64,000 nucleotides of DNA from Alphaproteobacteria bacterium (GCA_965222575.1 OZ244958.1:96001-160000); one strand, 5' to 3'. Numbered from the stretch's first letter, positions 1 through 64,000 are shown. Notes: a model not told the origin generated them from the sequence alone. Numbers and translations: made by a program.

Positions 1-3000
1 ACGAAAATGTAGAGACGTCTGCAAGTTCAGATACAAAGTCTTCCCATGTCCCACATCTAATAACTCCCGCCCCGTAATGCCTGCGACACTCCTGAAATCC
101 TGAATATATCCCGTCTCCAGTTGAATAGGATAATGAGAGTACGCTACATAAAGACGATACCCTCCCGGTGAATAGGATTGGTCAAAATGCTCAACATACT
201 GCCTGTTAGCCATGGTGAGACCAAGAGTCACATTCCCCACATTCTTCACTGACCGTTGAACAGATAAGGAATAATTAGGCGTTATTTGCGTTTCTTGTGG
301 CATAGAATGATAAAGCCCCAACACAGTTTCTCCTGCTATATAAGGCTTTCCTTTTGCCTTTGTGCCAAGACCGAAACGATAAAGAGTCCCAGAAGCCCTC
401 CAAGAGAAACTAAGCCCCAAAGAGCGCTTCGCTTCTTCAGAAGATTTCTGCTCCATTATCTGTTGTAGTTCATCCGGAAGCGGGACATCTAAGCCGGGGG
501 TTTGCCAATATTGTAGATGCAAGTTCAGCCGTCCCCCAAAGAGTGTATGCCGTGTCGCTACCTGTTTCCCAGCAGGAACAAAAAATTGTAGGGATTTTAC
601 CTGAGCAAAGCCTAAAAAGCCCTTGTAAAGAGAATAAGAAAAATCCCTATTGAAGTCATCCAGTACAGTAATACTTAAGGGTTGATTGTGTAAAGCATCT
701 CCTAAACTCGGTGGGACAATGAAAGAAAGCTTTGGCGTAATAGGCACAGCACTAGCACTTCTAGCACTAACACCTCCAACAGCCGGTACTTTCTGAACAC
801 CAATAGAACTCAGAGCCTGCCTGATATTCAGTAAGCCATGCCCAAAAACTTCATCAACGCCCGGTGCGCCTATATCATCGGCAGTTTGAAGCAAGACTTG
901 GGCAATATCCTCTGCCTTAAGAGACGGCCAACGTTCCTTCAGCAAGGCAGCAGCGCCAGACACAATTGGTACCGCTATAGACGTATCAAAGGCGGGATTA
1001 TGAGTATTAAGTTTGCCACCAGAGTCACCCTCATGAGTATAATAATACTCGCCGTCGCTATTTTGTTGTTTTTCAATCCCGTTTTCTCCGTCACTGTGTG
1101 GATGCCAAACAAATCCTGACTTGGATAAAAGCCCGTAAGAGCTTCGTGGGGTTACATAGTACGATGGAGTACCCGCATCCGGCCCGCTCCACCTGCTCCT
1201 CTCCACTTGCGCAATATTCACCAGCCTTTCAGAATTGACGACAACAGGCGCAAATAAGCAAAAGTCTTTGGCTTCGCCACACCACCGCGAAAAGTCTGCT
1301 GATCTCGTTAGATGGACTCGCTCCACAGAGCGGTCATCGTCCCATGCAAAGACCTCTTTTATATCCGCTGCACCAACAGCAAGAACTCGTCCATAAAATT
1401 TTGGCAAATAAGCTCCTGCTGCAGGAGTACTCGGTGTTCGAGGTTCATTTCTGTTCCTATTGCCAAGAGCACTCACCACAAGGATTCCTTCATGGGTGAA
1501 ATACTCAATGAGCTGTTCCACCGTGTTATCCTGCTGGTTATCAGCATCCGACAAACTGATATTCACAATATCAATAGAGTTATCAATAGAGTCTAAATGC
1601 TGGCGAAACAAACCGAACTCATTATTGAAGTTAGTTCGAATCTCATTTACGGGAACAGGGTCCTCACGCGTCTTGAGCTCATGTGTTACTATTCTTGTCA
1701 GATATTTTCTGATGTCTAGAGGAAAAATTTCGGCGTTATAAGCAACGCCATGGGGCCATATACCAGCCATATTTTCCACCAATTCTTCATCCGTCTTACC
1801 GCTATAATGGGTCTTTCCCGAAGCAATAATGCGTGAGACTATGGTGCCATGAAAGTCCCTGTCACCTTTTGGTGGCAGAATCACTTCATTCCAATTCTCA
1901 TCGGTAACTCCCATCCCTTGCATTAACTTTTTCACAAAATGGCTATCTAAAACGCCAACCAGGACTCCCTTGCCTGTAATGCCGCGCGCATAGGCATGGG
2001 CTACGCCAATCATATCAAAAATTTGGGCGTTATAGCGATAGCCTATATGTTGGAAAGCATTTTCATAGCGCGCATCATATATGTCTTGCGCCTGTTGTTC
2101 AGTTAGGGAAGACCAGTCTGTGTCCCAATGAGAATCACGTTTCGGGTGATAAGGATTACTCCAGCCTAAGTAAATCATTTTAGACGTTTTCACCTTAACA
2201 GTGTGTTCTCCTCTTTTTCTAATGAACTTCCAAAGGTGATCGTTGTGACTAATGTTTGGCAAGGCTTCGTCCGAGAATATCTGACCCGAGTCCCAAACGT
2301 AAAAGAAACTCTCATCATTCCCCGTTTTCCTTGTATATTTTGGTTCCACATAAGAGAAGACAGTGAATTTATCATTAGTGACTCCCTGCGTAAATGTTTT
2401 CTCTGCATTTTCCGCGTAAATGGCAATGGTTTCTATCTCACTAGCAAGCATATGAGCTTGGTTTGCTTTCAAGGTTGCTCCATTCACTGCATCAATGATA
2501 TCCTCGGCGAGATTTACGTTTTCATCTTTGTCATCTTTCGGCTCTCCATTAGGGACAAGCATTCTGATTTCATTGTCTCTTATAGCTTCTGCTTCCCTGG
2601 CAAAACGCGTTGCAGTAACACTTATAAGGCGAGCTGTACCAGCCTTTTCTCTTGCGAACTGAGCCTTAGAATGTATCTCGGCAACTGTTATGGTGTCTTG
2701 AGTAGTTTGTATGTCATACAGAATTTGTCTGATTTCTTCCAAGGCATTTTCAGCTTTTAGCTCTTCAGTATTTGCTAAGATGAGTAATTTGTCCAGCTGT
2801 TCAGTGTTTGCCGCCCGCACGGGAACTTCTAGAGCAGCTGCAATTGTCTCCGCTGCTACCGCCGCCGTATTGGCTTCCTTGCGCGCTGTTACTGCCTCCG
2901 AAGCCGCATCATCCGCCTCGTCGGCCTTGTCAGCATTATGGTCTCTGAGTGCTTCTGCTTTATTCGCCGCAACGCGTGCCACTCGAGCAGCTCTTTGAGC

Positions 3001-3228
3001 AACAATAGCTGCATCCCTCGCAATCTTTGCCTGTTCCCGGGCTTCAAAGGCAGTAACATCATCCTTTGCTGCCGCCTTTTGCGCCGCTTCCGCCGCCTCT
3101 TTCGCCGCTATTGCTTTGTTTGCCTGTATTCTCGCAACAGCAGCCCAACCACTTGCTTTTACCTTTTCTTCGTCAGCTTTTTGAACGCCAGCCTTCAGTT
3201 CTTGATACAAATCGTGTGCTATATCGGC
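1..3228 (-). CDS. C-terminal part of giant surface protein: last Ala-rich repeats, subtilisin-like S8 protease domain and beta-barrel-like C-terminal region (runs off window start)
   Basis: Manual translation gives an open minus-strand frame from 3228 to base 1 (absent from the ORF track because it leaves the window). S8 motifs: ITGKGVLVGVLDS (Asp ~1946), DFHGTIVSRIIA (His ~1850), IVNISLS, GILVVSALGN, CGEAKDFCLFAP, FDTSIAVPIVSGAAALLKERWP (Ser ~980), TADDIGAPGVDEVFGHGLLN. Confidence 0.88.
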
Positions 3229-3780
3229 TTATCGATTCTCGCTTGATGCAACACCGCTATCTGCGGCTTTTGCGGCTGCAAGCACAGAGGCGGCCTTTTG
3301 CAGCATCAGATGGATGCGAGTTTATCCGCTTCATTAGATGCCGCGTGCGCCGCTCCTGCAGCAACTGCAGCATCACTGTATGCGTGTACGGCTTTTATGT
3401 AAGCTTTGTATGCCTTTCTATAATCCAAAGTTGCTTGAGCGGCTTCCGCCTCTAAACGTGCCGCTATGACTTCATCCCGCGCGTCTTCCGCTTCCTTCTG
3501 TTTTGTAAGCGCTGTCCTTAAATATCCATCTAGCAGTCGTTGGTCAGCACTTTGGAAGGACAAAGCTCTTCCCCTATCACGAATGAGAAGGGCTACCTTT
3601 ATTGTCTCATCCCGCACATTTGCTGCCTCTTGAGCTTTAAGTCTTTGCCGTCTACCGCCTGTGGGGCTTGTTCGTTGAGTGTTAGGGCTTCCTGAGCCGC
3701 CGTATCTGCGGCATCTGCGGCAGTTCTTGCCGCCACAACACTAACATTTTGAGCGGTAGCCAGTAGTGCTTATTGGCTTC
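3229..3780 (-). other. Frame-disrupted middle segment of the same Ala-rich protein (includes ORF 3306..3617)
   Basis: Ala-rich repeat sequence continues across frame switches near 3765, 3640 and 3305 and an in-frame TAA at 3229-3231. Confidence 0.75.
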
Positions 3781-6700
3781 GTTTAAATCGGATGTTGCTT
3801 GTGCCGCAACCAATAAGTTATCAACAGCACTTTTAGCCTGTCTTGCCTTCCCTAGTTGTTTCTCTACCTCCGCCAAAAGTTCCTCTAATTTAGTGTTTTT
3901 TGCATTGCTTACTATCATTTCGGCAGCAAAAGCAACATTATCAGCAACTTTGGCTGCGTTTTCTGCCGCAAGCACATGCCTTTTAATGTCGGCAAGCGTT
4001 GCCGTATCACTTGGCCCTAGGAGCTTTGCTTCCTCATAGGCAGAGTTCACCAACCCAGCCAAGTAATTAGCCTGAGTGGCAGCACTCCTCGCTACCTCGG
4101 CTTGATTATTTGCTTTAAGGAGATTCCCTGCAGTAGCAGCTGCTTCTGCCTCATCCCGCGCGGCTCTTGCTTTCTGTACCTCTCCCGGCACTTTTCCTGC
4201 TTCATCTCGTGCTGTTTTTAAAAATCCAGTGATATCCGCAACTATAGGAGCTTGTTCTTGTGTCTCCGTTACTGTTTCGGCTTCAGTAGCAGCAGCTTCT
4301 GCGGCAACCGCAGCACTATCAGCATTAGTAGCAGCCAAAACAATAGCCTCAATTGTCAAAGCCTCATCTTGCGTATTGTTCAATTTTGGGTATGTTAGCG
4401 CTTGACGAGAAGCCGCAAGAGCGGAATCAGCAGCCTTTCGTGCTAATGTGGCTTTACTCCTCGCGACCAAGACGTTCGGGTTCGCATCAGCGGGTGTGGC
4501 GGCATTGAGCGCCAAATCCCGTGCGCCTTCTGCCTCCCCTTGAAAGCCTTTTGCGTCACTTTCTCCTTGCTCTGCCGTTTTTAACAATTGACCGAGCTCG
4601 TCATTCTTCGCTGATACAGTAGCAACAACAGCTTCTTCTGCGGCAGTAGCAGCAGCTTGTGCTTGCTCTTTATATTGAGTGGCAAGAGCCGCCACCGCCA
4701 AAACTTCTTGAGTCTGTTGACTGGTAGAGTTCATTTTTTGGGCTTCATCAGAGGCCTCTACCGCCGCACCTGCGGCTTCTTCAGCCTTAGTGGCGAAACC
4801 ACGCGCGTTACCTGCTTGCCGCCGCACTTGGGCAACAGTAACACCCTCTTTTTCCGCCGCCCTTTGAGCAGCTATCGCTTGATTCCGCGCAGTTTTTGCC
4901 TTCGCCTGTTCCGCCTTTGCCGTTGCTAAATGTTCACCTAGCGTTTCTTCCAGTTTCATATTGTCTGCGATTCTTTGAACAGAATCGGCAGCGGCTTGAG
5001 CTTCATCGGCCCAGCCTTGAATTTGAGAGATGATTCCTTGAACTTTATTGCCTATGATATCGGCCATTCGAACGAGGTCGCTACGTTTCGTCCATTCCTT
5101 TGCGTCATCAGCGGCCCTTTGAACTTGATTGGCCACGTCTTGAGCGCCAGAGGCAATTTTTTGAGCAGCAGTGTAATTGGTAGCATCTGTCACAGAATTT
5201 TTCGCCCGATCCGCATAATGTTGTCCCCACCACCCTCGACTGTAAGGACTTCCATCTGCATCACATTCGGCGTTAAAGTGCCACCCTAGGAGATACTTTG
5301 CGTTAATTTCGGCAATTCGAGCGGCTTCGGTAGCGGCTTGAGCTTCATCGGCCTCTGTCTTCACAGCTGCGGCCTTTTGAGGATTAAAGGACTTGAGTGT
5401 TTGCGCTTCTCGAGACGCCGCTGCTGCCGCCGCTGACGCAGTCTGCGCGCTCTTATACGCTGCAATCGCCCTCCTAGTGGGTCTCTCTGCTAGGACGAGA
5501 GAGGCCGCATCTTTCGTCGCCCACCGTGCCGTCTCCGCCTCCCTTTTCGCGGCTTCTGCGGCCTCTTTTCCTAGCCGTGCCGTTTCTAACAATTCATCTA
5601 GCCTTTTTTCCGCAACTGCGGCACCAGCAGCAGTACTAGCGGCAGAAGCAACTTCTCCTGCTTCCCTTGCATATCTCTCTGCCGCCTCTGCCGCTATATT
5701 CGCATTAATGGCCTGCGTAGTGGTAGAGTCGATATTGTTGGCTGCAGTAGCCGCATCTCCCGCCTCACGGGCGGCGTCTTCCGCTTTACCCTGCTCGTCT
5801 TCCGCATCACCAACAGCAGTTGTATCAGTAGTATCTCCCGCCCTACCCCGCGCCGCTTTAGCGGCGTTCAGTGCAATTAAGGCGTCACTTTCTCCTTTCT
5901 CTGCCGTTTTTAGAAGGGTCTCTAGCTCGGAAGTCTTTTGAGTCGACAAATTTCCTTCGGCTTCATCAACAACACTTTCTGCTTCACCAGCAAAACCCTC
6001 AGCATTAGTAGCAGCCGAAGCAATAGCAACAATTGTCAAAGCCTCAGCCTGCGTATTGCTCGAGTCTGGGTATTTTAGAGCAACTTCATCAGAAGCATCA
6101 CCAGCAGAATTAGCAGCACTTAGTGCTTTTCCGGCAGCATCACTCACGAGAGCAACTTTCAGTTTCTTAGCAGCGTATGTGGTGATATTGAGCACCACTT
6201 GCAGTGCGGCTCTGGTTTTACGAAGCGCTTCTTTTGCATCACTTTCTCCTGTCTGTGCCGTTGTTAAATATCCATTGAGCTCTTTACTCTTCACTGATAC
6301 AGCAGCAGCAGCAGCGTCTTTAGCGTCTTTAGCAACTACTTGTGCGAGCTTTTTATGTTGAAGGGCTCTTAAAGCAGCCGCAGAAGCTTCTCGAGCTTGC
6401 CTACTGTTAGAGTCGATGCCATCGGCTTCATCAGATGCCGAATCTGCCGCAGATACGGCGTCTTCCGCTTTACCAGCTTGTTGAGAAGCAATACCTGCTT
6501 GTATCAGTGCTTCAACGGTAGTAACACCAACTTTTCCCGCCTCCTTTTTCGCCGCTTTAGCGGCATTCAGTGCCGCTTCTGCGTCACTTTCCCCTTTCCG
6601 TGCCGTTTTTAACAATTTATTTAGCTGCAGGGTTTTAGCATTGTCTTCTAGCGTCAACGCCGCTGTTTCTGCTTCACCAGCAAAATCATCGGCAGTCTGA

Positions 6701-7593
6701 GCGGCTTGTTCCGCGTCATTGGCCACTTCCTTCACAGCTTTGACAATTCCGGCAGTTGTATCGTTAAAGAATTTGAATGGGAGCGCTTCATAATACGCCT
6801 CTTTCGCCAATCCAGCAGCAGTTTGAGCGTCATCGGCGAAACCACGCGCGTACCCTGCTTCATCCCGCGCTGTAGCGGCAGTAACATCAGCCGCTTGCGC
6901 CAAATTCCGTGCGTCTTCCGCATCATCCCGTGCATCTTCCGCATCACCTTTTTTTCTCTTTGCCGTTGCTAACAATGCATTGAGATTTTCTTCCGCAGAG
7001 TCAGCAGCGGCCTCAGATTTGGAATCATAATCCTTTATTATTTTAGTTGCTCTTTCTACCAATGTTGCGTCTTTTTTAGCTTCCTCAGCAACAACAAAAG
7101 CAGCTGTAATAGCTTCGATCATGGCTACTTGGGCTTTCGTTGCTAAGCCTATTGCCTTTCTCATCGCTTCCATTATCTTCTCAACTTGCGTCGGGTCTTT
7201 ATCATATAAGTCCTGAACTTTCTTCGCCGCATCTGCAGCGGCTTTAGCCGCCTTGATAGCGTCTTCAGCAGCTTTGGTGGCCTCGGCAGCCTTGGTGGTT
7301 ACAGTCTCTACTGTAGATTCAGTGAACGGCTTTACTGCTTCCTTAAGAGTGTCAGCATCTTCCACTGCAGTTGCAGCAGTTGACGTTACACTTGTGACCC
7401 TATCCTCGCTCACTGATTGAGAAGAAGATGAAGGTATCGAACCCCCACTTGCGCCTCCGCCTACACTTGCGCCTCCGCCCCCGCCCCCACTTGCACTTCC
7501 GCCCCCGCCCCCGCAACCCTGTAGCATTAAACCAACCCCTGCCACACAAAGTGAGACAAAAAATCCTCTCTTCAGGCTTTTCCCTTTACTCAT
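3682..7593 (-). CDS. N-terminal part of giant lipoprotein with Ala-rich alpha-helical repeats
   Basis: Signal peptide with lipobox LQG-C, Gly/Ser linker, then recurring L-x-x-LL-x-TA-x-x-GESDA-type motif; 1303 aa ORF whose last residues are out of frame. Confidence 0.85.
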   Translation of the reverse strand: MSKGKSLKRGFFVSLCVAGVGLMLQGCGGGGGSASGGGGGGASVGGGASGGSIPSSSSQSVSEDRVTSVTSTAATAVEDADTLKEAVKPFTESTVETVTTKAAEATKAAEDAIKAAKAAADAAKKVQDLYDKDPTQVEKIMEAMRKAIGLATKAQVAMIEAITAAFVVAEEAKKDATLVERATKIIKDYDSKSEAAADSAEENLNALLATAKRKKGDAEDARDDAEDARNLAQAADVTAATARDEAGYARGFADDAQTAAGLAKEAYYEALPFKFFNDTTAGIVKAVKEVANDAEQAAQTADDFAGEAETAALTLEDNAKTLQLNKLLKTARKGESDAEAALNAAKAAKKEAGKVGVTTVEALIQAGIASQQAGKAEDAVSAADSASDEADGIDSNSRQAREASAAALRALQHKKLAQVVAKDAKDAAAAAVSVKSKELNGYLTTAQTGESDAKEALRKTRAALQVVLNITTYAAKKLKVALVSDAAGKALSAANSAGDASDEVALKYPDSSNTQAEALTIVAIASAATNAEGFAGEAESVVDEAEGNLSTQKTSELETLLKTAEKGESDALIALNAAKAARGRAGDTTDTTAVGDAEDEQGKAEDAAREAGDAATAANNIDSTTTQAINANIAAEAAERYAREAGEVASAASTAAGAAVAEKRLDELLETARLGKEAAEAAKREAETARWATKDAASLVLAERPTRRAIAAYKSAQTASAAAAAASREAQTLKSFNPQKAAAVKTEADEAQAATEAARIAEINAKYLLGWHFNAECDADGSPYSRGWWGQHYADRAKNSVTDATNYTAAQKIASGAQDVANQVQRAADDAKEWTKRSDLVRMADIIGNKVQGIISQIQGWADEAQAAADSVQRIADNMKLEETLGEHLATAKAEQAKAKTARNQAIAAQRAAEKEGVTVAQVRRQAGNARGFATKAEEAAGAAVEASDEAQKMNSTSQQTQEVLAVAALATQYKEQAQAAATAAEEAVVATVSAKNDELGQLLKTAEQGESDAKGFQGEAEGARDLALNAATPADANPNVLVARSKATLARKAADSALAASRQALTYPKLNNTQDEALTIEAIVLAATNADSAAVAAEAAATEAETVTETQEQAPIVADITGFLKTARDEAGKVPGEVQKARAARDEAEAAATAGNLLKANNQAEVARSAATQANYLAGLVNSAYEEAKLLGPSDTATLADIKRHVLAAENAAKVADNVAFAAEMIVSNAKNTKLEELLAEVEKQLGKARQAKSAVDNLLVAAQATSDLNEANKHYWLPLKMLVLWRQELPQMPQIRRLRKP

Positions 7594-7735
7594 TATATTA
7601 TCTCCACCTAATAAACACTAACCTATGCCCTAATTTAACAACATCTTGATGATTTTTCAAGTCAATTTTCCTATTAATTTCATTCTACAGAATTTTTCGT
7701 CCATCCTTGCGCCTGTTTTCCAACAAAGAGAGAGG

Positions 7736-7775
7736 GCTTGTGAAGCACAGCTTGTGAAGCACAGCTTGTGAAGCA
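7736..7775. repeat. 14-bp tandem repeat GCTTGTGAAGCACA, about 3 copies, in a divergent intergenic region
   Basis: Read directly from sequence. Confidence 0.85.
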
Positions 7776-7902
7776 GGAGATACTCTAGGATACTCCATAC
7801 AACCTCTAAAAACTGCCAATACTCAAAGGCAGTGGATTTAAAAGAAAATTCACTCTCTTTATTATATGATTCCCTATCAATCTTACTTATTCCCCTCCAA
7901 CC

Positions 7903-9546
7903 GTGCCGTCCAAAATCTCCTCTCTTTCTATCTCAGACCTGGTGTCTGATAACAACAAAACCAGTCGTGCGTCTTTTATGAAATCCCATGATGGAGATTA
8001 CCGCTTTAGTACAGCCATCAAGGTTAAAGTTCGAAAAGATACTGAGGGCGGAGAAAAGGTTTTCCTCTCTCGAGGAAGTCCTGTTAAGCGCTTAGTGTTT
8101 TGGGCCCGTGAGACCTTTATGGGAAAATCTGGCCAAGAACGTAACAATCGTGCTATTCGTGATGTCGTTCTTGAGGCCTTGCGGGCAAGATATCAGGACG
8201 CAAATTTTGGAGAGGCAGCCTACGATACTATCAATTGGGTCAAAGCTTACAACCTGAGCAAGTCTCACAAAGACACTCATCTTCTCCATGGACACGATGC
8301 AGAAAGAAAAGAAAGAGATGCAATTATAGAGGCATTTGATACTAAACCCTTATACTTAAGAGAGATAAAAGATCTTATGAGGGTAGCAACCCACAATCGA
8401 GAACAAATAGTAAAACTTGCTAGCGAGCACTTTGACTCCGTCGTAGAGAATATAACAACACTACAGAAGATACTCCTTAGCCCCGAAACACCAGAAATAC
8501 AAAAAAAATTCCAAGACGGATACACTGCTCTTTTTAACGCTCTTCGTATGACCCCTGCACAACAAAAGGAGGGTCACCGCCTAGGATATAAGCAAAAAGA
8601 TATGTTCCTTGAGCATTTACGACAAGGATTCTCTTACTTCAGTCTGCAACCCGGAGTTCAGCAGGGAACTGTTTCATTTCAAAAAGCCTTCACAGAAGAG
8701 GTTATACAAGGCATCATCTCACGTGTTCTTAATAATACTCCTTCCGATGCGAAATGGCTTGAGCAATTTTACACCCCCGGCGTAGATGTTGAGGATATGA
8801 GAAAAGAAATCTCTAGCAACTCTCGCCGTTTTCATGCCCCTGCTGTTGACAATGTCAAGGAAGTTTCCATTGGTGATAGGCTTGCAGAGCCTCTTCAAAC
8901 TTCCCAGAGTATCAGGGACTACTTAAAAGTCCTATTGTCTAAAGACAATATTAAAGAGTTTTTGGAGGAAAACCTTGATTTTGAAGGTAATAGTGAACTT
9001 CTCAACTCCTATATGAAAAGAAAGCGTGTAAAATTCGCTCTAGGACACGCGAAAAGAGAGCTTAAAAAACAGGGATTAGAAATGCACCGGACTCTTGGTA
9101 AAGAGGATACAGAGGGGAGGAAAGAAGAGGTAAGAAAAGCCTTAGTAGACGGGTTTCTTGCGGCGGCGGTGAAAAGCGGTACAGAGATCAAAGTTCTGAA
9201 CGTCCTCGATAGAACCAAAAAAGCCACGGGAAGACTTTACCATACTGCTCAAGTCTCAAAGCCCTTAAGCTCAATACAACAAGAGCGGAGACAGCAAAAT
9301 CTGGAAACATTCAAAAATCTCTTGCAGCAGGAGATCTCTGCGGGGACAAAGTGCTCTGACCACCTGAATGTTTTTGAGGCAAGACTGCGTGAGGCAATCC
9401 TTACAGAGACCAAAGAGAGCGTACAGAACCAGATTATGGAAGACAAAGAGGCTCGGCTTTTGTCAAAAGAGGAAATTGAGACCCTCTTTTTTTCTACTCT
9501 GTTTCAGACCGGAGATTCTAAAGAAAAAAGCCTAGGCAAAAGATAA
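7903..9546 (+). CDS. Hypothetical helical protein, candidate secreted effector
   Basis: 547 aa ORF, Ser-rich N-terminus without signal peptide; N-terminal motif shared with the ORF at 19689. Confidence 0.7.
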   Translation: MPSKISSLSISDLVSDNNKTSRASFMKSHDGDYRFSTAIKVKVRKDTEGGEKVFLSRGSPVKRLVFWARETFMGKSGQERNNRAIRDVVLEALRARYQDANFGEAAYDTINWVKAYNLSKSHKDTHLLHGHDAERKERDAIIEAFDTKPLYLREIKDLMRVATHNREQIVKLASEHFDSVVENITTLQKILLSPETPEIQKKFQDGYTALFNALRMTPAQQKEGHRLGYKQKDMFLEHLRQGFSYFSLQPGVQQGTVSFQKAFTEEVIQGIISRVLNNTPSDAKWLEQFYTPGVDVEDMRKEISSNSRRFHAPAVDNVKEVSIGDRLAEPLQTSQSIRDYLKVLLSKDNIKEFLEENLDFEGNSELLNSYMKRKRVKFALGHAKRELKKQGLEMHRTLGKEDTEGRKEEVRKALVDGFLAAAVKSGTEIKVLNVLDRTKKATGRLYHTAQVSKPLSSIQQERRQQNLETFKNLLQQEISAGTKCSDHLNVFEARLREAILTETKESVQNQIMEDKEARLLSKEEIETLFFSTLFQTGDSKEKSLGKR

Positions 9547-9820
9547 AAGAATCTTCCGTATGTGCGATACACAAAAGGGCTGTAGCGGGAATCGGCTTAG
9601 GTTGATAGGACTGCTTGTATACTTTTCTTTGAACGCTTGTCTCCAAAGAGACGGCACTCTATGAACAAGGACAAGCCATATCCATTAGTGTATTGTGTGG
9701 AGGGGTGGCAGGAGATGACAGGACAAAACTCTATCTTAAAGAAGACAGGAAAGACCTATTGTCAAATTAAGTAAAAATTCCTAAGCTAGCAACTAGCATG
9801 AATTCATCTGGAAGAAAGTT

Positions 9821-10360
9821 ATGCCTTTAGTTGATACCATTTTCAACGTTATGACTGCTATTAGTACAATAATACTCTCTGGAATTGCTTTATGGACTAT
9901 ACGTCATAAAGACACCAAAAGATTACATGCTATCATCGAGCTACGTGTTATCATCGATTCACGAAACGTACAGGTACAGATAGTACAGATTAGTTTAAGT
10001 AATCGAGGGAGTGATAGACTTTGTTTGAAAAGCATTGTCCCATTTGGGATCAAACGTAAGGGAGGAAGAATAATTCTACTTAGGAAAAGCGATGGTAGTA
10101 ATATAGACCCTATAAAAATAGAGCCCTTCCGACATTATGACTGCATACTTGCAGAAGGGGAAGAAGACGTTAACAAACAAGTAGAAGCAATAAAAGAGTA
10201 CTGGAAAAAAGAAATTAACAATTGTTCTTGGTGGAAGCGATGGTTATCAAAATTTAAATGGACAAAGCAATTTGATGTGGTTTTTGAAGATGGTACTCTC
10301 GTGAAAGGAAAGATAGGAAAAGAATTCTATAAAAAAGTTTGGGGATCAATGAATACCTAG
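9821..10360 (+). CDS. Hypothetical protein with N-terminal membrane anchor
   Basis: 179 aa AT-rich ORF, hydrophobic residues ~8-27. Confidence 0.65.
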   Translation: MPLVDTIFNVMTAISTIILSGIALWTIRHKDTKRLHAIIELRVIIDSRNVQVQIVQISLSNRGSDRLCLKSIVPFGIKRKGGRIILLRKSDGSNIDPIKIEPFRHYDCILAEGEEDVNKQVEAIKEYWKKEINNCSWWKRWLSKFKWTKQFDVVFEDGTLVKGKIGKEFYKKVWGSMNT

Positions 10361-10369
10361 CACTAAATA

Positions 10370-10505
10370 CAGAACATGACAGGCAAGGATGCAATTTTGG
10401 ACATGCGCATATTGTGCTGTTGTTTGCGGCGGGGGGGGTCCTAGCAACTCCCCTAGCATCGGCAAAGACATCCCCTTACTCACTGCAGGCAAAACTATAA
10501 TGGTT
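10370..10505 (-). pseudogene. Tyrosine recombinase/integrase C-terminal remnant
   Basis: AVSKGMSLPMLGELLGPPPPQTTAQYAHV matches the box II LGH...TT.RYAH motif with His lost; an out-of-frame HYSFA just upstream resembles RHSFA. Confidence 0.7.
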
Positions 10506-10556
10506 GCTACACTCAAGCCTCGGCTATGCCCCCCGACATTTTCATCTATTAGATAT

Positions 10557-10588
10557 AAAAAAAGAAGGGGCTCCTCAGCCCCTTCTTT
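10557..10588 (-). terminator. Rho-independent terminator after the 972-aa gene
   Basis: AAAGAAGGGGCT-CCTC-AGCCCCTTCTTT hairpin with T-tract on the minus strand. Confidence 0.75.
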
Positions 10589-10608
10589 CATTGCTTGTCT
10601 AAGGAAAT

Positions 10609-13527
10609 TTAGAATGCCTTACTGAAACGTAGCATCATCAGATGATCTGTACGCCCCTTAATATGACCTGCATCGAACCGAAGCGCTCCTAAAAACTCCA
10701 ACTCGCCTCCCCTTGAAAGCCTACGCGTATACCCTAGATACCCAACACGCTCTACCCCACTCGGTGCTAACGTCACAGCTCTCTTGTACAGATTCAACGT
10801 ACTATCACTCGTCTCAAAGTCCCACACCCGAGCACCCATAGAGGAACGCAAGGGCATATAAACTCCTCCCATCAACGCACTCCTCTTCCCCAATGCCCGC
10901 TTCAAGCCAACCGCAAAAGACCGACTCCAAGCAACACTGAACTCACTCAAATAACTCCCTAGGGCTTCCTGTACACGCGTACTAGAAATATACCCATAAG
11001 CATAAGCCTCTAAAGACCGACTGCGCACTACAATATGCAATGACCCATAAGTGCTAGAACTTCCAGCCATGGCTAAGATACCCCTGCCAAAAGACCCCAT
11101 CACCCCTGTCTCCTCTTTGATGTATCCTACTTCCGCATAGGCTATGGCAGAACCAAAGGCTTTCATGTACGAGGTATAAGCACGGGTGCCGCCGCCGACT
11201 TTATCTTGCGCAGAGAACCCTAAGGTCTTCCCCTTTCCTCTCACAACACCAAAGCGCACAGACCCACCTGCCACAACAAGTGGACGCACAGATAGAGACA
11301 ACACTTCATTGAGATACTGCCCTTGAGCATGTGTACGCACAAAGGAAGGCGCATGCCTGCTATGCGGTAAGCGAGAAGCCCCTAAGCCAAGCCCTAAACG
11401 ATACTCCATGTTCCCTAGCGTATAGGCTAGTTGCATCCCCATATCAGAGAGCTTTGTACGCTCTTGCGTACGGGTAGCAGTAGTAGCAAATGCTCTTTTT
11501 GGTTTGAAGAGACTGAAGGCAAGACCGCCTACATAGCTTTTTCCTCCTTCTATGGTATCTAAAGAGCCCATCAGATTGAGCAGAGCCGAGGGTCCTGCTT
11601 GCCGGATGGTGAACCCTGCTGAGAGGTCTTGAGTGAAGTACCTATAGATGGAAGGGAAGTCATCAAAGACTTTGATGGTCAACACACCCGGCCCTATGGC
11701 ATCTCCAAAGGAGGGAGACAGCAACAAAAGGTCTGGGAACACCTTGAGAACACGGAGTCGTGCAATCTCACGCAGTCCCTGTAATTTTGTATCAAGGGAC
11801 TCTAACTTCAACACTTTCCTTGCTCCTACAGGCTTAAAGGCTGCCGGCAAATCAAGAAGCTTGTGCGATTTCCCAATATCTCTTGCTGTCTGCATGAGAA
11901 GCTGTACAACTTGGGAAGCTTTTAAGTCGGGATACGCTTCTCGTACTAGTGCAGCAGCACCCGCTAGTATCCCTATGGCTGCCTCTCCTGCCTGCGCTTC
12001 CGAAGAAAGGCCTGAAACTTGAGCTGAATATCCCTCTACTGTCCCGTCCTTTTTCCACTGAAATGTCCGATAGTCCCCGCCTAGCTTTTCTCCAACGACC
12101 ACATAAAGATAGGGAGTTCTTCTATCGCCGAATCCTACGCTTTCAAAACTACTGCCTGCCTTATAAATAGGCGTCCCTAGCAGAAACTTTCCTTTCCCTA
12201 TTCTTTCGAGCATAAACCCCTCTATCCTAGAGACCTCATAAGCATTAGTTGTGACACTACTAACAACAACGACATCTTTTGCTGCTAAGGCAGAGGCGAT
12301 ACTCGATAGCTTATAGACATTAGGAGCAAGAGCTACAACATCAACAGGGTGTTGGGAAAACATTGTCTTTGACATCGTATAAACAAGGTCATCAAAGACC
12401 GCTGTCTTTTTAGCATAGACTTCCTTAGAAATATAAGGCAGGGCATATGTATGAAGTGAAGCTTTTGGGGCAATACCGTGGATATCGCCTTTCTTACTTT
12501 CTTTTCCTGCCCCAATGATTGAAGAGAGCACAATGGTACTATAGTCTTGTTGAGAATGGACATAGAAAATGCCGGGCGGAGAAAAGTTCACCATCCGATC
12601 GCGATTGCCGAACTCTGATCCTATGAGGTCTTGAGTTGTCCCAAATCCGATAACACCAACACGCACTTTTGAGCCCCGCACACCACGGGCAAAGATGGCA
12701 TTGAGTCCTAAGGCTTCATAGACTGCAATATTGCCTTCATCATATTTCTTTGTTTTGAGAATATCTTTTATTTCTCGTTCCATGAGCAAGGCGAGGGTTT
12801 TTTTACGTCCCTTTTGACTGATTCTCCGAGACTGCGCCTTTTCCTTATTGATTATTTTAAGTTGCTCTTCTAAGGTTAAAGGCCGTTCTTGTTTCGCTTT
12901 CTGCGCTGCCTCTTGAGCTTTCTTCAAGGCCGCCTCTTCGGCTTCTTCGGCTTTGATAAGGTCAATGAGAGAGAGGTCTTTTCTGGCATTTTTATAGGAA
13001 TCATAGCCTTCCTTACCACCGCTTTTTGTATACTTATCAAAGTTTTTGACTGATTGTCCATGAAAGTCCTTTACTAGTCGTATCCTATACTTAATGAACT
13101 CTTGCTTAGAGGCCCACGCCCCACCCTTCATGCGCTTCTTAATCTTCTCAAGAGTCCCATAATCACTATAGGCAGGATAGTAGCGTCTTAGGTCTGATAA
13201 TTTCTTTTGTAGAGAGGGTAAGTTGCGCATGTCCGCGTCTAAAACCCGTGCGGGATGGAGGTATTTGAGTAAGCCTGAGTTGTATCTTTTCTCTGCAGTA
13301 GCCCTATCTATGTAGACCATTTCTAGCCGTGTGAGGTCCATGATGTCATGAATTTCCATCTTAATGAGCGACTTAGCAAGCTCTCTTGGTGTTAGAGCAT
13401 ACAATTCATCCGGCGTGAGGGTATTTAAAGAGTGAAATTTCTGCTCAGCAGAATATACGGGTGTGTTGAAGAGGGCAACAGCTAGAACTGCCCCTGCTAT
13501 TATCTGTTTCATGATGTCTTCTCTCAT
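10609..13527 (-). CDS. Secreted subtilisin-like (S8) protein with C-terminal outer-membrane beta-barrel; catalytic triad degenerate
   Basis: Signal peptide; GVRGSKVRVGVIGFG, HGIAPKA, LAGAAALVREAYPDL...LMQTARDIG; C-terminal beta strands ending LRFSKAF. Confidence 0.8.
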   Translation of the reverse strand: MREDIMKQIIAGAVLAVALFNTPVYSAEQKFHSLNTLTPDELYALTPRELAKSLIKMEIHDIMDLTRLEMVYIDRATAEKRYNSGLLKYLHPARVLDADMRNLPSLQKKLSDLRRYYPAYSDYGTLEKIKKRMKGGAWASKQEFIKYRIRLVKDFHGQSVKNFDKYTKSGGKEGYDSYKNARKDLSLIDLIKAEEAEEAALKKAQEAAQKAKQERPLTLEEQLKIINKEKAQSRRISQKGRKKTLALLMEREIKDILKTKKYDEGNIAVYEALGLNAIFARGVRGSKVRVGVIGFGTTQDLIGSEFGNRDRMVNFSPPGIFYVHSQQDYSTIVLSSIIGAGKESKKGDIHGIAPKASLHTYALPYISKEVYAKKTAVFDDLVYTMSKTMFSQHPVDVVALAPNVYKLSSIASALAAKDVVVVSSVTTNAYEVSRIEGFMLERIGKGKFLLGTPIYKAGSSFESVGFGDRRTPYLYVVVGEKLGGDYRTFQWKKDGTVEGYSAQVSGLSSEAQAGEAAIGILAGAAALVREAYPDLKASQVVQLLMQTARDIGKSHKLLDLPAAFKPVGARKVLKLESLDTKLQGLREIARLRVLKVFPDLLLLSPSFGDAIGPGVLTIKVFDDFPSIYRYFTQDLSAGFTIRQAGPSALLNLMGSLDTIEGGKSYVGGLAFSLFKPKRAFATTATRTQERTKLSDMGMQLAYTLGNMEYRLGLGLGASRLPHSRHAPSFVRTHAQGQYLNEVLSLSVRPLVVAGGSVRFGVVRGKGKTLGFSAQDKVGGGTRAYTSYMKAFGSAIAYAEVGYIKEETGVMGSFGRGILAMAGSSSTYGSLHIVVRSRSLEAYAYGYISSTRVQEALGSYLSEFSVAWSRSFAVGLKRALGKRSALMGGVYMPLRSSMGARVWDFETSDSTLNLYKRAVTLAPSGVERVGYLGYTRRLSRGGELEFLGALRFDAGHIKGRTDHLMMLRFSKAF

Positions 13528-13994
13528 TTTGTTTATTTATTGGTTGATAGAGGTTTTGAAGTCCGCTTAAGTTCCTATTGGAAGGGATATAAGTTTTTTC
13601 AAAACGCAATTTCTTTTTTTAACCTGTCAAGTTATGGTTAATGTTTATGTTTCAACACTTTACTCGTTATGTGAAAATTTTTTGTTAACATGTCAAAAAA
13701 ATATGTTGAAGGTCTTCTCTTTTTCTCAAGTAGGATAAAGCGCTTTTAGAGAAATGTTCAGGCAGTTTTAGGGAGTGTCTCCATCATGGACTCCCCGTCC
13801 ATTACAGGCAAGAAACCCCCGCCATTTCCGCACCCTCTTAGGGGCAGTCTCCATAATTGCTCTGTGCCATATTGCTTTGTGCGGGAAAAAACAATTCTCA
13901 ATAGAGTTAGATTATTGTCCACCTTTGTTTTTCAGATACACTACAACCTCCTTGTGTCCCCATGAGGGGACCAAATAGCGTGTCCTGCCGTCCG

Positions 13995-14082
13995 TATATA
14001 ACATATATAATAATTATATTATATATATTAATATATATATTATAATATAACATAACAGTATTATATTCTGTTATAATTATTT
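13995..14082. repeat. Very AT-rich low-complexity tract with palindromes
   Basis: Contains TATATATATTAATATATATA (20-bp palindrome) and ATAACAG-N9-CTGTTAT. Confidence 0.6.
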
Positions 14083-14097
14083 TAGGCTCTACCCCCT

Positions 14098-16881
14098 CTA
14101 TTGTGTGCGATGAGTGTGGAGAATATCCTCTAAAGCACTGATATTTTTCAATACATCACATGCCCAAACACCAAAGCCTCTATCGTTATTAACAGCCTTT
14201 ACCCATTGTTCTAGGAACTTTTGCTTTGCTTTATCACTCTCTTTTTCTTTTCCTTTCACCTCTAGTATTAAGTGCATGCCCCCCTTCAGACGAATGAGAA
14301 AATCTGGAACATACTTCCTTACTATCCCCTGATAGAAATACGGAATCTCAAAACCAATATGGTCATTCTTCACCCAAGCCTCAACCAAGTCACTCCTATC
14401 CAGTGCATATCCAACGCTTCCTTCCCATGTGCTGTCATAGACACAAAAATTGATGTGGCTTTTTTTTGTTTTGCCACAAGGTTTTCCTGTATACCATAAT
14501 CCCATATCTGCTGTACTGCTTCTAGGCCTTTCATTATCTAAAATCACCTCCCTTGATTTGACATTTTCAAAGCGGATAGCAGACCAGATATGATTGACAA
14601 TACGATTCATATTCAATATCATCACCAAGCGGCGTTTAAGTTCATCTTTGTTCCACTGCTTTGGGATAATAGAAAGTGTCTCTGAGGCCATAAAATCCTC
14701 CACCAGTCCTACGAGCTGGGCAAGAAGAAAAGATTTAGCCCCTTTCCAGTTTTCCTGCATTTGCTCATAGACCTCTTGGGCTGTTTGAAAGAGAACCTGC
14801 TCTGTGCGGCGCTCTTGTGCTAGGAATTCAAGGGTAATATCTTTACTTTTTGAGACATCTTCTTTTCCTTCAATAGAAGGCGCTAGCTCTGCGATTTGAG
14901 GCGTATCAGCAGCGGATAGCTCTAAGGAATCAATTTTACTCCAGTCCAATGATAGGATTGGGCAGTAGATCTGTTCTATGCGGTCAATGTTTGGCCATTG
15001 GAGAGTGAGATGCCCTCGGTCTTTGAGAGGTTCTATAGCAACCTTTGGCTTTTGAGGAGGAGGCGCTGCGCCTTCCTGAGATTCATGAGGCAGGAAGGTA
15101 AACGGAATACCAAAGACATTGACATACTCCTGCTCAAATAAGCCTGTCTCAGGGTTAACCTCATAAGATATGCGCCGCAAGCCTCGCCCAACGACTTGCT
15201 CACAGAGCAATTGTGATGAGAACGCACGCAATCCCATGATATGAGTGACTGTTTTCGCATCCCACCCCTCCGATAGCATGCCAACAGCAATAACATTCTG
15301 TATCTTCCCCCCGGGCTGGCCTTTTTTTCCCACCGTATCCACTTGCTTGCGTAAGGCTTCTGCCCGCTCTTGCTTGTTTTTCGGCGGCGCTGTAAGAGAA
15401 AAAGAGGATACCTCCGCTTCCTCCGCTTCCGCTAAGACCTTTGAGTCAATATGGAGTATGCCATCTTCCTGACACAGCACAGGAGTAGGGATTTTGTTTT
15501 TGACAAAGGCATGTTTAATCCGTGCCGCCACCTCTGTCCGATGAGCCACTGTAATCATTACAGGTGGAGTCGGGGGGCACTCAGGATTTTCTGCCCACTT
15601 TTCCCTCGTTTTATCCCAGTCACCGCCAAGGAAAGCATAACCCACCATCAATAAATGAGGTAAAGGACTTGTATTATCTTTTCTGTTGAGGTCATCTTTG
15701 ATGTTTGGGTACAGATGATAGAGTTTGGATTTATAGGTCTTAGGGTCAATACCTACATCATCCCGCACAACCACACGAGGTGTTTTCACCAACCCCGATT
15801 CAATAGCATCAGACAAACCGAAATCACTGACAATCCAATGAAATAAGGTCTCCTGTGTGCTCTTTTTCCCTAAAGGAATAAAAGGGGTAGCCGAAAAATC
15901 ATAAGCCCTCAATATGCGCCGTGCCTTGTGGATTTTATCCAACCCACCCACCCATTTTGTGGCTTGCTCTTTTTCCTCTTTTTTGACACCCTTGATTGTG
16001 ACTCCCTCTTGAATCCGCCACGCATGGTGCGCCTCATCATTGATGACCAGAATATTACGGGCAGTGCTGCCTATCTTTGAGCCTAATACCCCACGGGCAT
16101 AAGCCTCATGACTTTTCACCCCCCTCTTGTCAACACTTTTTCGCTTTTCAAGCTGTTCCTCCGTCTCCCAATCCAATTTATGCCAATTATGAATCACCAC
16201 CTTCCCCCGCCGTAATTTCGGCATAAGATAAAGAGGTACTATAGGAAAATCCCTATAATAATAGGTCTCCCATAGCTTCATTCCTTCAAAAGGATACGGG
16301 TCTAAAACAGACAAACGCTTTTTCACCGTCAAGCCCGGCGCAATAACCAAAATATGCTTGGAAAACCGCTTATCCTTTGAATATGTCACCTTATTCAATA
16401 CCTGCCACGCAATCAGCATTGCCATCACAATAGTCTTGCCCGTGCCGGTCGCCATCTTAGAACACACCCGCTCAAAATCCCCCCCATCAGAAGGAATATC
16501 AATGCCCACTCGCTTCGACTCCGGCGCCTCCACTAGCCAAATCAAAGTCTCTATAGCCTCTATCTGACAAAAGAAAAAGCGCGCAGGAGAGGCATGTTTG
16601 TCTGCCCAATGCTGTAAGAGCGTGCGTGTTATTGTCGTCACACCCGGATAATCCTGCTCACGCCACACTTTCACCCGCTTTCGTATCTCGTTGGCTAAAG
16701 GAATTTCTATGAACTGCCCGGGGTCATTAAAAGACTCTGCTCCCTCAGTTGCTACCGTATACCCAGCAGGACGCCGCCCTTTTTCAAGAGTAAATTCCTG
16801 CTTTTCATGCCAATACCCCCAATGCTCCGAAGGCTCCTCATAAGGCGAGTTTATAACAAGCTTCTCTATCTTTTTTGTCAT
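14098..16881 (-). CDS. res: Type III restriction enzyme Res subunit (SF2 helicase plus PD-(D/E)XK nuclease; BPTD_3080-like)
   Basis: MATGTGKT, INDEAHH, LSEGWD, QVVGRGLRR, C-terminal YVPDFLIRL...LILEVKG. Confidence 0.9.
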   Translation of the reverse strand: MTKKIEKLVINSPYEEPSEHWGYWHEKQEFTLEKGRRPAGYTVATEGAESFNDPGQFIEIPLANEIRKRVKVWREQDYPGVTTITRTLLQHWADKHASPARFFFCQIEAIETLIWLVEAPESKRVGIDIPSDGGDFERVCSKMATGTGKTIVMAMLIAWQVLNKVTYSKDKRFSKHILVIAPGLTVKKRLSVLDPYPFEGMKLWETYYYRDFPIVPLYLMPKLRRGKVVIHNWHKLDWETEEQLEKRKSVDKRGVKSHEAYARGVLGSKIGSTARNILVINDEAHHAWRIQEGVTIKGVKKEEKEQATKWVGGLDKIHKARRILRAYDFSATPFIPLGKKSTQETLFHWIVSDFGLSDAIESGLVKTPRVVVRDDVGIDPKTYKSKLYHLYPNIKDDLNRKDNTSPLPHLLMVGYAFLGGDWDKTREKWAENPECPPTPPVMITVAHRTEVAARIKHAFVKNKIPTPVLCQEDGILHIDSKVLAEAEEAEVSSFSLTAPPKNKQERAEALRKQVDTVGKKGQPGGKIQNVIAVGMLSEGWDAKTVTHIMGLRAFSSQLLCEQVVGRGLRRISYEVNPETGLFEQEYVNVFGIPFTFLPHESQEGAAPPPQKPKVAIEPLKDRGHLTLQWPNIDRIEQIYCPILSLDWSKIDSLELSAADTPQIAELAPSIEGKEDVSKSKDITLEFLAQERRTEQVLFQTAQEVYEQMQENWKGAKSFLLAQLVGLVEDFMASETLSIIPKQWNKDELKRRLVMILNMNRIVNHIWSAIRFENVKSREVILDNERPRSSTADMGLWYTGKPCGKTKKSHINFCVYDSTWEGSVGYALDRSDLVEAWVKNDHIGFEIPYFYQGIVRKYVPDFLIRLKGGMHLILEVKGKEKESDKAKQKFLEQWVKAVNNDRGFGVWACDVLKNISALEDILHTHRTQ

Positions 16882-19448
16882 TGTTTCAGGTCTAAAAGCC
16901 GTAAGGACTCAATGCCGCGATTATCCACAATCTTGACCGCTATACGCCTATACTCCCCAGCCTCAAAGGGCAAGGATATCGTCCCCCTATACGCCTCTAT
17001 ACACTCCTCCTCTATCTCCGCTTTCAAGGTTTTTCCCAAACGCTTCCAGTTGTGCTTATCACTAGCTAAAGGAAAAAAGACCTGAGACGGAAAAAGGCTA
17101 CGCCCATCATAATCCGTATCCAACATCCACATGGCAATGTCTTCTTTGTCACCAGATATCAATCTCACTTCCCCACCAGCCCTCGTCTCATAATAATCAA
17201 ACCCCCGCACCTCAACCCTATACTTGCCATCCCCCTCCCGCACTATCCCAACGTCAGGCTGCCCCATTAACCAAAAACTACTCACCCCCCTCGGTTTCTT
17301 TTTCAAATCCTCCACCAACAAATCCGAATCCATATACACCTTAAACAAAGACACTCCCGTCCACTTGGCCTCTTCTATGTCCCGCGCCGCCTCCGGGTCA
17401 AACTGAAACGCCGCAAACACCACACTCTCAGGTTTAGGTTTCAAAGACTGCGCCTCTTCTAAGGCACGCTCTACCTGTAATGTCCCTAAAGGACTATAAG
17501 TCGGCGCAAAAGATAAAACAACGCGCTTGTTCTCATGGGTGTAGGCATCCGCATGGAGATAGGTGTGACAGCTCAATGGCTCCATGCGCGAGAACTCCAG
17601 TACCTTTTTTCCTCCCTTAGAACGAATGCCAGAGGAAAGTAATTTCTCCCGCCATTCTGCCTGTCTTGTGGTCTCTTTTTTCCGACTGATAGAGGAGGGA
17701 GGTGAAGTGAGTACGCCATCCTGTTGCTTCCCTCTTTTCAGAACATCTTGAGGGCTTTCCACAAAAGGCGCCGGCACAGCCTCCACTGTAAAAGGGCCTG
17801 TAACGCGGACTTTGCTACTATCTTTTTTAGGCTTATCATACAATGTTTCCTCTGTTTCCTGCGACGCATAGCAGTCAATAGCCTCCTTAATAGCCTCACG
17901 GCTCATCCCCTCCACAATCTCAGGATTGTTGGCAATAGAACCTAAGGTCACATGGGGAACCGTTTTGTAGTCAAACCCACTGCTAACGCCATTTTCAGGG
18001 TATTGTAAGTGATAATAATCAAAAGTAGCGGTCATGAGTCTTTGCTTGGCTAAAGTGATGGCAACCCGAGAAGTATCACAAGTAATCCAACGCCGTCCCC
18101 ATTGTTCTGCTACAAAAGCTGTTGTGCCACTGCCGCAGGTCGGGTCAAAAACCAAATCCCCCGGGTCTGTACACATCAACAAACATCGTTGAATGACTTT
18201 TTCTGAAGTCTGAACAACATAACGCGGATTCGTTGCCCCCTGTGTATCAGTCCAAGAATTATGAAGAGTGTGTACAGGAAAGTCATCAAAGAATAAAACA
18301 TAACTAGGTACTTTTGCTTTACCAGACATACTTAGTCTGTTTGCCCAAATAAGGCGTTGCATTCCTTCCTTTGTGGTTTTCCAGCTCTTATGAGATTGTT
18401 TTATTGTCTTTCCTTCAAATTCAAAATCATAAAAGCAAGTGGCTGTTTGGCCTGTAGATAATAAGTCGATAGTGCGAAAATGGCGGGCATTTTTTGGGAT
18501 GTTGCCGTCCTGTTCTTCACGGGTCATTTTGCGTCTTGTGCCATCTGGCTCCTCCAGATAGGAGTACATAGTGCCTTCTCCAAAGGCTCTTTCTTTATAA
18601 AGTTTTCTGAATTTCATCTTCTCCTTATCTTTGGCATACCACACAAGATAATCACAAATTCCGGGCAGGCCTGAAGTCCCAAGAGGAGGAGTCTTTCTGA
18701 AGGTAATCAAAGAAAAGAAATTATCTTTACCAAAGACTTCATCCATAAGGTTACGGATGAGGTGGAGGTTTTCATCGCCAATTTGGACAATACAGCTACC
18801 GCTTTGTGTGAGAAGGTCGTGGGCAAGGAGGAGTCTATCGCGCAAGTAGGTGAGATAGGAGTGTATACCTAGCTTCCATGTATCGCGGAAGGCGCGGATG
18901 GTTTCCGGTTCTTGGGAGAGGTCTTTATCGTCTCCATCTTTGACATCGCGTTTGTTGGTAAAGGGTTGGAAGTTAGAGCCATATTTTATGCCGTACGGGG
19001 GGTCTATGAAGACCAGTTGGACTTTGTTGCCTAAGCCTTCACGCTCGTACAGGCTATTCATTACCAGCAGACTATCGCCGGCGATGAGCCGATTACTCCA
19101 GTTGTGTTGGTGTTGATAGAACTCTATGGCTTCCCGCAAGGGAAGGGGGTTTTGTTTAAAGAGGGATAGGGTTTGTTTAGGGGGTTCGCCATTGTGTTTA
19201 CGGATAGCTTTGATAATGGTATAGGGGTCTATGCACTCGTGGGTGTGTAACGATACGGTATCGATGGAGAAGGCTTTACTTCGCTCTATTTTTTCAGCCC
19301 AGTCTAGTTTAGGGTCTAGGTGAGGGTCGTATGTGTATTTTGTCTTGTAGCTTTTTAGTTCTGTGTCTTTGTTGACAAGCCCTATGGGGGGATTATTGAA
19401 TCGCTTTTTTCCTTCGTGGATATAGTTCTTAATTTCTTTCCTTGCCAT
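16878..19448 (-). CDS. mod: Type III-like R-M Mod subunit, beta-class amino-DNA methyltransferase
   Basis: DPPYG precedes FDPTCGSGTT; 4-bp overlap with res. Confidence 0.9.
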   Translation of the reverse strand: MARKEIKNYIHEGKKRFNNPPIGLVNKDTELKSYKTKYTYDPHLDPKLDWAEKIERSKAFSIDTVSLHTHECIDPYTIIKAIRKHNGEPPKQTLSLFKQNPLPLREAIEFYQHQHNWSNRLIAGDSLLVMNSLYEREGLGNKVQLVFIDPPYGIKYGSNFQPFTNKRDVKDGDDKDLSQEPETIRAFRDTWKLGIHSYLTYLRDRLLLAHDLLTQSGSCIVQIGDENLHLIRNLMDEVFGKDNFFSLITFRKTPPLGTSGLPGICDYLVWYAKDKEKMKFRKLYKERAFGEGTMYSYLEEPDGTRRKMTREEQDGNIPKNARHFRTIDLLSTGQTATCFYDFEFEGKTIKQSHKSWKTTKEGMQRLIWANRLSMSGKAKVPSYVLFFDDFPVHTLHNSWTDTQGATNPRYVVQTSEKVIQRCLLMCTDPGDLVFDPTCGSGTTAFVAEQWGRRWITCDTSRVAITLAKQRLMTATFDYYHLQYPENGVSSGFDYKTVPHVTLGSIANNPEIVEGMSREAIKEAIDCYASQETEETLYDKPKKDSSKVRVTGPFTVEAVPAPFVESPQDVLKRGKQQDGVLTSPPSSISRKKETTRQAEWREKLLSSGIRSKGGKKVLEFSRMEPLSCHTYLHADAYTHENKRVVLSFAPTYSPLGTLQVERALEEAQSLKPKPESVVFAAFQFDPEAARDIEEAKWTGVSLFKVYMDSDLLVEDLKKKPRGVSSFWLMGQPDVGIVREGDGKYRVEVRGFDYYETRAGGEVRLISGDKEDIAMWMLDTDYDGRSLFPSQVFFPLASDKHNWKRLGKTLKAEIEEECIEAYRGTISLPFEAGEYRRIAVKIVDNRGIESLRLLDLKQ

Positions 19449-19608
19449 TAGTAAGTCTCCTCCGTTCTTCCTCTCTTATGAAGACTAGCAAAATATTCTC
19501 TTGTTTTCCACCTTATTTTACACTCTAAGCGCGCGCATAAAGAGCTATGAAGCCATTTGAAGATTCTCTCATAACATTAGCTTCTGTTAAGCTTTCACTC
19601 CTATTCTG

Positions 19609-19651
19609 TAGAACAAGTTCTAGAGCCGGTTCTAGAACCGGTTCTAGAACC
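19609..19651. promoter_or_regulatory. 12-bp tandem repeat forming a perfect 24-bp palindrome GGTTCTAGAACCGGTTCTAGAACC (19628-19651)
   Basis: Read directly; lies between the divergent mod and 19689 genes; regulatory role inferred. Confidence 0.5.
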
Positions 19652-19688
19652 AAGCGCTTCACCCGAAAATGTCTTAAATAACAAAATT

Positions 19689-21588
19689 ATGAAATCTACC
19701 TCTCTTTCTTCTATGGCCAAGGGAGAACAAACCCTCCTGAAAGTCAATAGCAAAGGGGAAATTACACAACCCTTCCGTGTGGACACCTCACAGGAAAAGG
19801 TCAGAATTGTCAAAGCCCAATTCTTCAAAAAGGTACAATTTTTCTTTCGCGGGTTGACAGAAAAAGGCAAGTGTAAAAATAATCAGGCACTCCGCCAACA
19901 ACTGCAAAAAGCCTTACAGCATAAATACGGAACAAACGCAGGGGAAAAAGCCGCTCACCACATAGACAAAATAGGCACGCACCCCTTAGAAAAAACACCC
20001 CTCACTTGTAGAGAAGTCAGTTGTATGATGGCCTTCGGAAAAACTTTGAAACACTTGGAAAAGGGCGCTCGCACCCTTAGAAATCACTCAGACACTCAAC
20101 CTTACAGAGAAGGCCTAAAACGCGCACTCGCCTTTATAAACCAAAAACTCAATCCCCAAGCAACCATTCCTAGCACAACAGACAAACAAGAAGCCGCCCA
20201 TATGCTAGCGGAAATCTGCCCCCAGCAATACAAAACACACCTCAAAGACGGCAACTTGACACTCCTTCAAACACTCACACACTATCTCCAAGAGGGCGTC
20301 TCTCACCTAGAAGCCAACGGCAATCCTTTACCCACTTGGAAAACCTTCCCTTCAGACGCATTCCTATACCAAGCACTCAAACAAGCACAACACTATGAAA
20401 ACAACCTCCTACAGACTTTCCCGCATTCACAAACAAAACCGCCTCTCAACACAGAATGGATACAAGAAGAACTCTCTCCTAATAAAAAAACTTTAGAGGA
20501 TTTTCAGAATGCCCCCGCACCAGTCCAAGAGCAAAAAACAGATATCAATGCCAATTTGTCTCCTGCTACTACTCCTGAAACAGAACCCGCATCCTTCCAC
20601 TATCGGATAGCCTCCTAAACCTATCTCTTGAAGATACCCAACAGCAAGAAACAGATATCAATGCCAATTTGTCTCCTGCTACTACTCCTGAAACAGAACA
20701 TCCTCACACAACCCCTAGACCTATCTCCTTGAAGATATCCAACAGCAAGAAACAGATATTGATGCCAATTTGTCTCCTGCTACTACTCCTGAAACAGAAT
20801 ATCCTACACTATCGGATAGCCTCCTAAACCTATCTCTTGAAGATACCCAACAGCAAGAAACAGATATCAATGCCAATTTGTCTCCTGCTACTACTCCTGA
20901 AACAGAACATCCTTCACTATCGGATAGCCTCCTAGACCTATCTCTTGAAGATATCCAACAGCAAGAAACAGATATTGATGCCAATTTGTCTCTTGCTACT
21001 ACTCCTGAAACAGAACATCCTTCACTATCGGATAGCCTCCTAGACCTACCTTTTGAAGATATCCAACAGCAAGAAACAGATATTGATGCCAATTTGTCTC
21101 CTGCTACTACTCCTGAAACAGAACATCCGCACAGAATCTTCCACTATCAGATAGCCTCCTAGACCTATCTCTTGAAGATACCCAACAGCAAGAAACAGAT
21201 ATTGATGCCAATTTGTCTCCTGCTACTACTCCTGAAACAGAACATCCTCCACACAACCTCCTAGACCTATATCCAACAGCAAGAAACTATTGATGAAGAT
21301 ATCCAAGAAAAAGAAACAGATATTGATGCCGATTTGTCTCTTGACGATACCCAAGAAACAGATATTGATGCCAATTTGTCTCCAAACCTATCTCCTGAAG
21401 ACGATATCCAACAGCAAAGACTCCACGCTCAACGTCTCAATCCCGACTTGCCAGTTCAAGAACAAGAAACAGATATTGATGACGATTTGTCTCTTGACGA
21501 TACCCAAGAAACAGATATTGATGCCGATTTGCCTCCTATTACTCCTAAAGAAGAGTTAGCCGCAAGAACAAGAGTAACAGATGTATAA
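19689..21588 (+). CDS. Effector-like protein with acidic C-terminal 36-aa tandem repeats; frame broken inside the repeats
   Basis: ORF 19689..20618 runs into the repeat, and ORFs 20770..21162 and 21334..21588 encode the same repeat in shifted frames. Confidence 0.7.
20530..21545 (+). repeat. About 108-bp coding tandem repeat (QQQETDIDANLSPATTPETEHPSLSDSLLDLSLEDI), about 7 copies plus shorter degenerate units
   Basis: Recurring ACAGATAT(C/T)(A/G)ATGCCAATTTGTCTC. Confidence 0.9.
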
Positions 21589-21604
21589 AAACCTGATAGC
21601 AGCA

Positions 21605-22183
21605 CTAGTCATAAGTCTTAAATTGAGAGACGAAAAAATCAACAATCTTCTGATAGCCCTTTTGCTTTGCAATATCAAGAGGGGTACGTCCGTGATTATC
21701 TTCGGCAAAAAGGCTAGCTTTCTTCTTAACAAGAAGACGAACAACCTCCAAATGACCACGCTCAACAGCAATATGTAAAGGAGTTTCACGCTTTTTCGTC
21801 TTAAAATTCACAGTGGCTCCCGCCTCAATTAAAATCTTCACCGTTTCTTTCTTGCCGCCTAAAGCCGCATAGTGTAAAGGCACATGTCCTACATTATTTT
21901 TCACATCCAGTGTCATCCTTTCTTCCTGAAACATCTCTACAAACAGTAAAGTCGCCTCCTTAGAACGAAAAGCCGCTAAATGTAAAGGGGTATTGCCATT
22001 TATATCCTCTTCAAAGATATCTTCTCCCTCCTCAAGGAGGAGTTCAATCTTTTCCATATCCCCCCGTGCAGATGCTCGATGAAGAGGGCCAGCCTCTCCT
22101 TCTAAAGCGAAACACAATAGTGCCGCCATCACTACACTACTAGGAAACCACCTCTTCTTGCTACTGCTCATCAATAGTGCCAT
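21605..22183 (-). CDS. Ankyrin-repeat protein with signal peptide
   Basis: GPLHRAS, GNTPLHLAA, GHVPLHYAA, ETPLHIAV, GRTPLDIA; hydrophobic N-terminus ending AEA-like (EGEA). Confidence 0.92.
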   Translation of the reverse strand: MALLMSSSKKRWFPSSVVMAALLCFALEGEAGPLHRASARGDMEKIELLLEEGEDIFEEDINGNTPLHLAAFRSKEATLLFVEMFQEERMTLDVKNNVGHVPLHYAALGGKKETVKILIEAGATVNFKTKKRETPLHIAVERGHLEVVRLLVKKKASLFAEDNHGRTPLDIAKQKGYQKIVDFFVSQFKTYD

Positions 22184-22279
22184 TCTTTCCTTTCAATACC
22201 CACGCGCTCATTGTAGTGGAATCCTTTCTATAAGGGTAGCCCTCTTTCAATTTTTAGTCAAAAAATCTCATAAAAGCTT

Positions 22280-23566
22280 TCAGCCCTTATCTTTCAAGGT
22301 GAGAAATTCGTATGGTAAGGGAGGGTTTCTAAATCCCCACAGTGCTAGCATGAGTGCAATTGTTCTATCCGCATGATGATGACCTGAGTCTGCGATAATT
22401 GTCACCTGTCCTGTTGCACTCACGGTCTCTTTGAGACTCATGATATCTTCAAAAAGGTCGTTATCATCAGGCAAGCGGATTCTGTCTTCCTCAAAAAGCC
22501 TGCGCCCCCATGAAAAAAGCTGTTGCTTACTTTTGTGCGTAAACAGAAACCCTTGACATGACTCTCCCATTTTCCTCTGTATTTCTTCTACAAACATTTC
22601 TCCCATCCCCCCTTGGTCAATGAACACCTGAATAGGGCTATACCGCTTGATGGTGTCAATGAGAAGACCTTGCTGCTGTTGAAAGGACAAGTTACGCTTA
22701 GCGAGAATTTTTCTTACCCAGAAAATGTCTTGTGCCTGTTCAACCACAGCAATGCAAAAGAGATGATTGCGGCGCCCCACATCAACGCCTATAGTAATAC
22801 GCCCCCCTGACAAGGGAGGAAACTTCAGCCTTTGGGCTCCCTTGACTTTTTGCCCCTCAAAGACCGTTTCGTTTTGAGAGAGAAACGAGACCTCAAATTC
22901 CTGCTTCCAGATACCCTGATGGTCACAGCCGCTCCTTAAGTGTTCAATATCAAGGTCAAGTCCCATCTCAACAGCTTGGTAAATGTTGACTTTGGACCGA
23001 AACCACGCTTTATTAGAGGTGTGAAAAAGGCTAGAGAAGCGTCCCGTCAAGCCAGCAGGCGTAGAACTTATCCAGCATTTTTTCCCATGAGACGTCACAG
23101 GATAAACAGCTTTCCAGACATCATGACTTTTGTGGTGGTGTGCGAATTCGTCCAGATAGACATTGCGCGTATACCCTCTAGCAGCTTCCGCATTGGCAGG
23201 AAGAGCCGTAATCGAAGCCCCATTACAAAAGACAACAGAGTACGCTTTAAGAGAAGAAATTTCCTCTTCTTTCCAATGAGTCTTATCAGAAAGCACATCA
23301 TGATAAGCCCGATTAAGCGCAAACAAAATAGGCTTGATGCAATCATTCAATATCATACGCGCTGAGCGTTCATTCACAGAAATAATCAACCAGCTGTTTT
23401 TATCTCCCTTAAGAATCCCATCAAGAATATCAGACACAATGCCCACAGCATGGGTATAGGTCTTGCCGGTTTGTCTTGCCCAGCAAGCAATCTTCAACCT
23501 GTGCGGCGCTTTCAGGTAGGCTTTCTGATAAGGCAGAAGACGAAGCGTGTAGGCACTGGTTTTCAC
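22280..23566 (-). CDS. Terminase large subunit, Mu gp28-like
   Basis: WARQTGKT Walker A, VYLDEF Walker B, ISSTP, nuclease GVDVGRRNH and HADRTIALMLA. Confidence 0.9.
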   Translation of the reverse strand: MKTSAYTLRLLPYQKAYLKAPHRLKIACWARQTGKTYTHAVGIVSDILDGILKGDKNSWLIISVNERSARMILNDCIKPILFALNRAYHDVLSDKTHWKEEEISSLKAYSVVFCNGASITALPANAEAARGYTRNVYLDEFAHHHKSHDVWKAVYPVTSHGKKCWISSTPAGLTGRFSSLFHTSNKAWFRSKVNIYQAVEMGLDLDIEHLRSGCDHQGIWKQEFEVSFLSQNETVFEGQKVKGAQRLKFPPLSGGRITIGVDVGRRNHLFCIAVVEQAQDIFWVRKILAKRNLSFQQQQGLLIDTIKRYSPIQVFIDQGGMGEMFVEEIQRKMGESCQGFLFTHKSKQQLFSWGRRLFEEDRIRLPDDNDLFEDIMSLKETVSATGQVTIIADSGHHHADRTIALMLALWGFRNPPLPYEFLTLKDKG

Positions 23567-23574
23567 CTCTGTGG

Positions 23575-23856
23575 TTACCGCTTTTTCAGGGATTCAATAT
23601 TTTGATTTAGAGACTTAAGAGTGTTTGCTAAATTGCTCACTTCCGTTTGCAAAACAGCAAGTTTCACTTTCACCTCCTCTACAAATGCCTGAGAGACCGT
23701 ATGTTCTTCCATGCGTATCAGGCGTTCTTGTAAGGAGGAAAAATGCTTTTTTGAGGCATATAAGGACTGTAAGCGCCACATGAGAGAAGAGACCAAAAAG
23801 CCTAAGACCATAAAGGCAGGTATCCATAATAACCGCAGGATTTCAAACCATTTCAT
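23575..23856 (-). CDS. Small membrane/coiled-coil phage protein (DUF2730 / Mu gp25-like)
   Basis: N-terminal TM, RLIRMEE, coiled-coil C-terminus; position next to terL. Confidence 0.55.
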   Translation of the reverse strand: MKWFEILRLLWIPAFMVLGFLVSSLMWRLQSLYASKKHFSSLQERLIRMEEHTVSQAFVEEVKVKLAVLQTEVSNLANTLKSLNQNIESLKKR

Positions 23857-25055
23857 GAAGGAGAAGACGCCGGATGAGGAAGTCCTAAGATATTGCGCAC
23901 CACATAGTGGTCAATGGCAATCCCTCTATCCATAGCATTGAAAACATCCTGAATTTTGACACGAGTGGGTTCTGTGAGGCTCAGTCTTGGGAGGTGTGTT
24001 TGCACACCAAAATTGACCTGTATCATAAGAGGAATTAAAGAGGTATTAAAGGTCTCTTCTATAGCCGTGGCATCTGATTGGAGGAGTGAAGCTCTAATAC
24101 GGTCATGGACTTCGGCTTGAGCCCTTGAAGACCCATGGTCTGTGGTCATGGTTTGCCCTAAGATGAGTTTAGAAATCTGTAGATTACAATAGTCTAAGAG
24201 CTGCAGATGATTAGAGGAAGTGGCTTTGGTGTCTCTGATAAGATTGATATCCATAGATTTTGGAACAGCAGCCACCATAGAAGCATTGATTTCGCGCAAG
24301 GCACGCAAAAGGGTCTGTTTATCCTCTTCAGAGGCATCCGGCCCGAACTTGCCTAACCGAATAGGTTTTCCGAAAAGCTCAAGATATTCCATCCAGTCCT
24401 TCAGACAAAATTGCTGAAAAAACCACAGCATAAGAGCAGGGCGCGCCAAGCCATTACGCAACAAATTGCTATCAGATTTCCCGTTATGAACATGCAGAAG
24501 GGCTTGATACGGTTTCAACGGGAGACTCTCCCCCTCCTCAGAGAGAAGAGACAGCCTTCCATTAGAAACCTGAAAGAAACTCTGGTCAGCCCACTCAAGA
24601 TGAGGCAGCCAGTACTCTTGATACCGCCACGAAATGGAAAAAACGGCAAACCCTTTCGCAAGGGCATCAAGCATCTGAAACAGTAATTGTTGAAACTTAG
24701 TTTGATGAATCCACCGGGAGACAAAATCAGCATGCACAAGAGCAGCTTTAGTCGTGTCAGCAGGCGAAATCAAAGGGGTAAGCTGCGCCGTTTGTTGCTT
24801 CCTAGTAGTAAGAACCGCTACATAATGCGGCCACCTTTCTTCCATACTTTGCGCTAAGCGAAAAAAAGCTTGACCATCTCCCATATCCGCAAGATGAAGA
24901 GCCCTGTTGATAACAGCAGGCGTTTGAGGCAGATGACCCTCCCAAAAATAACACTGAGGCGGGTATCTCTTCTTAATGTTAGAACAAAGTGCAGAGGATG
25001 TACCCCCACCTTTCTTGAACAAAGACAAATCCGCTCTTTTCAGAAAATTGAACAT
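23853..25055 (-). CDS. Portal protein, Mu gp29 / DUF935-like
   Basis: MLDALAKGFAV, DWMEYLELFGKPIRLGKF, QISKLILGQTMTTDHGSSRAQAEVH. Confidence 0.92.
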   Translation of the reverse strand: MFNFLKRADLSLFKKGGGTSSALCSNIKKRYPPQCYFWEGHLPQTPAVINRALHLADMGDGQAFFRLAQSMEERWPHYVAVLTTRKQQTAQLTPLISPADTTKAALVHADFVSRWIHQTKFQQLLFQMLDALAKGFAVFSISWRYQEYWLPHLEWADQSFFQVSNGRLSLLSEEGESLPLKPYQALLHVHNGKSDSNLLRNGLARPALMLWFFQQFCLKDWMEYLELFGKPIRLGKFGPDASEEDKQTLLRALREINASMVAAVPKSMDINLIRDTKATSSNHLQLLDYCNLQISKLILGQTMTTDHGSSRAQAEVHDRIRASLLQSDATAIEETFNTSLIPLMIQVNFGVQTHLPRLSLTEPTRVKIQDVFNAMDRGIAIDHYVVRNILGLPHPASSPS

Positions 25056-25140
25056 AAAACACCAAGGATAAAGGAACCTCTATAGTGCCACAGGTAAAAA
25101 CGAAAAGTTCAGAGGTACTTAACTACTCCCCTCCGTTAGC

Positions 25141-25892
25141 CCCTTCAATAAGGGAAAGGGGGGGGGGATGAGCCCTCCTTTGTGGAGAATAAAGTGAATC
25201 CCGTGTGTGACTTGACAGGACGCCTCCCTTCAATAAGGGAAAGGGGGGGGGATGAGCCCTCCTTTGTGGAGAATAAAGTGAATCCCGTGTGTGACTTGAC
25301 AGGACGCCTCCCTTCAATAAGGGAAAGGCAGGGGGATGAGCCCTCCTTTGTGGAGAATAAAGTGAATCCCGTGTGTGACTTGACAGGACGCCTCCCTTCA
25401 ATAAGGGAAAGGCAGGGGGATGAGCCCTCCTTTGTGGAGAATAAAGTGAATCCCGTGTGTGACTTGACAGGACGCCTCCCTTCAATAAGGGAAAGGCAGG
25501 GGGATGAGCCCTCCTTTGTGGAGAATAAAGTGAATCCCGTGTGTGACTTGACAGGACGCCTCCCTTCAATAAGGGAAAGGCAGGGGGATGAGCCCTCCTT
25601 TGTGGAGAGAAAAGTGAATCCCGTGTGTGACTTGACAGGACGCCTCCCTTCAATAAGGGAAAGGCGGGGGGATGAGCCCTCCTTTGTGGAGAGAAAAGTG
25701 AATCCCGTGTGTGACTTGACAGGACGCCTCCCTTCAATAAGGGAAAGGCGGGGGGATGAGCCCTCCTTTGTGGAGAGAAAAGTGAATCCCGTGTGTGACT
25801 TGACAGGACGCCTCCCTTCAATAAGGGAAAGGCGGGGGGATGAGCCCTCCTTTGTGGAGAGAAAAGTGAATCTCATGCGTGACTTGACAGGA
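25141..25892. repeat. 84-bp tandem repeat, about 9 copies
   Basis: CCCTTCAATAAGGG recurs at 25141, 25226, 25310 ... 25814; no unique spacers. Confidence 0.95.
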
Positions 25893-25999
25893 CTAGGTTG
25901 TGGCATTTTTCCCATAAATCTTTGGCACAAAAATAAAGTAGCTCTAAAAAGGCTTACGCTCTTTATGAAAGAGTGTCTTGATAAGAAAAATCAAAATCC

Positions 26000-28900
26000 A
26001 TGATATATCCTGTCGTTGAACTGGTCTTAAACAACATTCCCTATGATTTATCAGGGGCCTTGTTATCCTTTGAAAGGCACGCAAGAGGGGTCACCTTTAA
26101 GTTTAAGGCAGAAGGTCTTCCTTTAGAAATACACCCTCTTGACCAAGAATGGATAGGGGGACTGTTATGGCTGAGGGAAGAGGGAGAGCGGAGAAAAAGC
26201 AAGATAGTAGAGCAGCCTACCTTATCAGAGCATATTGTGACGGTACAGGGGTTGCAAGGGACGCAGACCGTGTTATTAGGCAACAGGCTAGAGGATGCGA
26301 CCTTACTGTTACAGGCTACGCAGGAAGATGTCTTATTATTGAACCTTATCAAAAAGAATGACCGTCTATTATTAGAAGAAGTGGAGCGCTATCAAGAGGT
26401 TATCTTTGGGTCTTTACCTTGTGTATTGAAGCCTTTATTTCGCTCTCCATATGGCACCTTATCAGAGGCTGTGGGGAAAGGAGAACTGGTGATTTTCTTA
26501 GAAAATCTTTCTCAATTGTTTCCCACAACAGGATATCTCTTAATAGGAGAGGAAGAATACACCATACAAGAGCGCAGGATTTTTCAGGAGGAGAGGCCTT
26601 TCATCAGTATAACACTAGCCTCAAAGACCCTCAAAAGCTATAAAGCGGGAGAGGCGGTGTTTCTTAGTCGTCAACCGTCATGGTGGATTGCCCCAACAGG
26701 CACCACAGCCCTTGAGATAGGAGAGCAACGTTTAGAAAAACAGAATGCACAAGAGAGCATACCAATAAGTGGGGATGTGTTCTTGCCTTGTGGCGTGGTG
26801 CGGTTATGGGGAAAAGAAAGAGCTTTGGAAGATTGCGGCTCACTCCAGACTTTGCTGGAGTTTGACGATGCAAGCCAGTCCACCTCACTTAATCCCTCTC
26901 ACGCCATAGGAGCTGTACATCGTACCATAACACAAGCAATCGGCGATGCTACAGTTGAAATGAGTGAAGACGCAGCGTTGACTTTCCCCGCTCTTCCGGA
27001 AAGCTCTTTGGAAGTACGTTACGCCTTTTCCTATGAAGTAGGCAATATTCCCTCACTTGGAGTGACAACAATCTGGGTTGGAGACCATGTCATTTATAAC
27101 CAGCTAAACGACTCCGTGCTGTATAATCCTCAAAAAGTACAATTCACAGATAGTCACTTCAAAGGCATACTCATGCCTGTAAAATTCAAAACCACAGGCC
27201 TCATCACAGGGGATACCCCCTTTGTGACTTTTCGCAATGTGCACCGCTTCGTCAAAGAGGGGCACAACAATGATAATCTCTTTTCCAGTATTGGCAAAGG
27301 ACAAGCCTTAAAAGCAACTCTTAAGAGTCCTGTGGATAAGCTTGGTCGACTAGAAAAGGCAGAGGCCGTGGTACAGTATTTTTTCAATAAGCGCCTTAGC
27401 ACATCGGAACGCATCCTTATACAAGGATACAACGGCCAAAAGCGCTACACCTTATTGACAGCGCAAACAGCTGGAGGCCTAGCAGGAGAAGACAGAACGC
27501 AAGAACTTGCGTTTCCATTCAACACAGGCCATGCCTTCTTAAGTAATCAAAACATCTCAGCATTGATATCAGGCGGTATTGCTACGTTAACAAACCTCAT
27601 GGGTAAGCAAAAAGAAACCTTTTTCATACCGCCCTATCAAGTCGAAAAAAACAATGGGAGTTACACCCGTTTCAGCAACATGGAATTTTTACCGCCGGTG
27701 AATCTCAACACATCAGAGACTCATAAACTCTGGATATACTTCCAGCCAGTACCAGTAAAAGACCTTCTTTACATGAATGCCAATGGCATCAGACTAGTAA
27801 GTCATGGGAAGTTCAAAAGCGACGCCACACTTCGAAATCTCCTCAACTACTCTACTCACACTCACCAACGCACGCGATCTTGGGATTCCACAAGAAAAGA
27901 GTCAATTTTAGATGTTTCCTCTGGAAACGTTAATAGAAACGGAGGATTAAGAGGGCCGTTTGTCTTTAACCATAAAAACGCGGCATTACCCCTTCGCTTT
28001 GCCTGTCCACCGGAGAAAGACCCTTTCCAGACCACAAAAACACCAGGAACAAGTATCTACATGATTCAACCTCTGTACCCGCAACCAAATCCAGCCTACA
28101 TCATCATAGAGTGGTCTATTATCCCTCCTTCTTTCTCCAGTACAAAAGCCTCCGGAAAATTGCAAATCCTTAAGCCAAATTTACCATTGAAAGGAGAGTC
28201 AAAAACAGAAATAGACCTCTCAACACACTCACAACCCACAAGAACAACGACAAAATATCTTCCGCTGGACTGGATACAGGAGTTATCACAACTCAACAGC
28301 CTCCTCTTAGAAGTGTCCCTTCAGTCCACTACCACCCCTAGTAATATCAGACTCAATGTTGTACGTTGTCTCCTGCGGATAACGTATCAGGAGCAATGCT
28401 ACAAGCCGGTACACTCACACTGGCTGCTATGTCACAGTAGTGGGCGCTTAGACGAGATACTCACCACTCTAAGCCACCGATTAGGTCTCTCTTTTCGAAA
28501 AGAACACAGTGTCGTCAGTATAGGCTTTGACACTGTCCTAAAAGGTCTTTTGCCCGGGAATCAAAACTGCTGGAAAGTCCTATCGGAACTCTGTGAGATG
28601 CTGGATGGGGGATGGAGTGCAGAGGACGGATTACGCCTGTACGATAGAAGAGACGGACAGGTTGTCAAAAGTTTTACCCCTGGAGATTATAAGAGCTTTT
28701 CCGTACACTTCAGCGATAGCAATGAGCGTTGTCACAACGTGCTCATCACCTTCGGTAAGGAAACAGAGAAACAATACACATATGTCTATCCCTCTCCCTC
28801 AGAAATTCTCAAGCGCCACAGTGCACGTGACCTCTCCTTTTCCATAGCAACTCTTGATAAAAATCCCACACCCGCCAACACCAAAAGCTTCAAGTTTCCT

Positions 28901-29155
28901 TGGCAAGTAGAGAAACAAACAGGAGAAAATATTGCCAAAAGACTATACCAACGATACGCAACATTGCGCCGCACCATCACCCTCCTCTTACCCACTCCTT
29001 CCCCTCTGAAAACAGGAGATAAAGTCCTAATATCCCTCCCCTCCATGAAAGGAGAATTCCTCAAAGCCGTCATCACTTCCACAAACAACCAAGGCCTTCA
29101 GTGTGAAGAAATCCCACACCACACCACTCCCTTCACTGGCACAGCACTAAAGTGA
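26000..29155 (+). CDS. Large putative phage tail-tip/baseplate hub (host-specificity) protein
   Basis: 1051 aa; C-terminal region (KVLSELCEML...FSVHFSDSNERCHNVLITF...LKTGDKV) resembles siphovirus tail hub domains; adjacent to portal/terL. Confidence 0.55.
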   Translation: MIYPVVELVLNNIPYDLSGALLSFERHARGVTFKFKAEGLPLEIHPLDQEWIGGLLWLREEGERRKSKIVEQPTLSEHIVTVQGLQGTQTVLLGNRLEDATLLLQATQEDVLLLNLIKKNDRLLLEEVERYQEVIFGSLPCVLKPLFRSPYGTLSEAVGKGELVIFLENLSQLFPTTGYLLIGEEEYTIQERRIFQEERPFISITLASKTLKSYKAGEAVFLSRQPSWWIAPTGTTALEIGEQRLEKQNAQESIPISGDVFLPCGVVRLWGKERALEDCGSLQTLLEFDDASQSTSLNPSHAIGAVHRTITQAIGDATVEMSEDAALTFPALPESSLEVRYAFSYEVGNIPSLGVTTIWVGDHVIYNQLNDSVLYNPQKVQFTDSHFKGILMPVKFKTTGLITGDTPFVTFRNVHRFVKEGHNNDNLFSSIGKGQALKATLKSPVDKLGRLEKAEAVVQYFFNKRLSTSERILIQGYNGQKRYTLLTAQTAGGLAGEDRTQELAFPFNTGHAFLSNQNISALISGGIATLTNLMGKQKETFFIPPYQVEKNNGSYTRFSNMEFLPPVNLNTSETHKLWIYFQPVPVKDLLYMNANGIRLVSHGKFKSDATLRNLLNYSTHTHQRTRSWDSTRKESILDVSSGNVNRNGGLRGPFVFNHKNAALPLRFACPPEKDPFQTTKTPGTSIYMIQPLYPQPNPAYIIIEWSIIPPSFSSTKASGKLQILKPNLPLKGESKTEIDLSTHSQPTRTTTKYLPLDWIQELSQLNSLLLEVSLQSTTTPSNIRLNVVRCLLRITYQEQCYKPVHSHWLLCHSSGRLDEILTTLSHRLGLSFRKEHSVVSIGFDTVLKGLLPGNQNCWKVLSELCEMLDGGWSAEDGLRLYDRRDGQVVKSFTPGDYKSFSVHFSDSNERCHNVLITFGKETEKQYTYVYPSPSEILKRHSARDLSFSIATLDKNPTPANTKSFKFPWQVEKQTGENIAKRLYQRYATLRRTITLLLPTPSPLKTGDKVLISLPSMKGEFLKAVITSTNNQGLQCEEIPHHTTPFTGTALK

Positions 29156-29927
29156 GAGGAAAACCTCCCCCACACAGCGTTACCCGTGCGAAGAAAACCT
29201 CCAGTATAGGGGGGGCTGAGGTGACATTGGGGGGGTTCACCCGCACAGCATTAAAGTGAGAGAAAAACCTCCCCCGCACAACGTTACTCGTGAGAGAAAA
29301 AATCCAGTATAGGGGGGGCTGAGGGGGATATTAGGGGGGGCTTCCCCCACACAACGTTATTCGTGAGAGAAAAACCTCCCACACACAGCGTTACCCGTGA
29401 GAGAAAAACCTCCCCCGCACAACGTTACCCGTGCGAAGAAAACCTCCAGTATTAAGGGGGGCTGAGGGGGATATTGGTAAGGCTTCCCCCGCACAGCGTT
29501 ACCCGTGAGAGGAAAACCTCCCCCCCCACACAGCGTTACTCGTGAGAGAAAAACCTCCCCCGCACAACGTTACCCGTGAGAGGAAAACTTCCCCCGCACA
29601 ACGTTACCCGTGAGAGGAAAATTCCAATATAGGGGGGGGCTGAGGGGGATATTAGGGGGGCTTCCCCCGCACAGCACTAAATTGAGAGAAAAACCTCCCC
29701 CGCACAACGTTACCCGTGCGAAGAAAACCTCCAGTATAGGGGGGGGCTGAGGTGACATTGGGGGGGTTCACCCGCACAGCACTAAAGTGAGAGGGAAACC
29801 TCCCCCGCACAACGTTACCCGTGCGAAGAAAACCTCCAGTATAGGGGGGGGCTGAGGTGACATTGGGGGGGTTCACCCGCACAGCACTAAAGTGAGAGGG
29901 AAACCTCCAGTATTAGGGGGGCTGAGG
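29139..29927. repeat. Compound GC-rich tandem repeat (about 34-bp subunits in about 105-bp higher-order units)
   Basis: Recurring GCACAACGTTACCCGTG(A/C)GA.GAAAACCTCC and TATAGGGGGGGCTGAGG. Confidence 0.9.
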
Positions 29928-29961
29928 AATGAAAAGACCCGCCCTTTGTACAACAGAAGAC

Positions 29962-30240
29962 TTATGAGTGTTCAAGATGGTGTTGATAAATTTTTCCATT
30001 GAGTTTTGAGAGATGACGGGAGACAGTTTTCTTTTTCAGCACGCCACAACGGACACCTTTATCCATTTCAGATTGTGCCTGTTTTAATAAGGCTCTTAAG
30101 TCTTCTTGGGGAAGATTGTTCTCTAATCCGCTGCGGACTTTTTTCATAAAAGTACTAATGCGGCTTTTTCTAGACTTATTTCTCAGTGTCCTTGTCAAGG
30201 TTTGACGATAGTGTTTTTTTGTCGCTTGGGTGTTTGCCAT
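29962..30240 (-). CDS. rpsT: 30S ribosomal protein S20
   Basis: MANTQATKK...RNKSRKSRISTFMKKV. Confidence 0.93.
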   Translation of the reverse strand: MANTQATKKHYRQTLTRTLRNKSRKSRISTFMKKVRSGLENNLPQEDLRALLKQAQSEMDKGVRCGVLKKKTVSRHLSKLNGKIYQHHLEHS

Positions 30241-30255
30241 TGTGAGTTGTGGGGG

Positions 30256-30669
30256 TTAGTATGTGGTGCCAAAGAAGAATGCAATTTCTCTGTTAGCACT
30301 TTGTGTACTATCAGAGCCATGTACGGCGTTTGCGTTGAGAGATTGTCCATAGATTTTTCGTAAGGTATTCTCTTTCGCCTCTTGTGGATTCGTAGCCCCC
30401 ATCAGTGTGCGGTAAATGGCAATAGCTCCAACACCTTCTAAAACTGCAATCACAACCTCACCAGAGGACATATAGGAAACCAGCTCTGGAAAAAACGGCT
30501 GGTCTTGATGCTCTTCATAAAAAGCACGGGCCTCTGATTCCTTAAGCTTTAACCGCTTTTTCGTCACTACCTTCAGCCCGTTTTGCTCAATCCTCTCTAA
30601 TATGCCTCCAACATCTCCCCGCACAGTAGCGTCCGGTTTAATGATACACAACGTTCTTTCAATGGTCAT
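30256..30669 (-). CDS. ndk: Nucleoside diphosphate kinase
   Basis: ERTLCIIKPDA, NAVHGSDS. Confidence 0.97.
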   Translation of the reverse strand: MTIERTLCIIKPDATVRGDVGGILERIEQNGLKVVTKKRLKLKESEARAFYEEHQDQPFFPELVSYMSSGEVVIAVLEGVGAIAIYRTLMGATNPQEAKENTLRKIYGQSLNANAVHGSDSTQSANREIAFFFGTTY

Positions 30670-30683
30670 ACTGCTCTTAAACT

Positions 30684-32669
30684 TTATAAAGGATGCGTTT
30701 GCGTCTTAAGCCATGTCAGAACAGAAGAAGGAACCTTCCCCCCAAGAACTTGTAAAACCTGTCCATGATATGCATTTATCCATTCTTTCTCTTCCTTTGT
30801 CAACAGCTCTTTTATTATCAACTCCCTTTCATAAGGCACTAATGTAAGAGGGCGAAACCCAAAATAATCCGCTCCTTTCTCTTCTACACACATCATGTTC
30901 TCTATTCTTATACCAAAACTTCCCTCCTTATAAAAGCCCGGTTCATTGGTCAATACCATGCCCCCACGCAAGCCCTTCTTCCCCCCTCCATACGGAACAT
31001 CCGTCCCCAACGCTTCATGAACACTTAACCCCGCTCCCACCCCATGACCCGTCCCATGCCGATAATTTAACCCCTCTTGCCATAACTTCGAACGCGCTAA
31101 AACCTCTAAATCACGAAAACTCGTATCAGGAGGAAAACGACACCTCGATAACTCTATATGTCCCCTTAACACAGCTGTATAACACCTCTTCATCTCCTCC
31201 GTCGCCTCCCCAATCACAACAGTGCGAGTGATATCTGTGGTGCCTCCACAATATTGACCCCCCGAATCAATTAAATACAGACCTTGACGCCCCAAAATTA
31301 ACGCCGTCTCCTCACACGCCCGATAATGCACAATCGCCCCATTAGACCCAAAAGCCGATATCGCCGGAAAACTCTCCCCCAAAAAAACCCCTCCCCCATA
31401 CCTCTTGCGCAAAGATAATAAATACCGAGATGCCATCACCTCCGTTACCTTACGCAATACCGCCTCGCACTTCACCCAGTACAAAAAATGCGTAACAGCC
31501 AACCCATCCAAAACCTGTACCCCCTCAAGGGCTCTTAACTCCTCCTCTGTCTTCACCGCCCGATACCCTAAACAAAAATCCGGTAAAACACAAAACCCTA
31601 CCCCCTCCTCCTTCAAAACCCCACGTACCCAAAGAGATACCCCCCCATCACCCCCTAACTTATCCCCCGAATACCTCCTAATCCTCTCCTCAAACTTCTC
31701 CAAACCAAACACCCTAGCCACCCCCTCAAGAACTTCCCTACCCCCCCACTCATCTGTAAATACCTCTAACCCACCCTCCATGCTCAACAATACACGACCC
31801 TCAAAAACCGGATAATAGGTCGTCTTATAACTCCTCAGATTCAACAACCATGACACATTCTCCGCATCCCACAACAATATTCCCCCAACTTCCACACCCT
31901 CCTCCTTGCAATAAGACCTCACCGCCTCTAACAAAAGCACCACTTTCTCCGCCGTCGTCCTCCCGCACAAACAAACCCTCTCAACCATGGCGACAGGACG
32001 CGGAATCCCACACGCCCAAAGCGACCCTAGTCCAGAAATAGGCACAAGACACACCTCTTCTCCTAAGGCCTTCTCAAAAATAGACACACTCCTATATAAC
32101 CTCGAATCATACCCTACCCTCACCCCCTTCTTCTTCCCGCGTGCCCACGCCTTCAACCCCGACGCAATACGCGATTTGTCCTCAAGTCTATACACCGCCG
32201 TATCAACTTCCCTCGAAGCCTGAAGTGCGTAACGACCATCAATCCACAAAATCCTCTCGTCAACCCCCAATAACAATAAACCCGCACTCCCTCTAAATCC
32301 CGTAAGCCATAAAATATGACGCTCACATAACGCCGGCCACTCCACCGAAAACTCTCCCCCCATAGACAATAAATACCCCTCCAACCCCTCCGCCTTTAAC
32401 CACTCCAAAACACACGCAAGTCGCTCTGCATCCTCACGCCCCCCCTCCAAATCCCCCAACACCTGCTCCCTCTCCTCCTCCAAAAATGCCAACACCGCTT
32501 CTTTCTCCTCCCTCCCCTTAAGAGACAATAAACGCTCCAATGCCTCCTCCCTCTTCTGAGGCACTTCACACAACGCGACACTGCGTAAAAAAAGCCACCA
32601 GTCTCCACCACCCAAAGGAGGCAAGGACACAAGCTTCTTCTCAAGCAACTGCTTGCCAAAACTTGACAT
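30684..32669 (-). CDS. pepP: Xaa-Pro aminopeptidase (M24B, aminopeptidase P)
   Basis: DSGGQY.GGTTDITRT, HGTGHGVG, NEPGFY, GIRIEN. Confidence 0.93.
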   Translation of the reverse strand: MSSFGKQLLEKKLVSLPPLGGGDWWLFLRSVALCEVPQKREEALERLLSLKGREEKEAVLAFLEEEREQVLGDLEGGREDAERLACVLEWLKAEGLEGYLLSMGGEFSVEWPALCERHILWLTGFRGSAGLLLLGVDERILWIDGRYALQASREVDTAVYRLEDKSRIASGLKAWARGKKKGVRVGYDSRLYRSVSIFEKALGEEVCLVPISGLGSLWACGIPRPVAMVERVCLCGRTTAEKVVLLLEAVRSYCKEEGVEVGGILLWDAENVSWLLNLRSYKTTYYPVFEGRVLLSMEGGLEVFTDEWGGREVLEGVARVFGLEKFEERIRRYSGDKLGGDGGVSLWVRGVLKEEGVGFCVLPDFCLGYRAVKTEEELRALEGVQVLDGLAVTHFLYWVKCEAVLRKVTEVMASRYLLSLRKRYGGGVFLGESFPAISAFGSNGAIVHYRACEETALILGRQGLYLIDSGGQYCGGTTDITRTVVIGEATEEMKRCYTAVLRGHIELSRCRFPPDTSFRDLEVLARSKLWQEGLNYRHGTGHGVGAGLSVHEALGTDVPYGGGKKGLRGGMVLTNEPGFYKEGSFGIRIENMMCVEEKGADYFGFRPLTLVPYERELIIKELLTKEEKEWINAYHGQVLQVLGGKVPSSVLTWLKTQTHPL

Positions 32670-33697
32670 TAAGAAACCTTCTCCCGTACAGGGAATTCCT
32701 TAGACGTTTTCACCCCCATAGCCCGTAGCTTATCCGCCTTCACTAACACATTGTCCTTCCCCTCAGCAAGATTCTTTAGCCCTTTCTCATAGGCTTCCTG
32801 CGCCCCCTTCAAAGAACGACCCAACCCCCCATAATACTCCAAAAAGATACAAATCTTATCATACAGCTTGCCGCCTTCCTCTGTAATCTTAAGACTATAA
32901 GCAACCCCTTGCGCCTGTTGCCACATTCTGCTCAACAACCCAAGCATAGCCATCAAAGAAAAGGGAGTCGCTAGAAAAACCTTATGCTTGCGCGCAAAAT
33001 CCAACAAAGAGTGATCCGTTTCTAACGCTAAACGCAACCCATGCTCTAACGGGAAAAATAGAATGGTTTCCCTCAAACTTGAAGAAGAAGAAGCCCCATA
33101 ATCCTTGCTCCCCAATGACCGAATATGAGACCTAAGAGACCCAACAAAACTCTCCAAAAACGCCCGCCGCTCGCTCTTATCTTTAGCATTGCTAAACCCA
33201 TAAAAAGATTTTAACGACACTTTCGAATCAATATAAACCCTCCCCTCCTCCGGTAAAAATAACACAACATCAGGCTTCAAATGACGCCCATCAGGCCCTT
33301 TCAGAGACAATCCCTCCCCTTGTAAAGCATAGTGCCTCCCCCTCACCAACCCAGCAGCTTGAAGAAGACCCTCTAACTGATATTCCCCCCACTGCCCCTG
33401 TACCAACCTATCTCCTTTAAGCGTCGTCAATAAAGACAGACTCCTCTCCTCAACCTTTAGTAACTGCTCTCTAATCATGGTTTGCTCACGCGTGGTATTG
33501 AGCGCAAAATCCTGAACCGTCCCACGAACAGACTCAAGTTGTGCCTGTAATGGCCCTAAAGCCTCTTTCACCTCCCGCCCTCTGTTATGCCTTGATGTCA
33601 CTTCTCCTTCCTTGCGCCACCTCAACTCTTGGTGCACAGCATTCACAACCAAAACCCCTAGTACCACCACCACCACTAAAAGCAACATCTCATTCAT
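32669..33697 (-). CDS. rmuC: DNA recombination protein RmuC
   Basis: QGQWGEYQLE, KPDVVLFLP, IDSKVSL, GGKLYDK. Confidence 0.92.
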   Translation of the reverse strand: MNEMLLLVVVVVLGVLVVNAVHQELRWRKEGEVTSRHNRGREVKEALGPLQAQLESVRGTVQDFALNTTREQTMIREQLLKVEERSLSLLTTLKGDRLVQGQWGEYQLEGLLQAAGLVRGRHYALQGEGLSLKGPDGRHLKPDVVLFLPEEGRVYIDSKVSLKSFYGFSNAKDKSERRAFLESFVGSLRSHIRSLGSKDYGASSSSSLRETILFFPLEHGLRLALETDHSLLDFARKHKVFLATPFSLMAMLGLLSRMWQQAQGVAYSLKITEEGGKLYDKICIFLEYYGGLGRSLKGAQEAYEKGLKNLAEGKDNVLVKADKLRAMGVKTSKEFPVREKVS

Positions 33698-33710
33698 AGA
33701 AGAACCTCAA

Positions 33711-34763
<1,053 letters not shown>

Positions 34764-34887
34764 TCACCCGCCATCATCTCACTCGCATAAGTGACATTGC
34801 ACTCAGCACTCTCCTATACTAGTATAGTCATATCCTCCATCCAAGCCTCTATTTATTTATTCGCCACAGACTAATCACCCGCCTCAC

Positions 34888-35208
34888 ATGACCAATCAGA
34901 TAAAATCTCTCACAAAACTCCTCAAAGATAACCAGGGCCAAGACTTAATCCTCTTAAAACCCAGTAACGGTCTTTGCAAGTATATGCTCATTGCTTGTGG
35001 TACCTCTTCTACCCATGTCAAGTCCATTGCGGAAAAACTGATTCACTGGGCAAAACAGCACAACCATACCTCTCCTACTACTGAAGGATTACAACAGGGA
35101 CTTTGGGTCGTTGTGGATGTAGGGGAAACCTTGGTGCATGTTTTCCAAAGTGATGTGAGGGATTATTATCAATTAGACTCATTGTGGGACAAAGCCCCGT
35201 TGCCATGA
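34888..35208 (+). CDS. rsfS: Ribosome silencing factor RsfS
   Basis: GTSSTHVKSIAE, WVVVDVG...VHVF...RDYYQLDSLW. Confidence 0.93.
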   Translation: MTNQIKSLTKLLKDNQGQDLILLKPSNGLCKYMLIACGTSSTHVKSIAEKLIHWAKQHNHTSPTTEGLQQGLWVVVDVGETLVHVFQSDVRDYYQLDSLWDKAPLP

Positions 35209-36671
35209 AGCCTTGTATCCTGTGTATCTTAGATGGATGGGGCTGTGCAGAAGACTCCCCTCAGAATGCTATTCTCCGTGCTAAAACCCCTGCTTTCTCA
35301 CAATTCCAAGACCGCTATCCCTCCGCGACTTTGCTAACCCATGGGGAACATGTTGGACTCCCTAAAGGACAAGCCGGCAATTCTGAAGTCGGTCATATGA
35401 CCATAGGGGCCGGACGACTCATCATCCAAGACTTAACAAGAATCTCTTCAACTCTTAGTAACGTCAAAAAAGACCGGCACGCTCTCCCCTTTTTACAGCG
35501 CTTTCGCAATGCTCCCTGTCATATCATTGGACTCCTTTCCCGCGGCGGGGTGCATGCACACATAGACCATATCCTTGCACTTTGCCACCTCCTCAATGCC
35601 TGTGGTACCAAAGTACTATTACACGGCATACTCGATGGACGGGATACACAACCTTGCGTCTCAAAAGAGGACATCCCTGCTTTTCTCAAGCAACTGCCAG
35701 CAAACACAAGCCTAGTCACTCTCTCAGGACGATTCTTCGCCATGGATAGAGACAACCGCTGGGAACGAACACAGAAAGCCTTTGAAGCCATGGCTTACGG
35801 AATAGGCCAACACTGTTCCTTAGAAATTGCCCTTAAGCAAGCCCAGAACACAGGAGATGAGTTCCTCCACCCTTGTGTCCTCAATCCACTTTATCAGGGC
35901 ATTCTTGACCATGAGGGACTCCTCATGGCCAACTTCAGAACCGATCGAATCAAACAACTGCTAAAACCTCTCTATCAAAGCAACTTTCAACACTTTAAGA
36001 GAAAACACCAGCCTCTTCTTTCTCGCGCCTGCTCCCTTTCTCCTCTGGACGACCCTAACCTCACTGCAATCACCCCTCTTTTCCCCTTTCAACCCCCAAA
36101 AAATACCTTAGGGCATCTCTTAAGCCAACAGAACACTCAACAGCTACGACTCGCCGAAACAGAAAAATTTCCCCATGTTACATTCTTCTTCAATGGACGA
36201 CAACAAGACCCTTTCAAAGGAGAACACCGACTGATCATCCCTTCCCCTTCTGTCCCTACTTACGACTTAGCCCCTAAAATGTCCGCCATGGCTATCGCTA
36301 CTGCCGCTCAAAAAGCCCTCAACAAAAAATCCTTCTCTTTCCTCCTCATCAATTTCGCCAACCCAGACATGGTCGGGCATACGCAAAACCTCAACGCTAC
36401 CATCCAAGCCGTTCAAGCCGTGGACCAAGCCCTCAACAAAATCATCTCCGCTGCACATCAACACCACGCAAGTCTCATCGTCACCGCTGACCACGGTAAC
36501 GCCGAAGACCTCTCTACACCCGCTCACTCTTGCTCCCCAGTCCCCATCATTATCAAACATAACCTCATCTCATCCCTTAAAAATGGTTCCCTGCAAGACA
36601 TCGCTCCTACTGTGCTCAAAATCATGAATCTCAACACACCACAAGAAATGACCGGAACCCCTTTGTTCTAA
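35205..36671 (+). CDS. gpmI: 2,3-bisphosphoglycerate-independent phosphoglycerate mutase
   Basis: ILDGWG, GNSEVGH, AETEKFPHVTFFFNG, NPDMVGHT; ATG 35205 overlaps rsfS stop. Confidence 0.97.
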   Translation: MKPCILCILDGWGCAEDSPQNAILRAKTPAFSQFQDRYPSATLLTHGEHVGLPKGQAGNSEVGHMTIGAGRLIIQDLTRISSTLSNVKKDRHALPFLQRFRNAPCHIIGLLSRGGVHAHIDHILALCHLLNACGTKVLLHGILDGRDTQPCVSKEDIPAFLKQLPANTSLVTLSGRFFAMDRDNRWERTQKAFEAMAYGIGQHCSLEIALKQAQNTGDEFLHPCVLNPLYQGILDHEGLLMANFRTDRIKQLLKPLYQSNFQHFKRKHQPLLSRACSLSPLDDPNLTAITPLFPFQPPKNTLGHLLSQQNTQQLRLAETEKFPHVTFFFNGRQQDPFKGEHRLIIPSPSVPTYDLAPKMSAMAIATAAQKALNKKSFSFLLINFANPDMVGHTQNLNATIQAVQAVDQALNKIISAAHQHHASLIVTADHGNAEDLSTPAHSCSPVPIIIKHNLISSLKNGSLQDIAPTVLKIMNLNTPQEMTGTPLF

Positions 36672-36765
36672 AAAAATACTTGCTTATCTCCGCATTCTCT
36701 ATACAATACACAATACTTAAGACAAGAAAAAAAACCCTCCTAACCCACAGCACTCATAAGCTTTC

Positions 36766-38064
36766 ATGAACAAGACTTTCCTCTCTCAAGGCCTCCTTTT
36801 TCTTCTCCCCCTCTTCTTGCTCTCCTCTCCCTCTTTCGGAGAAGAACGCGAACTCGACCTCAGTGCAGAAGACAAAACCTTGATACAAAAAACAATCAAC
36901 ATCGCTGAAGAATTCTACCACCTCTCCGTCAACAAAAATCATATGATTAAAAAGGGCGCTATCAGAGTCGTCGAACATATCGATACCCATAACCTTTTTC
37001 TAGAAAACGCCCTACAAAAGGAAATCAAACGAAACAAAGGCATTGGCATCGTTTTCGCCTTTGAGAAAGGCAATTCCTATCTTGAAGTCCTGACCGTTTA
37101 TCCCGGCTCTTCCGCTCACGAAGCCGGACTTAAAGCCGGCAACATTATCTGGCGTATACAAGGACTCTCCATCTCATCATACACCTCCAGACAACACATC
37201 TTAAAAGCCCTCACAGGACAAAATAAACAGGTCATTTCCCTTGCCATCTACGAAGACAGAAACTTCCTCACCCGTAAACAAGTAAAAGTCACTGTAGGAA
37301 AATTAGGCATTCCCATCTCCATCTGTAAACCTATACAGGATAATGTCTTGTACATTAAATACCAAACATTCCAAAAAGGGGATGCAGACCTTCTCACGAA
37401 ATGTCTTCAAAAACATTCCTATAAAGGGATTCTCTTTGACCTCAGAGAAACCGCAGGCGGACAAACAGAGGAAACCTTAAAAATAACAGACCTCTTTCTC
37501 AACAAAGGGCAACAACTGCTCACCCTAGAATTCAATGATGGCGAAACAAAATCCTACCGCTCTCAAACCGCCGCCGCTGCCCCCCAAGTGCCCCTCGTAT
37601 TGCTCATCTCTCACACCACCGCCTTCTCAGGAGAACTCATAGCAGGTATCCTCAAACACCAAAACCGCGCCACCCTCATGGGGAGCAAAACCATGGGACA
37701 AGGAAGCTTCCAACAAAGCTTCCCCCTAGACCAAAACTATACCCTCCTCCTCACAACCGCTTGGTTCCAACTCCCAAATAAACAATGGATAAAAGATGGC
37801 ATCCTCCCCCATATCTCCATTAAGCCGCATGATGAAACCCTCATTATCAAAGATTTCCTACCAGATAAACCAGATGACGATACCCTCCTCGCTAGAAAAC
37901 ACGCCATAGACAAAACACATCTTCCACACACAGAAGACTCAATAAGCCAAAATAAACTACAAGAACACATCCTTCAACAAAAAACCCTCAAAATCGGAGG
38001 GAAAATTGACAATACCCTACAAAGAGCCTTAGACCTCATCAACTCTTTAGCAACCCTAAACTAA
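36766..38064 (+). CDS. S41 (CtpA-like) protein with PDZ domain, catalytic residues apparently lost
   Basis: Signal peptide, PDZ (GIGI...PGSSAHEAGLKAG), DLRETAGG, TAFSGE and TMGQG in place of SASASE and GKG. Confidence 0.8.
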   Translation: MNKTFLSQGLLFLLPLFLLSSPSFGEERELDLSAEDKTLIQKTINIAEEFYHLSVNKNHMIKKGAIRVVEHIDTHNLFLENALQKEIKRNKGIGIVFAFEKGNSYLEVLTVYPGSSAHEAGLKAGNIIWRIQGLSISSYTSRQHILKALTGQNKQVISLAIYEDRNFLTRKQVKVTVGKLGIPISICKPIQDNVLYIKYQTFQKGDADLLTKCLQKHSYKGILFDLRETAGGQTEETLKITDLFLNKGQQLLTLEFNDGETKSYRSQTAAAAPQVPLVLLISHTTAFSGELIAGILKHQNRATLMGSKTMGQGSFQQSFPLDQNYTLLLTTAWFQLPNKQWIKDGILPHISIKPHDETLIIKDFLPDKPDDDTLLARKHAIDKTHLPHTEDSISQNKLQEHILQQKTLKIGGKIDNTLQRALDLINSLATLN

Positions 38065-38067
38065 ATA

Positions 38068-39429
38068 ATGCCCCCCATGAAACCACTGCTTCAACTCCTC
38101 GTACTAGCACCCCTTATCCTCTCTGTGTCATCCCTCACGGCAGAAACCTTCGATTCTCCCCTTGACTTACAAAAAGTCATGTCCATTGTACAAAAACATT
38201 ACGTTCAGCCTCAAAAAAGCCATGAAATCACCGTCATCGCCCTCAATGGCATGCTGTCTTCTCTGGATAGATACTCCACCTATTTAGAAAAAATGGACTT
38301 GGAAAATAAAAATATTCGCACCTTTGGACAATTCGGCGGTATCGGGTCAACAGTACGGCACATCGGGGGCTTTGTACACCTAGAGAAAATCTATGAAAAC
38401 GCCCCAGCAGATAAAGCTAACCTGAAAAATGGAGACTTCATCACCGCCATTGACGGCAACACTCTCCTTAAGTTGTCCTTTGAAGAGGCCTTAAATCTTA
38501 TTCGCGGTAAACCGGGCTCAACTATCACCCTTTCTATCTTTCGTCCCTCTGAAATCGACCCCGAAAAACAAAACTTTAATGTGGATATCACACGAGAACT
38601 TGTCAAAATTTCCGCTATTAATAAATACTACAGCCTAGATAATGATGTGCTGTATATCAAAGTCAACAGCTTTAGTGCACGCGTCACACAAGACCTAAAA
38701 AACGCCCTTGAAGCCTTAATCACTTCTCATCCTCTCTACAAAGGATTAATCCTAGACCTGCGAGGCAACCCGGGCGGACTCTTAAATGAAGCCGTTGCCC
38801 TAGCCGATCTCTTCATACAACAGGGACTCATCGTAAGCGCTGTTTATAAACCTAGGGGGCGTACCCAGACACGCGAGTACACCGCAACTTACGGCGACCT
38901 TATTAAGGGAAAACCCCTTGTCGTACTCATTGACAACAGAAGTGCTAGTGCTTCTGAGCTTATCAGCGCGGCTTTCAAAGACAATAAACGCGCCATCATC
39001 ATGGGTACCCCCTCCTTTGGAAAAGGACTCATCCAACAAGCTATCCCCGTGGGAAAAAATCAATCCATCTCCATCACCGTAGGAGAATACTTTTCTCTCC
39101 AACGCTACTCTCTCAACAAAAAAGGCATTGTGCCTGACATCTTAGTGGATATCAATAAAACAATTCTTGATAACAACAACAAGCCTATTACCTTAGTCAA
39201 AGACAAAATGGAGGAAATTCCTCTGGAGTTGCGCAAAACTCTCTCTCCTGACAAACTTTCCTCCTACGAAACAAACATCAAAACCCTCATTTTGAAAGAA
39301 GAAGACTATAAGGCAAAACTTGAACAAGGCGAAGATGCACAAATCCTCGTAGAGGATTATCTCCTGCACAGAGCCGCAAACCTCGTTGAAAGTCTCAGAG
39401 CTCTTCAACTCCAAGAACAAACTCCTTAA
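38068..39429 (+). CDS. ctpA: Carboxy-terminal processing protease CtpA (S41)
   Basis: FGGIG PDZ, DLRGNPGGLL, SASASE, SFGKG. Confidence 0.93.
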   Translation: MPPMKPLLQLLVLAPLILSVSSLTAETFDSPLDLQKVMSIVQKHYVQPQKSHEITVIALNGMLSSLDRYSTYLEKMDLENKNIRTFGQFGGIGSTVRHIGGFVHLEKIYENAPADKANLKNGDFITAIDGNTLLKLSFEEALNLIRGKPGSTITLSIFRPSEIDPEKQNFNVDITRELVKISAINKYYSLDNDVLYIKVNSFSARVTQDLKNALEALITSHPLYKGLILDLRGNPGGLLNEAVALADLFIQQGLIVSAVYKPRGRTQTREYTATYGDLIKGKPLVVLIDNRSASASELISAAFKDNKRAIIMGTPSFGKGLIQQAIPVGKNQSISITVGEYFSLQRYSLNKKGIVPDILVDINKTILDNNNKPITLVKDKMEEIPLELRKTLSPDKLSSYETNIKTLILKEEDYKAKLEQGEDAQILVEDYLLHRAANLVESLRALQLQEQTP

Positions 39430-39628
39430 GACCCCACAGCACCCCCCCCTTCCCCCTTCCCCCTTCCTGCCTCCCCTTCCTTTTTATTGGCTTTATTGGC
39501 AGGGCTTATCACAGGACACTTGCAAAATCCCATACTATGAGACCCCCCCTTCAGTTGGTGAGACTTACAGCACCAACAAAGAGGAGTGTGTATGAGAGAG
39601 AGACCCCTTCAATTGAGGGCTTGTCGGC

Positions 39629-41389
39629 TTACGGCACCAACTCTTTATAATGCCCAGAGGAGCGTGTAAAGGACACAACGATATCTTGCGTCACAGGAAT
39701 AGAAACGCCTCCTAATGTCCATGGCTTAACAATTTCTTTCTCCTGCTTAAGGGTCGCAAAGAGTGTTTGCAATCCTTCATGGGCAATGAGATTTTCGACT
39801 TTAACCCCTCTAGGGAAAATAGCAAACCGCCTTGTTAGTGCTGCAAGCTCCCCAAATAATTCACAAACCCACAAGGCATTTTCTTCTCCTTTTCTGCCCC
39901 CAACCCATAGAAGTCCCGCTTTATCGGCAGTAGCCGTAGTAATCTCATGGGGACAGTCCACCACATCAGGGTGTGCAATTTTCTCCTCCCCTCCTCTGAG
40001 AAAAATGTCCCAAGAGGCTTTATAGGTCGTATGATCCTCTGTGGTAAGCTTCACAATTTGTCCGTTAGGAGGAGAAAAAAGAGGATTGAGATGTTGATTA
40101 TGAAGCGGCGTCTGCGGGTGAGCAAACACAATAATCAGTTCGTTCTCAAGGGGGTCTACCACGAGAGAATGAATGCGGTTTAGGGGGGTAGCCCCTACAA
40201 GATCCGCTGCCCGGCGCGCCTCAATCAGAACATCAACTTGAGATGAAAACCCTGCCTCTTTTGTAAGAGAAGGGTGACCAAAGGCAAGAGGCTCCCAAAT
40301 AAGTGACCCTTCCTCCTCCCACTTTGCCACAAAAAGCTCTCCTTCATTCAAGAATCCTTCCCTATAGTCATACATTTTCGCATCGATTTGCGAAACATCA
40401 GCCATCATAAGGTGACGTGAGATAAATTTATAGAAGTATTCCCCCCCATCATAATCAGCCATATAGATAACAATCTTGCCAACCACTATTGAGGAGGAAA
40501 ACTCCATAGGCTCAAAGACAACACAGCTCGCCCCATGGTTAAATCGCCCTAAAGAAGTAAGTTTTTCAGGCATTGTGCCTCTTTTCTGCGGGTCAAGATG
40601 GAGCATCCATCCATATAAGTTAGGCCCTCTAGGGAAAGCTTTAAGACGAAACTCCGCCTCTCTTTCAGAGCCTTTCACCAAGGGATGCTGTCCTATGCCC
40701 ATGCGTTGATAGTTGGCTTTTTCCTCTTCAGGTATTTGGTCTGTGTCGTGAAAATAGCGCCCTATCTGGTTCTCTCCAACTAAGAGCGTATGCCAAGGCG
40801 TAGAGGTCATGAGTTTCTCTCCAACAAGTCCCTTAGCATAGTATTTCATCCGCCCATCGGAACGGCGTAGCCTCCTGGAGGCTTGACACTCACCCGTGAT
40901 AAGGTATCGATTCAGTCCTTCATACTCAGAGGTGATGGTATTATCAACTTCAAATACCCACTTCACACTTTCCTTTTCTTTAAGAAAGACTTTGTCTCTC
41001 TGTCCCATCCGCATGACAATCCCATGATTGTCCCAATGCTCTGTGTGATACGCCACAGCAAACACGCCAAATTCCGCTAGCTGAGCGGAATGGCTGTAGA
41101 TATCCTGTAAATAGAGAAAGGCACTACTACTGATAGTTGTCCCTTTCAAGAGGTCTGTATTAGGCTTAAGGGAGTCAATCCACTGAGCAGCGATATCTTT
41201 AGGCAACACTAAAGTTGTGGAATCAATGTTCGCGGGAAATTGAAAGACGAGTCGGTCTAAGGGTGCTGCTAGGGCTTTCTCTGGCAGAAAGAGTCTAGGG
41301 GCAAGAAAAACAGCAGAAGTCGCTGCCGTCGTTTTCAGACAAAGATGAAGAAACTGGCGCCTTGAAATAGGACGTGCAAGCCACCTCAT
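39629..41389 (-). CDS. Tat-exported PhoX (DUF839)-like protein, divergent
   Basis: SRRQFL Tat motif; TPWHTLLVGEN, LGRFNH, YKFIS, ARRAADLVGATPLNR; ATG overlaps holC stop. Confidence 0.8.
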   Translation of the reverse strand: MRWLARPISRRQFLHLCLKTTAATSAVFLAPRLFLPEKALAAPLDRLVFQFPANIDSTTLVLPKDIAAQWIDSLKPNTDLLKGTTISSSAFLYLQDIYSHSAQLAEFGVFAVAYHTEHWDNHGIVMRMGQRDKVFLKEKESVKWVFEVDNTITSEYEGLNRYLITGECQASRRLRRSDGRMKYYAKGLVGEKLMTSTPWHTLLVGENQIGRYFHDTDQIPEEEKANYQRMGIGQHPLVKGSEREAEFRLKAFPRGPNLYGWMLHLDPQKRGTMPEKLTSLGRFNHGASCVVFEPMEFSSSIVVGKIVIYMADYDGGEYFYKFISRHLMMADVSQIDAKMYDYREGFLNEGELFVAKWEEEGSLIWEPLAFGHPSLTKEAGFSSQVDVLIEARRAADLVGATPLNRIHSLVVDPLENELIIVFAHPQTPLHNQHLNPLFSPPNGQIVKLTTEDHTTYKASWDIFLRGGEEKIAHPDVVDCPHEITTATADKAGLLWVGGRKGEENALWVCELFGELAALTRRFAIFPRGVKVENLIAHEGLQTLFATLKQEKEIVKPWTLGGVSIPVTQDIVVSFTRSSGHYKELVP

Positions 41390-41844
41390 GAGGAAACCCT
41401 CTCTTGCCATTGCATATGCTGCCACACTAAAAAAGAGACATAAAGAAAAGACTTCTTAGCGATTTGCCAGCATTGACGCGCTCTTTGTAGGGTTTCCTGA
41501 TTATCAAAGCAACACCACACATCAAGTCCTAAAAGGGTAGCAGCCGTAAAATCCTCTTGAGAAGAAGGGGATATCAACACCAATTCCCGTGATTTTGTCA
41601 GTTGCTGAAAGTCCGTTATCAGAAGGCACGGGTGCCTATCTGAGGCGTTGTGATAAGTCCCATGGGGCAAAAAGACAGATTTTGAGAACGTCCAAAGGGC
41701 TTTATCTAAAACCATGAGCTCTTCATCTGTTTGTAGCTTAATAGCAAAGGGTGTTTTTTGTTTGAAGGCCCGCAACGCCAAGTTCGTCCAAATGTTGACA
41801 GGTTCTTCCTGATGGTACAGATAAAACGTGCAAGTTTTCTTCAC
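41386..41844 (-). CDS. holC: DNA polymerase III chi subunit
   Basis: LDKALWTF...FLPHG, ARQCW; downstream of pepA. Confidence 0.85.
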   Translation of the reverse strand: MKKTCTFYLYHQEEPVNIWTNLALRAFKQKTPFAIKLQTDEELMVLDKALWTFSKSVFLPHGTYHNASDRHPCLLITDFQQLTKSRELVLISPSSQEDFTAATLLGLDVWCCFDNQETLQRARQCWQIAKKSFLYVSFLVWQHMQWQERVSS

Positions 41845-41851
41845 GGCTCCC

Positions 41852-43342
41852 CTATTTTTTCTCCCAACATGTTGAGATATAGTGGTGTAATAAACGCACC
41901 CCCCACCCCGTAGCAGTCTTAGGAGGCGTCAAAGGCCCACCGGGCGTTCCAAAGGCTACACCCGCAATATCTAAATGGCACCACTTTGTACTGCTTTTAA
42001 TAAAGCGCTTGAGAAAATGAGCCGCAGTGCTACTACCCCCCCACCGTATAGTAGAGGTGTTCGTCATATCGGCAATAGGGTCGTTAATGGCTTTTTCAAA
42101 ATACGCATCCATAGGCATAAGCCAAAGCTTCTCACCAACGATTTTACCGGAGTCAATCAGTCGTTTCCCCACTGCCTGATTATTGGTAAAGAGGCCGCCA
42201 AATTCATGGCCGAGAGGGACTAAAATCGCCCCCGTAAGGGTCGCTAAGTTAATCAGCACATCAGGGGTATGGTGTTCTTGCATGTAATGCAGCACATCGG
42301 CTAGGACTAATCGTCCTTCAGCATCGGTATTATTGACTGCAATGGTTTGTCCGGACAAGGAGGTGACAATATCTCCCGGTCTTTGCGCCCGCCCAGAGGG
42401 CATATTTTCCACAAGTCCAAGGGCACCGGAGACATTAAGAGGCGCCTTGCGTTTCGCCAAAGCCATAAAAGTCCCTACCACAGCAGCCGCACCCCCCATA
42501 TCATATTTCATGTCCTGCATGCCAGCAGAAGGTTTCAAGGAAATCCCTCCCGTATCAAAAGTCACCCCTTTTCCCACAAGACAAAGCGGCGCCTGTTTCT
42601 CTTTCTTATCCCCCCCCCTCCACTGTAAAGTTACCATATAACTTTCATTAACAGAGCCTCTCCCAACAGCTAAAAGCGCCTGCATTCCAAGTTTTTTCAG
42701 AGCAGCTTCTTTATAAATCGTCACCGCAACGCCTAAAGGCTTAAGGGCTTTTTCCGTACGGTGCGCTACTTCCGCAGGCGTCATCACATTGCCCGGTTCT
42801 TCCTGCAACTCTCTAGCAAAGAAGACCCCCTCCCGCACAGCAGACAAAATGCTTAAGCTAGCTTTTGTTCCTGCTATTTTCCCCTTGCCAACAGCAACGG
42901 AAAGCTTTTGTAAGGAGCGCGGCTTTGGTTTTGGCTTCGTTTTATAGCCCTCAAAGACGTAACGTGCGAAAAAAGCCCCATTGGCAAGAAAAGCCCCCGG
43001 CGTTGATACTTTCTCACTGAGCCCTTTCCCTAAAAAAGAGACACTCGCCTCCTCCACCTTACAACTATCTAACCACTTGACTAAGGCTGCCCCTGCTTTC
43101 TCTAAAGCTAGTGCGCTCAGATGCGGTTTTTTTCCTAACCCCAAAGCAACAACAGTCTCCTTACCTTTAAGCCCTAACAAAGGCACAATTTTGCCTACTT
43201 CCCCCTTGAACTTCATAGTACTAAGCAAGGCATTGATTGTAGCACTTTGTACCGACTCCGTGGAAACGCCCCCTAAGACTGGAATCACTAAAACAGACGA
43301 AGGGGAAAGAGAGGTGGAAAAGCGAATTTTTAAGGAGGACAT
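41852..43342 (-). CDS. pepA: Leucyl aminopeptidase (M17)
   Basis: VGKGVTFDTGG, MKYDMGG, NTDAEGRL. Confidence 0.97.
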   Translation of the reverse strand: MSSLKIRFSTSLSPSSVLVIPVLGGVSTESVQSATINALLSTMKFKGEVGKIVPLLGLKGKETVVALGLGKKPHLSALALEKAGAALVKWLDSCKVEEASVSFLGKGLSEKVSTPGAFLANGAFFARYVFEGYKTKPKPKPRSLQKLSVAVGKGKIAGTKASLSILSAVREGVFFARELQEEPGNVMTPAEVAHRTEKALKPLGVAVTIYKEAALKKLGMQALLAVGRGSVNESYMVTLQWRGGDKKEKQAPLCLVGKGVTFDTGGISLKPSAGMQDMKYDMGGAAAVVGTFMALAKRKAPLNVSGALGLVENMPSGRAQRPGDIVTSLSGQTIAVNNTDAEGRLVLADVLHYMQEHHTPDVLINLATLTGAILVPLGHEFGGLFTNNQAVGKRLIDSGKIVGEKLWLMPMDAYFEKAINDPIADMTNTSTIRWGGSSTAAHFLKRFIKSSTKWCHLDIAGVAFGTPGGPLTPPKTATGWGVRLLHHYISTCWEKK

Positions 43343-43503
43343 GAGGAATTTTTAAGTGTGTCTTGCGTTGGAAAAATACTGCTACTGCCTTACAGTAGCC
43401 TTAAGAATAGTATAACAAGAGGGCAGGGGAAAGGAAAATTTTTTCGTGCATGTTAATAGGATTGGTGATATGCTCCTAAGTTAAGATAAGGGTGAGACAG
43501 GTT

Positions 43504-43812
43504 ATGGAAACGCTAGCCTTAATTTTTCATGTGATGATAAGTATCACGATGATTATTGCAATTATTTTGCAAAATCTAGACGTTTCTGGTGCCTTAGGCA
43601 TAGGGAACACGAATATAGGGTCAGGTGGGGTACGCGTTGATATGCCAACGAAGTTAACGGCATGGTTAGGGGTGCTGTTTTTTTGTACCTCTTTAGGCAT
43701 AGCGATGTTATCGGGAGGAAATCAAAGTTTGATACCGCCCGCACCGCCTAGTGTTCCGCAAGTCCCTCTTCCGGGTATTTCCTCTTCTGGTGAGGAAGGG
43801 TCTAGTTCGTGA
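43504..43812 (+). CDS. secG: Preprotein translocase subunit SecG
   Basis: Two TM helices with Gly-rich loop, TKLTAWLGVLFF; directly upstream of pyrG. Confidence 0.85.
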   Translation: METLALIFHVMISITMIIAIILQNLDVSGALGIGNTNIGSGGVRVDMPTKLTAWLGVLFFCTSLGIAMLSGGNQSLIPPAPPSVPQVPLPGISSSGEEGSSS

Positions 43813-43846
43813 GGCAGGGAAGACTTGTCACCAACACTTCTGTGTA

Positions 43847-45490
43847 ATGCGAAAGTACATTTTTATTACAGGAGGGGTTATGTCATCCTTAGGGAAAGGG
43901 GTAGCCTGTGCTTCCATGGGTGCCCTTTTACAAGGATGTGGTTATCAGGTACGGTTGAGGAAGTTAGACCCGTATTTTAACATAGACCCCGGCACTATGA
44001 ATCCCTATCAGCATGGGGAAGTCTTTGTAACGGAAGATGGACAAGAAACAGACTTAGATTTGGGACATTATGAGCGTTTTACCAATGTGAATACCTCTGC
44101 TAATAGCAATATCACCTCTGGGAGGATTTACCAAGAAGTCCTGGAGAAGGAGCGGCGCGGCGAGTACTTGGGAAAGACCATACAGGTTGTCCCCCACATA
44201 ACGGAGGTTTTGAAGAAGTTTATTTTTTCAGGCTCTAAGAAGGAGGAGATTAACATTTTGGAGATAGGGGGGACGGTAGGCGATATTGAGTCACAGCCTT
44301 TTCTAGAAACCATACGTCAAATTGGCCAGCAGTTACCACGGAAAGATGTTTTGTATCTGCACCTGACTTACGTTCCTTACCTAAAGGCACCGGGAGAGCT
44401 TAAAACGAAGCCAACGCAGCACTCGGTAAAGGAGCTCAGAGCCATGGGGATACAGCCTGATATTTTGTTATGCCGCTGTGATAGAAGGTTGCCCTCAAAG
44501 GAACGAGAGAAGATATCGCTGTTTTGCCAACTCCCTAAGAGTTGCGTCATAGAAGCCATTGATACGGATAATATTTATAAAGTGCCGTTATTATTAGATG
44601 AGCAGGGGTTACCGGAGCAGGTATTGTCTCACTTTGAATTGCCGTCTAAGAAGAAAAACTTAGGGAAGTGGGAGAGGATAGAGAAGGCATTAGCAGCTCA
44701 GTCTCGTTCAAAGAAGAAAGTAACAATTGGTGTGATAGGGAAATATACAGGGCTTAGGGATTCCTATCGTTCAATTGAAGAGGCGCTTTTTCATGGCGCT
44801 CTTCATCATGGAGTAGACCTAACGGTACGATTACTGGATTCCTCGCGTCTTGAGAAGTCATTAGAGCCGTTAACCTCCTGTGATGGGCTATTGATTCCGG
44901 GAGGCTTTGGCACGCGGGGGTTAGAAGGGAAAATCAAAACGGCAGGGTATGCACGCGAGCAGCGCATTCCCTTTTTTGGTATCTGTTTAGGGTTACAGGT
45001 CTCCGTAATTTCCTTTGCGCGCGATGTCTGTTCTCTCAAGGGAGCAAGCACTATGGAAGAGGCAAAGACTCCGCCGGTAGACCCTGTGATTTGTACTTTA
45101 CACCAGTGGTTATCGGCTGGACTCGTAGAGAAACGTTCCGGGAAGGAATCCAAAGGGGGAACCATGCGTCTAGGATGTTATCCCTGCCATCTGAAACACA
45201 ATAGTCTGATTCAGAAAATTTACCAAAAGAAAAAGGTATTGGAAAGACACCGTCACCGTTATGAACTCAATGGGAAGTACAAATCTCTCTTTGAAGCCAA
45301 CGGTCTCATTGCCAGTGGTCTATCAAAGGACAATCAGTTGATAGAAGCTATGGAATACACCCCTCACCCGTGGTACATAGGGGTTCAATTTCACCCGGAA
45401 TTCGCTTCACGCCCCTTTGAGCCACACCCTCTTTTTGTTTCGTTCATAGAAGCGACTCTTATGAAGCATGAGAGCAGCAGTAAGGGGTAG
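43847..45490 (+). CDS. pyrG: CTP synthase
   Basis: KYIFITGGVMSSLGKG, GICLG, QFHPEF. Confidence 0.98.
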   Translation: MRKYIFITGGVMSSLGKGVACASMGALLQGCGYQVRLRKLDPYFNIDPGTMNPYQHGEVFVTEDGQETDLDLGHYERFTNVNTSANSNITSGRIYQEVLEKERRGEYLGKTIQVVPHITEVLKKFIFSGSKKEEINILEIGGTVGDIESQPFLETIRQIGQQLPRKDVLYLHLTYVPYLKAPGELKTKPTQHSVKELRAMGIQPDILLCRCDRRLPSKEREKISLFCQLPKSCVIEAIDTDNIYKVPLLLDEQGLPEQVLSHFELPSKKKNLGKWERIEKALAAQSRSKKKVTIGVIGKYTGLRDSYRSIEEALFHGALHHGVDLTVRLLDSSRLEKSLEPLTSCDGLLIPGGFGTRGLEGKIKTAGYAREQRIPFFGICLGLQVSVISFARDVCSLKGASTMEEAKTPPVDPVICTLHQWLSAGLVEKRSGKESKGGTMRLGCYPCHLKHNSLIQKIYQKKKVLERHRHRYELNGKYKSLFEANGLIASGLSKDNQLIEAMEYTPHPWYIGVQFHPEFASRPFEPHPLFVSFIEATLMKHESSSKG

Positions 45491-45500
45491 AGGAGATTTT

Positions 45501-46193
45501 TTACAGTGGGATGGTCTGAAGTGTTAAGGTTGTAGACCAACGATTGGTTTCCTCTTGGATAAGAGGTGTCATGTGTCCTTTGACACAGCGCCATACATAT
45601 TGATTGTGTTCGACAGCACCGAGAAAGAAAGGCTTTGTTGCAAAGTCAGTGACATGGGCAAACTCCTCCCAATGAGAGAGAGTATCAGGGGTGATAAAAG
45701 CGAAGGTTAAGGTTCCTTGTGTGAGGATATTGCGCAGGGAGGTGTGCAAAGCCCCTGTGTAGAGTTTTTCAAGTTGGAGTTCCGCCTGTTCTGTGAAACG
45801 ATAGGGGAGGAGTGGAGGGAAGACATTGAGTTGTTTCCCTGCTATCACATGAGAGGCATAGAGGGGGGTTTTGAGTCGTAAAGCGCCGTAAAAAGGTTGT
45901 GAAAATTCCAATGTGATGACGAAACGCTGAGGGGTCGAGAGTTTGGGGGGGTAGGGGGGGGTATAGTGAAACTGGATGGTGGGGGTTTGAGGAGGAATAG
46001 GGGCATGATGGTGGGGGTTTTCCTCTGATAGGAGGAGTGTGTGTGGGGTGTGGTTATGTTGTGTTGTGAGTCCTATGAGGGCTATATGTGTGGCATTTTG
46101 TAGTAGCGGTGTTGGGGTATTGCGGTCTAGTGGATATCCCAAAGGCGTGTGTTGTCCGAAGAGGAGTTTGAAATGGAAGGGTTCTGTTGTCAT
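45501..46193 (-). CDS. Putative distal tail protein
   Basis: Directly follows the tape measure gene; beta-rich; call is positional. Confidence 0.45.
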   Translation of the reverse strand: MTTEPFHFKLLFGQHTPLGYPLDRNTPTPLLQNATHIALIGLTTQHNHTPHTLLLSEENPHHHAPIPPQTPTIQFHYTPPYPPKLSTPQRFVITLEFSQPFYGALRLKTPLYASHVIAGKQLNVFPPLLPYRFTEQAELQLEKLYTGALHTSLRNILTQGTLTFAFITPDTLSHWEEFAHVTDFATKPFFLGAVEHNQYVWRCVKGHMTPLIQEETNRWSTTLTLQTIPL

Positions 46194-46871
46194 TTACAGT
46201 CCGTTATCTATGACAAGTGTTTTCAGATGAGCCCGTTTACGGTTTTGAGCGATTTCCATGAGGTCATCTAAGAGGCGTTCAGGGTCGTGTTGTTTTTGTA
46301 GAGAAACGTTAATAGTGATGTGTTGTTGTGTGTGTTGTGGTATTGGGGTTGGGCGCTCATCAGAAAGTAACCCTCCTTTTTTAAGCTGTGGAATTTTGTG
46401 TTCATTGATTTGTTTGAGGAGTGGATAAAAAGCTCTTGTAGCGCGTGCATTGACAATGAATTCCCCGTCTGAGAGGGCAATAATATTGGCATCATTTGTT
46501 GGAGAGCCTTTTCCTTTGAAGAGGCCGCCTTTTGAGAAAGAAGGGAAGGAGGGAGAGGAGGAGGAAGGGCTTTGTGAAGAGAGGGAGGTTTTGAGGCTTC
46601 GAAAGGATTGAGCAAGGTTTCTGTTTTGTTGTGAGAGGATAGAGACGGCTTTAGCGGCAGAGGAGAGGGATTGGGTATAGGCTTTACTATTGTTTTTCAG
46701 TATGTTGAAGGATTGGGAAAGGGTGAAGGTATATTTGAGGGTTTCCATGAAGGAGGCGGCAACGTTACTAGCGTGTTGCTTGAGGGTTTTGAGGGAGGAA
46801 GAGAGGGTATTAACTTGCTGTGAAGCGTTTTGAGTAGAAGCGGTGACTTCGAGTTCAACAGAAAGCGTCAT
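46194..46871 (-). CDS. Miniature tape measure protein
   Basis: N-terminal LSVELEVTAST plus helical region; C-terminal FSKGG...G...D...ALSDGEFIVNARAT motif typical of tape measure C-termini. Confidence 0.75.
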   Translation of the reverse strand: MTLSVELEVTASTQNASQQVNTLSSSLKTLKQHASNVAASFMETLKYTFTLSQSFNILKNNSKAYTQSLSSAAKAVSILSQQNRNLAQSFRSLKTSLSSQSPSSSSPSFPSFSKGGLFKGKGSPTNDANIIALSDGEFIVNARATRAFYPLLKQINEHKIPQLKKGGLLSDERPTPIPQHTQQHITINVSLQKQHDPERLLDDLMEIAQNRKRAHLKTLVIDNGL

Positions 46872-46877
46872 GGGGAA

Positions 46878-47291
46878 TCAGGAGAGATGTTCAATGGAGA
46901 ATCTATCCATCCAGAAGAGTCCACTTTCTATGATATCCATGAGGGTACCCAGTGAGAAGAAGACTTTGAAGGGAAAGGGATGTGTGAGGAGAGCGTTTCT
47001 AACGGTGCGGCGTTGTTTTTCCAGTGTGATGATAGCACGCGAAGTATTGACGCGGGAGGAGTGTTGTGTTGTGGTGCCTTGGATACCGAAGATGACGCCA
47101 ACGGTAGTGGTCATATGAGCTGTATTGGTATTGCCTAGAGGTTCATTAGCTTTTTGTTGCAGGGGTGTCATGAGGAGGCAAGGGATGGTATAGTTTTCTA
47201 TATTTTGCGTTTGCAGGAGCCACTGAATATCGTGCTTACGGGCAAGAACTTCAAAGACCTCTTGAAATGGTGAGGTGATGAGGGGTGTCAT
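46878..47291 (-). CDS. Putative tail terminator (gp37-like)
   Basis: Position, IPCLLM, C-terminal LFWMDRF. Confidence 0.55.
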   Translation of the reverse strand: MTPLITSPFQEVFEVLARKHDIQWLLQTQNIENYTIPCLLMTPLQQKANEPLGNTNTAHMTTTVGVIFGIQGTTTQHSSRVNTSRAIITLEKQRRTVRNALLTHPFPFKVFFSLGTLMDIIESGLFWMDRFSIEHLS

Positions 47292-47695
47292 GAGGAGCGT
47301 GTGGGGTTAAGGTCTGAGAGGATATCCTTTATGAGGGTTTGGATATGGTCGTGATGGAGTCCGAGGAAAGGTCTTGCGGGCACAGTTTTTGTTCCGAATT
47401 GATGGAGTGGTGCATAGTGGAGGGGTGAGCCAACGGAGAAAGCGTTGTGTCGGAGATGTATGAGGAAGGAATTTTTGAGTTGGCCGGTTTTGACGAGGGC
47501 TTTACGTTTGGGGCGTTGATTTTTAAGAGGGGCCCAATGTTTGCCGTCTGGGGTGCGTTGAGAGAAGAATCGATGACGGGTTTCTTCAAGAGCATGGTGT
47601 GCATTTTTTCGCAGAGCCCCTTGGATATTCATCTCCGCCATTCTTTCAATAGCATGAAGAACAGAAGAGAAATTGCGAAGCGCAAAACGCATCAC
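47288..47695 (-). CDS. Phage virion morphogenesis protein (Mu gpG-like)
   Basis: RF..QRTPDGKHWAPL, TGQLKNS, YAPLHQFG, PARPFLG. Confidence 0.92.
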   Translation of the reverse strand: MMRFALRNFSSVLHAIERMAEMNIQGALRKNAHHALEETRHRFFSQRTPDGKHWAPLKNQRPKRKALVKTGQLKNSFLIHLRHNAFSVGSPLHYAPLHQFGTKTVPARPFLGLHHDHIQTLIKDILSDLNPTRSS

Positions 47696-48051
47696 TGATG
47701 AGACACACGTTGTGTTTGTACGCCCGCCATGAGAGGTTTTTTGTGTTCGGTATCGCCTAGAGAAATTTTTCGTTGTGCAACATTTTGTAGGAACGAAATA
47801 GCATCCTCATATCGTTTCGCAATGGAAGGCGGCACATCAAAGACAAACAACCGAAAGCAAACGATATCAAAGACAGCCGTTGCAATAGCTCTGATAGCCC
47901 ACTGATTAGTCCCTTTAGGCATAACGCTTGCGGTATAACCGAAGGCAAGGGCATTGCTATCACTGAGGACTTCTCTTAGGAGAGAATCCTGCCAAGAGAT
48001 ATCGCTAGCAGTTAGTCGGTCTTTACAAGCCTTGAGGTCAAGATATTCCAT
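47692..48051 (-). CDS. Head-tail adaptor, Mu gp36 / DUF1320
   Basis: DIVCFRL, RYEDAISFLQNVAQRKISLG. Confidence 0.88.
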   Translation of the reverse strand: MEYLDLKACKDRLTASDISWQDSLLREVLSDSNALAFGYTASVMPKGTNQWAIRAIATAVFDIVCFRLFVFDVPPSIAKRYEDAISFLQNVAQRKISLGDTEHKKPLMAGVQTQRVSHQ

Positions 48052-48052
48052 A

Positions 48053-48928
48053 CTAACTCATCCATGGTGTAACAAGGAGAGAAGCAGAATCCTTCCAGAT
48101 ATTAGACGCATTAGAAGATACTGTGTCAGCATAGAGAATTTTTCGTGCATCCTCTTCTAGTGCAGGCGGTACAACAAGGAGATTCGGCATGATTCCTAAA
48201 GAGATGTTGTCTTTTCCTTTGAGGTTTTGGAGAGCCTGCCTAGCAGTTTTATAAGTCGCAGCAGAAAGTGCGGCCTTAGAGCCATAAGCGAGTTGCCAAA
48301 GCCCGAACCCTGCTGCTACGCGCGCCGTAACACCAAAGAGCAGTTCATCTCTACGATAAACAGTATCAGAGTCCATAGTATCAAGGGAATCGAAACGATA
48401 ATCCTTTCTGACTTGCCAAATGAGGGGTTTCAAAGCCTGAGAGGTATCCATTAACACCCAGGGAGTGTCTGATCCACCAGCAGTATTACTATTATCCGTC
48501 CCGCGCTCTGTTGAAAAGAAGGGCTTCCCATCGTAAGCTTTTGCTGTCCACCCTTCTTTGAGAAGTGAGAAGAGAACGGCATTAGGGTGCTGGGCTGCTT
48601 GTCGTCCGAGGATACGGGCTCGAGTGGCGTAGAGTCCATATTTATCGTCGTCTATATCATCCTTTTTGACAGAGATAGTCTTTTCGTACTTCTTATTCTT
48701 GATAGCAAAGGAGTGACCAGAGAGTTCAGACACAGCACGTTCGCCTATCCATTCTTTGAGGCTATGGTCATCGGAAAGCCAAGCATAATCTTCCGTATCA
48801 GAAGTCGAGTTCACAATAAGGGCAATCTTTTTATAGTCACCAGCTGCCGGAGAGACAGAAAGTCCTTCTTGGAAAGCGGTTTTGTATCCTGTGTTAAGCC
48901 GTAAGGTAAAATTGGTATCAAAAGTCAT
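48053..48928 (-). CDS. Major capsid protein, Mu gpT-like
   Basis: YAWL, KEWIGER, IKNKKYEKTISV..DDIDDD, AGFGLWQLAYGS, PNLLVVPPALE. Confidence 0.95.
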   Translation of the reverse strand: MTFDTNFTLRLNTGYKTAFQEGLSVSPAAGDYKKIALIVNSTSDTEDYAWLSDDHSLKEWIGERAVSELSGHSFAIKNKKYEKTISVKKDDIDDDKYGLYATRARILGRQAAQHPNAVLFSLLKEGWTAKAYDGKPFFSTERGTDNSNTAGGSDTPWVLMDTSQALKPLIWQVRKDYRFDSLDTMDSDTVYRRDELLFGVTARVAAGFGLWQLAYGSKAALSAATYKTARQALQNLKGKDNISLGIMPNLLVVPPALEEDARKILYADTVSSNASNIWKDSASLLVTPWMS

Positions 48929-48972
48929 GGTCTGTATAGGGGATTGTGTGTTGAGGTTAAGGGAGGAAATTC

Positions 48973-49365
48973 TTAAGTAACAAAGACCCAAACTTTGCCA
49001 TCATCAAGCCCGATGACTTTGCCAAGTTCGGTAGAACCACTAGAGGTTTTAGTAACGGTATAGCTGTCGTGAATATGGACCTTTTTACCAACTTCAGTGA
49101 TTCCAACAGCAGCATTACTTGCGGCGTTCGTAAAAAGATAGGCTTCATTGCGCCTAATGACAATCTCTTTGTCACCATTCTCTCCTAATTGATTGTCCAC
49201 GGAATGGTCAGCAATACCAATAACAATAAGATTTTCTGCTTTTGTGGCTTCTTTAGCATATCCACCGTCTAAGATAACAATATGGCCTTTATCAATTTTT
49301 GTTTCGCCCTTGACAGGGACTTTACAAAGAGTTCCAGTAGTTCTTAAGGTATTAATAGCAGTCAT
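48973..49365 (-). CDS. Capsid decoration/cement protein (DUF2190-like)
   Basis: IGIADHSVDN..G..GD, GKVIGLDDGKVWV; between protease and capsid genes. Confidence 0.75.
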   Translation of the reverse strand: MTAINTLRTTGTLCKVPVKGETKIDKGHIVILDGGYAKEATKAENLIVIGIADHSVDNQLGENGDKEIVIRRNEAYLFTNAASNAAVGITEVGKKVHIHDSYTVTKTSSGSTELGKVIGLDDGKVWVFVT

Positions 49366-49374
49366 AATGTCTCC

Positions 49375-50253
49375 TTATGATGTAGTGTTCTGTTGATTAG
49401 CCATGAAAAGTGGGTAAGAAATGCCCATTTTTTGGCAAAATTCTTTATCGGATTCCGGCGCGGGTTTGAGGGAGCTTTTAGCGGTGTGAATAGGAAGGGA
49501 AGGCTCAAAGAGAGGTTTCAGAGCAGAAAGGATTTCTTCGCACTCTTTAGGGTTCTTTACAGCGAAACAGTTGATAGCAGGCCTTAAGGCTGGCATGAGG
49601 GCGCCGGATTGGATGGTTTGGTCAATGAGTTGCGTGAGTGGCGCTGAAGGCTGTTGTAGAGTCTCGTCTTTATGTTTTAGGACTTGCGTTGAAGCTACAG
49701 GGTTTTTCTTTTCCTGTTCTTTCTCATTATGGAAGAGAGAGGTCATATTGAGGTTAGGGATATTGGTTAAGGAAACGCGTTTGAGAGCAAGCACAATGAA
49801 GGCGTCGGTTTTTTTGTTATCGATTAAAAGGCGTTGTTTTTCGACTTTGAGGACAGGAGAGAGGGAGCGGTATTCTTTATTTTGGATAGCGTTTTTACCG
49901 ATTTCTGTCCATAGAATGCGGGCTTTGAGGGTATTGTTTTCTTGGAAGAGTTCTTGTATCCATCCAGCAGCTTTAGAACTAGCCCCTTTATCTGTGGAAT
50001 GGTCAAAGTCCACGGCAATGGGGAGGTCTGTGCTAAGGATAATGTCTTCAAGGCTTTTGATGATAAAGGGTCCACGTCCATCCTTTCCATAGAAGGGAGA
50101 TTGCGCGGGCAGGATTTGTATGATATGAGGAATACTGCTTTGGTGCGTTGAGGAGTCCTGTGGCACAATGAAGACAGATTCAGGAAGAGGCATAGTGGAA
50201 GTTGTCATAGTTTTGCTATTATGGAAGAAAGAGGAAAAGAAGTTCAGAGGCAC
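49375..50253 (-). CDS. Mu-like prohead protease/scaffold (gpI)
   Basis: DGRGPF, IAVDFDH, AAGWI, WT..G..AI.NKEYRSLSPV, SLTNIPNL. Confidence 0.92.
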   Translation of the reverse strand: MPLNFFSSFFHNSKTMTTSTMPLPESVFIVPQDSSTHQSSIPHIIQILPAQSPFYGKDGRGPFIIKSLEDIILSTDLPIAVDFDHSTDKGASSKAAGWIQELFQENNTLKARILWTEIGKNAIQNKEYRSLSPVLKVEKQRLLIDNKKTDAFIVLALKRVSLTNIPNLNMTSLFHNEKEQEKKNPVASTQVLKHKDETLQQPSAPLTQLIDQTIQSGALMPALRPAINCFAVKNPKECEEILSALKPLFEPSLPIHTAKSSLKPAPESDKEFCQKMGISYPLFMANQQNTTS

Positions 50254-50280
50254 TTTTTTTTTGACCGGGAGGATTCTGTT

Positions 50281-50613
50281 TTAGAGAGCTTTATGTACAG
50301 TAATACTGAGAGAGGCAGGGTTATTAGGAGTGATATGTAGAGAGCCTGCGAGGTCTCTGAAAGAGATACTGATACGCCACTGTCCGATTTGGTTAAAGGT
50401 CTCTTCGTAGAAAGAGAGTTTGATGATTCCTTTTTGTGCATTGTGTACGGAGGCCTGTGGAGATTTCAGGGCGGGGGATTTTTCAAGGGCGGCACGTGCT
50501 CTTATGTCCCAGATATCTGAGAGGTCAAGAGGCTGGTGTGTGTTCGTGTTGAGCAGTTGCAGAAGGAGAGGTGCAGACGAAAACTGAACGAGATGAAAAT
50601 GTAAAAGCGTCAC
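50281..50613 (-). CDS. Putative baseplate upper protein (BppU N-terminal-like)
   Basis: QPLDLS...NAQKGII...ETFNQIGQW pattern; inside virion operon. Confidence 0.45.
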   Translation of the reverse strand: MTLLHFHLVQFSSAPLLLQLLNTNTHQPLDLSDIWDIRARAALEKSPALKSPQASVHNAQKGIIKLSFYEETFNQIGQWRISISFRDLAGSLHITPNNPASLSITVHKAL

Positions 50614-50622
50614 GATGGGTAT

Positions 50623-50826
50623 TTAGCTAACGAAGACAATGTAATGGTGAGCGGAGAGGTATTGATTTGGCGTGACAAAAGCCCCGGCAGTGAGACTGAT
50701 ATTTTTCTTCAGGGAAAAGAAGGCATTAGCAACATACACATTTCGACCATTAACTTCGAAGGTAAGGAGTGTAGAAAGGTTTTCGAGTGCTGTTTCCTGT
50801 GGAGTACTTAGTTGTGGGAGTGTCAT
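50623..50826 (-). CDS. Small hypothetical phage protein
   Basis: 67 aa, overlaps upstream stop, inside operon. Confidence 0.5.
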   Translation of the reverse strand: MTLPQLSTPQETALENLSTLLTFEVNGRNVYVANAFFSLKKNISLTAGAFVTPNQYLSAHHYIVFVS

Positions 50827-51137
50827 GAGTTTTGTAAGAGGGTTTGCATAATGAGATTGGCTTCAGAGATTTTCGCAATGAGTTGTTGGTTCCATTTAAT
50901 AGTTGAGGCTTTAGCGAGGAAGAAAAGGTCTTGAATAGAGAAGCCGCCCCATGCGTTCTCATGATGTGTGCAGGCGTAAGGGTTTTGAGAGAGCAGTGTG
51001 AAGAGGGGGGTATTTTCTTTCATAATCCAGAATTTATTGTCATAACGGAAAAGAGGGTGTTGTGGAGTTTCGATGAGCAAGGAGTGGTTAGGGCTTCTGT
51101 CCTCTAGTTGATACAAAGAGGCCAGAGCCCTTGTGAG
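50823..51137 (-). CDS. Tail assembly chaperone, -1 frameshift extension (gpGT-like)
   Basis: Open in the -1 frame from the A AAA AAC slippery site at 51143-51137. Confidence 0.7.
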   Translation of the reverse strand, partial: LTRALASLYQLEDRSPNHSLLIETPQHPLFRYDNKFWIMKENTPLFTLLSQNPYACTHHENAWGGFSIQDLFFLAKASTIKWNQQLIAKISEANLIMQTLLQNS

Positions 51138-51490
51138 TTTTTTCGTTCTAGGGAGGTTGCGTAGTGTTTTTGAGTCTCTTCTATTCCGAAAAGGATAGAA
51201 AGGTAAGCGGTGACAAGAGCGCTTAAAACAGCAGGCATATTGAGAAGTGCGTGCTTGACTTGTTGAGAGAAAGCTAGTGGTTTATTGTTACGATTGACAA
51301 GGTCTGAAGCGTTGATGAAGGCTTTTTCCATGAGGAGTTTATCGGCATTTTTGCTATTGATGAGGCTTTTGATTTCGTGAGCAGAGAAGGTGAGAAACGT
51401 TGCAATGAAGGACTGGTTTTTTTCTTGTAGGGTGATGAGAGCGTTGAAGGGCACGGGACGTTGAGAAAGGATAAACATGCTGAGTTTCAA
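51104..51490 (-). CDS. Tail assembly chaperone (lambda gpG-like)
   Basis: Follows the tail tube gene; ends ...ERKNS over the slippery heptamer. Confidence 0.75.
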   Translation of the reverse strand: MKLSMFILSQRPVPFNALITLQEKNQSFIATFLTFSAHEIKSLINSKNADKLLMEKAFINASDLVNRNNKPLAFSQQVKHALLNMPAVLSALVTAYLSILFGIEETQKHYATSLERKNSQGLWPLCIN

Positions 51491-52419
51491 GTAGTGGTAG
51501 TGAAGGTAATGGAGATAGTTTCTGTATCAAGGTTAGTAGGCAAGGCTTGGAATTGGGTATTGAGCATGGAGATTTCTTGGAGTGTCTCTTTTTGACATTG
51601 TAGGAGGTGTGCTTTAGGGAGTTCTAAGGTAAGGGTTGAGTGCAGGAAGTTTGTGGTATCAGAAGTTGTCATGGCAAGACTGAAACTAATTTTTTTCTTT
51701 TGGAGGGGTTTTTGGAGGTCTTGAAGGAATTTTTGTGAGAGCTGGTTATGAGGAATGAGGATTTGAGTATAGGGTGTTTGGAACTGTTGAGTGATAGTGT
51801 TTTTCGAAGCGAGAGGGAGGGAGGAATTTTGGACATTGGTGTGGAGAGTAGCATCATAGAAAGAGAAGAGAGCATCGTTGATTTTACAGGAGAGGGTTTT
51901 AGAGAAAGGAGGAAGTGCGGGTAAGTCGGGCGTGGGTTTTTTTGAGGCTAGGATTTTTGGCAGACCAAGAGCTGAGAAGGAGATGAAGGGGAAAGGGTTT
52001 TGAAAATGGAAGGAGGCACTGATTTTGAGTTGAGAAATTTGGTATTGCGTTTGTGCATGTTGGAAGAAGAGAGAAACATCAGGTGTTGAGGCTTGTGAGA
52101 AGAGAAATTGGGTTGGGTCTCCCGGTTTTTTAGAAAAGCCACAAGCTGTGAGAAGTTGGAGATATGAAGGAAGTGGACTTAAGGAGTCTTTTTTTTGGGG
52201 AGAGAGGAGGCACTTGAAATCAACTTCTTGAGAAACGAAGGTGTTAAGAGTGAGTTGAGAAGAAGCCTTTGTTGCAAACGCCATTGTTGTGTTATCACTG
52301 TAGATTAGCTGTGTTCTAAAATCGAAGACCTGTAGTGGGATGATGGTTTCTATACTGTTTTGCGTAAAAGTACAGAATATAGTATGCGGGCGCTCTTGGA
52401 AGAAAGTATCTTGGGTCAT
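51487..52419 (-). CDS. Putative tail tube (major tail) protein
   Basis: 310 aa, LLTACGF motif, precedes the chaperone pair. Confidence 0.65.
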   Translation of the reverse strand: MTQDTFFQERPHTIFCTFTQNSIETIIPLQVFDFRTQLIYSDNTTMAFATKASSQLTLNTFVSQEVDFKCLLSPQKKDSLSPLPSYLQLLTACGFSKKPGDPTQFLFSQASTPDVSLFFQHAQTQYQISQLKISASFHFQNPFPFISFSALGLPKILASKKPTPDLPALPPFSKTLSCKINDALFSFYDATLHTNVQNSSLPLASKNTITQQFQTPYTQILIPHNQLSQKFLQDLQKPLQKKKISFSLAMTTSDTTNFLHSTLTLELPKAHLLQCQKETLQEISMLNTQFQALPTNLDTETISITFTTTT

Positions 52420-52443
52420 GTGCTTATAAGAAGAAAGGTTGAG

Positions 52444-52776
52444 CTAGTGAGAAAGGAATCGTTTTTTCCATCGCATGATGGTCTGCCTATTGACTTTAAG
52501 GACTTGAGCAGCTTTATAAGTGGAAAGAGCATGAATGACTTGCAAGTACTCTGGCTTCCATTTTCCTGCGCCCCTAGAGCTTTGTTTGATAGGGAGATAC
52601 AAGAAATCGCCGCCAAAGATATGAATAAGAGCCTTGGCTTTTTCATCCCCGACAGCAGAGCGGATTTTGCTATTTTTGTGTTTGGGAATATAAAGCCTTC
52701 CGCCCCCCGTGGATTGAATAAGACCCTGAAAAGCTTTTTCCCCTATTAAGTCTTTTACCCATTGAATAACTGTCAT
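52444..52776 (-). CDS. Mor/C-family transcription activator
   Basis: GGGRLYIPK and FGGDFLYLP motifs, C-terminal HTH (YKAAQVLKVNRQTIMRW). Confidence 0.8.
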   Translation of the reverse strand: MTVIQWVKDLIGEKAFQGLIQSTGGGRLYIPKHKNSKIRSAVGDEKAKALIHIFGGDFLYLPIKQSSRGAGKWKPEYLQVIHALSTYKAAQVLKVNRQTIMRWKKRFLSH

Positions 52777-53032
52777 CAGAAAAAGAAAATCATTTGTAAT
52801 AAAATTACTGTAATAAGCTTTTTCCTGAAATTTTAGAGCAACTATAAAAAGGGGAAATATACCGATAATTGGTTAGTATGAAAAGATTTTTGGGGTCTCT
52901 TTCAGAAAATTGAAAGGAAAAAAATACAAAAAAATTCATAGAAAATTAATCTTCTCAGGAAAGATAAAACTCTAAGAGAGGAAACATGAAAAATGAACAA
53001 GGTGGTGCGTTAGCATTGCGGGTATTTTAGTA

Positions 53033-53061
53033 TATATTACTTTACGCAAAAGGGTAATATA
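53033..53061. promoter_or_regulatory. Candidate operator TATATTAC-N13-GTAATATA between divergent mor and repressor genes
   Basis: 8-bp perfect inverted repeat in the AT-rich intergenic region; function inferred. Confidence 0.4.
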
Positions 53062-53104
53062 AATTATATTTTTTCTTTCTTAGCAAAAATACTCAAGAGG
53101 TGTA

Positions 53105-53713
53105 ATGAAAGGGGCAAAGAAGTTGAAGAGATTCCATAAGAAGTTACGCGATTTAGTGGAGGAGTGCTACAAGGGGAATTGGTCTTCTATGGGTCGTGCG
53201 TGCGGAATTAGTCCGACAAGTTTACAACGTCTAAAAGAAGGAGGGTTTCCACGCTTAGAGACACTATTGAAGCTCAGTCACGGGTTAAAGATAGATATAG
53301 ACAGTTTATGCACTGAAGAGGCACTCGGGGAAGGAGGAGAGACAGTACGCATTAAAAGGTTTGGTTCTAAAGAGCAGTTTTATGGCTTCAGTCGCTCGTG
53401 GTTAATTGCACGCGGGTTACTGGATTGTCCGCTTTGCGTAGCAGAAATAGGGGAAGATGATAGTCTATTGCCTGAGTTTCAGCGCGGGGATTTGTGCTTA
53501 CTACAAGTTGGAGATAAGGATTTGAAGAGTGGAAGTCTATACGGTTTATTCATTGAAGGAGAAGTGTTATTGCGTTATGGGTCTCATTTTCCGGACGGGT
53601 ATCTTTTTCACGGAAGTAGAATAGAGAAGGGGTACTATAAGTTAGGGGAGCAAGGATTTTCTCAGCAATCCATTATAGGGAGACTAGTTGGATGTCTGAA
53701 AACCTACAATTAA
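53105..53713 (+). CDS. CI/XRE-type repressor with degenerate S24 domain
   Basis: HTH (SMGRACGISPTSLQRL...PRLETLLKL); C-terminal DDSLLPEFQRGD...IIGRLV. Confidence 0.82.
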   Translation: MKGAKKLKRFHKKLRDLVEECYKGNWSSMGRACGISPTSLQRLKEGGFPRLETLLKLSHGLKIDIDSLCTEEALGEGGETVRIKRFGSKEQFYGFSRSWLIARGLLDCPLCVAEIGEDDSLLPEFQRGDLCLLQVGDKDLKSGSLYGLFIEGEVLLRYGSHFPDGYLFHGSRIEKGYYKLGEQGFSQQSIIGRLVGCLKTYN

Positions 53714-53740
53714 AATTGACAATTGAAATTGTTGAGAAGG

Positions 53741-54085
53741 GCTAGCCCTAGGGGGCAACCCCCTTGGGAAAATCCCTTGTGAGTCCTTATGTGAGTCGCT
53801 TCTGTGAAACCCCCTTGGGGGAAAGCCCCTTGGGGCAACCCCCTTGGGGGGAAATCCCTTGTGAGTCCTTATGTGAGTCGCTTCTGTGAAAGCCCCTAGG
53901 GGCAACCCCCTTGGGGGAAAGCCCCTTGGGGCAACCCCCTTGGGAAAATCCCTTGTGAGTCCTTATGTGAGTCGCTTCTGTGAAAGCCCCTAGGGGCAAC
54001 CCCCTTGGGGGGAAATCCCTTGTGAGTCCTTATGTGAGTCGCTTCTGTGAAAGCCCCTAGGGGCAACCCCCTAAGGGGTTCCCCT
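53741..54085. repeat. Array of a 40-bp core (AAATCCCTTGTGAGTCCTTATGTGAGTCGCTTCTGTGAAA) x4 separated by CCCCT(A/T)GGGG palindromic modules
   Basis: Cores at about 53770, 53852, 53946 and 54013. Confidence 0.92.
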
Positions 54086-54095
54086 AGCCAATCCC

Positions 54096-54845
54096 TTACG
54101 GATTATGAGGAATGGTGCCGTAAAAGCCTCCTCCTGAGCGAGGTGTTTGGATATCACCTACCTCATAGACAAGAAAGTTCAGGGTGCCTAGTAATTTCGA
54201 GACATCTGTAATATTATGCTTTGTTCTGTAAGCAAAAAACTTCACCGGGTCCTCCACTATTAACTTCCCATAAACTGTGATTGTCCTTGGTGCTGCAGCA
54301 AGGAGCCTGTTGTTGCGATGGAAATGAGAATCGTCAAATAGCAAATAGCTCACTGGTGACTCACGGGGCTTAAACACCTCCAGGTCAGCAACATCATTAA
54401 GCGTATTCCCAGTGGACTTCTTCAGAGTGCCATCGCCGGCGGTTTTTTTAAAAGTTAACTCTAACGCCACTCCCGCCTCTTCCAAATCAAGAGACCCCTC
54501 AATATATGAAACCTTTATAAATGCATGAGCGGCATAATCGGTGTCGGTGCGCCCTAAAAAGTAGGATTTCACATACGGGTCAAGAGTGAATTCCCCTACC
54601 TGTGCCCAGTTACCAACAGGAGTGGCATTCTCACATTCTGTGATTCCATTCTCGTCTAACGCACACTCAATATTTTCCCCTTGATTCAGTTGTATCGGGG
54701 TCACAGTATAAGCCCCAAAGTTTAGGTGTGTATCTACTGTAATGTCAGGCGCTGCTAAAAGGAGTTGCCCTCCTAAGAGGAAACCTCCTAGGAGGAAACC
54801 TCCTATGGCAAGGTAACTGACAGAGATTTTGAAAGTCTTCTTCAT
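54096..54845 (-). CDS. Secreted beta-rich protein, DUF4402/fimbrial-subunit-like
   Basis: Signal peptide, ITVDTHLNFG, Cys pair, C-terminal ITVYGKLIV...GTLNFLVY; AAGGAG RBS. Confidence 0.55.
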   Translation of the reverse strand: MKKTFKISVSYLAIGGFLLGGFLLGGQLLLAAPDITVDTHLNFGAYTVTPIQLNQGENIECALDENGITECENATPVGNWAQVGEFTLDPYVKSYFLGRTDTDYAAHAFIKVSYIEGSLDLEEAGVALELTFKKTAGDGTLKKSTGNTLNDVADLEVFKPRESPVSYLLFDDSHFHRNNRLLAAAPRTITVYGKLIVEDPVKFFAYRTKHNITDVSKLLGTLNFLVYEVGDIQTPRSGGGFYGTIPHNP

Positions 54846-54870
54846 GGTCTATAGGCTCCTTTGTTGATGT

Positions 54871-55103
54871 TGCCTATAGACGGATTGCCTATAGACGGAT
54901 TGCCTATAGACGGATTGCCTATAGACGGATTGCCTATAGACGGATTGCCTATAGACGGATTGCCTATAGACGGATTGCCTATAGACGGATTGCCTATAGA
55001 CGGATTGCCTATAGACGGATTGCCTATAGACGGATTGCCTATAGACGGATTGCCTATAGACGGATTGCCTATAGACGGATTGCCTATAGACGGATTGCCT
55101 ATA
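54871..55103. repeat. 15-bp VNTR TGCCTATAGACGGAT, 15 perfect copies plus a partial
   Basis: Read directly. Confidence 0.97.
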
Positions 55104-55132
55104 TAATAGGACGATTCCAAGCCCCTTGTCAA
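55103..55132 (-). promoter_or_regulatory. Sigma70-like promoter TTGACA-N18-TATTAT for the 54845 gene
   Basis: Minus strand TTGACAAGGGGCTTGGAATCGTCCTATTAT. Confidence 0.6.
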
Positions 55133-55133
55133 G

Positions 55134-55162
55134 AAAAAAAACTCCTAATCCTTAGGAGTTTT
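55134..55162 (-). terminator. Rho-independent terminator of the lolCD operon
   Basis: AAAACTCCTAA-GGA-TTAGGAGTTTTTTTT on the minus strand. Confidence 0.7.
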
Positions 55163-55165
55163 ATT

Positions 55166-55262
55166 GGGGGGGGGAACCCCTTGGGGGGAAATCCCTTGTG
55201 AGTCCTTATGTGAGTCGCTTCTGTGAAACCCCCTAGGGGCAACCCCTTAAGGGGAAACCCCC
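55166..55262. repeat. Fifth, isolated copy of the 40-bp core/palindrome repeat
   Basis: Identical core at about 55189, same orientation as the 53.7-54.1 kb array. Confidence 0.9.
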
Positions 55263-55287
55263 TTTTTCTCCATGCCCAGGGCTAGCC

Positions 55288-55947
55288 CTAGGGGCTAGTG
55301 CCTCCTAAGGTTAAAGCTCCCTGATGATAATTGAGCCATCGACGGTCATGGGTTGCTACAATTGCTATAAGAGAGGTTTTGTGTACCAGTTGACACAAAT
55401 ACTCAATGAGAGCTGTAGCGGCAATGCTATCTAAGTTTCCTGTTGGTTCATCGGCTAAAAGAAGTGTTGGGGTTTTAATCACTGCCCGACTAACGGCAAT
55501 ACGCATCGCTTCACCGCCTGATAACTCTGCTGGATACTGGGAGGCTTTTTCTTTAAGACCTATTTTCTTTAAGGCTTCGTAGGCCTTTTCTTGTGCAAGC
55601 TTTTTATGATATCCTTGAAGACGCAAAGGAAGGGCGACATTCTCCAAAGCTGTAAAATCTCTTAACAAGCCATGAAACTGGTATACAAAGCCTATGTTTT
55701 CTCTTCTTAAAAGCGTTCTTTCTTTATTGGAGAGTCTTGAAAAGGGGTGGTTTTTGAGTATGATTTCTCCTTCTTGCATTCTCTCAAGCAATCCTAAGAG
55801 CTGTAGCAAGGTTGTTTTCCCGGACCCAGAGGGGCCAAGTACCACAAACACTTCCCCTGCTCCAGCTGTAAAATTCACCTCTTTGAGAATCTTTTCTTTT
55901 CCTAGCCCGTAGGAAAATGAGAGGGCACGCACTTTGAGTTTACACAT
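55288..55947 (-). CDS. lolD: Lipoprotein-releasing ABC transporter ATPase
   Basis: GPSGSGKTT, IGFVYQFHGLL, LSGGE, LLADEPTGNLD. Confidence 0.93.
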   Translation of the reverse strand: MCKLKVRALSFSYGLGKEKILKEVNFTAGAGEVFVVLGPSGSGKTTLLQLLGLLERMQEGEIILKNHPFSRLSNKERTLLRRENIGFVYQFHGLLRDFTALENVALPLRLQGYHKKLAQEKAYEALKKIGLKEKASQYPAELSGGEAMRIAVSRAVIKTPTLLLADEPTGNLDSIAATALIEYLCQLVHKTSLIAIVATHDRRWLNYHQGALTLGGTSP

Positions 55948-57157
55948 GTCTTAATCCTTCTGCGGGGGATAAGCAAGACGCTTTCCATGCTGGATACAGA
56001 CTTGCCAAAAAGCATACAAATTGACCTAACAGACAGGTATAAAGTGCTTTCCACGGTGCATAAATCATTGGCAATTCCTTCAAAAATCTAATTTCCTCGT
56101 CCCAAATTGAGAAGCCTAGCAACGACTCCAAAAAAGTTTGTACTTGGTCACTATAAATACAAATCAACGACCCCACAACGCCTCCTAATAAACTGCCTGC
56201 CAAGCCTATTAAGGCTCCGCAAATCAAGAAAATTGACACAATTTCTCCTTTTCCTGCCCCTAAGCCTCTGAGTATGGCAATCTCTGAGCGCTTATCCTGT
56301 ACCAACATCACCAAAGACGATATCACATTAAAGGCTGCCACAAAAATCATGAGGAACAAAATCAATTTCATGACGCGTCTTTCTATCTCAAGGGTTTGGA
56401 AAAAGGAGGCATTCACCTCTTGCCATGTAAAGGCTTCATAGTGTGGTGGTAAGGACTCTTTGATAAAAGACACCATCTCTTTTACTTGTGAGGGCGTATT
56501 TACAAACACTTCTAGTGCGACAAACCCACTGCCACTGAGTATCTTACCTGTCTCAAGGGGTAGCAGGGCAAATTGCGCATCATATTCATACATACCCACA
56601 TCAAAAATGCCTGCAATAGACAACACCAGTATCTTAGGCACAAACCCAAAGGCTGTGTGGTATCCTTCTCCTAGTATTAGACTCACCTTATCTCCTACCT
56701 CTACTTGTAGCTGTAGTGCTAAAAGACGACCAATGAGAATCCCGCCCTTGTCAAACCTGTCAATCTCTGCGGCTTCCAAAGACAACAAGGAGACCTTTTT
56801 TAAGTCTTCCCCTCTTGCAGCTTTCAAAAATACTCCTCTTGACACACCGTCCGCCATAATAAACCCTTCGGAACGAATGGTAGGCATTACCAACTCGACT
56901 TCTTCATGCGCTTCAAGCAGTTTTCTGAAGGCTGTATCCTCCGCTATTCCGCTGCCTCTGACAACCACATGACCATTAAACCCTAAAATCCTAGACAAAA
57001 GCTCTTGGTGAAAGCCTTCCATCACGCCCATGACGACAATGAGTGTGCCAACGCCAATGGCTAAGCCTAGAAGTGAAAAAATGGTGATAACCGATAAAAA
57101 CTTCTCACGCTTTCGCGCTAAAAGATAGCGTAACGCTATAGCAAAAGCTATCCGCAT
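55940..57157 (-). CDS. lolC: Lipoprotein-releasing ABC transporter permease LolC/E
   Basis: IALRYL, VMGVMEGF, AAFNVISSL.MLV.DKRSEIAILR, SLYPAWKA. Confidence 0.93.
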   Translation of the reverse strand: MRIAFAIALRYLLARKREKFLSVITIFSLLGLAIGVGTLIVVMGVMEGFHQELLSRILGFNGHVVVRGSGIAEDTAFRKLLEAHEEVELVMPTIRSEGFIMADGVSRGVFLKAARGEDLKKVSLLSLEAAEIDRFDKGGILIGRLLALQLQVEVGDKVSLILGEGYHTAFGFVPKILVLSIAGIFDVGMYEYDAQFALLPLETGKILSGSGFVALEVFVNTPSQVKEMVSFIKESLPPHYEAFTWQEVNASFFQTLEIERRVMKLILFLMIFVAAFNVISSLVMLVQDKRSEIAILRGLGAGKGEIVSIFLICGALIGLAGSLLGGVVGSLICIYSDQVQTFLESLLGFSIWDEEIRFLKELPMIYAPWKALYTCLLGQFVCFLASLYPAWKASCLSPAEGLRHV

Positions 57158-57160
57158 CTC

Positions 57161-57649
57161 CTACGCCTCTTGAAGAAGTTCGTACCCAAGGGTTAAGGCT
57201 TTCTCTACGGCCTTCATTCTCACGGCATGGCGAGACATTGTAGCAGACCCTTCTACACACTCAAGCTTACTCTGCTTCTGTAACATCCCGCCACAATAGA
57301 CAAGGGGAAGAGAAGACACAGAGGAGGCCTCCGCAAATCCTGTGATAGCAAGAACAAAATGCACTTGTAACACCTTTGAAGCACCCCTCATAAGGGCTAA
57401 CGCAAGCTCTTCAGAAGCACTACCGCACGCAAGAACTTTCTCATCAATCCCAAGAAGGCGTGCTTTTAACCCATCATTGTACGCAATAATACCTCCTACA
57501 AAAACCTTAGAGCTGCCAGATAAGGCTGTGAGTGTCCCCCCAAGCAATCCTCCGGTACAAGATTCCGCTACACCCATGGTGAGACCTAGGTGCTCACACT
57601 GAGAGAATACGGCTTGTGCACGCCTTAAAATGCCTTGAGAAAATTCCAT
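57161..57649 (-). CDS. CinA C-terminal domain protein (NMN deamidase PncC-like)
   Basis: VAESCTGGL, SGSSKVF.GG..AY, AITGFA. Confidence 0.88.
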   Translation of the reverse strand: MEFSQGILRRAQAVFSQCEHLGLTMGVAESCTGGLLGGTLTALSGSSKVFVGGIIAYNDGLKARLLGIDEKVLACGSASEELALALMRGASKVLQVHFVLAITGFAEASSVSSLPLVYCGGMLQKQSKLECVEGSATMSRHAVRMKAVEKALTLGYELLQEA

Positions 57650-57650
57650 G

Positions 57651-58124
57651 TCATATCCACAATTTACTCGCCACCACCACCACAATGCCTGCGATAACTC
57701 CAGCAACCACATCATCGGCAAATACGCCAATAATACTACGCCACTTCAAAGACCCCCACTCTTCTACCCATCTTATAGGAAATGGCTTCACAATATCAAA
57801 AAATCGAAAAGCAAGTCCCGTCACTAAAATCATCTCCACCGATACCGCCTGCCCCATCACCGACTCCACAACAAAAAGAGAAACCCAAAATCCTAGCACT
57901 TCATCTAACACAATCCAACTGGGATCAACTGATACAGTCCGTAGCTTCACCCTAGCCCAAAGACCCAAAACACCAACCACAAGACAAAGCCCCACCATCA
58001 CCCCCCCCTCACCCCTCAATAACCACCATATCACTCCCCCCACCACAGTCCCCCAAGTGCCTGCCGCATAAGGGATAAACCCAACACCTCCAACACTCAA
58101 GAGACACTGATAAAACCTTCTCAT
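57651..58124 (-). CDS. pgpA: Phosphatidylglycerophosphatase A
   Basis: AGTWGT, DPSWIVLDEVLG, FRFFDIVKPFPI, DDVVAG. Confidence 0.93.
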   Translation of the reverse strand: MRRFYQCLLSVGGVGFIPYAAGTWGTVVGGVIWWLLRGEGGVMVGLCLVVGVLGLWARVKLRTVSVDPSWIVLDEVLGFWVSLFVVESVMGQAVSVEMILVTGLAFRFFDIVKPFPIRWVEEWGSLKWRSIIGVFADDVVAGVIAGIVVVVASKLWI

Positions 58125-58133
58125 CAGAACCCT

Positions 58134-59303
58134 CTAACAGGCACAATGCCCTCGAAGCGTTGCAATCACCACAGCCATCACTCCTTCCTTTCGTCCTGTA
58201 AAGCCTAAGCCCTCTGTGGTCGTCGCCTTCACATTCACCTTATCAACAGATAACTGACACAATAGCCCTACCCTCTTACACACCTCTTCCCTAAAAGACC
58301 TTGATAGCTTAGGATGCTCACACACCACCGTCATATCCAAAGAAGAAAGCCTAAAGCCTCTTTCCGCTGCCATCTTAAGGGCAAAGGTCACAAACAAAGA
58401 GGAGTCTTGATTTTTCCACCTGCTATCAGAAGGGGGGAAATGTGTCCCTATATCCCCAGCCCCTGCAGCTCCTAACACACTATCCACCACGGCATGGAGT
58501 AAAACATCTGCATCTGAGTGTCCTTGTAGAGAAAATCTGTGGGGTATCTTACAGCCTCCAAGAATAAGGTGACCCTCCCCTTCCGTTGCGTGAAAGGGAT
58601 GCACATCAATGCCTATCCCTGTACGGACTTCACCTAAGAGAGGAGAGAAGAGGTCTTGGGGAGTGGTAAGTTTTCTATTGCCCGCACAACCTTGCACAAC
58701 GCGTATCCGCCCCCCGGCTCTTTGGAAAACATCGCCATCATCCCGTAACGCTTTCGAGGGAGAAATCTTCTCATAGGAGGCAAGAATGTCCTGATAAAGA
58801 AACACTTGCGGGGTTTGGGCACAGAGTAGAGTCCCTTTCAGACTTTCTCCTACTTCTTTGCCCTTCAGTAGCTTCAACGCATCCCAAACAGGCAGCACAG
58901 GCACAACACCCTTCTCAGTCTTCAAGGCTTCCAACAGGCGCCTTAAAAGCTTGTGACAGACAAAAGGCCTCACCGCATCATGAATCAACACAGCCTCCGG
59001 CTTATAAGCTCCAAGCCCCTTCAACCCTTGCCAACAAGACGCCCCTCTCGTGGCGCCTCCTTCTACGGGAGGAAGGCATTTTGCCCTTACTTCCGTAGGC
59101 AAAATAGACAACACCTCATCAAAACGCTCCCTGTAAGAGCGGTGTAACACCACTAATAAAAACCTAATGGACTCACAAGCCCCTAGCGTCTTAAGAGAAG
59201 AGACAATAATAGGCTCTCCTTCCGGTAAAAGATGAAAAATTTTATTGCCCCCCCATCTTTCTCCTGTTCCTCCCGCAAGGATGAGGGCATCAGTCAACAT
59301 CAA
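58134..59303 (-). CDS. ispDF: Bifunctional IspD/IspF
   Basis: LAGGTGER, LIHDAVRPF, QTPQ; GIDVH, HSDADVLLHA, GDIGTHFP, KATTTEGLGF. Confidence 0.96.
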   Translation of the reverse strand: MMLTDALILAGGTGERWGGNKIFHLLPEGEPIIVSSLKTLGACESIRFLLVVLHRSYRERFDEVLSILPTEVRAKCLPPVEGGATRGASCWQGLKGLGAYKPEAVLIHDAVRPFVCHKLLRRLLEALKTEKGVVPVLPVWDALKLLKGKEVGESLKGTLLCAQTPQVFLYQDILASYEKISPSKALRDDGDVFQRAGGRIRVVQGCAGNRKLTTPQDLFSPLLGEVRTGIGIDVHPFHATEGEGHLILGGCKIPHRFSLQGHSDADVLLHAVVDSVLGAAGAGDIGTHFPPSDSRWKNQDSSLFVTFALKMAAERGFRLSSLDMTVVCEHPKLSRSFREEVCKRVGLLCQLSVDKVNVKATTTEGLGFTGRKEGVMAVVIATLRGHCAC

Positions 59304-59311
59304 AGATTCCT

Positions 59312-60340
59312 CTATAAAGGATAATTATTCAATAACCAGCCAATCAAAAGCACTTGAGGCAATAAAATCAACATATAAAAAACCACCACGCCCCACTGCT
59401 TTGTCATCTCACGCAGAATCAGAATTTCCGTGATATCCGTTGCCACGCCAGCTAGCAGGAAAACAAAAACATTCCCTTGAGCGCGCGCATAGGTGTAAAT
59501 GTCAAGAGCAAAAGGCACCATGCCTTCAGAACACACTTCAATCACCGTAGCAAGCCCTAAGGTCGCCAACATGCCAATTAAAGACGGAGCAAAAAACTTC
59601 ATCATACTCACGTCAGAAAGGAATAACCGCAACACAGCCGCAATCAAAATTCCTAACAATAACCATCGAACCAGACTTTTAATGGCTATTATCTGTTGGC
59701 CGATATGGACAAATATGCCCTTGAGTGACCAATCCTGCCAATGAAAACTCTCCGCTAAACGTTGACTGATAAGAGAGGAAGCCGTTGTAGGTCTTGTGTC
59801 CTTATTGTATTGAGGCACTCTGTCCCCTAAGAGTTCAAAACAGACCCCTGTGCTATAAGCCAACACCATGGATAACCCTGTAAATACGAGCGTAAGAGAA
59901 ACCCCTATGTTGTTCATGAGAATCACCATGACAGAAAAAGAATTCCAAGGAGTGGAAATTAAAAATGCTATCACATGCCCAAGTCGTACCCCTTTCTTAT
60001 AAAGTGCCACCGCTATCAGGAGAACACCATGGCTACAAACATCAAACAGGAACCCAGCGATGATACACTTCATCAGGCTGTTTTTTCCCTTGAAAAAGAA
60101 ATTGATAAATTTATTAGGCAAAAAGGAAAAGCTAATGGCAATGATGACGCCAATCACCGTGCCAACCCAAATCATCTCAGTAAATCTTGTAACATGGTGA
60201 GCAAACTCTCCGATTTTTCCCGCCATATCAGGCCACAGGAGCCTCCCCCCAACACTCAGCCCAATGACCATAAATGTTCCCCAAAAAAGATAATCAATCT
60301 TCTTATTAGAACTTTCTTTCGAGGGACAACAGGAGGTCAT
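59312..60340 (-). CDS. Permease (ArsP / DUF318 family)
   Basis: Multi-TM, duplicated VCS motifs (DVCSHG, EVCSEG), N-terminal SCC. Confidence 0.8.
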   Translation of the reverse strand: MTSCCPSKESSNKKIDYLFWGTFMVIGLSVGGRLLWPDMAGKIGEFAHHVTRFTEMIWVGTVIGVIIAISFSFLPNKFINFFFKGKNSLMKCIIAGFLFDVCSHGVLLIAVALYKKGVRLGHVIAFLISTPWNSFSVMVILMNNIGVSLTLVFTGLSMVLAYSTGVCFELLGDRVPQYNKDTRPTTASSLISQRLAESFHWQDWSLKGIFVHIGQQIIAIKSLVRWLLLGILIAAVLRLFLSDVSMMKFFAPSLIGMLATLGLATVIEVCSEGMVPFALDIYTYARAQGNVFVFLLAGVATDITEILILREMTKQWGVVVFYMLILLPQVLLIGWLLNNYPL

Positions 60341-60468
60341 ACAGTCAACATTATAATCTCTTTCACTCTAGCACATTCCGTCCTTGTTTGACAAGATAAC
60401 AAGTCTCTTTCACGCCTTAAAGTTGCTTCTTGAGGCTAATAAAGCTATTCTTTGAAAAAAGTTACACA

Positions 60469-60555
60469 GGATGGGTGGCTGAGCGGTCGAAAGCACTGGT
60501 CTTGAAAACCAGCAGGTACGCAAGTGTCTCGTGGGTTCGAATCCCACCCCATCCG
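60469..60555 (+). tRNA. tRNA-Ser(TGA)
   Basis: GGATGGG/CCCATCC acceptor stem, CTGGT-CTTGAAA-ACCAG anticodon arm, long variable arm, GGTTCGAATCC; CCA not encoded. Confidence 0.96.
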
Positions 60556-60577
60556 TAAAAAGAACAAAATAGAAAAA

Positions 60578-62377
60578 ATGACAACAGGTCTCCTTTCTCT
60601 CAATCAAGAGCAAGTTCTCATCCTTGCCTTACTACTCGTGATGCTTGGTCTGTTTCTATACAGTCCATGGCGCCATGATGTGGTGGCTTTGTTTACGTTG
60701 TTGATAGCCTCTATTTTAGGGCTGGTGCCAACTGATAAAATTTTTACAGGGTTCGGACACCCAGCCGTCATGCTCGTGGTGATTGTCCTGATTATTAGCT
60801 ATATTCTCACCAGAGTCGGCACACTGGATTTTTTGATAACCCTAGCAGATAAAGTCTCCTCTTACCGCTCCTTGCACACAGCCTCACTGGTTATCTCCAC
60901 AGCAGTCCTGTCTATGTTCGTGAACAACATAGCAGCCCTAACCCTAATGATGCCCATAGCACTACAATCCGTAAAAGACACCGGTCGTTCTCCCAGCACA
61001 ATCCTAATGCCCCTGTCATTTGGCTCCCTTCTAGGAGGACTCGCAACCCTCATCGGAACACCGCCGAATATTATCATAGCAACCTATAGAGCAGAAATAA
61101 CAGGCACCCCCTTCTCCATGTTCGACTTCATGCCCGTAGGAGGGCTTGTAGCCCTAGTAGGCGTTCTGTTTATCTCCTTCATAGGATGGAGACTAGTGCG
61201 TGACAGAAAGCCCTCCTCTGGAAGCCTGTCCTTGTTCAAAATCGAGTCCTATCTTTTCGAGGTGGAAATCTCTAAACAGTCACAGATTACCGGCAAAACT
61301 ATTGAAGAAGTAGAGGGCATGCTCAAACCCTACGATGTCCTATTAGCCTCCTTAATTCACCGTCGTCACTCTTACCCTATTCCGTATCGCGGGTATATCC
61401 TAGAAGATAAAGATGTTCTCGTACTAGAAGGCAATCAGGAAAATATAGACAAATTTTCTTCGCGCTTTGGGTTGACACTCCTAGAAGCAGACAGAAGCAA
61501 AGCAGTACTCACCTCCAAAGACGCTGTCATGATGGAAACAGTGGTGAAACAGGGAAGCCCCATAGAAGGATGGAAAGTAGGACAGATTGGGTTCGGTAGA
61601 AGTTATGGCATCAATGTCTTAGCGGTTTCACGCGAAGGTCAATCTCACTGTGGTCCGTTGAGAGAGTGGCGTATTCGTGCTGGAGATGTGCTACTGATAA
61701 CAGGACGAGAGGAGAGAATCAAGTCTGTGTTTCACTCCATTGGCTGCTTACCCTTAGCGAAAAGATGGGTCACCTTCGGCAAACGCAAGCGCGGACTGCT
61801 AGGGCTAGTCACCCTCGGCATAGCCGTGAGTGCCACCACTTTTGGGCTCTTTCCAATACAGGTGTGCTTACTAGCGGCTTTGTTGGTGATTTTATTCCTA
61901 CAGCTCATTCCTCTGAGTGAGTTATACGATGGAGTAGATTGGTCTGTGATTATCTTGCTAGGCTCCATGATTCCTCTAGCCACTGCTTTAGACCACTTAG
62001 GCGTCACAACACTGATTGCAAAAGAGCTTGTAGAAGGTCTACAGGGTCTGTCTCCAACGGTGATGATAGCAGGCGTCTTAATTTTCACGATGCTACTATC
62101 AGATATCTTAAATAATGCCGCCACAGCAATTTTGATGGCGCCCGTGGCAAAAGAAATAGCAGTCACAGCAGGGTTTAATGTAGACCCCTTTTTAATGGCC
62201 GTCGCCATTGGGGCCTCGTGTACATTTCTCACCCCAATAGGTCACCAGAATAATGCCCTGATATTAGGCCCCGGCGGGTATAAATTTTCTGATTACTGGC
62301 CCTTTGGTCTTCCGTTGGATATTGTGATAGTGCTAACGGCAGTGCCTATGATTTTGTGGGTTTGGCCAATCTCATGA
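60578..62377 (+). CDS. SLC13/CitMHS-type transporter with TrkA-C domains
   Basis: TLIGTPPNII, two RCK_C regions, FLTPIGHQNN...GGYKFSDY. Confidence 0.92.
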   Translation: MTTGLLSLNQEQVLILALLLVMLGLFLYSPWRHDVVALFTLLIASILGLVPTDKIFTGFGHPAVMLVVIVLIISYILTRVGTLDFLITLADKVSSYRSLHTASLVISTAVLSMFVNNIAALTLMMPIALQSVKDTGRSPSTILMPLSFGSLLGGLATLIGTPPNIIIATYRAEITGTPFSMFDFMPVGGLVALVGVLFISFIGWRLVRDRKPSSGSLSLFKIESYLFEVEISKQSQITGKTIEEVEGMLKPYDVLLASLIHRRHSYPIPYRGYILEDKDVLVLEGNQENIDKFSSRFGLTLLEADRSKAVLTSKDAVMMETVVKQGSPIEGWKVGQIGFGRSYGINVLAVSREGQSHCGPLREWRIRAGDVLLITGREERIKSVFHSIGCLPLAKRWVTFGKRKRGLLGLVTLGIAVSATTFGLFPIQVCLLAALLVILFLQLIPLSELYDGVDWSVIILLGSMIPLATALDHLGVTTLIAKELVEGLQGLSPTVMIAGVLIFTMLLSDILNNAATAILMAPVAKEIAVTAGFNVDPFLMAVAIGASCTFLTPIGHQNNALILGPGGYKFSDYWPFGLPLDIVIVLTAVPMILWVWPIS

Positions 62378-62401
62378 AAAGGACGAGGAGAGCGCCGTGT
62401 G

Positions 62402-62473
62402 CTGGGGCGGTAGGATTCGAACCTACGCATGCCGGGACCAAAACCCGGTGCCTTACCGCTTGGCTACGCCCCA
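62402..62473 (-). tRNA. tRNA-Gln(TTG)
   Basis: TGGGGCG acceptor, CCGGG-TTTTGGT-CCCGG anticodon arm, GGTTCGAATCC. Confidence 0.96.
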
Positions 62474-62520
62474 CCAAGTGACACCCTAAACTATCACACC
62501 CTTACGCTTTTTTTCAAGGA

Positions 62521-64000
62521 CTACAGCGACGATAAGGCTAAGAGTAGCAAAATGGCCACAATGTTCGTAATTTTTATCATAGGATTGATAGCGGGACCAG
62601 CGGTATCCTTATAAGGGTCTCCCACCGTATCGCCAATGACTGCTGCTTTATGGGCAGCACTACCTACCCCTCCAAAGGCGCCGTCTTCAATGAGCTTTTT
62701 CGCATTATCCCAAGCCCCCCCTCCAGCCGTCATGGCAATGGCTAAGAAGAAACCTGTCACAATAACACCTAAGAGCAGGGCACCTAAGGTCATCAACGCT
62801 TCCTCTTTTCCTACTACCCCCCACAGGATAAAGAAAACCAACAACGGAGACAGAACTGGCAACAAAGACGGCACAATCATTTGCCTAATGGCAGACCTCG
62901 TAAGAAAATCCACCGCCTTTTTATAATCCGGCGCAACACGCCCTTCCATGAGACCTTTTATGTCTCGAAATTGCCGCCGCACCTCTTTCACAATAGCACT
63001 AGCACAACGCCCCACCGCTTTCATGGCCATAGAGGCAAACAAAAAGGGCAATAACCCACCTAAAATAAGCCCCACAATGACATAAGGACTTGAGAGATTA
63101 AAGGTAATCTCCGGCAATCCTTGAAAAAAAGAACCCTCTGCAGTGCCCCTATAGAGGCGAATATCCTCTACAAACATGCCAAATAACACTAAGGCGCCAA
63201 GTCCCGCAGACCCAATAGCATACCCTTTCGTAATAGCCTTTGTCGTATTGCCTACCGCATCAAGAGTATCGGTAATTTGACGCACCTCTTTCTTCAAAGC
63301 CGCCATTTTCGCAATCCCCCCCGCATTGTCCGTCACAGGACCATAGGCATCCAACGCGACAATCACTCCGCACAAAGACAACATAGAAGAAACAGCCAAC
63401 GCAATCCCATACAATCCCGCCACATGATACGCCACAATAATCCCAACACATATCACAATAGCAGGCACAACTGTCGCTTCAAACCCTATAGCCAAGCCTT
63501 GAATAACATTAGTAGCCCCTCCAGTCTCAGAACTTTTAGCAATCTCACGTACCGGTTTCCACTTCGTGCCCGTATAGTACTCCGTCACCAACACTAACAA
63601 CAAAGAAACCACCAGCCCCACAGCAGAACAAGCCAGCAAGTCATTCCCATCAATACCACCACCACCACCATTCGTCCTTTGAAAGCCTATGACAAAATAG
63701 ACTAAAGCCATCTGCGCTAGAAAGGATAAGAAAATTGTGACAAAAAACCCTCGATATAACGCAGTCATAAGAGACTCGTTCTTCCCCAAACGCACAAAGA
63801 AAACCCCAATCACAGCAGCAATCACACTAACCGCTCCTAACAGCAACGGATATAACATCAGAAAATAGTCAGCCACCTCAAGGGTCACCAAAGCAATCAC
63901 AACCGCTGCTCCTAAAGTCACAACATAAGTTTCAAACAAATCTGCCGCCATACCAGCGCAATCGCCAACATTATCCCCAACATTATCGGCAATCACAGCA
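62521..64000 (-). CDS. hppA: Membrane-bound H+-translocating pyrophosphatase, K+-independent type (5' end outside window)
   Basis: IADNVGDNVGD, DAYGPVTDNAGG, GNTTKA (Lys marks the K+-independent class), GGAWDNAKK, GDTVGDPYKDT. Confidence 0.96.
   Translation of the reverse strand, partial: AVIADNVGDNVGDCAGMAADLFETYVVTLGAAVVIALVTLEVADYFLMLYPLLLGAVSVIAAVIGVFFVRLGKNESLMTALYRGFFVTIFLSFLAQMALVYFVIGFQRTNGGGGGIDGNDLLACSAVGLVVSLLLVLVTEYYTGTKWKPVREIAKSSETGGATNVIQGLAIGFEATVVPAIVICVGIIVAYHVAGLYGIALAVSSMLSLCGVIVALDAYGPVTDNAGGIAKMAALKKEVRQITDTLDAVGNTTKAITKGYAIGSAGLGALVLFGMFVEDIRLYRGTAEGSFFQGLPEITFNLSSPYVIVGLILGGLLPFLFASMAMKAVGRCASAIVKEVRRQFRDIKGLMEGRVAPDYKKAVDFLTRSAIRQMIVPSLLPVLSPLLVFFILWGVVGKEEALMTLGALLLGVIVTGFFLAIAMTAGGGAWDNAKKLIEDGAFGGVGSAAHKAAVIGDTVGDPYKDTAGPAINPMIKITNIVAILLLLALSSL

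Follow-up and report, generated by a model that had tools for sequence, protein, structure and literature searches.

BaGTA, VSH-1, Dd1 and VTA are gene transfer agents (GTAs) that arose independently, as different phages were domesticated to package DNA. We know of no GTA whose head derives from the Mu gp29/gpI/gpT set. Among the literature matches listed, none describes a Mu-headed GTA in its title or in the first lines of its abstract. Mu-like phages themselves have a contiguous genome (terL, portal, F, I, T, tail), with a DDE transposase and with terS and gpF beside terL and the portal gene.

Here we describe two loci, A and B, within a window of 64,000 nucleotides from the 1.22-Mb, single-contig genome of an ankyrin-rich, reduced symbiont. 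They share with Mu-like phages the portal (PF06074), protease I (PF10123), capsid T (PF10124), gp36 and gpG, as well as a Mor-type activator and a DUF2730-like protein, but they lack the transposase, terS and gpF, and their gene set is interrupted by 16.3 kb of host genes. Like RcGTA, the multi-locus GTA of Rhodobacter capsulatus (PMC5026251), they combine structural genes without replication or integration genes, a spread over multiple loci, and lysis genes located elsewhere. They differ from RcGTA in their Mu-type families, in the lack of a recognizable terS, in having no known conserved lineage and in being known from genes alone. Pfam and PHROG scans returned no RcGTA-type capsid, portal or tail names, and the Pfam matches were of Mu type only. 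With the cryptic or defective prophages of reduced symbionts, such as the WO-like islands of Wolbachia (PMC9203015), they have in common partial phage sets, an ankyrin-rich intracellular bacterium and chromosome rearrangement. Unlike in such prophages, the recognizable genes here are full length, are complementary between the loci and carry host strand skew.

No relatives of the host or of the element were present in the collections searched. The genomes nearest to the host belonged to the same class only, a capsid match was found in 3 of 41 of them, host genome included, and the best matches of the capsid and of pyrG reached 50% and 55% identity, respectively.

Gene content and layout of the two loci

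The window had been described in an initial annotation as holding an essentially complete, uninterrupted set of Mu-like morphogenesis genes, reordered and split in two. Locus A comprises the portal, releasin-like and terL genes and an orphan ORF of 1051 aa. Locus B comprises mor-like and tube-like genes, a pair of chaperone genes bearing a -1 slippery site, protease I, decoration, capsid T, gp36, gpG, terminator-like and short tape measure genes, and an orphan ORF of 230 aa.

Locus A
22280..23566, minus strand: large terminase terL, 428 aa (Terminase_6N 6e-13, Terminase_6C 5e-19)
23575..23856, minus strand: 93-aa protein with a TM helix and a coiled coil, Mu gp25 (releasin)-like (phrog_736 1.3e-7)
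23853..25055, minus strand: Mu-type portal, 400 aa (Portal_Mu, PF06074, 5.8e-79, profile 2-309 of 336)
25141..25893, no strand: 84-bp tandem repeat, nine copies, in the stretch that separates the portal gene from the divergent 1051-aa gene
26000..29155, plus strand: 1051-aa orphan ORF, possibly a tail tip/hub protein (ESM-Atlas lead)
Locus B
45501..46193, minus strand: 230-aa orphan ORF, after the tape measure (no match)
46194..46871, minus strand: short protein of tape-measure type, 225 aa (phrog_3547 1.2e-12, further tape-measure PHROGs)
46878..47291, minus strand: tail-terminator-like protein, 137 aa (PF23840 20.2 bits, cut-off 27)
47288..47695, minus strand: Mu gpG-type virion morphogenesis protein (Phage_tail_S, PF05069, 4.8e-16)
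47692..48051, minus strand: Mu gp36-type head-tail adaptor (PF07030 1.6e-7, phrog_195)
48053..48991, minus strand: Mu gpT-type major capsid protein (PF10124 8.4e-98)
48973..49365, minus strand: head decoration/cement-like protein, 130 aa (phrog_1731 5.6e-31)
49375..50253, minus strand: Mu gpI-type prohead protease/scaffold (PF10123 4.3e-22, profile 1-148 of 330)
50281..50826, minus strand: two small orphan ORFs, of 110 aa (50281-50613) and 67 aa (50623-50826)
50823..51490, minus strand: tail-assembly-chaperone-like pair, 128 aa and 97 aa (-1 frame) (phrog_569 1.2e-4, weak)
51487..52419, minus strand: 310-aa tube-like orphan (ESM-Atlas 0.97 to Phage_tube_2 clusters)
52444..52776, minus strand: mor-like late activator, 110 aa (phrog_836 6.7e-14)
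53105..53713, plus strand: cI-like HTH regulator, 202 aa, divergent from mor (weak; phrog_8, phrog_4)

All 13 to 14 ORFs of locus B and the four of locus A are open and tightly packed. The two loci have no gene family in common and jointly form one head-plus-tail set. Calling this set essentially complete was justified for the Mu-type genes, which are real, but overstated, as terS and gpF are missing. The reordering relative to Mu-type elements was borne out: terL, portal, protease and capsid follow one another in this order in all 17 related loci with the same terL type, whereas here the portal gene precedes terL, and the tube and chaperone genes lie ahead of the head genes.

Approximately 16.3 kb of host genes separate the loci, comprising the core genes already named (rpsT, ndk, mreB, gpmI, pepA and pyrG), all of which we identified, together with rmuC and two S41 peptidase genes. 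As claimed, 10 bp lie between the stop of pyrG, at 45490, and the point where the 230-aa ORF ends, at 45501. The pepA-pyrG-locus B junction was found in contigs of all three sequencing runs compared, from two studies: it was identical in a 12.6-kb contig of one run and near-identical in a second run, and it was also spanned by a 799-bp contig of the second study. These contigs contradict a misassembly at locus B as far as the pyrG junction is concerned, and the split is real.

The head and packaging assignments held. The portal covers its profile in full, terL was found once in the genome (PF17289, one match), and the Walker A, Walker B and nuclease Asp motifs are readable in the TerL sequence. 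Protease I, decoration, capsid T, gp36 and gpG each have an HMM match; the capsid protein likely starts at M22, giving 291 aa, and the decoration protein is 41% identical to a paralogue in a second Mu-type element, Element 2. The mor-like protein was retained on its PHROG match, with 21.4 bits against Pfam Mor (cut-off 24.9), and the divergent cI-like protein has HTH_3, phrog_8 and phrog_4 matches, but these are weak (HTH_3, 21 bits, cut-off 23). The gp25-like identity of the 93-aa protein is suggested by phrog_736, but its DUF2730 score (19 bits) is under the 24.9-bit cut-off. Its membrane-anchored coiled-coil architecture agrees with the description in PMC9239132. The genome has 55 long-period arrays, the tandem repeat of locus A among them.

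Tail genes and orphan ORFs

Several tail labels had to be softened or dropped. The tape measure stood, on phrog_3547. The tube-like protein has an Atlas lead but no Pfam or PHROG match; it found one low-complexity match among 1.84e9 representatives, its AF2 model has a pLDDT of 35, and its gene is extremely depleted in G-containing codons. Similarly, the 1051-aa ORF, labeled a tail hub, points to viral tail clusters in ESM-Atlas (0.92, with PF13550 in 27% of one cluster's members), but it had no relatives in Pfam, PHROG, PDB or a word search. The terminator-like gene lies after gpG, as in Element 2, but falls below the PF23840 cut-off. No Pfam or PHROG match was found for the 230-aa ORF (45501-46193) or the 110-aa ORF (50281-50613), and the labels "distal tail" and "BppU-like" that they had carried are unsupported.

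Tail assembly chaperones of the G/GT type are encoded by overlapping ORFs with a -1 slippery heptamer, usually followed by the tape measure gene. The pair in locus B consists of two overlapping ORFs (51104-51490 and 50823-51116) after the tube gene, with an in-frame heptamer, A_AAA_AAC, at 51143-51137, 30 nt ahead of the stop. Frameshifting would yield a fusion of 222 aa (computed). Such a configuration of overlap and slippery site was found for 8 of 822 ORFs of the genome. It argues for a chaperone pair, but the phrog_569 match is weak, and the pair does not precede the tape measure as G/GT pairs usually do.

Missing phage functions and other phage regions

A profile search for rve-type transposases gave no match in the whole genome, whereas the profile matched in all four related complete Mu-like proviruses used as a control. 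The DDE_2 and Mu-transpos_C profiles matched nowhere, their own controls included. When 50 ORFs from the transposase regions of the proviruses were compared with the genome, the only match was to an unrelated primase gene, over an HTH of 75 aa, and 3270 ORFs of 80 related Mu-like loci matched loci A and B and Element 2 and, beyond these, just a few lysozyme-type genes. The three tyrosine recombinase genes, at 543, 835 and 949 kb, are all far from the loci. For terS (PF11985), the genome gave only a 16-bit, chance-level match in an unrelated 1539-aa frame, and no homologues of the relatives' upstream ORFs were found. Matches to the gpF family (PF04233) are confined to Element 2, at 300 kb, with none in loci A and B; the 64-kb window contains no gpF remnant, and no lysis enzyme is encoded near the loci.

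With no rve match, and with terS and gpF absent from them, loci A and B are, as had been proposed, immobile and not an active Mu-like prophage. Their phage-like structural genes come with no functions for replicating or integrating themselves, as expected of a GTA. The absences claimed for the window were confirmed, but gpF, sheath and endolysin do occur elsewhere in the genome, away from the loci; transposase and terS were found nowhere.

The genome holds three further phage-derived regions, two of them visibly broken, so that the picture of two loci, although correct for the split, leaves out these regions and the lysis genes. Element 2 has a Mu-type head set of its own, along with gpF and sheath, and its portal and capsid are 45% and 49% identical to those of the loci. 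Broken genes elsewhere include a 5'-truncated portal, a lysozyme fragment and fused gene fragments, and skew islands along the genome show many inversions. Phage decay and rearrangement are therefore ordinary in this genome. Another phage region encodes a Fic protein and large collagen-like fibers.

Strand skew, residence and selection

The coding-strand GC skew of locus B is -0.32, compared with -0.08 to +0.13 in 80 related viral loci. Its third-position skew (0.45-0.72) approaches that of host genes (0.55-0.83), but its direction, common to pyrG, is opposite to that of the local replichore. As a transposing phage could not acquire one-directional skew, locus B has long been fixed in the chromosome; skew of near-host strength in the wrong direction shows that the 10-kb block of pyrG and locus B was then recently flipped. 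Locus A lacks this skew (+0.04 and -0.09), and therefore A and B may differ in history. A 1-kb patch within locus B is also unskewed.

In a second sample, the isolated SNPs in locus B were all synonymous and at third positions (5 of 5), and one 20-bp cluster held four non-synonymous changes; this sample is tiny, at 9 sites from one run against the reference. Despite heavy loss of G, locus B has kept 28 TGG codons, each one G-to-A change away from a stop. The slippery site of the chaperone pair has been retained as well. The open ORFs and the synonymous isolated SNPs would fit purifying selection on the structural genes. In contrast, several tail proteins are strongly drifted, with very weak amino-acid constraint. 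When 824 ORFs are ranked by how far mutation has shaped them, the tube-like, 230-aa, tape-measure and protease/scaffold genes all fall within the top 25. This drift would fit relaxed constraint or lost tail function, and the tail half may be degenerate.

Origin and possible function

Our best explanation, on which our judgment is evenly balanced, is that loci A and B are what is left of a single Mu-type siphophage, immobilized and reordered, whose structural genes have been selectively kept. A single origin is supported by the complementarity of A and B, by the single terL, and by the similar distance of portal and capsid from Element 2. Counted against this explanation are the absence of terS, gpF and a nearby lysis enzyme, and the three other phage regions, which make leftovers common.

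Prophage erosion is a strong rival, as lysis genes and three more phage regions, two of them decaying, lie elsewhere in a much-rearranged genome. Under it, the loci would be inert leftovers of one or more defective Mu-like prophages, open because decay is slow and producing no particle. The truncated, fragmented and fused genes of the other regions, the inversions recorded by the skew islands, the missing terS and gpF, and tail proteins that have drifted past homology with a composition tracking mutational bias all speak for it. Yet near-equilibrium skew implies approximately one or more changes per synonymous site, while approximately 11 kb of coding sequence has neither stop nor frameshift; moreover, TGG codons were kept, isolated SNPs are synonymous, and the phage genes of this genome that have truly decayed do not look like these. 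We consider erosion possible, on the doubtful side. Descent from two phages, with A a later fragment and B older, and with their complementarity due to coincidence or to retention of the last intact copy, is improbable. The differing GC-skew histories, the unskewed patch in B, which suggests recombination with other phage DNA, and the uptake of at least three phages by this genome would suit it, but A and B share no gene family, portal, protease and capsid are all of Mu type, both loci are about equally distant from Element 2, and a single inversion (breakpoints 26.0 and 45.5 kb) would bring the 1051-aa ORF to a position immediately behind the 230-aa one.

It is still less probable that the set was kept for a role other than DNA transfer, as a protein-carrying capsid or a particle acting on a eukaryotic host. 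The ankyrin-rich, reduced symbiont, the orphan tail-tip protein and the Fic protein and collagen-like fibers of another region would be in keeping with such a role; however, the loci have no linked cargo gene, and the retained ATPase and nuclease motifs of TerL and the intact portal point to DNA packaging. An active Mu-like prophage split only by misassembly is scarcely credible, given the recovery of the pepA-pyrG-locus B junction in two runs and in the 799-bp contig, the lack of any rve match and the single-contig genome.

Returning to one immobilized siphophage, a GTA is a plausible but unproven reading of the loci. Its full form is tentative: a GTA domesticated from a transposable Mu-type siphophage within an intracellular, ankyrin-rich and phylogenetically isolated symbiont, encoded in two or more loci, perhaps with the endolysin locus as a third, whose TerS-less terminase would pack host DNA. 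If true, it would represent an independent origin of GTAs, on a head type used by no known GTA.

Under the best explanation, the phage would have shed the genes for transposition, replication, small terminase and lysis and become fixed in the chromosome, later to be cut up and reordered by the frequent inversions of the genome, while selection would keep approximately 17 structural genes open. The Mor-type activator would switch on the locus B operon. A head would be built from the portal of locus A with protease/scaffold, capsid T and decoration protein, and the sole TerL, with no recognizable TerS, would fill it with available DNA, i.e., host DNA, as in a GTA. The gp36, gpG and terminator proteins would connect the head to a short non-contractile tail, made of the tube-like protein, the frameshifting chaperone pair and the 225-aa tape measure, with the 1051-aa protein at its tip. 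Release might involve the releasin-like protein and the endolysin encoded elsewhere. Tail length follows the tape measure at approximately 0.15 nm per residue, which predicts a tail of approximately 34 nm.

Gene content and order of the two loci

HMM searches bore out most of the gene list of the initial annotation. The genes of locus A (22.3-29.2 kb) and locus B (45.5-53.7 kb), the latter in the direction of transcription, are as follows.

Locus A, minus strand: portal, Mu-type (HMM 5.8e-79)
Locus A, minus strand: 93-aa membrane-anchored coiled-coil protein, DUF2730 match below threshold
Locus A, minus strand: terL, with Terminase_6N and Terminase_6C domains
Locus A, divergent: 1051-aa ORF
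Locus B, minus strand: mor-like ORF
Locus B, 51487-52419, minus strand: 310-aa tube-like ORF
Locus B, 50823-51490, minus strand: chaperone-like pair, 128-aa and 97-aa ORFs
Locus B, minus strand: 67-aa and 110-aa ORFs, protease I, decoration-like, capsid T, gp36, gpG and terminator-like genes
Locus B, minus strand: 225-aa tape-measure-like ORF and 230-aa ORF
Locus B, divergent: cI-like HTH gene

The terL translation displays both Walker motifs (A and B) together with the nuclease aspartates. No relative of the 1051-aa ORF, initially called a tail hub, was detected by Pfam, PHROG, word search or PDB (phmmer), its only lead being an ESM-Atlas match to viral tail proteins (0.92). The subthreshold match of the 93-aa ORF, initially called gp25-like, is to DUF2730, the family of Mu gp25, described as a releasin required for freeing the SAR endolysin (PMC9239132). 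In locus B, the labels "BppU-like" (110-aa ORF) and "distal tail" (230-aa ORF) are unsupported: neither ORF matched a profile, and the latter had no PDB match by phmmer either. The tube label of the 310-aa ORF comes solely from an ESM-Atlas lead (0.97, Phage_tube_2 clusters). This ORF had no match in Pfam or PHROGs, a single, low-complexity match among 1.84 billion representatives scanned in full with HMMER, and no similarity to the true Phage_tube_2 protein of the same genome (BLASTP, E 0.68); its alignment-free AlphaFold2 model was unusable (pLDDT 34.9).

The 128-aa ORF contains A_AAA_AAC in its zero frame 30 nt upstream of the stop (51143-51137), and the 97-aa ORF is read in the -1 frame relative to it, such that frameshifting would yield a 222-aa product. 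Slippery -1 overlaps of this kind are a classic trait of tail assembly chaperones. As a comparable configuration is found in only 8 of 822 ORFs of the genome, its occurrence by chance in this pair is unlikely. The position of the pair is odd: together with the tube-like gene it precedes the head genes, rather than lying between the terminator and tape measure genes.

The permuted gene order noted at the outset is a real departure from Mu-like relatives. All 17 related loci with the same type of terL run terL, portal, and then protease, decoration and capsid. In the window, portal comes before terL, the two lie 20 kb from the capsid gene, and the tube module is out of place. The genes separating the loci are rpsT, ndk, a peptidase, rmuC, mreB, gpmI, two S41 peptidases, pepA and pyrG.

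A misassembly joining a contiguous prophage had been named as an alternative. However, a 12,630-bp contig of sequencing run X1 matched 41800-53768 without differences, run X2 of the same study covered the stretch with 18+2 differences, and in run X3, which belongs to another study, a contig of 799 bp bridged pyrG and the 230-aa ORF without differences, with 5 of 30 bins empty in the X3 cover. For this stretch, which contains locus B, the gene set is not an assembly artifact. Run X2 also yielded a minor 206-nt contig at 52324-52521 (depth 13 versus 49 for the main contig), which differs from the window at 14 positions and steps back 198 bp where the mor-like gene adjoins the tube-like one.

Missing functions and other phage regions of the genome

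The genome is a single contig (G000:C1) of 1,215,846 bp with 45.7% G+C, of which the window represents bases 96001-160000. It contains three other phage regions.

G000:C1:284000-302200: Element 2, Mu-type, contiguous and in canonical order
G000:C1:949000-992000: third region, unrelated non-Mu prophage-like
G000:C1:1146000-1150000: fourth region, heavily decayed phage remnant

The head genes of Element 2 are gpF fused to a PBECR2 nuclease domain, protease I, cement protein, capsid T, gpG and terminator, and its tail is of the full P2-type contractile kind, with a SocA/Panacea gene inside. Its portal gene has lost its 5′ end, with stops upstream, and is abutted by an ankyrin gene. In the third region, which is large and showed no head genes, a tyrosine recombinase and big ankyrin genes are accompanied by an intact endolysin, which has two membrane proteins with it (one DUF6127), and a Fic/MerR gene. 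This region also encodes a gpJ-like protein, DUF1833, the true Phage_tube_2 protein, three collagen-like fibers that end in S74 chaperones (832, 1055 and 2110 aa) and a Dam-like methylase along with a restriction enzyme, and it includes a replication module. In the fourth region we found a lysozyme fragment (profile positions 37-96 of 125; the intact copy, located at 954 kb, shares 86% identity with it), an N-terminal tape measure fragment and an ORF fusing Phage_attach with DUF6441. Phage leftovers and decay are thus ordinary in this genome.

Loci A and B are not an active prophage. MuA was initially reported as not seen in the window, and the whole genome has no rve-type transposase, whereas all four related complete Mu-like proviruses have one. 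The DDE_2 and Mu-transpos_C profiles matched nothing anywhere, positive controls included. An apparent transposase match at 987.8 kb was rejected, as it corresponds to the HTH domain of a primase-helicase in the unrelated prophage. Similarly, terS was found nowhere in the genome, neither with its family profile nor by comparison with 160 ORFs situated upstream of terL in relatives. The single terL of the genome is that of locus A. As had been stated, gpF and sheath are missing from the window, which is also free of gpF, sheath and baseplate remnants, but gpF is present elsewhere in the genome, in Element 2 only. The "missing" lysis enzyme does exist, though in the cassette of another phage, the third-region endolysin. 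Altogether, the 3270 ORFs of 80 related IMG/VR loci match only locus A, locus B, Element 2 and a few lysozyme-type genes.

Strand skew at locus B

Replication GC skew is very strong throughout the genome, turning near 570 and 1145 kb, and the amino acid composition of host proteins tracks the strand. Islands of reversed skew at 40-60, 140-150, 190-230, 240-260 and 520-530 kb suggest several recent inversions. Third-position skew amounts to 0.55-0.83 in host genes near the loci, with a sign set by the replichore irrespective of the coding strand. In the genes of locus B it reaches 0.45-0.72 in the direction opposite to the neighboring host genes; pyrG has the same sign as locus B, whereas the genes flanking the two on either side do not. 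The overall coding-strand skew of locus B is -0.32, versus -0.08 to +0.13 in 80 related viral loci. Locus B would have long been fixed in one orientation beside pyrG, nearing the skew equilibrium of the host; a phage that still transposes could not accumulate a one-directional skew. A 10-kb block made of pyrG and locus B would then have been flipped recently. Inverted repeats at the borders of this block are at chance level only.

Within locus B, third-position GC skew falls to near zero over a 1-kb patch (47545-48540) and is strong on both sides of it. The patch spans the 3′ half of the capsid gene, gp36 and the start of gpG, crossing gene borders.

Possible selection on the reading frames

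Near-equilibrium skew implies heavy turnover of silent sites; nevertheless, none of the 17-18 reading frames of the two loci is broken. Locus B has kept 28 TGG codons (summed count), each one step from a stop by G-to-A, the type of change implied by its skew. Run X2 differs from the window at nine sites in locus B. The five isolated changes are all synonymous, at third positions (two in the 230-aa ORF and one each in the tape measure, protease I and tube-like genes), for which the probability is about 0.004 if changes fall evenly over codon positions (n=5). The other four are nonsynonymous, cluster in a 20-bp stretch of the tube-like gene and look like one event. Against this, the tube-like, 230-aa, tape measure and protease/scaffold genes are among the 25 of 824 ORFs whose second codon positions are closest to mutational bias, and the share of G-codon amino acids in the tube-like protein, 0.15, is the lowest seen. 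The frames thus appear to be protected, yet the tail proteins are weakly constrained or already failing.

Shine-Dalgarno (SD) motifs say nothing about the function of the loci, because the host itself scarcely uses them: SD-like motifs occur in 212 of 822 ORFs genome-wide versus 396 of 2472 background positions. They lie at the usual distance in 2 of the 20 starts examined, and at -16 in a third.

Possible origins and roles of the gene set

Our best reading, held with about even confidence, is that of a Mu-type particle gene set that has long been immobilized, was scattered by inversions and is held open by selection. With an intact TerL and portal retained, DNA packaging in a putative GTA-like particle would be the most likely use of the set. 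Plain erosion without function is a serious, if less likely, rival: decay is commonplace in this genome and the composition of the tail proteins is what fading genes might have, but the unbroken frames, the retained TGG codons and the synonymous changes speak for protection. We regard derivation of A and B from different phages as improbable. The skew of locus A is small (+0.04 and -0.09), and this locus either moved much earlier or arrived later.

The abundance of ankyrin-repeat genes makes the host look like a reduced intracellular symbiont, and few routes of gene exchange are thought to be open to such bacteria. If particles are made, the long-immobilized set would be an independently domesticated GTA, with a transposable phage as its source and a reduced intracellular symbiont as its host, and the skew "clock" could date the fixed residence of phage genes without sequenced relatives. 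If none are made, the loci offer a clean example of inversions scattering a prophage while reading frames persist. The titles and abstract openings surveyed mention no GTA based on Mu-type head genes, a thin basis for absence, and a literature search yielded nothing relevant on Mu-like prophages in a named symbiont. Close sequenced relatives of the host are lacking. The 40 nearest species genomes are related at the level of the same class only, and a capsid match is present in 3 of 41 genomes, the source genome included. The closest nonself capsid match among 5.8 billion proteins has 50% identity, and the closest pyrG match, on metagenome contigs, has 55%.

Repeats and repeated genes around the loci

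Long-period tandem repeats lie at the exact borders of locus A, each found at its own site alone.

20524-21252: tandem repeat, 108 or 216 bp
25141-25893: tandem repeat, 84 bp x 9, 98% identity, between portal and the divergent 1051-aa ORF
29140-29908: tandem repeat, 105 bp x 7

We rejected them as a phage feature, as they are part of a genome-wide habit of 55 such arrays. The flipped block is bordered on its right by a repeated gene pair (54096-55132), which encodes a 249-aa protein with a signal-peptide-like start and a 96-aa ORF consisting of a 15-bp x 15.6 repeat. Copies of the pair, 56-73% identical and flanked by CCCCTTGGGG-type tandem repeats, are found at 272, 389, 392, 396 and 520 kb of the genome. 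Elsewhere, adjoining an ankyrin gene array, a 752-aa protein (G000:C1:939267-941525) combines two GH108-like/peptidoglycan-binding repeats with a long proline-rich tail.
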